From Octopus sinensis (taxonomy: Eukaryota): a stretch of DNA of 57,840 bases. The stretch lies in the NCBI RefSeq assembly GCF_006345805.1, contig NW_021834247.1, positions 1 to 57,840 on the forward strand, written 5' to 3'. The notes beneath the pieces were generated by a model. The model made no database searches. It was not told the DNA's origin and saw only the letters and a program-made list of their open reading frames with translations. The stretch's first letter is position 1. The number at the start of each line of letters is the position of its first letter. Positions 1 through 57,840 of this stretch are shown piece after piece. The position numbers were made by a program, and so were the translations under genes.

Positions 1-480
1 CCTTAACCAAGAGCAGCACTTCCCTTTGCTCAACATGCAAAGAGAGGCTTTCAGCTGCGAGAAAGGCGATGCCACCTTTATCTTTTCTTCCTTTCTAGTC
101 AGCACCATGACTACCTTACTCTTTCCCTCTCTACAGACAGACAACCTTTTTCTACGTATGAACTACTAACTAGCGAGTCATCCTTGTTGTCACTATCACT
201 AGAATTACTACTGTCTCTGTAACAACCAGTTGGGCAAACGAATAGATATATGTAAATAACATTTCTTCCTTCTTGGACTTAATTCTTCGAACGCATTAAT
301 ACCAGCGATGTGTAACAACATCTGATGGTCTGGTCGGTCACGTGATCACGTGATATATATATATATATATAATAATAAATATTAGGGAATAAATCCAAAT
401 TTACAGGGAAAAAAATCAGATTTAGGATTAAATCCAATTTTATAGTAAAATATATTAATATATATTAATTGTCTCTAATA

Positions 481-518
<38 letters not shown>

Positions 519-1230
519 TGAAATGTATTTCGACCGCTTGGATTGCTTTCAAGGCCACTACATCCTGTCCGATTGACTCCAAAATTTACAGGGACATGTA
601 AAAGGAGGTGTTGATGCCCGTGGGCTACGTTAGAAATCCCTATCTTAAAAAGTGTCGTTGCTAGGGCCAAAAACCCACTTTGACAAGTCCACTCCCATTG
701 TTTAATGTATCTGTCTTCCTCACTCACGCTATTTCCTCCATTCCCCTCTAACTCCCCTTCACTTTCCCTTTATAAGTTCGTCAAACGGCGTTCTTTATCT
801 CGCTGTCTGCATTCATAGAGAGAATTACCATCACCACAAACAACACACAATCATGAGAACAAATATTATGAATCAGATATTTCTTGCGTTCATTTATATA
901 TGTGTGTGTGTGTTCTATATATAAATATGTATATATAATGTATATATACAAAGCGTATATATCTGTATTTATGAATATTAAACTTTTTAATACTTTTTGA
1001 TAGTTATATATATTTTTAAACAAATTATAAATATAATTTAATAATTTTTATTTTAAATTTAAATAATTTAAATTTTTCAATTTTATATTTTATATATTTT
1101 ATATATTATATTTTTATTTTTATGTTTTTGTTTTTGGTTTTTCACTGTTTGATTTGTCTATTAGTGGTTTTATCTCTAATTTAATTTATACATATATATA
1201 TATATATATAATTTGTATATATATTGCGTG

Positions 1231-1262
<32 letters not shown>

Positions 1263-2076
1263 CATATATATATATATAATGTGTGCATTATGTGGTCGGT
1301 CAGTTCAGCTGAAAATATGCACACCTATGTTAAAAGTGCTGGCAAGTTTGCATGACAACTATTTTTTTCCTCAAATGAAAGGCGTCACCTCTAGGACAAA
1401 ATTCCTCATCTTATAAAATGTGGCCCCAGTAGACCCGAATGAAATCGGGTTATATTAACCAAAATGTGAAAAGGGATCTAAATGGGGCTGGAAGGGGATT
1501 AAAATTTAAAGGAGCGAGTGTTTAGGAATTCTCTGTTACATCAAGCTAAAACATTTGCGCCAGCCTTTTAATCATCAATGTGTTGCCGTCCATGATGAAG
1601 AAGTTTTGAATGCTTGCCATCGTGAGTCTACTGTCGTGAGAAAGAATCACTTCAAAACTTGGTGTTTACAAATTTTCTTTTACATCAAGTTCAAAATTTT
1701 ACGCTAGCCGTTAAACTGTCAATACGTTGCTCTCCGTCGTTAAGAAATGCCAGTCATGGTGACTCTACTATCCTCACATTCTATCCCTTCAAACTTTGGT
1801 TTCCAATATTTTATTATTTTTATTCAGCTTGCAAGTTCGTCTGTCCCTTTTAAATGTTAGCGTTTTGCTGTCTGCCTTGAAGCAGACCTTTCCGTTGCCA
1901 CTGCCTGATATTTATGATTGATCTTTCTAAATATTTTATTTCTCAACTTACTCAAGATCTTTTGTTGTTTATAAATGGGAGAGAGATAGATAAAGATAGA
2001 GAGTAAGAGAAGTGAGGGAGAGTCCGAGAGAAGGAAGAGTAAGAGAGTGGGAAAGTGAGAGAGAAAGGAGAGAGAA

Positions 2077-2385
2077 TCATCATTATCATCATCGTTTAAC
2101 GTCCGTTTTCCGTGCTAGCACGGGTTGGACAGTTTGACCGGGGCCTGGAAAGCCAGGAGGCTGCACCAGGCTCCAGTCTGATCTGGCAGTGTTTCTACAG
2201 GTGGATGACCTTCCTAACGCCAACCACTGTGAGTGTAGTGGGTGCTTTTTTTTCGTGCCGCCGGCACAGGTGCCAGCGGGGCTCGCAGCGGCAACAATCG
2301 GTTGGTGCTTTTTACGTGCCACCGGCACAGAAGCCAGTCAAAGCGGCACGGCAATCGGCAACGTTCGGATGGTGCTTTTTACGTG
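2077..2385 (-). mobile_element. SINE/LINE-tail repeat (CATCAT..GTTTAACGTCCG family) with internal short duplications
   Basis: Same family recurs at about 8634-8830, 19040-19195, 22000-22090, 26185-26359 and 39262-39503. Confidence 0.75.
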
Positions 2386-2976
2386 CTGAAAGGAAGCAAC
2401 AGAAGGTAACAACCACACTCTTACCCACGCGAGAGCGGGTCACCTTCAGCTAGTATATATAATATATTATATATATATAATATATTATATATATGTATCA
2501 ATGCGTGTGTGATAGGATGTGCTCCATGCATGACACTGTTCCATCCAAATTTTGACACTTGAGGTTAATCAGTTTAAATTCCTTCCATTTTGAATTCAAA
2601 CCGGATCCTGTACAATCAGCGGAGGGCTGTAATAATATAAAAAGCACATCATTAACGAGAGAAATAAGCAGGGGCTTCAACCTGGCCCTCCTTCATTTCA
2701 TGTTACCCCTGTTTCAGTATTTGGTAACACATCGTTGTGTCACACAATAGCTGCAATTGGTAGATGCACCTCATAAGGGCAGCATGCATAAGGAAATACA
2801 TGCAGTAACCAAAATGAAATACTTGAGAGGTACACGGCTTGAAGGGAAGGGAGATCAGGAGAAGGTAGAGTGGGAACACAACCCCCAGAAACACAATTGT
2901 GGACTAGTGTTGATGAGAATGGGGCTAAGAATTGACCAGAGTTTGGGGATATAGGCTGTGCTTACATGCCCCTTAA

Positions 2977-3196
2977 CCCTTTCGTTACTGTATTTATTTT
3001 GAGATGATCTGTGTTTCTTTCAATTATTTTAAATATACAAAGAATTTAGTAAAATAACTTAGTTATTATTAAGCTAGTGTTAGGAACATAAATTGTGACT
3101 AAGGTTTGATGGAAGATTTTAATTCAAAACTTATGAAAACAAGACATTTATACTAAAGAGCCAGAGCCAGTTTCAGCTGGGTTGGTATCAAAAGGG
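2977..3196. mobile_element. piggyBac-type MITE
   Basis: TTAA on both sides (2973-2976 and 3197-3200); terminal inverted repeats CCCTTTCGTTAC / GTATCAAAAGGG. Confidence 0.85.
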
Positions 3197-3228
3197 TTAA
3201 GAATTGTTTCTCTATTATATATTTTAAA

Positions 3229-3445
3229 GCCTTTTGTTACCATATTCTGTAGAGATGCTCTGTGTTTCTTTCAATTAATTTTAAATATAACAAAGAATTA
3301 TTAAAATAATGTATTCATCATTAAGCTAGTGTTAGGAACAAATTGTGACTAAGGTTTCGTGGAAGATTTTAATTCAAAACTAATGAAAACAAGACATTTT
3401 ACCACAGAGCCAGAGCCGGCTTCAGCCGGGTTAGTATCAAAATGG
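3229..3445. mobile_element. Second, more diverged copy of the same piggyBac-type MITE
   Basis: Colinear similarity to 2977-3196; ends GTATCAAAATGG followed by TTAA. Confidence 0.75.
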
Positions 3446-3941
3446 TTAAGAGAGGGGAGATAGGCGGGTAAGTAGATAACATATCAGGTGACCAGTAAGA
3501 GATTCTGGGTGCAATAATCAAGCACCACTGGGGTTTGTGGTAGCCCATGATTAGATGATGCGTCCAACTACTTACAACCTGCGGATATTCATTAACACAT
3601 TAATATGCTTCTTCCCCAGCCACTCATGCGCAGAGAGTTGGTGGGTTGGTGGGGGCGGGGAATGAGTAGGAGGATTCCTTGAGCAAGAACCTTTATTTCA
3701 CGTTGGTCCAGTTTACTCAGCGAAAATGAGTTGTGCCTGTATTTCAAAGGGTCAACCTTGTCACACTCTGTGTCATGCTGAATCTCCCTGAGAACTACAT
3801 TAGGGGTACACGCGTCTGTGGTGTACTCAGCCATTTGCATGTTAATTTCACAAATTAGCTGTTCCGTCTTCTTTAAATTGCTCTTTACTTCATTTTATAA
3901 GTTTTTAAAAACCATCTTACTTTCCTTTTCATTCAAAAGAC

Positions 3942-4024
3942 ATGGATGTAAATAAGATTATAAGCAAGATTCTGACTGGGAACTTTGAAGATGTGAAACG
4001 ATTTATCAGAAAAATCCTGAAACA
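3942..4024 (+). CDS. Probable coding exon 1 (MDVNKIISKILTGNFEDVKRFIRK...), with an apparent 1-nt deletion in an A run
   Basis: ATG at 3942 and strong donor ACA|GTAAGT. One extra A in CAGAAAAATCC gives RKNPET, joining in phase 0 to VNQINSRSKT, which resembles the helix preceding the first ANK repeat of MIB-type proteins. Confidence 0.55.
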
Positions 4025-7000
4025 GTAAGTTTACTTTATATTGCTTCTTCAATGTTGAATGTTTGTTTATTATTTTATACACAATATTAAATGTTCCTAA
4101 ATAACCAGATATATTTGTCCATAATATTTCATATCTTTCTTTACCTCTTTCCTCTAATCCTCATCATTGTCACTTTTTATAAATATTCAACCAGACAATG
4201 AGGTATGCCAGAATTGATGGAATGTCAGTGAGAGAGAAACCCATCCTCACACACTGCAATGGAATATTCTGGCAGGAAATATTCAGTCCAAGAGATGGGG
4301 GACAGATGGATCCTATAGATAAATGGTGACTTTGTCAAGAAATTCTCTTGCCATACACAGTTGAAGGTTTTACCGATGTCAAGGCTACACTATTTCTTTG
4401 CAGAAGTTGTCAAACATAACCAAAACACTGGGGAGTCACGTAGGAATCAGACCCCTGCTTGAACTGGCTTTATGGAACTGTACTGGTGCTCTTTGAATAG
4501 AAAAGATACCCAAAGGACAAAGATAATGGTTGTTTATGACTTTTTACTTCATAATTGAAATATTGGAAGTTAGAATGACTGGCTGGTAGTCAGCAGATAG
4601 GACACTATCAGCAAAAATTATAAAACAGGGCTTCTCTAATAGAGTAGTACTACCATTGGGTAGGGATTGTGGAAAATTTTATAAGGACCAGGGAGTCAAG
4701 GCGGCTGTGGTGGTACAAATATATGAAACTCAATGTGTAGTTGTGTTTGGATCAGAGAACCATCATGGTTAGGGAGTGGTGGGTGGAATGATTCTGTAAA
4801 ATCTATAGAGATACTCTTGGTAAGAGACCAGAAAATGAGGCTTTAATTTGGAAGGGAAGATAGCTGACAAATGGTGAAATGCAGAAAAAAACATCCTTTA
4901 TTTTCTTGATGACCATCATACATGTATTTCAATGGTGGGTGAATGTCTGCCAGTTAGTGAGGGTAGGTGTTTTCCTCAAGGTGGAGTCGATAGTGTTGTT
5001 TGTACAGCTGTAATACAGTTGTGTATGAACCACTCACACCTTTTTAAATATTGTATGGCTACAAACTAATGTAAGCCCTGATACTGCTGCCGCATTTAGG
5101 CTCAAAATTCTGATCACTACTTTCATAATATTTCTTATTTTCTCCATTGTTTCTTTTCATTTGTGTCTACCTTTCCATAGTTGCTCATATTTAGTTGTGA
5201 TTGGTGTCGTTCCAAAGATGTCACAGATGTCTAATTACAAGTAATTACTTTGTAATAGATTCAGTGACTAACATAAATAGATTATCAATCTTTTCCTTGA
5301 GCTTATGCATGAACTAAACAATCTTTATTTACCTGTTTACCTGTTACACCTTGATTTACCTGTGCTCTACACCTTTCTTGTAGATTTGCTTTCATTCTTT
5401 TCCAAGTAGATCCCACATTGCTGTTTCACCAGACATATGACATCTGAAGATCCATGCTTCATTTCAAACATCCTGTTCTTCTCTCTCACCATTTCTTAAA
5501 CCTCTTTCATCATTATAGCATGAAATGAAAGTGCTACTATGCCAGACATCAGTGATAACAAAGTGTAGAATTTCATGAGCTTTACCAGGGAATACTAAAC
5601 TAAAATCCAGTCTGATATATTCAGAATCTACACAATTATTTCTGAGGTTTTGACCCTTTATAGCTCTTCCCCTTTTCAGTTACTTTATACACCATCTTAT
5701 GGCCTAATCCCTACAGTTGCATGTTTATATGGTTTCTCTTATTTACCTGTGTGTCTCCTATCAGATACCACGTTTGAAATCTTGTCAGTTCTCTTCTCTT
5801 CAATTCAAATTGATATCATACATACCAGTAATAAACTGGGATATTTTCTCAACTGATTTTTTTCCTCTTCAGCCGGACAAAAGTGAGGTTGTTACTAAGA
5901 CAGACATCTTATGTTTCATAAGAAAGACTCTTCCATCTACCATGAAACGGTATATTTGTACTGATTTCCCTTGATATTGCTCTGTCCACTTCTATGAAAA
6001 TACAGAAAGTACAAGTCATGTAAAGAAAGACACCAATGACCATCTAAAGTGCATGCCATCGTACATGGGATAGAACACTAAAAGACAGAAAAGGGAGCAG
6101 TAAAAGAACCATAAAAAAAGGGTGCATAGGAACCAGTGTTTCTGAATTACAGAAAGTGTGGTGTTTTTGAAGGTTACAGTGTTCTGACTGCAAACAACCA
6201 ATGTAGATAGTTTATATTCCGTACCCTGACAATTCTGAGCATAAAATATTTGTTTCCGATACCATGGAAACTGGAATGGCTTTGTTTTTTTATTATAAAG
6301 CATGTCTGAGAGTGGTAAAGATATTAAATTCCAGAAGTGGTCAAAGTTGTTGTTGAAAGATGAGGGATAATCTTGTGGGATCAAGTGAGTTGCTAGAAAT
6401 GACAAAATTCTCTGTCGATGCATGGAGAAGCAATACATTTAAGAAATGATAAGTGATTGAGTGAGGCTAATTTTATGGTTGTACATCTATGGACAGCTTC
6501 CAGTAGATTGGCATTCTGGACAAAATGAGCATACCAGATTGGAGACACAACCTATACATGATGGCTGCCCCCTCGTTATCGAGTATGGCCATTGCACGAA
6601 ACTTAACTGTTATTGATGCTGTGATCGAATGTGACTTTTTAGCCCAGCTAAAGATCTACAATGTCTTGTACAAAATTGGCAACTAAAACCTTTACCGGTA
6701 AAAAGCCGGCTGTATTTGTAACTGGGCTTCATGTACCTTTGCATGTCGTTTAAGTCCTCCTGCCGAATTACACTCTCTTCCACATGCCCGACAGATATGA
6801 TTAGTATGGTGTGTTACACCACCACCAGTGGCCAGATTATCACTCATCTGTCTCGCTTTATGATTACAAAGATGACTCGTGAGTCATCCTATACATACAT
6901 ACATGCATACATATCAGTATATATATAACAAAGTATGGATATAGTAATCTAATTAGGTAACAATGTCTAAGTTAAATGTTTGTGAGAATTTGAAGCTGTA

Positions 7001-7075
7001 GCTTTATTGTACTTAGACCAGTGGTGGGACTTGAATGACTGGAACTATACATACATACATACATACATACATACA

Positions 7076-7110
<35 letters not shown>

Positions 7111-7682
7111 GGTGGCTGCCCCCTCGTTATCGAGTATGGCCATTGTTCGAAGCTTAATCAATGTTGTTATCGTGCAATGCCTGTGCAAGAAGATTTTATT
7201 TAAGTAAGGAAAGGCTGTGCACTGAGTCAATCCCACTCACTAAGCAACAGCAGCCATAATCCGAAAAGAAGAACAAGTCAACATCATCGGTAACCACTGA
7301 GCTGCAGGTTTTATGCCGGAGTTATCCCAGTTACCTGAGTTACCTTCGCCTAGAAGAATGCCCTAACAAAGGCTAGGAGTCCTTCACTCCCAATGATTTA
7401 ACCGCGCGATCGGGTATTCAGTCCGATTATTTCTATGTTCCCGTGCATGATACAGCCTTAAGACATTTATTGGATGGCCATTGACTCTCAAGAGTTCCTC
7501 CACCCTTACATACATACATAAATACATGTGTGTGTGTGTATGTATGTGTGTATATGTATATGAAGGTGAATGGCTCAATGGTTAGGGCAACAGGTTCACA
7601 ATCAGGAGATAGTGAGTTTGATTCCCAGCCTGGGCTGTGTGTTGTATTCTTCAGTAAGACTTTTTATTTCATGTTGCACACT

Positions 7683-7727
<45 letters not shown>

Positions 7728-9927
7728 CTTTCTTTCTTTGTCTTTCATATCCCTTTCTTTCACTCCAGCATCTTCTTTACTCTCTCTTCTCTTCTCTCCT
7801 TTCTCTCTCTCTCTATTCTTCCCTCCTATCTCTCTATCTCTCTCTCTCCTTTGATATGTTTTATATATCTTCTCTTTCTTCTCTTCAGGTCAACCAAATA
7901 AACTCACGCAGTAAAACTTTCTTAATGGCAGCTTGTGAACAGGGCAGCACAAGTCTCATAGCCTTCTTGATAGAATCTGGAGCCAATATGGACATGAGTG
8001 ACGAAAAAGGTCGCACAGCTTTACATTATGCTGTGAAAAGGTAAGACTTGAATTAACTAAAATCTTGAGATCTGCTTTTGTTTTGAAATTTTTTGCAATT
8101 CCAGACTATTTGAATATCCAAAGATACCATAATAGTGGCAGTGTGACACGATAACAGCATGATAGTAGTAACCAAATAACATCTTTTTCTCATTTTCTCC
8201 ATGAATCCCCTTCATTGGATCACAAAAATCTTTTTCGTTATTTGTTGTCAAAACAGATTATTTTTGTTTTGGAGATATTCTTTGAGAGCCAACAGTTCTT
8301 AAAATTGACCCAGTGTGATTCAGTGTCTTCTCTTCATATTGATTATGGAGAGATCGATCAATTTTTCTCCAAAGAAAATATTATTTGAGATCTAAAGCAA
8401 CAAGAAAGATTCTCAAGCTTGTTTTGGCAGTAAATAATCTGTAAATTTCTTACAGAAATTATTTCTCACCTCCATCTGCAACTCACTCAACACATTTTGA
8501 GATCTATTATATTTTGAATTGTGCTTCATAAGGTCATCTCTGGACAATAAAACATGTTTTGAAGTTCTTGTTAGTTTCTATAGCTTCTGCAGTCACAAAT
8601 TGTTCCAGAATTTTGCACAAACACACACACACCATCATCGTCATCGAATGTTCCTTTTCCATGCTGGCATGGGTAGGAGGGTTTGATAGGAACAGACAAG
8701 TCAGAAGACCACACCAAACACTACTGTCTGCTTAGGTTTGGTTTCTATGGCTGGACGACCTTCCTAACACCAACCACTTTGCAGAGTGTACTGGATGCCT
8801 TTTACATGCCATCCGAACCAGTGAGGTCACCAATTAATTGCGAGACAAAGACCTCTCGACTGGTTGAGGTGGTGGGGTAGGGGAGCTAATATTGCTAGAG
8901 AGAAAGGTGTCTTGCATTAGAAGCGGGACATGGCTCCTTCAGATGGAGAAGACAGAGGAGGGAAACACTAGGTTAAAATCTAGTGTTTGGCCCAAGCAAA
9001 GAAAAAAGGAAAAAATAGTGCAATAGGTGTAAAACAACATGTAGTAAACGAATACTCTTACTCTTTTACTCTTTTACTTGTTTCAGTCATTTGACTGCGG
9101 CCATGCTAGAGCACCGCCTTTAATCGAGCAACTCGACCCCGGGACTTATTCTTTGTAAGCCCAGTACTTATTCTATCGGTCCCTTTTGCTGAACCACTAA
9201 GTGACGGGGATATGAACACACCAGCATCGGTTGTCAGGCAATGCTAGGTGAACAAACACAAACACACACGCACACATACATATATACATATATATGACAA
9301 GCTTCTTTCAGTTTCCGTCTACCAAATCCACTCATAAGGCTTTGGTTGGCCCGAGGCTATAGTAGAAGACACTTGCCCAAGATGCCACGCAGTGGGACTG
9401 AACCCGGAACCATGTGGTTGGTAAGCAAGCTACTTACCACACAGCCACTCCTGCGCCAATCGAAAAAAGAATATGGCGAACAGGAGGTGGAGAGACGACT
9501 CGGAAAATTCAAATCTCACCGCTTCCCCATTCGTCGGCGAATTTTTTGTTCTTTATTTTCGTTTTTTACACATTATATTACACCCGGTACTCTACTTGTG
9601 TTAAATTTTTGTGACGGGGCGAATGGATGGGGTGCGGACTCGGATGATTCACACGATCCGGTAACCCCACTCGACAACCGGTCCCAAAAATGAAAACAAA
9701 AAGTGTAATAGGTGTAAAACAACACGTAGTAAACGATGTTAAAACGTTGAGTTTTCGGATCCTGTGAGATTGATCGTGTGAATTTTCCGAGTCGCCTCCA
9801 CCACCCCTCATTCGCCAACGTGTATTTTTTTTTACATATTCGTTTACTACATTTTATTTTATATCTATTGCACTATTTTTTTTGCTCGGGTCAAACACTG
9901 GAGTTTAACTTATACACACGCACGCAC

Positions 9928-9969
<42 letters not shown>

Positions 9970-10619
9970 ACATATATAATAAATTTGGGTGTGTTTATAT
10001 ATTCATTTATGTGTGTTATATGACCGCCATACTTCCTTGTTGGTCACTGTTTCTTTTGGCGGTAAAAATACGTCTCGTTGCCCTTAACAACAAACTTTCT
10101 CTTGCATAGTCTGTTGCTATGACAACATTACATTTGCAGACGTAGTTTTCCCGCCAATTACGACGTGCTGCTGTTGTTGTTTTTTTTTTTAGACTGATGA
10201 GAAATCTGCTATCAATTAGTTTGTCTATAATTTTCAGACATTCCATCTTTCGCAAAAGGATTACAATATATTTTTCAATGTATACCAAATATGTAGATAC
10301 TAACAACGGTACTTAATCCTTGTTTCGTATTGTACACTCGCTGGGATAAAAATATTTATACTTTATACCCTCACCTATTAATATGTGTATACACACACAC
10401 GTACACATTTGTTTACTGTGTATTAACGATTATACGTATTTCAGTGGCTCATATTTCTCTGTCTGTCTGTCTCTCTATATACATACGTATATATATACAC
10501 ATATACATACATACACATATATGCATATATAAATATATATATATATACACATATACACCTATATAATATTATTGACTTTGATATTTCAACTAGCGATATG
10601 AACCGTTGATATATATATG

Positions 10620-10681
<62 letters not shown>

Positions 10682-13600
10682 CATACTTACACAACTGGGA
10701 CCCCCGACAAATTTGTTTCCTTATAACTTTTAGACAGATGGATATCTTTTAATGGAATTTCTATGACAAAAATGCTTCAGATGATGAAGATTCCAATTAT
10801 ATTGGAATTTGTTGTGAAAACAAATTTTCAAACGTTGAGAAGTTGACTTAAATCCTTATTGAAACTTTCAGAAAAATGGATATTTTGTTTGTGTGAAAAT
10901 TTCTACAAATCCCTTTCAAATGGATTAGATTAGGATTATATCGGAATTTAACATGAAAAAACGTTAAATATTTGGTGGATACACACACATATATACTGAC
11001 ACACATCACGGTTATTTTTCCAAAGTTCATCTTTTCAGTTTCTGATGTGTGTCAGTGTATATCTCTGCGAATCCACCAAGTTTTTTTAACTTTTCTTCAT
11101 ATTAAATTCCGATATAAGTGGAATCTTCACCATCTGAAACGGTTTTATTGAAAATTTCATTAGAAAATATTTATTTTTTGGGAAAGAAAGCCGACTCGGG
11201 CAAACTTTCCCAAATTTCTCTCTGCACCCACTAAAATTTTTTTCTCACAATAAATTCCAATATAATTGGAATCTTCGCCTTCTGAAGCATATTTTTGAAA
11301 GAAATTTCATTAAAAAATATCCATTTTTCCTAGAAGTTACAGGGAAACAAATTCGTCGGGGGAGCACACTTGTGTAGTTATGTCTATACAGGCATGCACG
11401 CACACAGACATATATATATATATATATATATATACACGCGGCTGTAATATATATATAGGTTTTTATGCGTTTAATTGAACACGAGTGTATATTTAATGTA
11501 ACTGTTAAGTGAATGTCTGTGATGTTTTATGTTTTTTTCTTCCTTTCAGCCGTAAAATTGATGCAGTGGCCTCCTTAGTTTCCAGGGGAGCAAATGTTAA
11601 TAAGCAGAACTCAGACGGCAACACACCTCTACATTGGGCTGTGAGGAAGAACTATAAAGATGTAGTCAAAGTCCTGTTAAGTAGCAAAGGAAATAACATT
11701 TTACAGGTTAGCGAATACATTTATATTTGTGTATATAGATATGTATGTGTGTGTTATATGTATATGATGTATACATACAGTTTAGTGCCCCAAATTTCGT
11801 TTCCTAAAGAAACCCCACCTTTTCTTTAAATTTTTTTCCCCGACACAAATCCCGCTTTTCGGTTAAGGGAAATACGAATCTGCAAAAAAATTGGTAAAAA
11901 CTGGCAAAAATCGGCATTTTTAAATTACCCCCACCCCTATTTCCTTCATTCTTTACTTTTTTCACAATTTTTTTTTTCAGAATTTGCGGAAAAATACGGA
12001 AATGATGATTCGGACAAAAATTCAAAACATTCCGTAGTTGGGGTTAGGGTTAGTGTTGGGGGAAAAAAGTCAAAGTTGAAGAATTTTGGAGGGGTGGAAC
12101 CATTCCACTGCCGATTTTTTGGCAATTTTCCCGAACCTCCGTGTCCGAAATCGGGTTTTTTTGGCAAAAAAATTTTTAAATAAACAAATTGGTGGGGGGA
12201 CTCTTTCGAAAGTTGCTCATTTCCTTGCGTGAGAGTGTATATATATATGTGTGTGAGTGTTTATATGTATATATATTATATGTGTGTCTGTGGGTACAGG
12301 TAAGATATGAACCTCATTTATTTACTCTCCTCTCCAAATTCATTCCACCTGTTTATTAATCTGATTCTTTCTCTTTTTTGAAATTTTTCATTTTTGCGCT
12401 GCCCCCCCCCCCATCCACTTGACGCCATCTTTGATGTCTTTATTGTTTATCTTTTTTAGGTCACTCAGCGAAATAATAAAGGTTGGACACCTCTACATCT
12501 TGCCTCACTTTATGGACACACAGACACAGCTAAACTTCTCCTACAACAAGATGGCACTGATGTGAGGGTGGTGGACAACGATGGTTGCACACCTCTACAT
12601 CATGCCTCGTATAATGGACACACAGACACAGCTAAACTTCTCCTACAACAAGATGGCACTGATGTGAGGGTGGTGGACAACGATGGTTGGACACCTCTAC
12701 ATCTTGCCTGTCAGAATGGACACACAGACACAGCTAAACTTCTCCTACAACAAGATGGCACTGATGTGAGGGTGGTGGACAACTATGGTTGTACACCTCT
12801 CCATCATGCCTGTCGGAATGGACACACAGACACAGCTAAACTTCTACAACAAGATGGCACTGATGTGAGGGTGGTGGACAACGCTGGTTGGACACCTCTA
12901 CATCGTGCCTCGTATAATGGACACACAGACACAGCTAAACTCCTCCTACAACAAAATGGCACTGATGTGAGGGTGGTGGACAACGATGGTTGGACACCTC
13001 TACATCGTGCCTCGTATAATGGACACACAGACACAGCTAAACTCCTCCTACAACAAGATGGCACTGATGTGAGGGTGGTGGCCAACGATGGTTGGACACC
13101 TCTACATCTTGCCTCACTTCAAGGACACACAGACACAGCTAAACTCCTCCTACAACAAAATGGCACTGATGTGAGGGTGGTGACCAACGATGGTTGTACA
13201 CCTCTACATCTTGCCTCTTCTCAAGGACACACAGACACAGCTAAACTCCTCCTACAACAAGATGGCACTGATGTGAGGGTGGTGGACAACTATGGTTGTA
13301 CACCTCTACATCATGCCTCGTATAATGGACACACAGACACAGCTAAACTTCTCCTACAACAAGATGGCACTGATGTGAGGGTGGTGACCAAATATGGTTC
13401 GACACCTCTACATCATGCCTGTCAGAATGGACGCACAGACACAGCTAAACTTCTCCTACAACAAAATGGCATCGATGCCAATAAAGCGGACAATGATGGT
13501 GACACTCCTCTCCATCTGGCAGTTCAAGGGTAAGTCCCCAATGGATTTGGATTATCCAAATCTGTTTCTTTAATGTTTTCAATAACGTTTGTTTTCTTGT

Positions 13601-14632
13601 TTTGAGTCATTCATGTCATAATCCCACCATGGGACGTCGTGCTTCAACTCTCTCTCTCTCACACTCTAATGACACTGTAACCTACTTCATTAATTAATCA
13701 TCATAATTATTATTGTTGCTGTTGTTACCTGACTAGATTCTTTACTTCATCTCATCCTTCGTTACCTCAACGTTACAGGTTCAAATCTTTCCTTTTCTTC
13801 TTTTCATTCCATATAAAACACCCCACCCCCTCTCTCTTGTAATTTTCCTCTTTCCTCTGACCCTGGGCTAAATGCAGAATCATTCCTTAAAGTGTTTTTT
13901 TGATCTGTTTATGTTCCAAGTTCAAATCCTGCCAGAGTATTTATTAACAACCTGGAGTGAAAATCTGTACCAGTAATATCCAGGGGTTCATTTAATAAAT
14001 TGTCCTCCCTCTTTTCTCTTGTTTTTGTGTCTGATTGCTGTTGGGCAAAATACCTTGTGGTATTTATTTACCACACTTTATGTTCAGAGTTCAAATCCTG
14101 CTGAGGTCACCTTGTCTTTCCATCTTTGCTAGGCTAATAAAGTACAATACCAGTCATGTACTGGGGTCCTTATAATCCACATTAATGCCTCTCCCCATCC
14201 TAAATTTCATGGCTATATAACAGTTGTTCATCATACCATATATAGATTGCCGTGTTTATTCAGGTGTGTATATATATCGTTGGTCTATAATGTAGAGAGT
14301 ATATCGAATATATGAGGGGGTACCCAAAAGTGGCCGGAAACGTTTCTGTAGGGAAGGCCATTGAAGTTCAGGCTTCTGCTGCTAGAAGCCACTTGATGCG
14401 ATATTAAAGGGTAAAATCAGAAATGATTTTTACCAAGTGGTCAGCGCGGAAATATAACTCATAAGTAAATTTTTATAAACATTTATAATTATATACATAA
14501 TTATAACAAGGGCTTGGCTTGCTCCTCACCACGCACTGAAAAATAGACATCGAAAGACACTATTACCACCATTAATTCTCCGAGAAAAACACAGTACATG
14601 TGTTATAATTATGTATATAATTATAAAATGTT

Positions 14633-14673
<41 letters not shown>

Positions 14674-17600
14674 ATATGTAGGATCCAAGGATTGAGATAT
14701 AGGAAGGTGAGCTTCAAACAATCCATAGAAAATGTAAGAAACAACTTTCAGGAACAAAAGGGGTTTATTGGGGTGCAAGGTTGTTGGTTTTTCCCTTACC
14801 GCATCTTCTGTGTTTGAACATGTGCCTCCTATTGACAGTGTAAACTTGATTTAATCAAGACACCCTTGGTCTGAAGAGTAGCCTGTGGTATACACTTCGT
14901 TTGGATATTTACCAGTTCTGATGTTCCACCTGCTTTGAAACATATGTAGCCCAGATTTTATCTTAACTCATATATATATATACACACATGTATAATGTGT
15001 ATTTGTGTGTATGTAATTATTGATGTAATTAGGTTATAATGACCTAATTACATTTGTTTTCATTGGTTAATCTAATAATAATTGTTTTTCCTCTCCTCTT
15101 TGTATAACTTTCAGGCAACACTATGGTATGGTATCTTTGATGCTGGCCCAGGTTAGTTAACAAATACATATTATATCCTCTCTCTAGTATTCAATATTTA
15201 TATCATCAAAATACCAGTGAAATTCTGGGGGCAGATTTAATCAACTTCACTGCAGCAGCCTTTAATTAGCAGGTCTTGGGTCTGTGAAAAATAATTATGT
15301 TGCTGATAACAATGATGATAGTAGTAGTGGTGATGACAGTCCAACTGACCACCACTGCTGATAGTACTATCTTTAATGGTCAGACAAAAAAAATCATGAA
15401 TTCAACCCATATATATCAGATTATATATATATCATCATCAACCACTCTGCCATATGCCCACGGGCATATGGCATAGTGGTTAATAGTACGGGCTACTAAC
15501 CCCAAGATTCTGAGTTCAGTTCCAGGCAGTGACTTCAATGATAATAATAATAATAATAACAATAATAATAATAATAATAATAACAACATTGAAAAATACC
15601 TTTGGAATGAGAACATAGGTTCGAAATTTCCCCAAGACACCTGATGAAGGCTGGAGGGTATATCAGCCGAAACATTGTGTTAACAACAAACAGGATGAGG
15701 ACAAATATCCATCAAATGTAAATAATGTAAATAATGATGATGATCATCTTTTAATGTCTGTCTCTCATGTTGTGTGTGTGTGTGTGTTTTGTGTAAATTG
15801 TTGGTGTCTGCATTTTATCTTGTGTCCAATAATTTATTTGGCTTCTTGGCTGCTTTTTTCCCTCTGCACGTATGTATAAATGTATGTGTATATATGTATA
15901 TATATATATATGTATACCCAGAAAGAGAGTTACTCTTGTCAGACACATTGCACACTCAGATTATGCAGCAGAGATAAGTTAAAGGTCCTTGTCCCCAGCA
16001 ACAAAGCTAAATAAGGGCATGCTACACTCAGTCCCTATTGCTTAGTTAATCCATTATCATCAGTACATGATGCAATCAACTTCCCTTCTCCTCTCTCCCT
16101 GCCTAACTCAACGGATTAACTACCCTTACTGTATTTGTCTACCTAACTTATTTACCTGTATTTGTATTAACATGGCTTTGCATGAATGCCGGGATGCAAC
16201 ACCCTCCACTGTTGGTGGTGACAATACCTGATTAACTCCTCTTTACAGGTATCCATACTAACACCTCTGTGCTAATGCCAGCACAACACCCACGTCCAGT
16301 GGTGTTAGCAAGCGTTACATGAATGATGCAGGATTAAATGCAAGGACAACTGCTAATGACATGCTGGCAGGCAAATGCTAATAACAACCTTTTCAGACGC
16401 TGATAGCTGCAGCCAATGTAGACACAGCACTGTCGATGTAAGCACATGCAACAAGTATCTCGTCTTATGCGCACCTCCCCCACTGCCCCTACAAGGTCTG
16501 TCAAATGAACTGAAGGGCTACTTCTATGACACTCTTCTGCTGGCCACTTCAAAGATAAATGACCGTGACCTTCGTGGCTGGTGATTTCAATGGACGTGTT
16601 GGGCAGCACCCAGGTATCTTCCATGGGGTACATGGTGGGACACAGAATTGTGGGAACAAAAACATAGCCACCATGTACACCATGGAAGCCCCCTGCGTGT
16701 TGTCCAACATGCCCATTGAAGTCGCCAGCCACAAAGAGAAGGTCCCTGTCATTCATTGACGAGGTAGTCTGCAAGAGGGTGTCATAAAATCAGTCTTTCT
16801 GTTCATCAGGTAGCCCTGGCTGAGGGTCATAAGCCGAGATAAAGGTTGCTAATCCATGTTGCAGCACTAATCTAATCTTAAGTATTCCATCACAGACTCT
16901 GACTATCTCGATTACCTTATCAGCCCATTTCTCTGCCCCCGACTCCATCAGTGTTCCCTCTCTACTCAGAAACTTATACTTATGTTCTTTGCCTGTGAAG
17001 AACTTAGCAGAACTTCCTCTCCACCTTCTTGGATGCAGCACAAATCTACATGTCTCTGTTCAAGCATGTTAACAATATCACCAGACCTACCTTTCAGTGT
17101 GCCGACGTTGAGAGTACTAACTCCTGAGGGTGTTGAAGGTATGGGTCCACGAGACCCTGGGATGGGGGACAGCAGCATCATGTACCTAAAAGAAAGCTTG
17201 CATTTGGCAGAACCCATAAACATACATAGTCTTCAACCTGCAAACACTACACCATCATTTTATCACTACATCATCACTACTTACATAGGAGATAAACCCT
17301 ATATATATATAATATATGTATTTTTTAATATATATTATTATTATTAATATAAGTAAATCAATATGGATTTTTCACAAAGATATACCCATATGAAACACCA
17401 TTTTAATTTTAATTCAAATTTTTTTATATAAAATATCATTCGATACATTATTCAATATTCATATTTTTATATCTCGAAGAGGAGAAGGGTTGTCCATAAG
17501 TGCTTATCAACATAGGACTTCATTATAGAATCAACCCTTTTTGCGAAACGATTGTAGATGCTTAAAACTTAATTCAAAACTTTTAAAACTTTCAAATTTA

Positions 17601-18426
17601 TTTTATACATCATATTTATATTTTTTAATATTTATTTTTTATTTATATACATTTTTAATACATAAGTCTTTCATATGGGTATATCTTTGTGAAAATTCGA
17701 TATTGATTTCCTTATATTAATAATAAAATATATTATTAAAAAATATATGTATATATGCTCATATTAAATATATAAATACTTTAATAGTATTAATATTATT
17801 TTATACAATGGAGCACTTAATATAAATTCAGTATATAATATTATTAATATAATAATATATATATGTATTGTGTATCACCAATATTATGACACGACTGTTT
17901 ACATACATAACCTTGTAGTAACAATAAAACATATTACGGATCGGGTAACACAACAACCATACACAAACCAACAAACAATAAAAAAACACCTTATGACTTC
18001 CTGCAATTAACACCTACTCTCTCTGGTCTCTCACTCAGACTGCTACTATTCATAGTCGTTCAGTCAAGTCTGTTCTTGCATGGGTTCTTGTGACTCTCGC
18101 CACAACATGTAATCGAGTCCAGGACTTATTCTTTGTAAGCCTAGTACTTATTCTGCTGATCCTTTTTGCCAAATCGCTAGCTTACAGGGATGTAAACACA
18201 CCAGCATTGATTGTTAAGCAATGTTGGGAGGACAAGCACAGACACACAAACACACACACACACACACACATATACGATGGGCTTCTTTCAGTTTTTGTCC
18301 ACCAAATCCACTCACAAGCTTTGGTCAGCCCGAGAAATAGTACAAGACACTTGCTCAAGGTGCCATGCAGTGAACTAAACCCAATCATGTGGTTTGTAAG
18401 CAAGCTATTTACCACAGCCACTCCTG

Positions 18427-18457
<31 letters not shown>

Positions 18458-20035
18458 AAATATATCTATATATATATATATGTGTTTGTGTGTATCTCAC
18501 TTCCATAACATTCATGTATATGTGTGTGTATGTACAGGAATGTTAAGGATGTGGACACTAACCAACTCACCTGTTTTATGAACCCCTTATTAATATAGCA
18601 ACATCATAATTCTTCTTTACTAGTTTTGATCTGCTAATTATATGTTCACTCTTGTTCTGCTCCCCTAAAATTTACTATAGTGAGAGATAAATATAGATTA
18701 GGATGAAACAATCTGTTTAAGACCTCTTAATAGATTAATCATGTCCCTTACACATATCCCATGTACATTTTCAATTTCTATTTTTACTTCCACAAAGGAT
18801 TCAGTGAAACTGGATATCGAGAATCATAAGAAAATGACACCATTGATGGAAGCCGTGTTCAGGGCCCACCTCGGAATAATCCATAAACTTATTATAAATG
18901 GTGCAAACATAAATGCTGTCAACAATGATGGCAATAATTGTTTGCACCTCTCAATAATAAAAAAAGAGATGTTCCATTCTGAGGTGGAACCCATTCCCAT
19001 TTTAGACGAGGTAAGTTTTAAAAATTGTTTGTGAATATGTGTGTGTGTGGTTGGCATTAGGAAGGGCATGCAACCGCAGAGACTATGCCAAAATTGGCAA
19101 TTGGTGCCTGAGCAGCTCTGCAGCTGCCCAGCTTCTGCCAAACTATCCAACCCATGCCAGCATAGAAAACGAATGTAAAATGATGATGAGGAGGATGTGT
19201 GTATGTGTGAATGAGAGAGAGAGAAATAGAGAAACAGGCAGACATTGTTTGCTATTTTCTTTCACTCCCATCCACTTCTCTTCCTTTAGTATTAAATAAT
19301 TCAGTTTCTCCTGATAGCACTAGTTGTATTATGTAACTAACAATATTCCATCTTCTTTCACCTTCAAAAGCATGGCCACTCCACTGTAAAGAAGGTAACC
19401 CGTCTTAAATATGTGTCATGTAAACACTGCCATAACTGTATGAAGGAGAGGTGACCAACGACAGAGATAAGTCTTTAAATTTAAGAAAGAGAAATTCACA
19501 AACTGTTTTAAATATCGAATTTCAAGTTAAACGAGTTGAACTGTGTTAATTGCTAGAAAGCATATTTCATTATTCTTTTTCAAAGAAAGGAAAATTAAAA
19601 TAAATTCGTTTATGGACAATTAAATTTAAAGAAAATATATTCATGGACTTTGAAGAAAGTTTCTTTTATCAGTATGATAATGAATATATAACTGAGTTTA
19701 TTCAAAGTTGATAATTAGGATTCCAAATATTGCCAGGGCTTGGACTTTGTGTGTATATTGACTACAGTAATACCCCTTGCAATGATTGTAAAGAAGGGAG
19801 ATGTGATGAGAATGAATTTACATTAAGATGTGCGCACAAAAGTGTAATGTCACGAGATTGTATGTATGACAATGTAACTAGACAGATAGTCATAGAGGCC
19901 CTTTGTTACCAACAAAGATAGAAGCTCTCTGAACTTTGCCCTGCTTAATCTTATTCTAGCAGCTATGCTCTTGGCGCATCCACCTCCACTACTGACTTGA
20001 TTACCTAGATAACAGTAGCTATCAACTACTTCTAG

Positions 20036-20099
<64 letters not shown>

Positions 20100-23000
20100 G
20101 TGTGTGTGTGTGTGTGTGTGTTTGTTTGAAAGACCTCAGCATCTATCCACTGCTAGATCTGATGGTGTCTATTGTCTGTTGTTGCAGAATTTAAGCAACT
20201 CTTTGATTCCCAAATATGTAACGGTCACTACAGATGTGTAACTGTATTTCAGACAGTTGATGGTCACCTATGTATTGTTGTAATGTCTTCTTTGGTGAGA
20301 AGAAGCTACTCTAGCAGTCAACGACCCATTATTATAGGAATTGTCTATCAGACTAACAGTTTCAACAATTTCTTGACTATAATGTGTTGGTGTGTTGCCT
20401 CAACCACCACACCAATCCTTACTTCCTTTACTTCACTTCATCAGCCAAAAATGTTTCTTTATAAATTTTGGAAACATTATTGATATGCTTGGATATGTCT
20501 GTCTGGTGTTGGTTTTGTTGCTGTGTCTGAAGAAATTATTATGTTCTTGGTGTTCTCTGTTCATTGTTTGTTGTTATGGAAATGAGTTGCACTTTGTGAC
20601 CAGTGAAACGTTTCCCAATCAATATTTGGATTATCGAAATTACCAGTTTGAAAATATGGGTGACTGCTTTCATAGATGCAGATCTGAAGATGTCAAAAAT
20701 CTGAGTTTTGATGGCAGTTTTGCAGATGGTAAACTAATTCAAGTAGGAGTATATATGTTGCTAAAAAAATACTTCTTGTTGCTACCAGTTAAAATCTCCA
20801 CAAGGAATTACAGAAAATCTTGAGTGTCCATAAACCATCACACGACCCCCATGGTAATTAGAATGGCCTTTGTGTAACAAATTGTAGCTTGCCATTGTTT
20901 GTTGTTATGTTGTTGTGCTATATTTATGTATACAATACTCTTCCATAAGTATTTCTTTTGTTATGGCCAGTTGGCTTTATCAAGCCAGTTGTAAAGATAG
21001 GTTCTTGTTGGTTTGTTGTGTTCTGTTATTTGTGATACTTGTTCCATTATATTTCCTACATTTGACATGATTTGTTTATCTACAATATATATTTGTGTAA
21101 TATTCTACTCATCGTTTTATATTTCATCATTTGCAGTGCTGCAGAGAGCTCCAACTGGACATGGATAGGAGGCTCTCTGGAATAGTAGTTTTGAGTTACC
21201 TTGCCAGCCAAGGAGCCAGCTTATACCATCATAATAATAAGAAAATGACCCCATTGGACTACATAGAAAATCAACATTTGAAAGAAAAATTAAAAACATT
21301 TTTACAATCACTGTAAGTACTCACTGGCAATGCCAAGATAAACCAGGACATTTTCTCTTTTGTATATAATCATGTTTATATGTTTATTTAGTTTGAATTC
21401 TCCCAATGTATTATTCCGTCATTAGTGTCTTGATTCAAGACAACAATAATGATTTCCAATTCTGGCACAAGGCCAGCAAGGTCAGGGAGGGGATAAGTCA
21501 ATTACAACAGCCGCAGTTTTCAACTGGTACTTATTTTATCAACAGCAAGGTAGAGTCAACCGCAGCTGAATTTGAACTCAGCATGTAAAGGCAGACGAAA
21601 TGCCAGAAAGCATTTTTCTCCGTGTGCTAATGATTCTGCCAGCTTGCAGCCTTAAGACCACACAACAATAATAAGAACAATAAACAGAAAATACAGTTGT
21701 TAGTGGATCAAACGAAAAACACTATTTTGATGACATTCACATGATTGCTGGTGTTGACTGATATACCTCACCATCCACCCCTGACTATTTTAGAGTTCGG
21801 TGACCTCCATGAAAATGTAGTACTAAATAATAAAGTGAATGAACACATTTTGAAATTGCTATTTAGAAGTAAATAGGATTTATCTGTCTACCAACAATTT
21901 TTTTCTCTCTCTCTTCTCTGACTCAATCAGTTGTCATGTACGCTTTCGTGTAAAAATAACCTAAAACACACACTAACAATGTGTATGTCATCATCATCAT
22001 CATTGTCATCATTTAACGTCTGTTGTCCATGCTGGCATGGATTGGTCTGTTTGACTGGGATGGCATGTTGGAAGGCTGCACCTTAGTCAGCCTTTGAAGT
22101 TTTCAGCCCAACCTTGTATGTGTATGTTAATGTGACACTTGTATACTCACAAACCTGCTTGTATGTAATTGTTTACAGAAGAATTTACGATGTACTCTTG
22201 CTGGTTACTGTTGTGCCCCTTAATATTCTGTACTCTAAACATGTCCACAACGAAATATTTTATTATAAATGAATGTTAATGATGGAATGTGTTAATATTT
22301 TGTTCCACAGGTGTCGGTGGTGTCAAGAGAAAAAGGCTACTGTCACACTCCATCCATGTCAACATACCGTTACTTGTCAGAATTGCTGTTCTCAAATGAC
22401 ATTTAAGCAATGCCCCATATGTCGACAACACATACTCCGGAAAAGTGGATTTGGTAAGAACATTCTTTCTTGATCTGTCTGTTGTCTCATCAACTTTCTG
22501 GTATGGAATAATGCATTTCATATTGTAGTGGAGACATGCAACTCCTTGTTTGTAAATATATATTATGAACACTTGTTATAATGTTTGCCATCCTTTTAGA
22601 CATTTTATACTCACACTCGTTAGTTTTTAGATGTGATTAATGCTAAAAGAGACATTGTTTTCTGACTCTTTCACCTTTTGGCTTTACTTTTGAGTTGATT
22701 CGTTTTAATTCGAACATGAAGCCTGGTCATTGCTCCAAGGTAGTATCAGAAAGTTCACGGACTAGTTCTGTAGCATGCCAACAGATGGCTGCACACCGTT
22801 GCGCGCACAGTGAGAGCTAGCAATGACTTTCATGAGGCGGTGTGCTGGGTGACACCACTGCGTTTACTTCAAAAGTTGTGAAATTTGTGCTTTTGTGGTC
22901 ATTTGTAGGCTGTAGTCTGCAATTTTCTAATGGGCAGGAACAAATAACCAATGTGAAATTTTGCGTTAAACTTGTCCAGCAAAGACATAAGAAAGAAACA

Positions 23001-26000
23001 ACAAAACTAAAAGAAAAAGATTGTTATGAAGTGATAACTGAATGAGAGAATTTCAGAATTGTTAGATTAGTATATAGGACGTCTTAAGAGAAAGATGAGA
23101 TTTAGAAAGGTTTGCCTATTTTGTTGTGGTTCTAAATATTGAACTATTATATAGTAACAGCTTAGAAAGTGTTGACCGAAAGCATAGTGGTCACCAATTG
23201 ACTATTGATGATATGAATGCCTTACAATAATGGAATATAGATTATTAAAAGAGACAAAGAAATTTTACTATGAAGTATAAAACTTTGAAATGCTTATTTC
23301 AGTGTGTCCAAAGTCTGAAGAAGAAGCAGCAAAGGCAGTTGCAGAGTCTGTTGGTGAGTATAAAATAACTGTAATTGATTTCTATAAATTTTACCTTCAC
23401 CTGAGTTATATTATTTGTGTGAGTGTCTGAGAACAGGTTCCATTCCTAATTTCCAATTCTTATTTCAGTGTTTCCAAAGTCTGAAGAGAAAGCAGCCCAG
23501 GCGGTTGTAGAATCTGTTGGTGAGTATAAAATAACTGTAATTGATTTCTATAAATTTTACCTTCACCTGATGTATATTATTTGTGTGAGTGTCTGAGAAC
23601 AGGTTCCATTCCTAATTTCCAATTCTTATTTCAGTGTGTCCAAAGTCTGAAGAGAAAGCAGTCCAGGCGGGTGTAGAGTCTGTTGGTGAGTATAAAATAA
23701 CTGTAATTGATTTCTATAAATTTTACTTTCACCTGAGATATATTGTTTTTGTGAATGACTGTAATTGATTTCTATAAATTTTACTTTCACCTGAGATATA
23801 TTGTTTTTGTGAATGACTGTAATTGATTTCTATAAATTTTACTTTCACCTGAGATATATTGTTTTTGTGAATGACTGTAATTGATTTCTATAAATTTTAC
23901 TTTCACCTGAGATATATTGTTTTTGTGAATGACTGAGAACAGGTTGTAGGAAAGAGAAGACACAATGAAGAGAAAAACAGTGTTATCAAGTGATAATTGA
24001 ATGAGATATTTGCAGAAATGTTAGATTATGTAGGCTGTCTTAATAGAGAGAGAAAAGGGGAGGAATTTAGGAAGGTTAGTCTATTTTGTGGTGTCCCTGA
24101 ATATTGAGCTTTAACATAGTATCACGGTAGAAAGTATTAAAATATTAGCCAAAACCATAGTGGTCACCAGTTGACCATTGATAATAGGAATGCCTGACAA
24201 TAATAAAATATAGACTATTAAGAAAAATAATTTAAAAAAAATTTAACTATACATTGTAAAACTTTTAAATATTTATTTCAGAGAGTTTAAATTTGGAGGA
24301 AAACCGCTTCCATAGCACATCGAAGAAAGTGGCAGTTAAGCAACAGCAAGTTGGTGAGTATAAAATAAGTCCGTAAGTGATTTCAAATTAGTTTTACTTC
24401 ACTTGAGCATATTTTCTTTTTCAGAAGGACTGAGAACAGGTTCCATTCTTAATTTTCAATTAATAATTCTTTTGAAGAAATTGCTGAAATTTAAGAGAAT
24501 GCCCACCAAGGTTAGAACAGACAAAAGTTAATGATGTCTTTTGGAATAGAGAACTAAAATATGTTATTTGGTTGGGGGTGAACAAGTGCTTTAACGACAA
24601 GGCTTTCGTTTTGCATTTATACTGTGTTTACTAATAAGTTGTTGTTTTAGCAGGAGTCTCTCATAATCTGGCAGACTTACAATGAAATGCATTCCCAGTG
24701 TCAACATCCTGTCTTTTTGTCACTGATAGGAAATCTATCATTACATCCATTAAACACATTGTCTTTATCGAAGTAGAAAACACTGGCTTGCTACTGAGAT
24801 AACCATTGCTTCTTTGTTGTTTTTCTCTCTCTCTCGCATTCTCTTTTTGATAGATACTAGATGCAAGATACAATAAATGACATTGTCCTCATCATTTATC
24901 ATCAGATAAATGTTCCTGTGGAATGGATGGTGGAGGGTGGGGGTGGGTCACTGTCCAAGTCAGTTCTTATTAGCAGTTACTGTCCACCTTCATTGGTTGA
25001 GGATCATGTCCCACTAAAACATTCCAGCTTTCCTATGATGGTCTACCCTTCCTAACACCATCCACTTTATAAAGGATCCTGGGTACATTTTATTGTGGCA
25101 CAAATACAAGAAAGATTGTTATGTATTCAACAAAATTAAACATTCCTCTCGAACTTATGCAAAGAAATATCAGACATGTTGAAAGAAGAAAGGAAAGTAA
25201 ATGAATTAGAGAGCAACTCGTTAAGAAACCTTATGAGGTTACTCGGAAGCTGTTTGCAGATGCTAAGAGTGGCAGGATAAAATGTAATAAATGAAATCCA
25301 ACTTAGGTATGGTTAGTGGTCAGTAGGGATAGCTAGAAAAGCATTTTTAGCTATCCCTACTGACCACAATATATATATATTTAACTTTTTTGTTTTATTA
25401 TTTACTAATTTGAAATTTCACCAGTTACAATCTGCTTTATTTTTGCAGCTATTAATCTTGTCCATTTCTGCCAAGGTGATGAGCAAGTACCAGTTGTGTA
25501 CTGGGATTGATGTAATCAATTAGTCCCCTCCTCTGTAATTGCTGGCCTTGTACCAAAATTTGAAACCAATATTACCCATCCCCGTTCAACTGTCTTCAAT
25601 TCGCACACTGCTACATGAAACCACAACATGCCATTATGGGTTTATTTCTGCTAGTTATAGGCCTGAATGTCCATGTTAGCTAACTGCAGGTTTCTCATTG
25701 TCAGATGATTAACCTTGGCCATTACATTGTATCGTTTAAAAAGAAACAATGTTTTAGTAGTTGAATTAAGCTTTTATTATTATTATTATTATTAACATTC
25801 ATTCTCTGAGTTCAGTACCTACTTGGGTTGACTTTGCATTTCATTCCTCACAGGTCAGTAAGACAATTACAAGTTACATAACATGTCAAACTAATTGACT
25901 TCATACTCTCTCTCTACAGATCTATCCACTTGTATTAATCGAAGAATTCATAATTAACATTCATTTTTCAAAACCCTCGTTACCACACTATATTGCTGTC

Positions 26001-29000
26001 CAACTGAATCATCTCTTCCAATCATATCAAGTAAAACCTTCTGCTTTTCTGTATATTTTGGTGAGACTTTAGTTGGCTTTTTAGTGAGACTGATTGTTTG
26101 GTGTTTTAGAACATGACCTTTAAACCAAGTATTGAGAAGACGACCCATCAAGCCAAGTAAAATTGCAGTCGTGGCAGATACTGGTGGCATGTAAAAGCAC
26201 CCATTGCACTCTGGGAATGGTTGGCATTAAGAAGGGCATCCAGCCGTAGAAACCATGCCAAATCAGACTGGAGTCTGGTGCAGCCTTCCAACTTGCCAGC
26301 CTCAGTCAAACTGTCCAACCCATGCCAGCATGGACAGTGGACGTAAAGTGATGATGATGAACTGGAGGGGCACATACAGGAGATCTACACTGATCCTAAG
26401 TGAGATAATCCATTCCCACTCATGGACAGTTTAAAATGCCCCCAAAAAACCATGAATCAAATCTCAACTTGGTGGTTTCTAGCAGAAACAATTATATAGC
26501 TGAGTGAAGCAAACAAAGAGTGCCCCAGGAGGTGATGGTGTATCATAGAAAGTGTACAGGTATTGTACACAATTATGTTATAAGCTGTACTTAAATAGTT
26601 GTGGCATAAAGGTGAAATGGTTGATGACTAGTACAAGGCAGAAAAAAATTACTTACCAAAGAAAGCTGAAACAGAACTGATTGAGCAGTTCAGAACCTTT
26701 TCAATCTTGAATGTAGATGGCAAGATTTATATGGGTCCAGTTGCCAAGAGATCAGCTACACATCTCCAAAATAATGACTATGAGACCGAGAGTGTCCAGA
26801 ACCACTGGATGGGTAGAACATGATTTTTCAATCTGCAATGCAATACAAGACACAAAGAAGAATAAAAGGGATTTGAACGTTTTATGACCTGATCTGGTTG
26901 ATGCTTATGGTTCTGTACCACACAAATTAGTGATGGAACCAATGAACTTCTTTTATATATGAGAGAAGATTAGAGATCTGGCTAGAAACTGCTGTAATAA
27001 TTTCAAAATGTGGTTCCTGACAGAAAATTTCACAACAGACATCGTTTTGAAACTGTAATTGCTGTAGGTTGCACAATATCAGTCATTTGGTTTGTACTTG
27101 TTATGGAGATGTTACTTAGATCAGCAGATTGATCAGAAGAAATGGCTCGAGTGAAATCACCCAAGAAGGAATTTAAAGGATGATATAACAATACTAACAA
27201 GAGACCAAAAGGGTATGCAAATAGTTCTGGATGGACTGGATTAACTAATTCTTTGGTCAAGAATGGGGTTTAAACCAAATAATTAATGCAGTCATTTGTC
27301 AAAAGGTTAGCTGAAGCAAGTGAAGTTCAAAACAGCATACAAAACCATGCCATGGGTTAAAGAGAAACCTCTAAAATCTTTTGGACGATGGTATGCTACC
27401 TCATTGTCCAGTAAGAGTAGAAGCATAGAGGTCATGGCACAAACTGAAGATGGGTTAAAGGCAATAGCTAAGCCAACATTTCCTAGCAAATAAAAGATTT
27501 GATGCTTCCAGTTTGATCTGTATCCCTTCCTTGCTTATAAAATCCTTGAGTATCAGTTTTTATGCAACATTTCAGATTTTTTTACTGCTATAATGTATGG
27601 ATGAACAATTATATATAGTTAATAAGATTTTGTGAAAGCATAAAGTGTTTGGATACCTGATATGTTTTTGCTCCCCCTCTGCCCACCTGGAAAGAAATGT
27701 GCTTCATTAAGAAGTCTTCTAACATCTCAAATACATGTGGCACATATATAAGAAGAAAAAAAGAAAACTAAAAGAAAAACAGTGTTATCAAGTGATAATT
27801 AAATGAGATAATTGTAACATTGTTAGATTATTTAAGATGTCTTAATAGAGAAAGGAAATTGAGGAAGGTCAGTCTATTTTGTTGTAGACCTAAGTATTGA
27901 GCTATTTACCTGGTCCCACTGGAGAAAGCATAAAAATGTTGACCAAAAACGTAGTGGTCACCCGATGACCAGCGATGTCCCACTATAGTGGGACAAGTAT
28001 GTCCCACTATAATCAAATATAGATTATCAATAAAGAATTTTTACTCTCAAGTATAACAGTTGCAAATATTTATTTCAGAAACTCCAAAGTTAGAGGAGAA
28101 GTGTCTCCAAGATGTTGCAAAACTGTTAGGAGCCAACTGGCAGCAAGTTGGTGAGTATAAAATAACAGTACTTAATTGATTTCAATAAGTGTCAGCTTTT
28201 GTTTGTCAGCATGACTAAGAGAAGATCCCATTCCTACTTTCCAATTGAAAGGCTAGCTGTAAAGTGATTCTATTAAAGGTATTGGTGTTATGTGTAGTTT
28301 CGTTCTAGATGGGTGATGGACATTGTTATTGTTTTACGTGTTTATTTACTTCACTTGTTACACGAACTGTCAACATTCGGCGTAGTGATACATATATACT
28401 TTAGACACAGTTCGTACTGTTTACTAACAAAATAGTGCCAAAAGTGGGGATGTATTCTACACACGTATACCTACGTATACACATAGATATGAATGTGTAA
28501 CAGTTGGTATTACTGAAACATCATAAAATAGCCACCGAGATTAGCAGGGCCAGTAAAATGGCTAAATTAGAGGACACAATGGATTTAATATTGTCTTTTG
28601 AGAGAGCAAATTAAAATATGTCATTTAAGGGTAAACTGGTGAGTTAATGATAATTTTTTTTGTTTGTTTTACATTTTTACTAAGTTTACGTTTTGTTGTT
28701 TTTTCTTTGCAAAATGCCTGTTTTAATCAGAAATACGATGGAAAGTGTTTCAGGTGGGACATATCTGTCTTTCAGTTGGTAGTACAGGACTACATCATTA
28801 AGTGCATCCTTTTTTACATGCTCCTGTGTATAGTGAGTGGCATGTTGCAGTCACTCCACTGTCCAGTGTCCATTTAGTTGTGAACCACTCTTCACTGACA
28901 TGTAATGGTTGATTGTACGTAGGTGGATGGTGTTTATGTTGGTGATTCCTGTCTTCTTTCCTGCAAGTTAAAACTCTCCTCTTTGCCTGGTTTAACTTAA

Positions 29001-31953
29001 CACCTCTCTATTACACTGAGTAACAACGATTTTTGTCCAATTGTTATTTCCTATTTGCTTAACCCTAGAAAATACGAGAATGGCTAGTATCTCCTTCAAA
29101 CTTTGCTTTCGTCACAATATATACCTTGTAGACCTCACACATTTCAGCTGATGTTGTTTCACAGTGATTTTACGCTGTAGTCTTGATAAATTCACCACAG
29201 ACACAGCAGAATGTATCTGCCAGATGCTTACAACCTCTTGATGCCATGTGATGAATGTAGTTCTTGGATAGTTAGAAATAAACTGAACTGGTGATCTTAT
29301 GATCCCTTTTTTTACACTGGTATATGTTGCCAGAACGTTCTAGAAATTCTTGGAAATTCTAGTAACTTCTTGATTATAGTTCTAGAAATTTCTAGAAAAT
29401 TCTGCTTCAGTGACTCAGCACTGAATCTGTCTGGAAATAGGTTTCAAAACATTGATGTCCAGGTGACAAAAGCAACGTTTGAAGGGAACAGATGTCCTTT
29501 CCTTTGATTTCTTGATGGAAGTAAATAGGAAATAACACTTAACTTATCAAAGACAAGAAAAAATTAAAAGTTTGTTATGCAGTGTTATTGATTTCTCTCT
29601 AAATCATGTCCTTCAACCATTCAAAGAGATCCTTATTATGAGTCATGAACCCATGTTGTCTACCAAAATGTGTTACATTTTTGTATTGGGTCATCCCATA
29701 AGTAATGCAGTGTTTTCAATTGTATGAATTAAAAGTCAGAGGGGGATGGGATAAACTACCTGCATCAACTTGCTATAAAAGCAGTACCTTGTACTTATTC
29801 TTAGTGTGAGTTTTGAAGAGTGCAGTTAACTTTTAACAGTTATTTTTTCAAAGCTATAATGGAAGTGACAAAGGAGCATATTCTGTATATTTTGCTTTGA
29901 GTTCAATAAAAGCAACAGTGCAACGGAAAGTGCGAGGAATATTAATGCAGTATATGGGGATAGGACAATAAGTGTAAGCCAGTGTCAATGGTGGCTCCAG
30001 AAGTTCCGAGCTGGAAACTACAGCCAAGAAGATCAATTTTGTTCTGGAAGATATGTAGAGCTTGGCGAGGATATCCTGCAAACCCTGGTGGAACAAAATC
30101 CCATTGTAACTAGCAGAGAAGCTTGGATTCGGTCATTCAACCATTCATCAATACTTGCATGGTATTGGAAAAATCAGCAAATTGGGTCAATGGATTGCGC
30201 ACAGAGTAAATGTGTGCTCTTCTCTGCTGTCATGTCTCATGAATGAACCTCTTTTGAACTGAATAGTGACTGGTGATGAGAAAAGGGTTCTCTATAAATA
30301 CGTTATGCACCAAAGACAGTGAGTAGGGAAAGGAGAAATACTGGCACTCCAGAATAAAAAAGGTCTCTACCCACGTAAGGTGCTGTTATCTGTTTGGTGG
30401 GATATGAAAGGTTTGGTCCACTTTGAACTTTTAAACCCAAAACAAACGATAACAAAGGAGATCTACTGTGAGCAGCTTGAGTGGCTTAAGTCAGTGCTAG
30501 AAGAGAAACGACCATCTTTGGTTCCAAGATGACAGGTGTTCTTCGATCAGGATAACGCTTGGCCACATACAGCAAGGATGACATTCCAAAGGCTGGAGCA
30601 GTTTGAATGAGAAACAATTCCCCACCCACCATATTCACCAGTCATTGCCCCATCTGACTATCATTTTTGGAAGAGGGGCCTTGCAAGTGCGCCAGATAGA
30701 TGGAAGAGCATTGTAGAAAATGAAGGAAAGTATATGTTAGATTAAAAAAGAACTTTGTTTATCTTAATTTTGAAGAATAAAATATATATAAAACAAATGC
30801 ATTATTATTTATAGGATGACCCAATGCTTTGTGTAGTTGAGATCATTCTGGTATCTTGTCTCATTGTATTTGAATTGGCCCAGATATGCCTAATAGTACT
30901 GGTATTGTCTGATAGTTCAAACCATATCTTCTAGAACTCTTGATATGCTTTAGTTATCAATTATTCAGAAGAGGAGAAGCATCTCAGACAACTATTTCAG
31001 GCATTGACCATGGAATGTTATCAGACGGCCAAAATGGGATTCCTTTGAAGGATCTCTGGAGTAATGATACTAAATAGGATGTATAGTCCAGAGATCTGGG
31101 AATCTCTCCAGTTTGAGCCAGTTCCTCTCCACATCTCTGGTACTATGGACATGTGTTGCAGGAACAAATAACAAGACAGATTCTTCAAGCCAAACTAATG
31201 GAGCAGGGGTCCTAGGGGTAGATCACGAACTAAATGGTTGGGTGATAGCCATTGTCTTAGCTGTTTATGTTTGGGAACCCAACCAAAAGCTCTCATGACG
31301 GCTGCTTCTGATAGGACCCTATGGAGGAGATGCCTGAAGACTCTGTCTTTACAATCCTCCCAAGAATATTGATCAGAGACAATGGTTGGGTGGATCAAAT
31401 GGATTGACTGTTGATGGTCTATATTGATTCTTTAGGTTCTCCATACACTTTTGCCTCCACAAACACTTCTCCTACCATCTGTTTAGCATAAATTTTCACA
31501 AGTGTAATTTTCAATTAATTTTCTTTAAAATCTTCACCATTTTCATCCTGTATTTCCACCTCTTCGTTATTATTTAATTAACATTCTTAGAAACAGAGAA
31601 CAACATCTATTATTTATTTTTTTATGTTTCTTAACTATTTCTCATTCACATAATTTATTTGTTACATTTATGACAAACTACAGTACACATCTTTTATGTA
31701 ATCGTTAATGATTTTGAAATTATTTCTCATTGTTTTATGTTTTGCAGGCAGGAATTTAGGAATCAGAAATGTCCAACTGGGGATTATCAAGCATGACAAT
31801 CCTTTAAACACTAAAGAGCAGAGCTTCCAGATGCTGCACACATGGTACACAAGTTGTGATCCAGAGATGCGAACACTCAAAACACTCAGAAAAGCTCTTG
31901 AGGAAGCTGAATGCTTTGAGGCACTTCAATGTCTACCATCAGAAGAAAAGTGA
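3942..31953 (+). CDS. Multi-exon ankyrin repeat - RING finger - death domain protein (MIB2-like ANK/RING module plus C-terminal DD); join 3942-4024, 7889-8040, 11550-11706, 12460-13529, 15115-15151, 18798-19010, 21137-21312, 22311-22453, 23303-23353, 23469-23519, 23635-23685, 24282-24353, 28079-28150, 31748-31953
   Basis: All listed exons have AG/GT boundaries. Intron phases are compatible from exon 2 to the TGA (2451 nt, no internal stop). ANK TPLH motifs, the RING and the death domain are readable in the translation. The exon 1 to exon 2 junction is off by one base as written. Confidence 0.85.
4250..4500 (-). mobile_element. Non-LTR retrotransposon RT fragment
   Basis: Minus strand reads VALDIGKTFNCVWQENFLTK, similar to the ALDISKAFDRVWH motif of LINE RTs. 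Confidence 0.5.
7889..8040 (+). CDS. Exon 2, ankyrin repeat (VNQINSRSKTFLMAACEQGSTSLIAFLIESGANMDMSDEKGRTALHYAVK)
   Basis: Polypyrimidine tract + CAG acceptor; AG|GTAAGA donor; GRTALHYA ankyrin motif. Confidence 0.9.
8969..9910. mobile_element. Foldback/MITE element with long inverted arms, interrupted by a SINE
   Basis: 8969-9055 plus 9458-9520 is the reverse complement of about 9775-9910 (e.g. TAGTGCAATAG..TGTAGTAAACGAATA and GACTCGGAAAATTCA). Confidence 0.7.
9052..9457 (-). mobile_element. tRNA-derived SINE, near full length
   Basis: Minus-strand head GGCGCAGGAGTGGCTGTGTGGTAAG...GGTTCAGTCCC with A/B boxes; same family at 18120-18425, 32315-32710 and 52564-53778. Confidence 0.9.
10676..11390. 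mobile_element. Non-autonomous DNA element with long terminal inverted repeats
   Basis: Left ATAGGCATACTTACACAACTGGGACCCCCGACAAATTTGTTTCC matches the reverse complement of right GGAAACAAATTCGTCGGGGGAGCACACTTGTGTAGTTATGTCTAT. Confidence 0.75.
11550..11706 (+). CDS. Exon 3, ankyrin repeat (RKIDAVASLVSRGANVNKQNSDGNTPLHWAVRKNYKDVVKVLLSSKGNNILQ)
   Basis: TTTCAG acceptor, CAG|GTTAGC donor, phase 2 to phase 0; GNTPLHWA motif. Confidence 0.9.
12460..13529 (+). CDS. Exon 4, array of 10 near-identical ankyrin repeats (102-bp unit) plus the start of an 11th
   Basis: Open frame with repeated GxTPLHxAxxxGHTDTAKLLLQQDGTDVRVVDNx; TTTTAG acceptor; GG|GTAAGT donor. Confidence 0.97.
12481..13497 (+). repeat. 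Coding tandem repeat, 10 units of 102 bp (unit 4 is 99 bp)
   Basis: Units start at 12481, 12583, 12685, 12787, 12886, 12988, 13090, 13192, 13294 and 13396; unit 4 lacks one Leu codon. Confidence 0.97.
15115..15151 (+). CDS. Exon 5, 37 nt ((G)QHYGMVSLMLAQ), completing the last repeat of exon 4
   Basis: TTTCAG acceptor and CAG|GTTAGT donor; phase 2 to phase 0 exactly bridges exons 4 and 6; ankyrin helix-2-like sequence. Confidence 0.8.
15462..15730 (+). mobile_element. tRNA-headed SINE-like element with an (AAT)n core and a Penelope-like tail
   Basis: A/B-box-like head, (AAT)n tract, hammerhead motif in the tail, and a 20-bp inverted duplication of its 5' end. Confidence 0.6.
15637..15680 (+). 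ncRNA. Minimal type I hammerhead ribozyme motif, probably mutated
   Basis: ACAC-CTGATGA-AGGCTG(GAGGGTATAT)CAGCC-GAAA-CATT-GTGT: stems I and II pair; the stem III palindrome would need ACGT but reads ACAT. Confidence 0.6.
16430..17210. mobile_element. Two RTE-clade LINE endonuclease fragments in opposite orientation
   Basis: Minus strand: TLNVGTLKGRS..VDLCCIQE and AGDFNGHVG. Plus strand: SYAP..FYDTLL..AGDFNGRVG (APE endonuclease motifs). Confidence 0.85.
18120..18425 (-). mobile_element. tRNA-derived SINE, partial
   Basis: Colinear with 9052-9457. Confidence 0.85.
18798..19010 (+). CDS. Exon 6, ankyrin repeats (DSVKLDIENHKKMTPLMEAVFRAHLGIIHKLIINGANINAVNNDGNNCLHL...ILDE)
   Basis: Weak AAG acceptor in phase 0; GAG|GTAAGT donor; MTPLMEA and GNNCLHL motifs. 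Confidence 0.88.
19850..20041 (-). mobile_element. RTE-clade LINE RT fragment
   Basis: LEVVDSYCYLG..SSGGGC..SIAARIR..AKFRELL motif. Confidence 0.8.
21137..21312 (+). CDS. Exon 7, degenerate final ankyrin repeat (CCRELQLDMDRRLSGIVVLSYLASQGASLYHHNNKKMTPLDYI...)
   Basis: TTGCAG acceptor; CT|GTAAGT donor; phase 0 to phase 2. Confidence 0.88.
22311..22453 (+). CDS. Exon 8, C3HC4 RING finger (CRWCQEKKATVTLHPCQHTVTCQNCCSQMTFKQCPICRQHI)
   Basis: C-x2-C-x11-C-x-H-x3-C-x2-C-x8-C-x2-C spacing typical of IAP/MIB/LRSAM1-type RINGs; CACAG acceptor; G|GTAAG donor. Confidence 0.93.
23303..23353 (+). CDS. Linker cassette exon A1, 51 nt (VCPKSEEEAAKAVAESV)
   Basis: TTTCAG / G|GTGAGT boundaries, phase 1-1, open frame. 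Confidence 0.75.
23469..23519 (+). CDS. Linker cassette exon A2, 51 nt (VFPKSEEKAAQAVVESV)
   Basis: Tandem copy at a 166-bp period with intact splice sites. Confidence 0.75.
23635..23685 (+). CDS. Linker cassette exon A3, 51 nt (VCPKSEEKAVQAGVESV)
   Basis: Third copy at a 166-bp period with intact splice sites. Confidence 0.75.
23700..23931 (+). repeat. Intronic tandem repeat, 4 x 58 bp, essentially identical
   Basis: ACTGTAATTGATTTCTATAAATTTTACTTTCACCTGAGATATATTGTTTTTGTGAATG starts at 23700, 23758, 23816 and 23874. Confidence 0.95.
24282..24353 (+). CDS. Cassette exon B, 72 nt (ESLNLEENRFHSTSKKVAVKQQQV), paralogue of the first death-domain exon
   Basis: Same length, same TATTTCAG acceptor, same CAGCAAGTTG|GTGAGTATAAAATAA donor context as 28079-28150. 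Confidence 0.7.
25130..27700 (+). mobile_element. Fragmented non-LTR retrotransposon of R2/HERO type, interrupted by younger repeats
   Basis: Decayed frames read DLVDAYGSVPH and GCTISVIWFVLVMEMLL, and near 25190 RRKESK..KPYEVTRKLF..KSGRI. Confidence 0.65.
28079..28150 (+). CDS. First death-domain exon (ETPKLEEKCLQDVAKLLGANWQQV)
   Basis: L..VA..LG..W motif of DD helices 1-2; phase 1-1 splice sites. Confidence 0.88.
29042..29537. mobile_element. TG...CA element with 19-bp terminal inverted repeats (solo LTR or MITE)
   Basis: TGTTATTTCCTATTTGCTT ... AAGTAAATAGGAAATAACA; no clear target-site duplication. Confidence 0.6.
29332..29398. promoter_or_regulatory. Two consensus heat-shock elements (nGAAn inverted pentamer arrays)
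   Basis: aGAAc gTTCt aGAAa (29332-29346) and gTTCt aGAAa tTTCt aGAAa (29379-29398). Confidence 0.4.
29686..30824 (+). mobile_element. Decayed mariner (DD34D) transposon
   Basis: TIRs TTGGGTCATCCCATAA / TTATAGGATGACCCAA; ATG at 29859 (MEVTKEHI); motifs IVTGDEK, VWWD, QDNAWPH and HPPYSP..APSDYH, with stops and frameshifts. Confidence 0.92.
31748..31953 (+). CDS. Terminal exon, death domain (GRNLGIRNVQLGIIKHDNPLNTKEQSFQMLHTWYTSCDPEMRTLKTLRKALEEAECFEALQCLPSEEK*)
   Basis: TTTGCAG acceptor; DD motifs LG, EQ..QML..W and T...L..AL; TGA at 31951-31953. Confidence 0.92.
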
Positions 31954-32199
31954 ACTTGTGTGTAAATGCTGCAATTGTTTAGTCCAAGGTCAACCTTGAC
32001 TAAACAGAGACTCATGATCAAATGCCTTCCAGCCAGGACCCTCCTGACTTTATCCTTAGTGTAGGGAACCCAGAATCACATTGTCCAATGTGATAATTGA
32101 ATTGAGCAGGATTTGGCTACTAATTCTAGCAAATCTATCAACAACATAAGAGACTCCCTTCCTGAATTGTTTCTTTTCTTCTCAGAAATTAACTTTTGA

Positions 32200-32205
32200 A
32201 ATAAA
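32200..32205 (+). terminator. Probable polyadenylation signal of the ANK-RING-DD gene
   Basis: AATAAA about 250 bp after the stop, followed by a GT-rich tract (TTTGTTGTTGTTGCTGTGT). Confidence 0.55.
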
Positions 32206-32314
32206 GATAAACTTTGAAACGTTCATTTGTTGTTGTTGCTGTGTATCTAACCTCCTCCCCATTATTGTGTAAACAGTTTTAATATCCTCTCATATATTCA
32301 TAGTTATCTACCTT

Positions 32315-32458
32315 CATTTAACCACACGGTTCCGGGTTCAGTACCACTGCGTGGCACCTTGGGCAACTGTCTTCTACTATAGCCTGGGGCAGACCAAAGC
32401 CTTGTGAGTGGATTTGGTAGACGGAGACTAAAAGAAGCCTGTCATATATATGCATATG

Positions 32459-32489
<31 letters not shown>

Positions 32490-32710
32490 TGTATATATAT
32501 ATATATGTGTATATATGTGTGTGTTTGTTCCCCCAACATCGCTTGACAACCGATGCTGGTATGTTTATGTCCCCGTTACTTAGCGGTTCGGCAAAAGAGA
32601 CTGATAGAATAAGTACTAGGCTTATAAAGAATAAGTCCTGGGATCGATTTGCTCGACTAAAAGGCGGTGCTCCAGCATGGCCGCAGTCAAATGACTGAAA
32701 CAAGTAAAAG
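32315..32710 (+). mobile_element. tRNA-derived SINE, 5' truncated
   Basis: Reverse-orientation copy of the 9052-9457 family. Confidence 0.85.
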
Positions 32711-32724
32711 AGTATATCATATGT

Positions 32725-33026
32725 GGAGGCGCAATGGCCCAGTGGTTTGGGCAGCGGACTCGCGGTCGTAGGATCACGGTTTCAATTCTCAGAACGGGCG
32801 TTGTGAGTGTTTATTGAGCAAAAACACCCAAAGTTCCACGAGGCTCCAGCAGGGGGTGGTAGCGATCCCTGCTGTACTCTTTCGCCACATCTTTCTCTCA
32901 CTCTTTCTTCAGTTGGCCTGCTCACTTAGCCAGCAGGTTGTTGTCATTTGAAGGCTAAAACAATGCGAAGCGCATTGTGACCAGTGATGTGTAGCAACAT
33001 CTGATAATCTGGTCGGTCATGGTGAT
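32725..33026 (+). mobile_element. Second tRNA-derived SINE family
   Basis: A-box TGGCCCAGTGG and B-box-like GGTTTCAATTC; its 3' end matches 300-355. Confidence 0.75.
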
Positions 33027-33577
33027 ATATATATCATATAGAGATACTTTTTCTATGTAATATATGATGTACCTGTGGGCATTTCAATTTGACCTGTTGT
33101 AGTGTTTTAAGACAGGTCCCCTCTAATGTAGGGGGTGTTTGAATGAAGCTCAGGGTTGGTAGTGCAAGTAAGAGTTATCTCTATTTTATATTCTAGCTTT
33201 AGGATCATTGTTAGTTACTAATTACTGCAATTTTTTTATCAGCAGAAAATAAAACTTTATGATTGCATATATAAAAAATAAATCCATAATTTTACAATTT
33301 AATTATTGATGTGTAGATAAATCCATTCCTATTAAGATAATGGTATATTTGTGATTTTAATACAAATGTGGTTGTGGTAAAGACACATTGACTCTCACCT
33401 TCCAAATAACTTGTTATTAGATTCGCTCATTTTAGGAGAAAACAAAACTGGTTGAACTGAAATTAAATAAAAAATATTTCAATGACATCAAATTTATTTC
33501 AGAAAATGATCAACAGTTACTATGAAAATTTATTAGTATCCAAACAAATTATTTGGTATCAAAGTTTGTAGAAACTC

Positions 33578-33986
33578 TCTATATATAAACGGCAAAATGT
33601 CTGTGTGTGTGTCCTTTATACAAATGCACAATTTTTCAGTTAGAGGGCTCTCACTTTCTATGGTCATTCAAAACCGTCCAAGGGTGGTCGTGCACATCTT
33701 TACATTTCCCCAGTCACGCTGCAAAGCCATTAAAAAATCAATAGAAATGACTTTTTTCTGTTTGAAATACACTGAAAAATGGCGACAAAGCAGTCAAAAA
33801 ATGTTTTTTTGTGAATTTTCTATCCAAAATACAATCAAAATGCTTGAAACTTGATACGCCAATTGAATGCCAGCTAGCTGTATGTGATTGGTCGGAGATT
33901 TGGACAGTACTCGCGTGTATGTATTCTCGCACGCAGCTGTATATGCACTAGAACTATGACCTGGCGTTGCCGGGACATAGTGCTAG
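33578..33986 (+). mobile_element. Non-autonomous Helitron-like element
   Basis: 5' TCTATATATAAA; subterminal hairpin CCTGGCGTTGCCGGG; 3' CTAG. Confidence 0.7.
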
Positions 33987-34379
33987 TCTATATATATAAA
34001 GCTGAAGTTGTCTGTGTGTTGCAGGTTTGGTAGCCTTCAACTAACACTATCTCCTCCCAGACCCTGTGGCGCAAATTGACCAAAATTGAGAATATGATTG
34101 AAGAAGGCTTGCTCTTCATTCCGTAGCAGATAAAATTCAAATCGGACCATGTTAACACCAAAAATTATTTACATCAAAAAGGTGCTTTTTTACTATGAAA
34201 ATCCCTATTTTTTTTGCGATCTTTTTACTGCTTTGTCGCCATTTTTCAGTGTATTTTAACCAGAAAAATGTTCACTTAAAGAGAATAACAAGCTACATAA
34301 TGCAAAATATTTGCTTTTCAAAAATTCCAATTCTAAAGGGTCGAAACAAACCCGAGCAACGCCTGGGCGATACTGCTAG
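33987..34379 (+). mobile_element. Second Helitron-like element, directly head-to-tail with the first
   Basis: 5' TCTATATATATAAAG; hairpin CCCGAGCAACGCCTGGG; 3' CTAG. Confidence 0.75.
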
Positions 34380-34933
34380 TTTTAAATAAATTGCTAACAT
34401 ATCTTACTGATTTTTAGCTCCAAAACGTGGGAGTGAAATTATATGTAATGTAAAAATACACCAAAAATATAATAAACATGAAATTACTTCCTGAAAGTTG
34501 TATGAAACAATAAGTTACTGTTTATGTAAACTAACAGGAACATATTTAGTTTTAGATTTAAACTTATTTACAAAACTTAATATATATATATATCTTTTAC
34601 CGATTCTTTAAAACTAAAAAGGATAACTTTCAACTGAGACGACCCCAAATCAGTTCCTTTACTGAGTGAGATCTTCTTGTTCTGCTCAAAGACTCTCAAA
34701 GTAATTTTCCTATTTTAATAGAACCAAAGACAAAATATGTTGCTCATAGATAAGTGGTTGAATTTAACAAATGATAAAACCACTGAAAATAATGATAATG
34801 TAACTAAGGTGAGTCACAAACTTGAAGGAGTATCGTGAATTCACAAATAAGTAATCCCCTGAGTACAGCACAATTTCACCTGAAAATAAGGAAATATGAT
34901 GGATTTATTTTCACTTTGAAAAATATTGAAAGA

Positions 34934-35315
34934 CTAGCAGTATCGCCCGGCATTGCTCGGGTATGTTTTCTTTTCAACCCTTTAGAATTAGAATTTTTGA
35001 AAACTAAAACTTTTGCATTATGTAGCTTGTTATTCTCTTTAAGTGAACATTTCTCTGGTTGAAATACGCCTAAAAATGGCGACACAGCAGTAAAAAAATC
35101 GTAAATAACTAGGGATTTTCATAGAAAAAAAGCACCTTTTTGATGTAAATAACTTTTGGTGTTAACATGGTCCGATTTGAATTTTTTCTTCTACAGAAGG
35201 TAGAGCAAGCCTTCTTCTATCATACTCTCAATTTTGGTCAACTTGCACTGCAGGGTCTCGAAGGAGATAGTGTTAGTTGAAGGCTACCAAACCTGCCATA
35301 CACAGACAACTTCAG

Positions 35316-35345
<30 letters not shown>
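34934..35345 (-). mobile_element. Inverted copy of the 33987-34379 Helitron-like element
   Basis: Reverse-complement colinearity throughout; a further minus-strand 3' end of this type is at about 55144. Confidence 0.8.
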
Positions 35346-35351
<6 letters not shown>

Positions 35352-35973
35352 CACACTACTGAAAACACCATAACTTCCCACTGCTTCCTTTAAATAAGGT
35401 GTCTATTTATGTTTAAAATTATGAAGTATATACTTTGTTTTGTGTGACGCGACCAGAGTGGACAACAGTTCCAAGGAGGGGTCAGGCAAAAGAGGAGAAA
35501 TAAAGGATAAGGGTGTGGAAATCAAACATACACAACTAAATCCAAACGTAGGTATACACACACTCACACACATTCACACACACACATAAACAACTACATA
35601 CTTAAATACAAATAGAACTGTATACATACACACACATACACGTAATTATCTGCATATATGTACATATACATAGCTATTTGCGTACCACCTATTTGTTGCA
35701 CAATGTAAGATTCGTTCGAATGCTGACTCACTATTTCTTTTCTTTCACAATTCTAAAGAAACTAAAAAATATCTCAATCTTTTCTTATTATGTCTCTGCA
35801 TCACTGAACTTATAACTCTTAAGAAACTTGTCTTTATTCTAATCTTAGGTCGCCCTTTTGTGTGAATTTAGAAAAATATGTAAAACCGAAATACATATAC
35901 GCCCTTATACATACATGCATACATTCATATAATATATATATGTATGTATATACATATAATGTATTTAACACAC

Positions 35974-36018
<45 letters not shown>

Positions 36019-36409
36019 TATATGTATGCATATTATTAGGGGATATGTTAGCCTTTTGAAGGGTAATACTGATTCAAGGTAATACTGATTTAATACCCAG
36101 AATTTTGGGGGAATGAAATTCCCTTAAATCATTAGAATCTATATTCAGCATATATATTATATATAGATCATACTAAGCACATGGTTTATATTCATTTAAA
36201 AGAAATAAAGAAATTAGAGATAAGGAATTTAATACTTTTGTTATCAAATTGGTCATCTTCGCTGCTGATAGCTATTTCGAGAAATTATTACAAATTTGTA
36301 CGTTAAATTTACATCTATGTGACATGAGTATAATTTCATCAGAGTGAAATTGTGTTCTTTTGGATTTTACGAGGACCGATCTTGTTTATTTTTCTCTTTA
36401 AATAGATAT

Positions 36410-37750
<1,341 letters not shown>

Positions 37751-37758
37751 ATATAGAA

Positions 37759-37860
37759 GGAGCTTCTACAGGACTAGAACTGTTTCATTCAAGAGAAATC
37801 TTCAGGAAGCTTCCTGAAGATTTCTCTTGAATGAAACAGTTCTAGTCCTGTAGAAGCTCC
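37759..37860. repeat. Perfect 102-bp palindrome with no spacer
   Basis: The 51-bp arms are exact reverse complements centred on AAG|CTT (37809/37810). Confidence 0.95.
37802..37860 (+). ncRNA. Type I hammerhead ribozyme motif, mirrored on the minus strand
   Basis: GCTTC-CTGAAGA-T.TTC(TCTT)GAA.T-GAAA-CAG(TTCTAGTC)CTG-TA-GAAGC: stems I and III pair, GUA cleavage triplet present, stem II weak. Confidence 0.6.
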
Positions 37861-37939
37861 ACTATATAATAATTAATTTTACTCTACTATGTATTTAGTA
37901 CCTTATTTACTGTGGTTAACCCCGAATCAACCCGGGACC

Positions 37940-37996
<57 letters not shown>

Positions 37997-38340
37997 TTAT
38001 ATATACATACATATATTTTATTAAATATAATGTCTTGTTGTTGAGATAGGTTCTCTTTCTTTCCTGATGAGAAGATTGCAATATTTTACACCGTTTATTC
38101 CTTTGGAATAAAACCAATGTTGTCTTTGAAACATATGTCAAATATAAAAGAATTCGAATAACATCTGCATTCAACTCCATTTATTTACTTATACTACACA
38201 AATTACTGCACATTAACCCGGAGTTTCTACCTTTGAATAGGTCGCTACATCCTTGTTACTTGCGTGAATTTTGCTACCTGGTAACTGTTTATTGAATTTT
38301 CCATGTTAACGGTAAACAAAGAATAATTCAGTTATCCATT

Positions 38341-38431
<91 letters not shown>

Positions 38432-38679
38432 TGTGTGTGTTAATGAGAAAAGATTGAGATATTTTTTAGTTTCTTTATAATTGTGAAAGAAAAGAAATAG
38501 TGAGTCAGCATTCGAACGAATCTTACATTGTGCAACAAATAGGTGGTACGCAAATAGCTATGTATATGTACATATATGCAGATAATTACGTGTATGTGTG
38601 TGTATGTATGCAGTTCTATTTGTATTTAAGTATGTAGTTGTTTATGTGTGTGTGTGAATGTCTCCCCACACCAGACAAT

Positions 38680-39240
38680 GACATGAAACTAGAATGTTTC
38701 ATGTCTTCTGTGCAAGCCATATGCCAGAAATATGTCCATGAGCACAAGGCCAAAACAAATAGGAGCAAAATTCCAAGAGACAGGAAGATCCTCATGAGAC
38801 GATAGACGAAGGTTGCAAATCGTCTCAATCAACATCCCAAAAGTAGCGAAACGTCCCACCTAAAAACAACACTGATGGAGATCGAAAAAAGGCTGCAACA
38901 ATCCTATGTGAGGGAGAAAGCAGACAAAGAAGCCTGGGTTCTAAAAAACATTAAGTCAAACCCAAAGGCATTCTTTCATTACGCGAAAGAAACAGTCTCA
39001 GTGCACTACAAGATAGGACCCCTCCTCCAAAAGGATGGCTCCCTCACAGACAGTCTAACTAAGATCAGTGAGATGCTGAATGACCAGTTCAAAAGTATCT
39101 TTACCACTCCGTTGGAACACAGACAAGTGAATGAACCAGTGGATTTCTTGACTGCCTTACCAATAACCAGCGAGGCATTTACGATGGAATACATCAACAT
39201 TAGCAAAGAACATTATTTACATTTGACGGATATTTGGAAT
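38680..39240 (+). mobile_element. CR1/jockey-type LINE ORF2 fragment (endonuclease-RT linker)
   Basis: IKSNPKAFFHYAK..IGPLL..ISEMLNDQFKSIFT motif. Confidence 0.85.
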
Positions 39241-41054
39241 TTGTAGTTGTAATACATGTGCCAGTGGCACGTAAAAAGTACCAGACGATCATGGACGTTT
39301 CCAGCCTCCTGCATCCCCTGTGTCGGTGGCACGTAAAAAGCACCCACTACACTCACGGAGCGGTTGGTGTTAGGAAGGGCATCCATCTGTAGAAACACTG
39401 CCAGATTAGACTGGGCCTGGTGCAGCCTTCTGGCTTCCCAGACCCCGGTCAAACCATCCAACCCATGCTAGCATGGAAAACGGACGTTAAACGATGATGA
39501 TGATATATACATAAACATATACATGTGCATGCAGTATGTGCATGTAGCAATCATAGACTAATGCACATATATATGCATATAAAGTATTTGTGCATAAAGC
39601 ATGCTAATTAATTAGTGAAAGAAAGTAAGGCAGTGCCCATAGCCTACACAAGGCCTCAAAACCTGAGAAAGAGAATTAGATGAGATAAACAGGAACAGTA
39701 TATTACTGCTACTTAATATTTTCAACCACTGGTGGGATTGTGTGCAAAGTTAATCCAAAGAGTATGTCATGGGTGGAGTGTCTTTGCTTCTAGGTTTTCA
39801 AAGATCTGGACTGAAAAGGGGCTAAAAGGCTACAACTACTCCAAAACTGACCTTTCCTTGCAAAAAGAACCACCACTATCACCATGACCCCAACCACAAT
39901 CACTTCTGCAACCTACACCACCACCACCTGCATCATCAACACAACCACAACCACAACTACAACCGACCTACACATTTCTGCTCAGACCAACTCTGTGATT
40001 TATTGAAATGTCTTGAGTTGGGCCCTTAATGGGATCAATGCAGTTCCCAGGTGAGGTAGCTATATCTAGTAGTTTATCTACTGACCCTGAAAGAATTTTA
40101 CTTCAGCTGGATTTGATCTCAGAACACAACAATTACTGCAAAGCTCTCAATTGGCTGTTGTGATGACCCGATAGAAAAAGCAGCTAAACCTCACTCAGCT
40201 CAGGCCTTACTGTTATAAGAAAGAAAGGTTATTGTAGATAATTTAATTTCAACATTATTCATATCCTAAAGACAGGATAGTCATGGCTAGAACGTTTTTA
40301 AGTAAATGATTTTTGTATTAGAGATGATCTGGGAGCTGACAACATCTAAAATTTGAACTCACTAAATGAAATGTTCACTAGAAATATCGCAAGAGGTAGA
40401 CGTGACCGCATTTCCCACGACACACATCGAACCCGTGCTCTATGGTGTCAGCTTGATGCAGTCATATGTATATCCGGGACAATATATGCGTGGCTGCAAT
40501 GCAGTCATTTGATCAGATAACTGGAAGATAGGGTAACGACAATAACAACGCCAACAAAATCAAGTACACACACGCACAAAACGCCACCACCACTGCCACC
40601 ATCAAGATAACCATCGTATATTTTTCTTAAGGTAACAAGTTGAGAACAATGAACACACCTGTAGTTATTTCATTTCGTCAATTGATACCGTCACACCTGA
40701 GATGTTAGTCACGTTGTATTCAACATAAATATTGCTTTACACACTCTGCTATCATATTTTGTTATGCAACAATCAATTTCCATCCTGTTTCTTTATTTTG
40801 AGTTCGTTTAAAATATTTTAAGTATTTTTATCCTGATTTGAAATGTCAGACAAAAACACTGAATCGGAAAACTGATACGTCTAAAACTTGTGGTGCATAT
40901 GTATGTGTGTATATATGTGTATGTATGTGTGTTTACATGCATGCGCATATGTATTTATATCTATGAATGTATATATATGCGTATATATTTATGTATGCAT
41001 GCATGTATGTATATAAGTATATATGTATGTGTATGTATTTTATGTGTATTTCTA

Positions 41055-41173
<119 letters not shown>

Positions 41174-41245
41174 GAGGAGAGAGAGATTGAAAGTGAGAGA
41201 AGTGGAGAGAAAAAGAGAGAAATACGTATGTATGTATATATATTT

Positions 41246-41329
<84 letters not shown>

Positions 41330-41899
41330 GCGTGTTGTGGGTGTGTACACATGGCGTTCCGAAATTAAGGCAACCAAAGTATCGGACTTTAACAACAATC
41401 AACAGATGCGATAAGATATGAAAACCATACATCATTATAAAAGCTTATTGTGTCTTGTGTTTGCTTCAGACTAAATAAATTCACATTTATAGATTAGATA
41501 ATGGTTATAGACCGAAATACAACCATAATACTCCACAAGGAGGCGAAAGTAATACAACTATAACCTGTCTATCGCATAAAACTCAATTTTCCCCATATTC
41601 CTCACCATGGCAACTAAACGGTAAGCCCGAGCGACTTGCAACCCCCCTCATAACATTGCCCACCGCATTTTACCGCCCAGTATAAATTTTGGAGCCAATC
41701 CGACTCCATCTACCGCCCATTAAACGGTTCCCATCCCAAAATGAGACAAATAACCAAGAAATCAAACAACTTTTTCGCATTTCAGCTTCATAGATATTAA
41801 TAATGGATATAGACATAAATACAATCATAACAGTCTACACGGAGGCGAAGGTGTAACACAACTATAGCAAAAGATTTTTTAGAAGTAACTGAACAACAG

Positions 41900-42830
41900 T
41901 CTAGAAAATTGTCAAAAGATTTTAAGAGATTCGTTCCACGGCTAGGCGCCCTGGACGTGGCCAAAAAAGAAATGTGCGAACCCTTCAGCTTATCAAATGT
42001 ATCCAAGAAAAGATACGGTGAAATCCTCGTCGTTCCCTCAGAAAACTGGATGCTACAGTAAAAATAAGCTAAACATCGGTGTATCCAAGCGCTGAAGGAG
42101 GGTCTCAGGACCCAACGATAAAAGATGATCCGTTGTCGAGCTCACACAAGTTTACAAAGCCATGGAACTGGAGGGTAATCGTTTTAGCATGCGTGAGATT
42201 GTTGAAGGCATGCTGCCCTAACTGGTGTTCGCTGATGAAAAGGAATTTGACATCGAATAGACAGTAAACCAGCAGAATGGCCAGCCTTGGTGTGTATCTG
42301 GCTCCGTCGAGGGTGGATCGATAAATTGACGTCAATATGTGATACTTGCGTACTAATTCCAACATAAACCGAGCGACCATATTCATAACAGTGAAGTACT
42401 ATCAAAATGCAGCATATCAGGTCCTGGAGTCATCCTCATCACCATACAGCTGAGATTGTCAGGTCATCTCTCACGTATCCCAAAGCAACATCTCTTAGGC
42501 CAATTCCTATAAGGAAGGTCAGTTGGAAGGCCACTGCTATGCTTCAAAAGCAAACTAAAAAACAATCTGAAGCGATGCAACATGCCCTTCTCTCCTTGGG
42601 AAGCCAAAGCACCACATAGCAAGGACCTAGTACTAGACATTCTTCTCGTCAGGTTTGAGAATAATTGTCTCCAACAACGGGAACAACTTCGTGCAAGCAT
42701 AAAGGTACGCTGGCAAAACACTGCTCCACTAAATAGAAACCTCGCGTGTCATTGTGGTTTTGGGGCACAAAGCAAAGCAGACTTTATTGTCCGCTGAAGG
42801 AAACACATGGTAAATGATCATGAAGCACTC
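41900..42830 (+). mobile_element. Highly decayed Tc1/mariner-superfamily transposase
   Basis: FADEKEFDIE..NQQN matches the FSDEK.F..N.QND motif; C-terminal AEG remnant; many stops. Confidence 0.55.
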
Positions 42831-42979
42831 AAGCCAAGTGAGCACTCAACTGGTTTTATTTGCCAAAAGATTTTCAAGGCCCCAGGGGGCATCAAGAGAG
42901 ACATTCGCGCCCAGAGAACATAGTTAACGATTTATTTTACTGAACCTCCATTTGTCGTTCACGACGAGAGAATCCATCA

Positions 42980-43600
42980 TATGTGTGTGCGTGTGTGCAT
43001 GAGTGTGTGTGCGTGTGTGTGCGTGTGTGTGCGTGTGTGTGCGTGTGTGTGCGTGTGTGTATGTGTGTATGTGTGTGCGTGTGTGTATGTGTGAGAGCGT
43101 GTGTATGTGTGTGTGTATGTGTGTGTATGCGTGTGTGTGTGTGTATATGTGTACGTGTGTGTGCATGTGTATGTGTATGTGTGTGTGTGCGCGCGTGTGT
43201 GTGTGTGCGTGTGTGCGTGTGTGTGTGTGCGTGTGTGTGTATGTGTGTGTGCGTATGTGCATGAATGTGTATGTGTGCGTGTGTGTGAGTGAGTGTGTGT
43301 GTGTGTGTGTGTGTATGTGTGTGTGTCTATTCACACAGTTTGATGTCTTGAATTGAACCAATCGCCCCCAGTAATTGTCTTTTCTCAGGCAGCTACTCAT
43401 TCGTTCCTTCTCTCTTTTTGCTAAAGTGCAATGTTACAGCGACATGGACATAGCCAATAGAATCCACACACACACACAAACACACACTTACGTACGCACA
43501 TCTACGCACACACACACACACACATGCACACACGCACGAGTTCACGCACACACACACACACACACACAAACACACACGGACGCACAAACACACACACAGA
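42980..43600. repeat. (GT)n then (CA)n compound microsatellites
   Basis: Directly visible. Confidence 0.9.
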
Positions 43601-43749
43601 CGTTCCAATGCAAAGAAATGCAAATTTTAATTTATTTATGAATATGTAATGAGCAAAACTGAAAGGAATTCTAAACATTTTTTATTTTTATTGAAGAAAA
43701 CATTAATAAAGTAACTTATATCTATGTACTCTTCATTTTTTTCTTGTTC

Positions 43750-44768
43750 ATTATGTATATATACGTGTAGATATATATATATGTATATATATACATGTAT
43801 GTATGTATGGATGTACGTATGTTTGAATATATGTGTTTAAGTACGTATGTATGTATGTTTGTATATATCTGTTTATGTATGCATGTATGTATGTATGTAT
43901 GTATGTATGTATGTATGTATGTATGCATGTATATATGTATGTATGTATGAATATATGCAGTATGTATGTGTGTATGTAAGTATGTAGGTATGTATATAAG
44001 TATATATGTATGAATGTATGCATGCATGTATGTATGTATGTATATATGTATGTATATATATATGTATGTATGTATGTATGTATATATGTATGTATATATC
44101 TATGTATGTATATATGTATATATCTATGTATGTATATATGTATGTCTGTATGCATGTATGTATGTATGTATGTATGTATGTATGTATGTATGTATGTACG
44201 TATAAATGTATGTGTGTATGTATGCATACATGCATGCATGAATGTATGTATGTACGTATATATGTATTTATGTATGTATGTACGTACGTACGTATGTGTG
44301 TATGTATGTACGTATATATGTGTGTATGTATGTATGTATACATGCATACATGCATGTATGTATGTATCTATGTATGTACGCACGTATGTATGTATGTATG
44401 TACGTGTAATATGTATATATGTATGTATGTAAGTATGTATGTACGTACGTATGTATGTATATATGTATCTATGTATATATGTATGTATCTATGTATATCT
44501 GAATGTATGTATGTATATATGTACATATGTATATCTGTATGTATATATGTATGTATGTATACATATATGTATGTATGCATGAATATATGTATGTTTGTAT
44601 GCAGTTATGTATGTATGCATGTATGTATGTATATAGGCATGTATGTATGTATGCATGTATGCATGTATGTATGTACGTACGTATGCATATATGTATGTAT
44701 GTATGTATCTACGTACGTGTGTATATATGTATGTATGTACATATGTATGTACTTATGTGTATATATAT

Positions 44769-44801
<33 letters not shown>

Positions 44802-46536
44802 GTATATGTATGTATGTAAGTATGTGTGCATGTATATATGTATGTGTGTATGTATGTATGTCTGGACGTATGTATATATGTATGTATGTATGTATGTACG
44901 TACGTATGAATATATGTATATATATATATAGGTATATATGTATGTATGTATTTATGTATATATGTATGTATGTACGTACGCATGTATAAATGTATGTATG
45001 CAAGTATGTATGTATGAATGTACGTACGTACGTATGTATATATGTATAAATGTATGTATATATGTATATACGCATGTATGTATGTATATATGTATATAGG
45101 TATACATGTATGTATGTATGTATGTACGGACGTATGTATATATGTATGTATGTATGTTTATATGTATGTATGTACGAACGCATGTATATATGTATGTATT
45201 TATGTATATATGTATGTATGTACGTACGCATGTATAAATGTATGTATGCATGTATGTATGTATGTATGTATGTATGTATGTATGTATGTACGTACGTACG
45301 TATGTATATATGTATATATGTATGTATGTATGTATGTACGTACGTATCTATATATGTATGTATGAACGTACGGATGTATATACGTATGTATATATGTATG
45401 TATGTATATATGTATGTATGTATATATGTATTTATATATGTTCGTATGTTTGTATGTCTGTACCTACGCATGTATATATATGTATGTATGTATATATGTA
45501 CATATGTATATATATATATATGTATATGTATGTATGTAAGTATGTGTGCATGTTATATGTATGTGTGTATGTATGTATGTCTGGACGTATGTATATATGT
45601 ATGTATGTATGTAATGTATGTATGTATATGTATATATATATATATATAGGTATATATGTATGTATGTATGTACGGACGTATGTATATATGATATGTATGT
45701 ATGTTTATATGTATGTATGTACGTACGCATGTATATATGTATGTATGTATTTATGTATATATGTATGTATGTACGTACGCATGTATAAATGTATGTATGC
45801 AAGTATGTATGTATGAATGTACGTACGTACGTATGTATATATGTATATATGTATGTATATATGTACGTACGTATGAATATATGTATATATGTATATAGGT
45901 ATACATGTATGTATGTATGTATGTACGGACGTATGTATATATGTATGTATGTATGTTATATGTATGTATGTACGTACGCATGTATATATGTATGTATTTA
46001 TGTAATATGTATGTATGTACGTACGCATGTATAATGTATGTATGCATGTATGTATGTATTATGTATGTATGTATGTATGTATGTATGTATGATGTATGTA
46101 TGTATGTATGTTATGTAGTACGTACGTACGTATGTATATATGTATATAGTATGTATGTATGTATGTACGTACGTATCTATATATGTATGTATGAACGTAC
46201 GGATGTATATACGTATGTATATATGTATATAGTATGTATGTATGTATGTATATATGTATTTATATATGTTCGTATGTTTGTATGTCTGTACCTACGCATG
46301 TATATATATATGTATGTATGTATATATGTACATATGTATATATATATGTATGTATGTACGAACGTATGTATATATGTATGTATCAATGTATGTATGTATG
46401 TATGTATGTATGTATGTATGTATGTATGTATGTATGTATGTATGTATGTATGTATGTATTGTATGCAAGTATATATGTTTGTCTGTACGTATGTATATAA
46501 TATGTATATATGTATATATGTATGTATGTATGGATG

Positions 46537-46567
<31 letters not shown>

Positions 46568-47477
46568 GTAATTATGTATATATGTATATACGCATGTATG
46601 TATGTAACTACGTGCGTATGTATGTATGTACTTAGGTATGTATGTATGTATGTATGTGTGTATGCATGTATGTATGTATGTATGTATGAATGCACGTACG
46701 TATGTATATACGTAGGTATGTATGTATGCATGCATGTATGTATAGTATGTATGTATGTATGTATGTAGGCATATATCTATGCATCTACCTATATTTGTAT
46801 GTATATGTGTATGTATATACGTCTGCATCTATGTATGTATGTATGTGTGCATGTATGTATGTATGTATGTAGGTACGTATGTATATACGTATGAATTTAA
46901 GTACGTCCGCATGTATATATGTTTGTATGCATGTATGTATGCATGTATGTATGTATGTATGTATGTGTGTATGTATGTATGCAAGCATGTATGTATGTAT
47001 ATATATATATGTATGTATGCATGTGTATATGTATGTATGTGTGTATGTATTTATGTATGTATGTATGTATGTATGTATGTATGTGTATGTATGTATGTAT
47101 GTAAATATGTAATTATATAAGTATGTATGTATGTATGTATGCATGTATATATATGTGTATATATGTGTGTATCCATCTATGTGTGCATGTATGTATCTAT
47201 GTATGCATGCATGTATGTATATATGTATGTATCAATGTATGTATGTATGTATGTATGCATGTGTGTATCTATGTATGTACGTACGTATGTATATATGTAT
47301 GTATGCATGCATGTAGTTATGTCAATATGTAAGTATATAAGTGTGTATGTATGTATATATGCGAGCATGTATGTATGTATATATGTATGTATGTATGATT
47401 CCATGTATGTATACATGTGTGTATGTATGTATGTGTGAATGTATGTATGTATGTATGTATGCACGTACGTACGAATG

Positions 47478-47511
<34 letters not shown>

Positions 47512-47856
47512 TGTATGTATGTATGTATGTATGAATGTACTTTTGTATGTATGTATGTGTGTATATATTCATAAATGCATGCATGTATGTATGCATGTGT
47601 GTATGTATGTGTGAATGTATCTATGTATGCATGAATGTATGTATATATGTATGTATGTATGTATGCAAGCATATATGTATATATATATATATATGTATGT
47701 ATGCATGTGTATATGTATGTATGTATGTGTGTATGTATGTATGCATACATGCATGCATGTATGTATGTATGTATTTATATATGTATGTATGCATGTATGT
47801 ATTTATGTATATATGTAAGTATATAAGTATGTATGCATGTATGTATGTATGTATGG

Positions 47857-47889
<33 letters not shown>

Positions 47890-49526
47890 TGTATGCATGC
47901 ATGCATGTATGTCTGTATGAATGTATGGATGTATGTATATATGTATGCATGCATGTATGTATGTACGTACGAATGTATGTATGTATATATGTATGTACGT
48001 ACGTACGGATGTATGTATGTATGTATGTATGTATGTACTTTTGTATGTATGTATGTATGTGTGTATATATGCATACATGTATGTATGCATGTATGCATGT
48101 ATGTATGTATATACATATGCATGTATGTATGCATGTGTGTATGTATGTGTGAATGTATCTATGTATGCATGTATGATTGTATGTATATATGCAGTCATGC
48201 ATGTATGTATGTATGTATGTATGTATACATGTAGGTGTGTTTGCATGTATGTATATATATATATATATATATATATGTATGAATATATGTATGTATGTAT
48301 GTATATATGTATGTATGTATGTATATATATGTATGTATGTATGTGTGTATGTATGTATGCATGTATGTATGCATGTACTTACGTATTTATGTATTTATGT
48401 ATGTATGTAGGTATGTACGTATGAATGTATTTATATCTATTTATGTATGTATATATGTATATATGTATATATGTATGTATTCTTGTATGTATGTATATAT
48501 GTATATATCTATGTATGTTTATATGTATGTATGTATGCATGTATGTATGTATATATGAATGTATGTATATATGTACATATGTATGTAGGCATGTAGGTAT
48601 GTAGGTATATATATATATATATATGTATGTATATATGTATGCATGTATGCATGTATGAATGAATGTACATATGTATGTATGTATATATGTATGTATGTAT
48701 GTATATTGTTTGTATGTATGTATGTATGTATGTATGTATGTACATATGTATGTACGTACATATTTATATATTATGTATGTATATACGTATGTATATATAT
48801 ATATGTATGTATGTATGTATTTATGTATGCATGCATATATGTATGTATGTATGTATGTCTGTATGTATGTAATGTATGTATATATGTATGTACGTCCGTA
48901 TGTATGTATGCATGTATGTATGTATGTTTGTATGTATGTATGTATGTATGTATGTATGTATGCATGTATGTATGATTGTATGTATGTATGAATGTATTTA
49001 TGTATGTATATATGTATATATGAATGTATATATGTATATATGAATGTACGTATGTATGTATGAATGTATATATGTATGTATGTATGTATGCATGCATGCA
49101 TGTATGTCTGCATGTATGTATGTATGTATATATGTATGTATGAATGTTTGTATGTATGTATGCATGTATGTATGTATGTATGTATGTATGTATGTATGTA
49201 TGTATGTATGTATGTATGAATGTACGTATGAATGTATTTATGTATGTATATATGAATGTATTTATGTATGATTATATGCATTCATTCATGCATGTATGTA
49301 TGTATGTATGTATGTATGTATGTATGTATGTATGTATGTATGTATGTATGTATGCATGTATGTATGTATGTATGTATGTATGTATACATTTATGTCTGTA
49401 TGTATGTATGTATGTATGAATGTATGAATATTTGTATGTATGTACGTACGTATGCATATATGTATGTATGTCTGTATATACGTACGTGTGTATATATGTA
49501 TGTATGTACGTACGTATGTACTTCTG

Positions 49527-49579
<53 letters not shown>

Positions 49580-50888
49580 ATATGCATGTATATAGGTATG
49601 TGTGTATGTATGTATGTATGTCTGGACGTATGTATATATGTATGTATGTACGTACGTACGTATGTATATATGTATATATGTATATAGGTATATATGTATG
49701 TATGTTTATATGTATTTATGTACGTATGTATATATGTATGTATGTATTTATGTATATATGTATGTACGTATGCATGTAGATATGTATGTATGTATGTATG
49801 TATGTACGTACATATGTATATATATATATGTATGTATGTATGTACGTACGTATCTATATATGTATGTATATACGTACGTATGTATATACGTATGTATATA
49901 TATATGTATATATATATGTATGTTTGTAAGTCTGTACGTACGCATGTATATATCTATGTATGTATGTATATATGTACATATGTATATATATATGTATGTA
50001 TATATGAATGTATTTATGTATGTATATATGCATATATGCATGCATTCATGTATGTATGTATGTATGTATGTATGTATGTATGTATGTATGTATGTATGAA
50101 TTTATGTATGTATGTATGTATGTATGTATGTATGCATGCATGCATGTATGTATGTATGTATGTATTTACGAATTTGTATATGTATATATGTATGTACGAA
50201 TGTATATATGTATGTATGTATGTATATATGTACGTATGTATTTATGTATGTATGTATGTATGTATGTATGTATGTATGTATTTATGTATGTACGTATGTA
50301 TGTATGTATGTATGTATGTATATATGTATGTATTTATGTATGCATGTATATATGTATGTATGTATGTCTGTATGTATGTACGTCTGTATGTATGTGCGTA
50401 CGCATGCATGTATGTATGTATGTATGTATGTATGAATGTATGTATGCACGTATGTATGTATATATGTATGTATGTACGAACGTATGTATATATGTATGTA
50501 TGTATATATGTATGCATGCATGTATGTATGTATATATGTATGAATGTATGTATGCATGTGTGCATGTATGTATGTATGTACGTACGTATGTATATATGTA
50601 TGTATGTATGTATGTACGTATGTATGTATGTATATACGTATATATGTATGTATTAATGTGTGTGTATGTATGTATGTATGTGTGTATGTATGTATGTGTA
50701 TGTATGTATGTATGTATGTATGTATGTATGTATGTATGTATGTTTGCATGTTTGTATGTATGTATATATGTATGTATGTATGTATGTATTTATGTATGTA
50801 TGTATGTACGAACGTATGTAAATATGTATGTATGTATATATGTATGCATGCATGTGTGCATGTATGTATGTATGTATGTACGTACGTT

Positions 50889-50920
<32 letters not shown>

Positions 50921-51070
50921 TGTATGCATGCATATATGTATGTATGTATGTATTTATGTCTGCATTTATGTAATGTATGTATATATGTATGTGTGTATGT
51001 ATGTATATATGTGTATGTATGTATATATATGTATGTATGTGTGTATGTATTATATATGTACGTGTGTGTG
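43750..51070. repeat. About 7.3 kb degenerate (TATG)n simple satellite with internal higher-order duplications
   Basis: Continuous TATG/TACG/TGCA/TA units; rare landmarks such as TCTGGACGTATG recur at about 44861, 45579 and 49621. Confidence 0.95.
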
Positions 51071-51334
51071 TGGTCGGGAATCAAACCTTTTGCCACACAG
51101 CCTCGTTCCCGTTATTAATGAGTGAAGTTCTTCTTTAAAAGTCCTTCTTAATTTTCCTCCGATTTTTGTGTAGAAAACTGAAGTAAAATTGAATGAGTAA
51201 CGATCTCAAGAAAGAAAAGTTTTCGGTCGATTACTTGGAATGATCGCGTCTATAGTGTGCTGCAGCATGGCCGTAATGAAACTACTGAAACAAATAAACG
51301 ATGCACGATAAAACCTATTTTCTAGTCCGGGGGG

Positions 51335-51845
51335 ATACATACACATACACACACATACACACACATACACACATACGCATGCACTTATACGCACACACAC
51401 ACCCGAACACACATACACACGCACTCACACACACTGACACACACACGCACACACACGCACACACACACACATACACACGCACATGCACAAACACATACAC
51501 ACACTAACACACACGCACACACACGCACACACACACACATACACACGCACATGCACGAACACATACACACACTAACACACACACACACTAACACACACGC
51601 ACACACACACACACATATACACGCACATGCACGAACACATACACACACTAACACACACACACACACACGCACACACACACACATACACACGCACATGCAC
51701 GATCACGTACACACACTAACACACACGCACCACACTCACACACACGCACATGCACACACACACACACATACGCACACACACTTACACACACATACATACG
51801 CACATGCACACACACATACGCACACACACAGTTACGCACACACAT
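51335..51845. repeat. (CA)n-based compound micro/minisatellite
   Basis: Directly visible; the ACACTAACAC landmark recurs several times. Confidence 0.9.
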
Positions 51846-52450
51846 CAACTTCCGATTCGATCTTGGCAATCTTTAGGTCATCGTGACCTAGCAATTCGAC
51901 AAAATGAGAACGAGGGAATGAGTAGCAGTCCAAGGAGAGAGAAGTACTGCCAACGACGACTGCTAGTAAACACGTCGATGTGGTGCTCCAGCTTGGCGGT
52001 TGTCCTAGGTTTGAAACAAGTAAACGACGATCGATAGAATCTATGTTAAGATCCGTATTAAAGATCGCTATGGTTTCAAGGGAGATAACTCTTAAATATA
52101 AACAAAATATTTCTAAACCAAGAATGAAGTATTGGGGACAGTGTCAAGGGAAATAACTTTCAAAGAAAAAGTGCAATATACATGAGAGTAGCCTCCCTTA
52201 ACAAGTAAAATTAAACGTATTAAGCTATAGTGTATGGTTTGCAGGGAGATAACTTTCAAACAAAAATGCCATATATTTGAGAGTAGCCTCCCTTAACAAG
52301 TTAACTTCTACGTATTCAGCTCTAATGAATATCATAAAGGGAGATAACTTTTAAACGAGAATGAATGTATTTGAGAGTAACCTCCCTTTAAAAAAGTAAT
52401 TGTGGTTTCAGCCTATATACCGCAGAGAGGGTGAAATAGATAGATAGATT

Positions 52451-52481
<31 letters not shown>

Positions 52482-52563
52482 GTTAAGAGAGGGAGAGAGA
52501 CAGTCTGACAAGCAGGTAGAAAAACAGAGGAATGGATCGGTAGGGGAAGGGGCAGAAATGGTA

Positions 52564-53778
52564 TACTCTTTACTCTTTTACTTGTTTCAGTCATTTGACT
52601 GCGGCCATGCTGGAGCACCGCCTTTAGTCGAGCAAATCGACCCCAGGACTTATTCTTTGTAAGCCCAGTACTTATTCTATCGGTCGCTTTTGCCGAACCG
52701 CTAAGGCTACTCTTATTTGTTTCAGTCATTTGACTGTGGCCATGCTGGAGCACCGCCTTTAGTCGAGCAAATCGACCCCGGGACTTATTCTTTGTAAGCC
52801 CAGTACTTATTCTATCGGTCGCTTTTGCCGAACCGCTAAGGCTACTCTTATTTGTTTCAGTCATTTGACTGTGGCCATGCTGGAGCACCGCCTTTAGTCG
52901 AGCAACTCGACCCCGGGACTTATTCTTTGTAAGCCCAGTACTTATTCTATCGGTCGCTTTTGCCGAACCGCTAAGGCTACTCTTATTTGTTTCAGTCATT
53001 TGACTGTGGCCATGCTGGAGCCCGCCTTTAGTCGAGCAACTCGACCCGGGACTTATTCTTTGTAAGCCCAGTACTTATTCTATCTGTCGCTTTTGCCGAA
53101 CCGCTAAGGCTACCTTATTTGTTTCAGTCATTTGACTGTGGCCATGCTGGAGCACCGCCTTTAGTCGAGCAATCGACCCCGGACTTATTCTTTGTAAGCC
53201 AGTACTTATTCTATCGGTCGCTTTTGCCGAACCGCTAAGCTAAACTCTTATTTGTTTCAGTCATTTGACTGTGGCCATGCTGGAGCACACCGCCTTAGTC
53301 GAGCAAATCGACCCGGGACTTATTCTTTGTAAGCCCAGTACTTATTCTATCGGTCGCTTTTGCCGAACCGCTAAGGCTACTCTTATTTGTTTCAGTCATT
53401 TGACTGTGGCCATGCTGGAGCACCGCCTTTAGTCGAGCAAATCGACCCCGGAACTTATTCTTTGTAAGCCCAGTACTTATTCCATCAGTCTCTTTTGCTG
53501 AACCGCTAAGTGACGGGGATGTAAACACACCAGTATCGGTTGTCAAGCAATGCTATGGGGACAAACACAGATACACAAACACACACATACATATAAATAT
53601 ATATATACATATATACGACAGGCTTCTTTCAGTTTTCGTCTACCAAATCCACTCACAAGGCATTGGTCAGCCCAGGGCTATAGCAGAAGACACTTGCCCA
53701 AGATGCCACGCAGTGGGACTGAACCCGGAACCATGTGGTTGGTTAGCAAGCTACTTACCACACAGCCACTCCTGCGCC
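52564..53778 (-). mobile_element. Full-length tRNA SINE whose 3' 135 bp is tandemly repeated 7 times
   Basis: GTTTCAGTCATTTGACT starts at 52584, 52719, 52854, 52989, 53121, 53254 and 53389; the SINE head ends at 53778. Confidence 0.92.
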
Positions 53779-54089
53779 TATATTGTATTGTAATAATACT
53801 GAGGTGGAAGTCGGTGTTTGAAAGACATAAACTGGATCATCCCATAAATAATGCGGTATTTTTGTACTTCCTTTATTTTCTAAAATTAAGATTAGCAAAC
53901 TTCTTTTTTAATCTAAAATATACTCTCCTCCCTTTTGTACATCATCTTCCCGGTTCGGTTAGGCCCTTCTTGACGTGGTTGAATAGCCGACAAGACATCG
54001 GTCTGGGCAGCAGCCATCTATGCTGAACTCCATGTCCCCCTACATGGCCCTGCTTTTTGCTTTTTGAGCCAAAAAATTAACTTAACTTA

Positions 54090-54903
54090 ACTTATTTTCT
54101 ACAATGCCCTTCCATATACCTGGTAGACTTGCAAGACTCCCCTTCCAAAATCCACTTGTCCTTGACGAAAAAATCTCCTCCAGTCCTCTTCTGACCTCGT
54201 CTACAGAATTCCTATTTTTTCTGTCCAAGTGTTTTTGAATAAATGATAATCAGATGGGGCAATTTCAGGCGAATAGGGTGGGTGGGATATCCTTTCTTAT
54301 TCAAACTGCTCCAGCCTCTTGAATGTCATCCTCACTCTATGTGATTGAACATTATCCTGATGGAAGAACACCTTTCATCTTGAAACCACAGATGGTCGTC
54401 TTTCCGATGGCATGCAGGTGTTGATGTATGGTTGAATGAACAAATCCAAGCATCTCTGCCAGTTCCTCAACAGTTACGATGGGATTTTGTTTCACCAGGG
54501 TTTGCAGGACGTCCTCGTCAAGCTCTACAGATCTTCCAGGACGAGGAGGTCTTCTAGGCTATAGTTTCCGGCTCGGAATTTCTGGAGCCACAATTGACAC
54601 TAGCCTACGCTTATTGTCCGATCCCCATAGACTGCATAAATATTCCTTGCACTTTCGTTGCGCTGTTACGTTTATTGAAGTCATGAAGCAAAATATGCCA
54701 AATATGCTCCTTTGTCTCTTCCATTATAGCTTTGATAAATTAACTGATATCAAAACACACAATTCAAACCTTGCACAAGAATAAGGCGGAGGTAAAAATA
54801 CCACCTGCTTTTCTAATAAGATGATGCAGGTAGTTTATCCCGTCCCCCTCCAACTTTTAGTTCATGCAATTGAAAAAGTCGCACCATTTATGGGATGATC
54901 CAA
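54090..54903 (-). mobile_element. Internally deleted mariner, same family as 29686-30824
   Basis: TIR TTATGGGATGATCCAA; minus-strand MEETKEHI N-terminus, HPPYSPEIAPSDYHLF and C-terminal FW..G motifs. Confidence 0.85.
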
Positions 54904-54953
54904 TATATATATTTAGATATATGTGTATGTATATATATATATATATATGTATT

Positions 54954-55040
<87 letters not shown>

Positions 55041-55073
55041 ATATATATATATGTATATGTATATGTATATATA

Positions 55074-55110
<37 letters not shown>

Positions 55111-56259
55111 GTATATGTGCGCCTGTATTTATATATATATATACTAGCAGAATTGCCCGGCGTTGCTCGGGGCTGAATTGCCTGAAAGTACTGTTAATGA
55201 TTGCACTGAATTATGATGATTATTCAGGCAAATATTGATATAAGTTTACGGTAGGAGATAAGGACTTAACGATCAAACGTGTGCCATTGCATTGTTTTGG
55301 GGGAACCAAATTTCTGATGAGCATTATAGGGGCACCAACTTTATGTTTGAGAAAGTGTGGTGGTAGTCCGGGGTGCTCAAAGGAATTGAGTACCTCTATT
55401 GGATAGTTTTAATTGTTAAAAATTATTACCTTTGTACGGTATTTTTTCCGTGCTGGCCACCTGATAATATTGATACTTAAATATCGATATTATCCTCATA
55501 TACAAATTTATATAATTCGTTATTATATTCACTGCGGTGTTTATTTTAACCATATCGTGCTTATATGTTTTGGCGGGCAATTTAACTGGCCGTGTGCATA
55601 CGTACATATGTATGTATGTATGGACGTTCGTATATGTAAGTATATCGTTTGTTCTGCATATATATATGTGTATTTATGTACCCTTGATATATTCAATTGA
55701 TGACGGTAAAGCTCATTTAAAGCAAATACTGAAATCCTGGATCTTGAATTATTCAAAAATTTTTGCTTGTATATTTTGTCCCTCTGTCTTATCTCATGGT
55801 CTGATATGAACCCTTAACGTGGTTTTTATAGTCAGAATTTCGACTGCTATTTCGGCATGTTGGTGTCTCTCAGACACCCTCATTTTTAATTGTTAAAAAA
55901 TATTACCTTTGTACAGTATTTTTTCCATGCTGGCCACCTGATAATATTGATACTTAAATATCGATATTATCCTCATATATAAATTTATATATACAGATAT
56001 ATATATATAAATACACATATATATATATATATAATATATATATACATACATATATATATATATATATACATATATATATAATAGAATATTAAAATTACTA
56101 AGTCTCTCTAAAAGAGATCACGGCAGCGTTCCTGGAAAATAATAGTATCGCCATACTAATATGGCATTCTTATAAAAATAAGAATAAAGCTGTCCGCTTA
56201 TTAGCTCCATGAGGCCATCGCTTTAATTTAGCTATTTGATACACAAACTGTATCCATAT

Positions 56260-56302
56260 AACCTTCGAACATATATATAGATATATATACATACATATAT
56301 AT

Positions 56303-56334
<32 letters not shown>

Positions 56335-56376
56335 CTATATATATAATATATATACATATATATATAATATATATAC

Positions 56377-56431
<55 letters not shown>

Positions 56432-56483
56432 CATATAATATATAATATATACATATATAATATTATATACATATATATATATA

Positions 56484-56525
<42 letters not shown>

Positions 56526-56562
56526 ATATATATATATATATATACATATATTATATATATAC

Positions 56563-56593
<31 letters not shown>

Positions 56594-56673
56594 CATTATA
56601 TATATATATATATATATTACATAAATATATATATACATCTATATATAAACATCTAATATATATATACCATATA

Positions 56674-56705
<32 letters not shown>

Positions 56706-56940
56706 ATATATATATATGTATATATAATGTATACTATATATATAATATATATATACATATATATATATATAGTCTATATATATATATATATCCATATATA
56801 TCTATACATATATATATATACCTATATATATATATCTATATAGATACAATCTATCTCCATATATAATATCATATATATATATATATGATATATATATATA
56901 TATATATCTATATATATATATATTATATATATATAATATT
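56260..56940. repeat. (TA)n microsatellite block
   Basis: Directly visible. Confidence 0.9.
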
Positions 56941-56974
56941 ATTTATTTGATTGATTTTTGATTTGATTTTTAGT

Positions 56975-57840
56975 TCAGCTCATGAGCTGTGGCCATGCTG
57001 GGGCACCGCCACTTGGTGTTGCTACATGGTTCTACTTCCACGAAAGCTTTTTAGCGACTGCCATTTGGTGCATGAGAGAGTTCGATGCAGCTGCCTCATC
57101 TGCCACTCCTGCGTGAAGTTGGTTCATCTGGGACACCTGACAGGAGGAGATCCAGTTTCATTTTAAGACATCTGCATCCACCCCATGGAGGTCTCTTAAG
57201 TTCTTTGGGAGGATATTGAAGAGCTGTGGGCCTCGGAAGCCCAGGCTATCACAGTATCTTGTCCTACATCTTGATGGCAAATTTGGAGTCCTAGGCCCCA
57301 CGCAGTGGCGCCCAGTTCTGGCATTTGTGTAACTCTCGATGCCAAAGTTCGGGACACGTCCCTCCAGGATCTTCCAGATGTATATTATGGCATATCTTTC
57401 CCGCCTACGCTCCAAGGAATATAGTTTTAATCTCTTGAGTCTTTCCCAGTAGCTTACATTCTGCATAGAGGCTATCTTCTTCGTGTAGCTACGTTTGGAA
57501 TCGCCTCGAGTTCTGTGATCAAATTGACGCTGGATGGTGACCATAACTGAGAGCAATAGTCAAAGTGCTTAGGACAAGTGTCTTCCAGAGGACCATCATG
57601 TTTCTTGTTCTCTTGTTCTGAAGGTTCTGAGAATCCACCCGCCAGTCGTCTACATTTCATTCCAATTGCCATTTAGCAACATGTACATGAAAGGTTGCAT
57701 CATCACTCATGTAAATACCCAGGTCTCGCACTGATTGTGCCTCTGGGATTGCAATTCCTCGGGTCCAGTGTATTCATTGGGTATTGCATTTAGTTTTGCA
57801 TACTGATAGCATAAAGCTGAAACTTTTCAGCATTGAACTG
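56975..57840 (-). mobile_element. 3' end of a CR1-type LINE (ORF2 C-terminus and tail), running off the window
   Basis: SYWERLKRLKLYSLERRRERY..IWKIL and CSQLWSP motifs, frameshifted. Confidence 0.88.

What the first reader, a model, noticed from the sequence alone, without database searches (positions are those of the whole stretch)
3942..31953. ANK - RING - death domain architecture: a possible sensor/E3/signalling receptor
Seen: the spliced frame gives ankyrin repeats, then a C3HC4 RING, then a death domain. Established: MIB1/2 combine ANK and RING without a DD; ankyrins, ANKDD1, DAPK1 and NF-kB p100/p105 combine ANK and DD without a RING; DD adaptors and RING E3s (TRAF, IAP) act together in innate immune and cell-death signalling. 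I do not recognise a characterised protein with this three-part order. Inference: ligand binding by the variable ANK array could be coupled to ubiquitination and DD-mediated oligomer signalling, an NLR-like logic without an NTPase, perhaps as a lineage-expanded family.
Basis: partly seen in the sequence, partly recalled or inferred. Interest (0 to 1): 0.75.

Follow-up and report, generated by a model that had tools for sequence, protein, structure and literature searches.

The report
Octopus ankyrin–RING–death-domain ligase gene
The window holds a real octopus gene for a protein with a variable ankyrin-repeat array, a Mind-bomb-type RING ubiquitin-ligase finger and a death domain; it belongs to a large family found so far only in Octopus, already in databases under misleading automatic names, never studied, and probably involved in immune or cell-death signalling.

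Summary
The window is the whole contig VCDQ01005398.1 of Octopus sinensis. On its + strand lies a 14-exon, all GT-AG gene of 829 codons. It encodes about 14 ankyrin repeats, one complete C3HC4 RING and a C-terminal death domain (DD); both pass Pfam's curated cut-offs.

- **Already annotated:** RefSeq has a 669-aa model that joins the RING exon to the DD exons in the same way, named 'secG-like'.
- **Between RING and DD:** five small phase-1 exons that arose by serial duplication. They can be skipped in frame.
- **Origin:** the last ankyrin repeats plus RING are homologous to Mind bomb, but Mind bomb's N-terminal domains and extra RINGs are absent. The DD is closest in sequence to RIPK1's.
- **Family:** at least 71 database proteins have this architecture, and every relative I looked up is from an Octopus species.
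- **Variation:** ten near-identical 102-nt ankyrin repeats differ almost only at the classical binding-face codons. A patch on DD helix 3 is also hypervariable.
it is the family's usual start, but this contig's copy is 1 nt short and out of frame.

Function is inferred: a soluble recognition-plus-E3 protein that docks into DD assemblies. I found no paper describing this architecture. I class it as a new variant of a known kind, of moderate interest.

The parts
3942..4024 (+). Here it is 83 nt, one nt shorter than in paralogues, so it is out of frame with exon 2's normal acceptor.
   Evidence: The L002 copy is 84 nt (MDVNKIISNILDGDFEDVERLIKENPDQ). O. sinensis paralogues P0184 and P0185 start the same way. 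The missing base lies in an A-rich run, so it could be a true frameshift or an assembly error.
5911..5949 (+). Exon 1b, an alternative first coding exon (MFHKKDSSIYHET) with end phase 0, in frame with exon 2.
   Evidence: tblastn of O. vulgaris P0022. GT donor. The exon is 100% identical to the L002 copy while its flanks are 84% identical.
7889..8040 (+). Exon 2, the first ankyrin repeats. The RefSeq model starts at the internal ATG at 7925.
11550..11706 (+). Exon 3, ankyrin repeat.
12460..13529 (+). Exon 4, about 10.5 ankyrin repeats. Ten are near-identical 102-nt units that differ almost only at codons 2, 4, 6, 11, 13, 14 and 15 of the unit.
   Evidence: The exon is one open frame. TRF reports period 102, 9.7 copies, 92% matches. 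Variable sites: 13/24 in binding-face codons against 4/78 in the framework, p = 4e-7. The RefSeq model splices out five repeats and adds 30 out-of-frame residues.
15115..15151 (+). Exon 5, a 37-nt micro-exon (QHYGMVSLMLAQ) that restores the frame between exons 4 and 6.
   Evidence: Paralogues read ...LHLAVQKQHYGVVSLMLAQDS....
18798..19010 (+). Exon 6, the last regular ankyrin repeat and the start of the atypical Mind-bomb-like terminal repeat.
   Evidence: It aligns to the MIB1 ANK structure 8v0e and to octopus mib1-like P0123.
21137..21312 (+). Exon 7, the pre-RING region (CCRELQLD...TPLDYIENQHLKEKLKTFLQS), which is the end of the Mind-bomb-type ankyrin domain.
22311..22453 (+). Exon 8, the C3HC4 RING finger (zf-C3HC4_3), end phase 1. 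Reading through its donor gives ...KSGFGKNILS-stop, which would be an ANK-RING-only product.
   Evidence: The same read-through tail occurs in RING-only annotated paralogues P0017, P0018 and P0021.
23303..23353 (+). Cassette exon 9a (VCPKSEEEAAKAVAESV), 51 nt, phase 1-1.
   Evidence: Part of the 166-nt tandem of 2.8 copies.
23469..23519 (+). Cassette exon 9b (VFPKSEEKAAQAVVESV), 51 nt, phase 1-1.
23635..23685 (+). Cassette exon 9c (VCPKSEEKAVQAGVESV), 51 nt, phase 1-1.
24282..24353 (+). Exon 10, linker (ESLNLEENRFHSTSKKVAVKQQQV), 72 nt, phase 1-1. Predicted to be disordered.
28079..28150 (+). Exon 11, the start of the death domain (ETPKLEEKCLQDVAKLLGANWQQV), 72 nt, phase 1-1.
   Evidence: Its intron flanks are homologous to those of exons 9 and 10.
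31748..31953 (+). Exon 12, death-domain helices 2-6 and the stop codon. It contains a hypervariable patch (helix 3, the H3-H4 loop and the start of helix 4).
   Evidence: Against L001 there are 9 nonsynonymous and 0 synonymous differences, all within 49 nt (P = 4.5e-5).

Best explanation
SHOWN.
- This is a protein-coding gene of Octopus sinensis. It belongs to a multi-copy family found so far only in Octopus.
- The product is soluble and has three modules. The first is a long ankyrin array. Its framework is kept nearly identical from repeat to repeat, while its canonical binding-face residues differ. The second is the terminal ankyrin repeats plus one complete RING finger, homologous to the ANK-RING1 part of Mind bomb E3 ligases. 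The third is a bona fide death domain, closest in sequence to RIPK1's.
- RING and DD are connected by five duplicated phase-1 exons. These can be included or skipped in frame.

INFERRED FROM GENE STRUCTURE.
- An ancestral ANK-RING gene, a Mind bomb derivative that had lost the MZM and REP substrate-binding half, acquired the DD by exon shuffling downstream of a RING that used to be C-terminal.
- Alternative splicing now yields an E3-only form, and E3-DD forms with linkers of different lengths.

INFERRED MECHANISM.
- The concave face of the ankyrin array binds a target, which differs between paralogues.
- The RING recruits an E2 and ubiquitinates the target, itself or its neighbours.
- The DD docks the protein by homotypic DD contacts into, or nucleates, death-domain assemblies. 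Candidate partners are octopus RIPK1-like, FADD, MyD88 or IRAK-type proteins, or the LRR-adhesion-GPCR-DD receptor.
- Recognition would thus be tied to NF-kB-type or cell-death signalling. The logic resembles TRIM5 or cIAP, with an ankyrin array as the recognition part.
For: - **Gene and domains:** (splice sites, phases, Pfam above the curated cut-offs; the RefSeq model on the same contig joins the same exons).
- **Mind bomb origin:** the region from exon 6 to the RING aligns over 177 aa with O. sinensis mib1-like P0123 (32% identity, E 2e-28). P0123 carries the Mind bomb SH3 repeats. The MIB1 ANK crystal structure 8v0e is the top fold match and a sequence match.
- **DD:** sequence search of solved structures puts the RIPK1 DD first (E 8e-6). 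The AlphaFold model superposes on the DDs of ankyrin-G, RAIDD, FADD and RIPK1.
- **Recognition-type variation:** (binding-face codons against framework, p = 4e-7). The repeat number differs between copies, 10 here and about 14 in L001.
- **DD patch:**
- **Expansion:**
- **Modular exons:**. Annotated isoforms with 0-5 cassettes, or RING joined directly to the last DD exon.
- **No membrane anchor:**
- **Precedent for MIB-type E3s acting on DD complexes:** MIB2 ubiquitylates RIPK1, including lysines at DD interfaces (PMC5912950).
Against: - There is no expression, protein or interaction data of any kind. Immune involvement rests on analogy and on the pattern of variation.
- Overall dN/dS against the closest O. 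vulgaris locus is about 1.3, on only 18 substitutions. Against the second locus it is 0.5. This is compatible with a mixture of constraint and diversification, but also with relaxed constraint.
- The clustered DD differences could be a small gene-conversion tract rather than selection.
- This particular copy has a frame-broken usual start exon. Its closest O. vulgaris counterpart has a frameshift in exon 4, so some copies may be decaying.
- E3 activity is assumed from intact zinc ligands only.
Confidence: 0.5

Rival explanations
1. It is a regulator rather than a sensor. The DD merely targets a Mind-bomb-like E3 to endogenous death-domain complexes, where it ubiquitinates their components, as mammalian MIB2 and cIAPs do with RIPK1. 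The ankyrin array binds host proteins. The variation reflects paralogue specialisation, not pathogen recognition.
For: MIB2 ubiquitylates RIPK1 at DD-interface lysines and restrains cell death. The DD is RIPK1-like. The variable DD patch lies on helix 3 and the H3-H4 loop, surfaces used in type I and type III DD contacts (established structural knowledge). That fits a matching of partners between paralogues.
Against: Hypervariability confined to the ankyrin binding face, on an otherwise homogenised framework, together with copy-number change, is more typical of recognition of fast-changing targets. This rival overlaps with the best explanation and differs only in what the ankyrins bind.
Confidence: 0.25
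2. This copy, and perhaps many others, is a recently duplicated and neutrally decaying gene. The variation is drift plus gene conversion, and the locus makes no functional protein.
For: Exon 1a is 1 nt short. The nearest O. vulgaris locus has a frameshift in exon 4. dN/dS against that locus is about 1.3, and dN is close to the intron divergence (0.0196 against 0.018). Many copies sit on small unplaced scaffolds.
Against: 829 codons are open over 14 exons, and all splice sites are intact, including a 1070-nt exon in a genome of about 36% GC. An alternative start exon is perfectly conserved while its flanks are not. Differences are strongly non-random: binding-face codons and one DD patch. RING ligands and DD core residues are conserved between paralogues only 40-50% identical. 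The indel lies in an A-rich run and may be an assembly error.
Confidence: 0.15
3. It has a non-immune, developmental or neuronal role inherited from Mind bomb, such as endocytic regulation of membrane ligands or synaptic proteins. It would be one of the several gene-family expansions in the octopus lineage.
For: The ANK-RING module is Mind-bomb-derived. A related DD sits on an adhesion-type GPCR with LRRs. Octopus is known, from general knowledge, for neural gene-family expansions.
Against: The Mind bomb domains that bind Notch ligands (MZM, REP) are absent. The added domain is a DD of the RIPK1/Fas/TRADD kind. No expression data either way.
Confidence: 0.07
4. It is an annotation artefact. 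An ANK-RING gene and a separate downstream DD gene are wrongly joined by gene predictors and by me.
For: I have no transcript reads. The RING exon has a conserved read-through stop (GKNILS-stop), so an ANK-RING-only product is plausible.
Against: The RING exon ends in phase 1. All five following exons are phase 1-1, and the last starts in phase 1. The in-frame products of exons 9-11 contain no Met, and the only in-frame Met residues in exon 12 lie inside the DD, so no upstream start codon is available for a stand-alone DD protein. Independent annotations of three species join them, including many isoforms that differ only in cassette number.
Confidence: 0.03

Closest known systems
Mind bomb E3 ligases (MIB1, MIB2)
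   Same: An ankyrin domain with the same atypical terminal repeats, followed directly by a zf-C3HC4_3 RING. It is 32% identical over 177 aa to the octopus mib1-like protein (E 2e-28). The MIB1 ANK structure is the best fold hit. MIB2 acts on RIPK1 in DD complexes.
   Different: No MIB/HERC2-ZZ-MIB/HERC2 (MZM) domain and no Mind bomb SH3 repeats. One RING instead of two or three. A much longer, internally repeated and variable ankyrin array. A C-terminal DD is added. Multi-copy instead of single-copy.
cIAP1/2 (BIR-CARD-RING) and oyster IAPs with BIR-DD-RING (PMC8917759)
   Same: A death-fold domain and a zf-C3HC4_3 RING in one polypeptide. They act, or are proposed to act, in cell-death and NF-kB complexes. 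The oyster forms are lineage-specific expansions in a mollusc.
   Different: No BIR domains. Ankyrin repeats are the recognition module instead. The order is RING then DD, not DD or CARD then RING. The RING is therefore not at the C-terminus in the DD isoforms.
RIPK1 death domain (also the DDs of Fas, TRADD, PIDD and ankyrins)
   Same: Best sequence match among solved structures (E 8e-6; 29-30% identity in the structural alignment). Same six-helix fold.
   Different: No kinase or RHIM. The DD is attached to an E3. Helix 3 and the H3-H4 loop are hypervariable between paralogues.
ANK-plus-DD proteins (ankyrins, ANKDD1A/B, DAPK1, NF-kB p100/p105)
   Same: Ankyrin repeats and a C-terminal DD in one chain. 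The ankyrin-G DD is the top structural neighbour.
   Different: No ZU5-UPA, kinase or Rel homology domain. A RING lies between the ankyrin array and the DD.
Plant XB3/XBAT ANK-RING E3 ligases, and TRIM5-type recognition E3s
   Same: A repeat or variable recognition module coupled to a RING in immune or cell-death signalling. This is a functional analogy from general knowledge. There is a weak Pfam hit to RING_XB3-XBAT31 (E 0.034).
   Different: No demonstrated homology beyond the generic domains. No DD in XB3 or TRIM5. No B-box, coiled coil or SPRY here.

Membership tests
Death domain (Pfam PF00531, DD subfamily of the death fold) | Sequence match to the family profile above the curated threshold | tested here: met
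   40.0 bits against a cut-off of 22.6, profile positions 2-79 of 86.
Death domain (Pfam PF00531, DD subfamily of the death fold) | Six-helix bundle fold that superposes on solved DDs | tested here: met
   AlphaFold pLDDT of about 90 over the domain. Foldseek: ankyrin-G DD with TM 0.78 and rmsd 1.6 A, then RAIDD, FADD and RIPK1. No non-DD fold appears among the top 38 hits.
Death domain (Pfam PF00531, DD subfamily of the death fold) | Homotypic DD-DD oligomerisation | not testable with these tools
   Needs binding or assembly experiments.
RING-HC (C3HC4) E3 ligase finger, zf-C3HC4_3 type | Eight zinc ligands with cross-brace spacing, and a profile match above threshold | tested here: met
   C-x2-C-x11-C-x-H-x3-C-x2-C-x8-C-x2-C. 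39.7 bits against a cut-off of 27. Seven Cys ligands are nearly invariant (90% or more) across the paralogues; the His is largely conserved, with Asp in its place in P0015.
RING-HC (C3HC4) E3 ligase finger, zf-C3HC4_3 type | E2 binding and ubiquitin transfer | not testable with these tools
   Only seen by eye: a hydrophobic or aromatic residue before the second Cys (W/F/L/Y in paralogues) and the C-P-x-C-R motif are kept.
Mind bomb (MIB1/MIB2) | N-terminal MIB/HERC2-ZZ-MIB/HERC2 (MZM) module | tested here: not met
   No such Pfam hit in the 829-aa model or in the full-length paralogue P0184.
Mind bomb (MIB1/MIB2) | Mind bomb SH3 repeats (REP, PF18346) | tested here: not met
   Absent here and in P0184. 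Present in octopus mib1-like P0123.
Mind bomb (MIB1/MIB2) | Ankyrin domain followed by a RING, homologous to that of MIB | tested here: met
   BLASTP against P0123: 32% identity over 177 aa, E 2e-28. MIB1 ANK structure 8v0e: sequence E 1.3e-10, and top Foldseek hit.
Mind bomb (MIB1/MIB2) | Two or three C-terminal RING fingers | tested here: not met
   A single RING.
Inhibitor of apoptosis proteins (IAP) | At least one BIR domain | tested here: not met
   No BIR hit in Pfam.
NLR / STAND sensors | Central NACHT or NB-ARC NTPase | tested here: not met
   No NTPase domain in Pfam. Only the logic of repeat sensor plus death-fold output is comparable.
Octopus ANK-RING-DD family (defined here) | Mind-bomb-like terminal ankyrin repeats, one RING, phase-1 linker exons and a RIPK1-like DD, in that order | tested here: met
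   The window gene and 71 database proteins. Every relative whose source was looked up is from O. sinensis, O. vulgaris or O. bimaculoides.

The most novel reading that the evidence does not exclude
The family is a germline-encoded, diversified intracellular recognition system peculiar to octopuses. It would be a natural counterpart of designed ankyrin-repeat binder libraries: a fixed framework with binding-face positions that vary between repeats and paralogues. It is wired through a RING and a death domain to a cephalopod-specific innate-immune or cell-death pathway. Its paralogue-specific DD surfaces may pair with other octopus DD proteins, such as the LRR-adhesion-GPCR-DD receptor.
Probability: 0.2. 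Interest if true: 0.8.

Novelty: new variant of a known kind. Interest (0 to 1): 0.55.

Why it matters
Cephalopod immunity is poorly known at the molecular level. Highly motile animals such as cephalopods have been reported to lack the large lineage-specific expansions of death-fold and TRADD-N proteins seen in sessile marine invertebrates (PMC8195603). This family would be a counter-example: dozens of loci that combine a variable recognition array, an E3 ligase and a death domain.

It also gives a clean natural example of two things. One is exon shuffling through symmetric phase-1 exons. The other is an ankyrin array whose variation is confined to the positions that protein engineers randomise in designed binders.

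On the practical side, the RefSeq names of these genes (secG-like, MIB2-like, PSMD10-like, ankyrin-3-like) are misleading. The model for this locus drops five ankyrin repeats.

Tried and rejected
- **Direct join of exon 1a (3942) to exon 2 at 7889:** gives a stop codon. Only a non-standard acceptor at 7912 keeps the frame.
- **Direct join of exon 4 to exon 6:** out of frame. The 37-nt exon 5 was found by motif search.
- **Relatives outside Octopus:** an exhaustive HMMER search of 1.84 billion representatives and a profile search of 5.8 billion proteins gave RING+DD relatives only from Octopus. After those come Mind bomb proteins (a beetle, a bryozoan), amphioxus multi-DD proteins and bacterial ankyrin proteins. 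I could not check how well other cephalopods are represented, so 'Octopus-specific' is provisional.
- **Membership in MIB, IAP or NLR:** rejected on defining domains.
- **Fold search with the multi-domain model:** returned only ankyrin proteins. A DD-only model was needed.
- **dN/dS over exons 5-12:** too few substitutions to decide. The exon-against-intron excess is significant against L001 (p = 0.014) but not against L002 (p = 0.11).
- **Rfam:** nothing at gathering score.
- **Literature:** six searches found no description of this architecture.
- **Pfam on LINE-like ORFs in the introns and flanks:** no hits apart from the mariner remnant.

Full report
**What the window is.** The sequence is AT-rich animal DNA, full of microsatellites and transposon remnants. 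A profile search returned a RefSeq protein, P0186, whose longest contig is 57,840 bp. That is exactly the window's length. The look-up placed it on contig VCDQ01005398.1 of Octopus sinensis assembly GCA_006345805.1, with its coding sequence at 7925-31953 on the + strand. The window is therefore a whole unplaced scaffold.

**Checking the observation.**
Pfam confirmed each piece.
- I aligned Octopus homologues to the window with tblastn and read the splice sites. This gave a 14-exon model in which every intron is GT-AG and all phases fit. It has 829 codons.
- On the spliced protein, Pfam finds 14 ankyrin stretches. It finds zf-C3HC4_3 at residues 614-657 (39.7 bits, cut-off 27) and Death at 745-821 (40.0 bits, cut-off 22.6).
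- RefSeq's model agrees with mine at residues 26-308 and 474-829, including every junction from the RING exon to the stop codon.
- It differs in one place. It removes five ankyrin repeats from inside the 1070-nt exon 4 and replaces them with 30 residues read from another frame. Exon 4 is open throughout, and the paralogues P0184 and P0185 read straight through it. I therefore take that to be an artefact of aligning data to a tandem repeat.

**The 5' end.**
- In this contig the exon is 83 nt. One base is missing from an A-rich run, so a join to the normal acceptor at 7889 hits a stop codon.
- I cannot tell whether this is a true frameshift or an error of a long-read assembly.
- An alternative first exon at 5911-5949 (MFHKKDSSIYHET) is used by an O. 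vulgaris model. It is intact here and 100% identical to the O. vulgaris copy, while its flanks are 84% identical.

**Between the RING and the DD.**
- The RING exon ends in phase 1. It is followed by three 51-nt cassettes (VCPKSEEKA.QAV.ESV), a 72-nt linker exon and a 72-nt exon that starts the DD. All are phase 1-1. The final exon starts in phase 1.
- The five small exons share the same intron borders (TTATTTCAG| ... GTTG|GTGAGTATAAAATAA) and about 100-150 nt of homologous flank on each side, while the exons themselves have diverged. They are serial duplicates of one exon-plus-flank module.
- Because the phases are symmetric, any subset can be skipped. Annotated paralogue isoforms carry from none to five cassettes, and one joins the RING exon directly to the last DD exon.
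- Reading through the RING exon's donor gives ...KSGFGKNILS-stop. RING-only models of paralogues end in the same way (GKNTL, GKNTV, GKKTI).
- This suggests two things. The RING was once C-terminal, as in Mind bomb and IAPs. An E3-only product may also still be made.
- The in-frame products of exons 9-11 contain no Met, so the DD cannot be translated without the upstream exons.

**Where the modules come from.**
- The stretch from exon 6 to the RING aligns over 177 residues with O. sinensis mib1-like protein P0123 (32% identity, E 2e-28). P0123 carries the Mind bomb SH3 repeats.
- The crystal structure of the MIB1 ankyrin domain is a sequence match and the top fold match.
- Mind bomb's MZM and REP modules and its further RINGs are absent, both here and in full-length paralogues. 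The gene is therefore a derivative of Mind bomb's C-terminal half, not an orthologue.
- Among solved structures the DD is closest in sequence to the RIPK1 DD (E 8e-6). Fas, PIDD, ankyrins and TRADD follow.
- A DD-only AlphaFold model (pLDDT of about 90 over the domain) superposes on the DDs of ankyrin-G, RAIDD, FADD and RIPK1 at 1.6-2.1 A.
- The cassette and linker region is predicted to be disordered.
- Hydropathy shows no signal peptide or membrane segment.

**The family.**
- A single-sequence search found 25 relatives, all from Octopus.
- An exhaustive search of 1.84 billion cluster representatives found 262 hits. Local domain mapping showed which of them have both RING and DD.
- A profile search added more.
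- In all, 71 fetched proteins have the terminal ankyrin or pre-RING region plus RING plus DD, and 44 have ANK-RING only.
- All 30 proteins whose sources I looked up that belong to the family are from O. sinensis, O. vulgaris or O. bimaculoides. They lie on many different chromosomes and scaffolds. Hot spots are a 34.6-Mb and a 12.0-Mb O. vulgaris sequence.
- The nearest non-Octopus hits are Mind bomb-like proteins of a beetle and a bryozoan, and amphioxus multi-DD proteins.
- I could not verify how well other cephalopods are represented in these databases.
- Two O. vulgaris loci 1.4 Mb apart on OX597842.1 are each 92-97% identical to the window over long stretches, in a mosaic pattern. This points to recent duplication and exchange between copies.

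**Patterns of variation.**
- Exon 4 holds ten 102-nt repeats that are almost identical at the DNA level (TRF: 92% matches).
- Among the eight internal repeats, 13 of 24 nucleotide sites in codons 2, 3, 4, 6, 11, 13, 14 and 15 vary. Only 4 of 78 sites vary elsewhere (Fisher p = 4e-7).
- These codons are the beta-turn and first-helix positions that form the binding face of ankyrin domains. They largely coincide with the positions randomised in designed ankyrin binders (established knowledge).
- The same positions vary in repeats of three paralogues. The repeat number also differs, 10 here and about 14 in L001, where the exon also has a frameshift.
- In the DD exon, the window differs from the closest O. 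vulgaris locus at 9 sites. All are nonsynonymous and all lie within 49 of 206 nt (P = 4.5e-5). They cover helix 3, the H3-H4 loop and the first turn of helix 4.
- Intron divergence between the same loci is 1.8%. The exon excess is significant for this comparison (p = 0.014) but not for the second locus (p = 0.11).
- Over exons 5-12, dN/dS is 1.27 on 18 substitutions against L001 and 0.52 against L002.
- So hypervariable patches sit on conserved scaffolds. Diversifying selection is the likeliest cause for the ankyrin face. For the DD patch, a short gene-conversion tract is an open alternative.

**How it probably works.**
- The parts are shown; the mechanism is inferred.
- By analogy with ankyrin-domain proteins, the array binds a target on its concave face.
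- By analogy with Mind bomb and IAP RINGs, the finger recruits an E2.
- By analogy with all DDs, the C-terminus joins homotypic DD assemblies.
- Mammalian MIB2 binds RIPK1 through its MZM module and ubiquitylates lysines at RIPK1's DD interfaces, restraining cell death (PMC5912950). In the octopus family the MZM module is gone and a RIPK1-like DD could do the recruiting.
- Oyster IAPs with BIR-DD-RING show that molluscs have combined a death fold and a RING before (PMC8917759).
- Whether the octopus proteins sense foreign molecules or tune endogenous DD signalling cannot be decided from sequence. I give the recognition-E3-adaptor reading 0.5 and the pure regulator reading 0.25.
- The remainder goes to a decaying copy (0.15), a neuronal or developmental role (0.07) and an annotation artefact (0.03).

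**Known or new.**
- The gene and its relatives are already in RefSeq and UniProt as automatic predictions. Their names are borrowed from unrelated ankyrin proteins.
- Six full-text searches found no paper that describes or names the ANK-RING-DD architecture in octopus or elsewhere.
- Each domain, and each pairwise combination of them, is well known. The three-part order is new to the literature, as far as I could search it. So are the Mind bomb origin, the exon-module linker and the pattern of variation.
- I class it as a new variant of a known kind. Interest is moderate (0.55). Domain shuffling around DDs is common in marine invertebrates. An expanded, variable recognition-E3-DD family in a cephalopod has not been reported and is directly testable.

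Noticed in passing
window 12460-13529 (RefSeq model P0186): The RefSeq model for this locus splices out five ankyrin repeats from inside the open exon 4. It substitutes 30 residues from another frame and uses the second GT of GGTAAGT as donor. This is probably an artefact of aligning evidence to a tandem repeat.
   Followed up: yes
window 43795-51071: A 7.3-kb microsatellite-like array with period 4 (ATGT, about 1828 copies, 78% matches) and very strong GC skew. Further AT/TA and TG/AC arrays lie at 36402-37755, 42982-43326, 51337-51844, 54903-55116 and 56271-56939.
   Followed up: partly
window 52578-53510; dispersed copies near 2076-2386, 9067-9454, 18112-18443, 32428-32703, 53378-53783: A 135-bp unit repeated 6.9 times in tandem (95% matches). 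The same SINE-like element is scattered through the window and through both O. vulgaris loci.
   Followed up: partly
window 29869-30529 (intron 11): A mariner/Mos1 transposase remnant on the + strand: HTH_48 (E 4e-15) and Transposase_1 (E 1e-19), broken by stops.
   Followed up: yes
window 23696-23935: A 58-bp unit repeated 4.1 times (99% matches) directly after cassette exon 9c. It is a duplicated piece of the cassette's own downstream intron flank, which shows that tandem duplication in this module is recent.
   Followed up: partly
protein P0067 (Octopus bimaculoides; not in the window): An adhesion-type GPCR (LRR repeats, GPS, 7tm_2) with a C-terminal death domain 43% identical to this family's DD. 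This is a receptor-like architecture and a possible DD partner of the ANK-RING-DD proteins.
   Followed up: partly
L001 1400-3800 (O. vulgaris OX597842.1, about 29.71 Mb): The counterpart of exon 4 in the closest O. vulgaris locus has about 14 repeats and a frameshift after the eighth. This explains why the O. vulgaris protein model P0010 has an unrelated N-terminus. It is either a pseudogene or an assembly error.
   Followed up: partly
window 18798-19010 against L002 66154-66601: Exon 6 is far more diverged from the L002 copy (76% identity, dS about 0.7) than its intron flanks are (93%). This points to a mosaic history of exon exchange between paralogues.
   Followed up: partly
window 16334-17223 (-), 38875-39246 (+), 57158-57556 (-): Open frames that look like LINE endonuclease or reverse-transcriptase fragments by eye. 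Pfam gave no hit.
   Followed up: partly

What the first reader, a model, noticed from the sequence alone, without database searches (positions are those of the whole stretch)
12481..13497. Natural DARPin-like library: frozen ankyrin framework with hypervariable binding-surface codons
Seen: aligning the ten 102-bp units, framework codons are identical at DNA level in units 1-9 except two synonymous sites (ctt/ctc at codon 19, and one cta/ctc) and one Leu deletion. Amino-acid variation is confined to codon 2 (W/C/S), 7 (L/H/R), 9-11 (SLY, SYN, CQN, CRN, SLQ, SSQ), 24 (D/N) and 32-34 (D/A/T, N/K, D/Y/A). Established: codons 33, 34, 2, 10 and 11 map to the beta-turn and helix-1 positions randomised in designed ankyrin repeat proteins, and codon 7 also faces the concave groove. 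Fungal NLRs such as HET-E carry similarly homogenised repeats with diversified surface residues. Inference: this exon is a rapidly evolving recognition module under concerted evolution plus diversifying selection, an unusual mechanism for an animal gene and a candidate cephalopod variable receptor.
Basis: partly seen in the sequence, partly recalled or inferred. Interest (0 to 1): 0.88.

Follow-up and report, generated by a model that had tools for sequence, protein, structure and literature searches.

The report
Octopus ankyrin array with variable binding face
One exon of an octopus-specific ankyrin–RING–death-domain gene is a run of ten near-identical 34-residue ankyrin repeats that differ almost only at the residues ankyrin proteins use to grip their targets. 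Fungal immune receptors show the same evolutionary pattern, but it has not been described for this animal gene family.

Summary
Window 12481-13497 holds ten head-to-tail 102-bp units inside one 1070-bp exon. In units 1-9, 25 of the 34 codons have no amino-acid change. All replacements fall in codons 2, 7, 9-11, 24 and 32-34.

Four further arrays from Octopus sinensis and O. vulgaris use the same framework and vary at the same codons. Unit number ranges from 4 to 10.

Seven codons that designed ankyrin libraries randomise give dN/dS about 4.7, against 0.44 for the rest (permutation p 0.0005). A confident AlphaFold model (pLDDT 98) puts the variable codons in the inner helix and loops, and none in the outer helix. 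Many site pairs fail the four-gamete test, so cassettes are shuffled between units.

The gene encodes a cytosolic protein: about 16 ankyrin repeats, an IAP-type RING and a RIPK1-like death domain. It belongs to a family found only in Octopus.

Concerted evolution plus diversity-favouring selection on a recognition surface fits. A "variable receptor" does not:
- there are no donor cassettes in the window;
- one orthologous pair between sister species is almost unchanged;
- the window's copy has a frameshift in exon 1.

The closest precedent is the ankyrin arrays of fungal NLRs. HET-E itself carries WD40 repeats, not ankyrin.

The parts
12481..13497 (+). Array of ten 102-bp (34-codon) ankyrin repeat units. 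Units 1-9 are homogenised. Unit 4 lacks one Leu codon. Unit 10 is a diverged transition unit.
   Evidence: TRF period 102, 9.7 copies; unit table; Pfam Ank E=4.9e-103, Ank_2 E=1.4e-119
12460..13529 (+). Exon 4, a single 1070-bp exon that holds the whole array plus the start of an eleventh repeat. It is open in frame throughout (356 codons).
   Evidence: AG|GTC...CAAGG|GTAAGT borders; collinear with P0001/P0136 of O. sinensis
15115..15151 (+). Exon 5, which completes the eleventh ankyrin repeat (QHYGMVSLMLAQ).
   Evidence: Alignment with the same exon of L001
3942..4024 (+). Exon 1 with the start codon. It carries a net 1-bp loss relative to four paralogues/orthologues, which shifts the frame.
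7889..8040 (+). Exon 2, N-terminal ankyrin repeats.
   Evidence: tblastn to P0001, 86%; Pfam Ank_4; borders
11550..11706 (+). Exon 3, the ankyrin repeat that precedes the array.
   Evidence: tblastn 87.5%; Pfam Ank E=4e-12
18798..19010 (+). Exon 6, the last ankyrin repeats after the array.
   Evidence: tblastn 76.5%; Pfam Ank
21137..21312 (+). Exon 7, linker conserved across the family.
   Evidence: tblastn 90%; borders
22311..22453 (+). Exon 8, RING finger of the zf-C3HC4_3 type. The closest solved relatives are the cIAP1/2 and XIAP RINGs.
   Evidence: Pfam PF13920 E=1e-10; PDB sequence search, 3t6p E=2.5e-8
23289..23761 (+). Three tandem 166-bp copies. Each carries an optional 51-nt mini-exon (23303-23353, 23469-23519, 23635-23685).
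   Evidence: TRF; the same cassettes appear in isoforms P0136, P0149 and P0020
24282..24353 (+). Exon: linker before the death domain.
28079..28150 (+). Exon: start of the death domain.
31748..31953 (+). Last exon: rest of the death domain and the stop codon.
   Evidence: Pfam PF00531 E=3.6e-11; closest solved relative is the RIPK1 death domain, E=2.3e-5

Best explanation
The array is the target-binding module of a germline-encoded, cytosolic ankyrin-RING-death-domain protein from an Octopus-specific, locally duplicated gene family.

Because all units sit head to tail in one exon and are nearly identical in DNA, unequal crossing-over and gene conversion between units, and between neighbouring paralogues, do three things. 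They change the unit number, keep the structural framework uniform, and move short variable cassettes around.

Selection keeps, and probably favours, differences at the residues of the beta-turn and inner helix that line the concave binding groove. Each paralogue therefore presents a different binding surface on the same scaffold.

Inferred, not shown: the array binds a fast-changing partner, for example a pathogen or mobile-element protein. The IAP-type RING then ubiquitinates, and the RIPK1-like death domain connects to death-fold signalling complexes. The protein would thus act as an innate-immunity or cell-death sensor or regulator, comparable in logic to fungal NLRs or TRIM5.
For: Shown:
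- Framework codons (25 of 34): dN = 0, dS = 0.039. Nine variable codons: dN = 0.36.
- Seven positions chosen a priori from designed ankyrin libraries: dN/dS(all codons) = 4.7, against 0.44 for the rest; permutation p = 0.0005.
- Five of six DARPin positions are amino-acid variable, against 4 of 28 others; Fisher p = 0.0024.
- Replication: 21 internal units from four arrays (window, L002, L003a, L003b) change amino acids only at the same nine codons. Minimum changes are 26 non-synonymous and 5 synonymous there, against 0 and 4 in the framework.
- Unit number is 10, 4, 6, 5 and 4 in five arrays.
- Shuffling: 51 of 136 site pairs fail the four-gamete test. The cassette TCGTATAAT sits in four different contexts, and the synonymous marker CTC at codon 19 marks the contiguous units 5-8.
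- A 3-base patch separates orthologous units of L002 and L004 and equals a cassette present in other units.
- Structure: the AlphaFold model built with an alignment has pLDDT 98 and pTM 0.93. Helix 1 covers unit positions 4-11 and helix 2 covers 14-21. Codons 7 and 9-11 are therefore in the inner helix; 2, 24 and 32-34 are in loops; none is in the outer helix. The model superposes on ankyrin-1 with TM 0.91 and rmsd 1.9 A.
- Architecture: RING and Death domains. Nearest solved relatives are cIAP/XIAP RINGs and RIPK1/TRADD/Fas death domains.
- Family found only in Octopus species.
- Precedent for the mechanism: PMC4986451.
Against: - The window's copy has a frameshift in exon 1, and a sister copy (L003a) has one inside its array. 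Some members are therefore decaying.
- The orthologous arrays L002 and L004 are almost identical between sister species (3 of about 510 bases, same unit number). Turnover is not fast on that timescale.
- Synonymous differences are also raised inside the variable codons (pS about 0.20 against 0.04, on only 4.4 synonymous sites). Part of the signal may be old cassettes retained through homogenisation rather than new adaptive substitutions.
- No likelihood codon model was run, and repeats that recombine violate tree-based tests.
- There is no expression, binding or immune-challenge evidence. The biological role is inference from domain relatives.
Placement on the concave face rests on secondary-structure position and on published ankyrin structures.
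Confidence: 0.62

Rival explanations
1. Young tandem amplification with ordinary constraint. The units were copied recently. The framework is held by purifying selection, and surface positions simply drift because they are tolerant. No selection for diversity is involved.
For: Surface positions 2, 3, 5, 10, 13 and 14 are the high-entropy positions of all natural ankyrin repeats (PMC4308713). Framework dS is low (0.039), so the units are young or recently homogenised. The orthologues L002 and L004 barely differ.
Against: Neutral drift predicts dN at free sites about equal to dS. Observed dN is 0.33-0.36 against dS of 0.04-0.07, a 5- to 9-fold excess. Up to 7 different amino acids occur at one codon among 21 units, with several base changes per codon. 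Identical cassettes recur in different contexts.
Confidence: 0.2
2. The copy in the window is a recently dead pseudogene. Its expanded ten-unit array is unconstrained slippage, not a working module.
For: A net 1-bp loss in exon 1, unique to the window among five copies, gives a stop in exon 2. No annotated protein identical to the window's product was found. Another family copy (L003a) has a frameshift in its array.
Against: From exon 2 to the stop codon, 765 codons are open with intact splice sites. Within the array there is not one replacement in 25 framework codons across nine units, which decay would not spare. The indel lies in an A-rich run and could be an assembly error. A downstream Met or another first exon could also serve. 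This rival concerns only this copy and does not explain the pattern shared by intact paralogues.
Confidence: 0.3
3. Somatic diversification, a lamprey-VLR-like or gene-conversion-based variable receptor, as hinted by the first reader.
For: Only the general resemblance: a modular repeat scaffold with cassettes that differ at binding residues.
Against: The array is complete and in frame in the germline. No partial or spare units lie anywhere else in the window on either strand. The protein is cytosolic by design (RING, death domain). Arrays are stable between sister species.
Confidence: 0.02
4. Assembly artefact: the array is a collapsed or chimeric assembly of reads from several paralogues.
For: Several about 95% identical paralogues exist and share the framework. 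Unit 4 has an odd 3-bp deletion.
Against: Flanks on both sides are collinear with four independent loci from two other assemblies. The reading frame is kept through all ten units. Several cassettes (H or R at codon 7, D at codon 24, SYN, CQN, CRN) occur in none of the other arrays, so they cannot have been borrowed from them. Every unit pair differs by at least 2 bases.
Confidence: 0.04

Closest known systems
Internally conserved ('HiC') ankyrin and TPR repeat domains of fungal NLRs (e.g. [quoted passage not shown] 2014, PMC4986451); the WD40 version is HET-E/HET-D/NWD
   Same: Repeats are about 85% identical to each other. Repeat number varies between copies. There is evidence of shuffling and concerted evolution. 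Variable and positively selected residues are confined to the inner helix and beta-hairpin/loop of the concave face. The database's best non-octopus hits to this exon are such fungal-type WHD-ANK proteins, including P0028 with near-identical repeats.
   Different: This gene has no NACHT or NB-ARC domain. Its effector part is RING plus death domain. It is an animal gene with introns. The repeat unit is 34 residues, not 33. Repeat-number polymorphism among individuals is not shown, and one orthologous pair is stable between sister species.
Designed ankyrin repeat protein libraries (DARPins, Binz/Pluckthun design; ANK-N5C library, PMC4308713)
   Same: One fixed framework is repeated, and diversity is limited to beta-turn and helix-1 positions. 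Five of six DARPin positions, plus position 10 of ANK-N5C, vary here. DARPin fusions are among the best structural and sequence matches.
   Different: This array is natural. Its diversity is spread over repeats and paralogues in one genome, not over a population of molecules. The unit is 34 residues. Standard position 33 is invariant (Val). Cys, Gly and Trp occur at variable positions. Three further positions vary (standard 1, 12 and the loop insertion).
Mind bomb E3 ligases (MIB1/MIB2), the name given to most family members by annotation pipelines
   Same: An ankyrin repeat block is followed by a C-terminal zf-C3HC4_3 RING. Distant family members (P0172, P0173) even have two C-terminal RINGs, as MIB2 does.
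   Different: No MIB/HERC2, ZZ or REP domains precede the ankyrins, because the protein starts with ankyrin repeats. A death domain is added. By sequence the RING is closer to IAP RINGs than to MIB1 RING3.
TRIM5alpha-type restriction factors
   Same: Design logic only: a RING E3 ligase is joined to a fast-evolving target-recognition domain whose variable patches are under positive selection, in a locally duplicated family.
   Different: The domains are unrelated (B30.2/SPRY against ankyrin). No antiviral role is shown here. This comparison rests on general knowledge and was not tested.
Canonical ankyrins (ankyrin-R/B/G), the 'ankyrin-3-like' label
   Same: A long ankyrin solenoid (model TM 0.91 to ankyrin-1) and a C-terminal death domain.
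   Different: No ZU5-UPA spectrin-binding module, about 16 rather than 24 repeats, and a RING finger is present. The name is an artefact of ANK plus Death matches.

Membership tests
Ankyrin repeat proteins (Pfam clan CL0465) | Significant match to the Ank/Ank_2 profiles, and a helix-turn-helix-loop solenoid fold | tested here: met
   Ank E=4.9e-103 over 10 stretches. Model pLDDT 98 with two helices per unit. TM 0.91 to ankyrin-1.
Internally conserved (HiC) repeat arrays under concerted evolution and diversifying selection (Dyrka 2014 sense) | At least 85% identity between repeats over at least 100 residues | tested here: met
   Units 1-9 have mean amino-acid identity 85.7% (range 76-94%) over 305 residues. 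DNA matches are 92%. This is borderline but at the published threshold.
Internally conserved (HiC) repeat arrays under concerted evolution and diversifying selection (Dyrka 2014 sense) | Repeat number varies between alleles or copies | tested here: inconclusive
   Between paralogues or species the counts are 10, 6, 5, 4 and 4 units. Between the one clear orthologous pair, L002 and L004, they are 4 and 4. Variation among individuals was not testable.
Internally conserved (HiC) repeat arrays under concerted evolution and diversifying selection (Dyrka 2014 sense) | Recombination or shuffling between repeats | tested here: met
   51 of 136 site pairs are incompatible. Cassettes recur in different contexts. 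A conversion-like 3-base patch separates orthologues. Recurrent mutation cannot be formally excluded.
Internally conserved (HiC) repeat arrays under concerted evolution and diversifying selection (Dyrka 2014 sense) | Positive selection at residues of the binding surface | tested here: met
   Counting methods only. dN/dS is 4.7 at seven a priori positions, p=0.0005. Replacement changes occur only in the nine variable codons in 21 units: 26 non-synonymous and 5 synonymous there, against 0 and 4 in the framework. Likelihood site models were not run.
Fungal/animal NLR (STAND) receptors | Central NACHT or NB-ARC nucleotide-binding domain | tested here: not met
   Pfam scans of the exon translations and of the C-terminal 306 residues show only Ank, zf-C3HC4_3 and Death. 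The conceptual protein from exon 2 to the stop leaves no room for one.
DARPin-type library scaffold | Identical 33-residue consensus modules with variation only at positions 2, 3, 5, 13, 14 and 33 | tested here: not met
   Modules are 34 residues. Positions 2, 3, 5, 13 and 14 vary, but 33 is fixed. Positions 1, 10, 12 and a loop insertion also vary. It works like such a scaffold but is not one.
Mind bomb (MIB1/MIB2) E3 ligases | N-terminal MIB/HERC2-ZZ-MIB/HERC2 and REP substrate-binding domains ahead of the ankyrins, with C-terminal RINGs | tested here: not met
   The RING is present. The N-terminus is 28 residues followed directly by ankyrin repeats, with none of those domains in the Pfam output.
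Somatically assembled repeat receptors (lamprey VLR type) | An incomplete germline gene flanked by banks of donor cassettes | tested here: not met
   The array is complete and in frame in the germline. A low-stringency search finds no further unit anywhere in the window. Somatic variation itself is not testable here.
Canonical ankyrins (ANK1-3) | ZU5-ZU5-UPA module between the ankyrin repeats and the death domain | tested here: not met
   No ZU5/UPA match. A RING finger occupies that place.

The most novel reading that the evidence does not exclude
Octopuses carry a lineage-specific, clustered repertoire of cytosolic ankyrin-RING-death-domain proteins. Their homogenised ankyrin arrays would act as a germline 'library' of binding surfaces, renewed by unit shuffling between and within paralogues. 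They would serve as intracellular immune or cell-death sensors, making this an animal counterpart of the fungal NLR repeat system built on an E3-ligase/death-fold chassis. Unit number and cassette order would be polymorphic among individuals.
Probability: 0.25. Interest if true: 0.8.

Novelty: new variant of a known kind. Interest (0 to 1): 0.6.

Why it matters
Cephalopods have no adaptive immunity, and little is known of how they recognise diverse pathogens.

This is a clustered, Octopus-only family that combines three things: a diversified ankyrin binding face, an IAP-like ubiquitin-ligase RING, and a RIPK1-like death domain. That makes it a concrete, testable candidate for a fast-adapting intracellular recognition system.

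It would also show that the [quoted passage not shown] strategy arose independently in an animal. So far that strategy is known from fungal NLRs and copied by protein engineers in DARPins.

Practically, the natural 34-residue framework and its tolerated substitutions are a ready-made data set for repeat-protein design.

If the pattern instead reflects only recent duplication of a decaying gene, it is an ordinary by-product of segmental duplication.

Tried and rejected
- AlphaFold on the single sequence gave a meaningless all-beta model (pLDDT 57). It was discarded and replaced by the alignment-based model.
- Exact look-ups of P0001, P0121, P0123 and of the window's own array ORF found nothing. 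The source species and any second allele of this locus remain unknown. The window is 92-96% identical to all O. sinensis and O. vulgaris copies, and identical to none.
P0125 was used instead. Its N-terminal ankyrin repeat drew many generic ankyrin hits, so only full-length matches were used.
- A search for spare or donor cassettes outside the array found only chance matches of 23 bases or fewer.
- Literature searches for this octopus family (ankyrin, death domain, RING, cephalopod) found no description of it.
- The exact list of DARPin randomised positions was not in the papers read. Positions 2, 3, 5, 13, 14 and 33 are from my own knowledge of Binz et al. 2003. Position 10 and the beta-turn/helix-1 location are from PMC4308713.
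- An RNA-level constraint, such as editing-related structure, was considered as the cause of the frozen framework. It was set aside because framework dS (0.04) is close to the intron divergence between paralogues (0.04-0.08). The framework is therefore young or homogenised rather than abnormally constrained.
- Latrotoxin entries appeared among ankyrin-containing PDB hits. They were not fetched or used.
Full report
**1. What is in the sequence**

Tandem Repeats Finder reports one strong array at 12481-13471 (period 102, 9.7 copies, 92% matches, score 1584). Read in frame, it is ten head-to-tail units of 34 codons at 12481-13497. Each has the form G-x-TPLH-x-A-x-x-x-GHTDTAKLLLQQ-x-GTDVRVV-x-x-x. 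Unit 4 has lost one Leu codon.

The array fills a single 1070-bp exon (12460-13529) with AG and GT borders. An eleventh repeat starts at 13498 and is finished in a 37-bp exon at 15115-15151. Pfam assigns the exon to ankyrin repeats (Ank E=4.9e-103).

In units 1-9 there are 17 segregating nucleotide sites. Amino-acid change occurs only at codons 2, 7, 9, 10, 11, 24, 32, 33 and 34. The other 25 codons show two synonymous variants and the Leu deletion.

**2. The gene around it**

Using the closest proteins as guides (Octopus sinensis 'ankyrin-3-like' P0001/P0136; O. vulgaris P0020), the window holds a plus-strand gene from 3942 to 31953. Its parts, in order:
- three N-terminal ankyrin repeats;
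- the ten-unit array;
- three more ankyrin repeats;
- a conserved linker;
- a zf-C3HC4_3 RING finger (E=1e-10);
- up to three optional 51-nt mini-exons;
- a death domain (E=3.6e-11).

There is no signal-peptide-like N-terminus and no NACHT, MIB/HERC2, ZZ or ZU5 domain. By sequence, the RING is closest to the cIAP1/2 and XIAP RINGs. The death domain is closest to those of RIPK1, TRADD and Fas.

From exon 2 to the stop codon, 765 codons are open. Exon 1, however, has a net loss of one base relative to four other copies, which would end translation in exon 2. I cannot tell whether this is a real lesion, an assembly error in an A-rich run, or is bypassed by another start.

**3. Relatives**

Searches with the RING-death part find the family only in Octopus (O. 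sinensis, O. vulgaris, O. bimaculoides). Members are annotated as 'MIB2-like', 'MIB1-like', 'ankyrin-3-like' or uncharacterised. Distant members have ordinary, diverged ankyrin repeats, and some have two RINGs and no death domain.

The window's subfamily is locally duplicated. At least three copies lie within about 175 kb on O. vulgaris chromosome OX597842.1 (L003a, L003b, L004), and another lies 10 Mb away (L001).

The window is collinear with these copies and with O. sinensis L002 at 92-96% identity, introns included. It is identical to none of them. The species of origin was not determined.

**4. The pattern is a property of the subfamily**

Arrays with the same DNA framework occur in L002 (4 units), L003a (6 units, with a frameshift), L003b (5 units) and L004 (4 units).

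Pooling the 21 internal units of the window, L002, L003a and L003b, amino-acid changes occur only at the same nine codons. Up to seven residues are seen at codon 10 and six at codon 2. The framework shows only four synonymous variants. Minimum change counts are 26 non-synonymous and 5 synonymous in the nine codons, against 0 and 4 in the other 25.

**5. Is it more than tolerance of surface residues?**

Within the window:
- Framework dN is 0 and dS is 0.039.
- dN in the nine variable codons is 0.36.
- To avoid choosing codons after the fact, I used the seven positions that designed ankyrin libraries randomise. These are standard positions 2, 3, 5, 13, 14 and 33 (my knowledge of the DARPin design) plus position 10 (PMC4308713).
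- Their dN is 4.7 times the dS of the whole unit, against 0.44 for the remaining codons. Only 0.05% of random seven-codon sets reach that value.
- Five of the six DARPin positions are variable, against 4 of 28 others (p=0.0024).

Framework dS is similar to the intron divergence between paralogues (4-8%). The framework is therefore young or homogenised rather than mysteriously frozen.

One nuance: synonymous differences are also raised inside the variable codons (about 0.20 against 0.04, on very few sites). This fits old cassettes being kept while the flanks are homogenised, at least as well as it fits fresh adaptive substitutions. Both are forms of selection for diversity.

**6. Shuffling**

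- 51 of 136 pairs of variable sites are incompatible with a single tree.
- The cassette TCG-TAT-AAT (S-Y-N) appears in four units with three different combinations at codons 2 and 7.
- A synonymous CTC at codon 19 marks the contiguous units 5-8, although these differ at most variable codons.
- Units 5 and 6 differ by only two bases.
- Between the clear orthologues L002 and L004 (98-99% identical over 25 kb), the arrays have the same four units and differ by three bases. All three lie in codons 9-10 of unit 1, and the new cassette is one already present in other units. That looks like a short conversion patch.

The same comparison shows that the arrays are not changing fast on the timescale of these sister species.

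**7. Structure**

The single-sequence AlphaFold run was useless. With a 67-sequence alignment the model is confident (pLDDT 98, pTM 0.93). It shows two helices per unit: unit positions 4-11 and 14-21.

- Codons 7, 9, 10 and 11 lie in the first (inner) helix.
- Codons 2, 24 and 32-34 lie in the loops and beta-turn.
- No variable codon lies in the outer helix.
- Codons 7, 10 and 11 are spaced i, i+3, i+4, so they share one helical face. Codon 9, which varies only between Ser and Cys, falls on the side expected to face the core.

The model superposes on ankyrin-1 with TM 0.91 and rmsd 1.9 A. I could not obtain coordinates, so exposure was not measured directly. Placement on the concave binding face rests on these positions and on published ankyrin structures (PMC4308713, PMC4986451).

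**8. Most likely mechanism**

Shown: an array of near-identical units in one exon, variable unit number between copies, shuffled cassettes, and replacement changes confined to the recognition side at a rate above the synonymous rate.

Inferred: unequal crossing-over and gene conversion homogenise the scaffold and reshuffle cassettes, while selection maintains or promotes diversity at contact residues.

Further inferred from domain relatives: the protein is a cytosolic E3 ligase/adaptor that couples target binding to ubiquitination and death-fold signalling, plausibly in innate immunity or cell death.

**9. Comparison with what is known**

The nearest precedent is the internally conserved ANK and TPR arrays of fungal NLRs. 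These show repeat-number polymorphism and positive selection on the concave face (PMC4986451).

The same paper reports such arrays in only about 0.8% of metazoan ANK/TPR/WD proteins. Schuler and Bornberg-Bauer found concerted evolution of metazoan repeats to be rare and enriched in host-pathogen functions (PMC5100051).

The octopus genes are not NLRs (no NOD domain). They are not Mind bomb orthologues (no MZM/REP domains), not canonical ankyrins (no ZU5-UPA) and not DARPin-like in the strict sense (34 residues; a different set of variable positions).

There is no sign of a somatic assembly system. No donor cassettes occur in the window, and the germline exon is complete.

**10. Verdict**

The evolutionary reading (concerted evolution plus diversity-favouring selection on a binding surface) is well supported by counting statistics and by replication in four other arrays.

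The 'variable receptor' reading is not supported. The functional role is inferred only. The particular copy in the window may be broken.

I rate it a new variant of a known kind, in an undescribed Octopus-specific ankyrin-RING-death family, of moderate to good interest.

Noticed in passing
window 3942-4024: Exon 1 of the gene has ATCAGAAAAATCC where L001, L002 and both L003 copies have AT[CG]AAAGAAAATCC. That is a net loss of 1 bp, which shifts the frame and gives a stop in exon 2. The rest of the coding sequence is intact.
   Followed up: partly
window 23289-23935: A 166-bp tandem repeat (2.8 copies) in which each copy holds a 51-nt phase-1 mini-exon (23303-23353, 23469-23519, 23635-23685; V[C/F]PKSEE..A....ESV) plus the start of its intron. 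The same splice flanks recur at exons 24282-24353 and 28079-28150. Annotated isoforms in O. sinensis and O. vulgaris differ in how many of these cassettes they include. A 58-bp intronic repeat (4.1 copies) follows at 23696-23935.
   Followed up: partly
window 43795-51071: A 7.3-kb (ATGT)n microsatellite of about 1828 copies with strong GC skew (+0.6). Long (AC)n/(TG)n and (AT)n tracts lie nearby (42982-43326, 51337-51844, 36402-36904, 37424-37755).
   Followed up: no
window 52578-53510: A 135-bp satellite of 6.9 copies (also readable as a 400-bp period). The same element occurs in tandem in the O. vulgaris loci L001 and L003 and as single copies elsewhere in the window (about 9060-9460, 18110-18440, 32320-32714).
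   Followed up: no
window 16337-17059 (minus strand) and 57161-57559 (minus strand): Open stretches that look like LINE-type endonuclease/reverse-transcriptase fragments. The first lies inside an intron of the gene. They were identified by eye from motifs only.
   Followed up: no
L003 19838-20480 (array L003a): This O. vulgaris paralogue has a 1-bp deletion in codon 32 of unit 3, which shifts the array out of frame. The annotated 750-residue protein P0145 is a chimera that joins this copy to the next one 70 kb downstream.
   Followed up: partly
L002 17953-18360 versus L004 45-452: Orthologous arrays of O. sinensis and O. vulgaris have the same four units and differ by only three bases. All three are in codons 9-10 of unit 1 (TCACTT versus TCTTAT), and the O. 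vulgaris version equals a cassette present in other units. This looks like a short gene-conversion patch.
   Followed up: yes
L001 14700-15095: A more distant O. vulgaris paralogue has only three ankyrin units in the homologous exon, and they are not homogenised. Its last unit (GCTPLHHACRYGHTDTATLLLQQNGIDANKADNN) resembles the window's units 4 and 10. This suggests that the H7/C9 cassettes of the window's array came from that end of the array.
   Followed up: no
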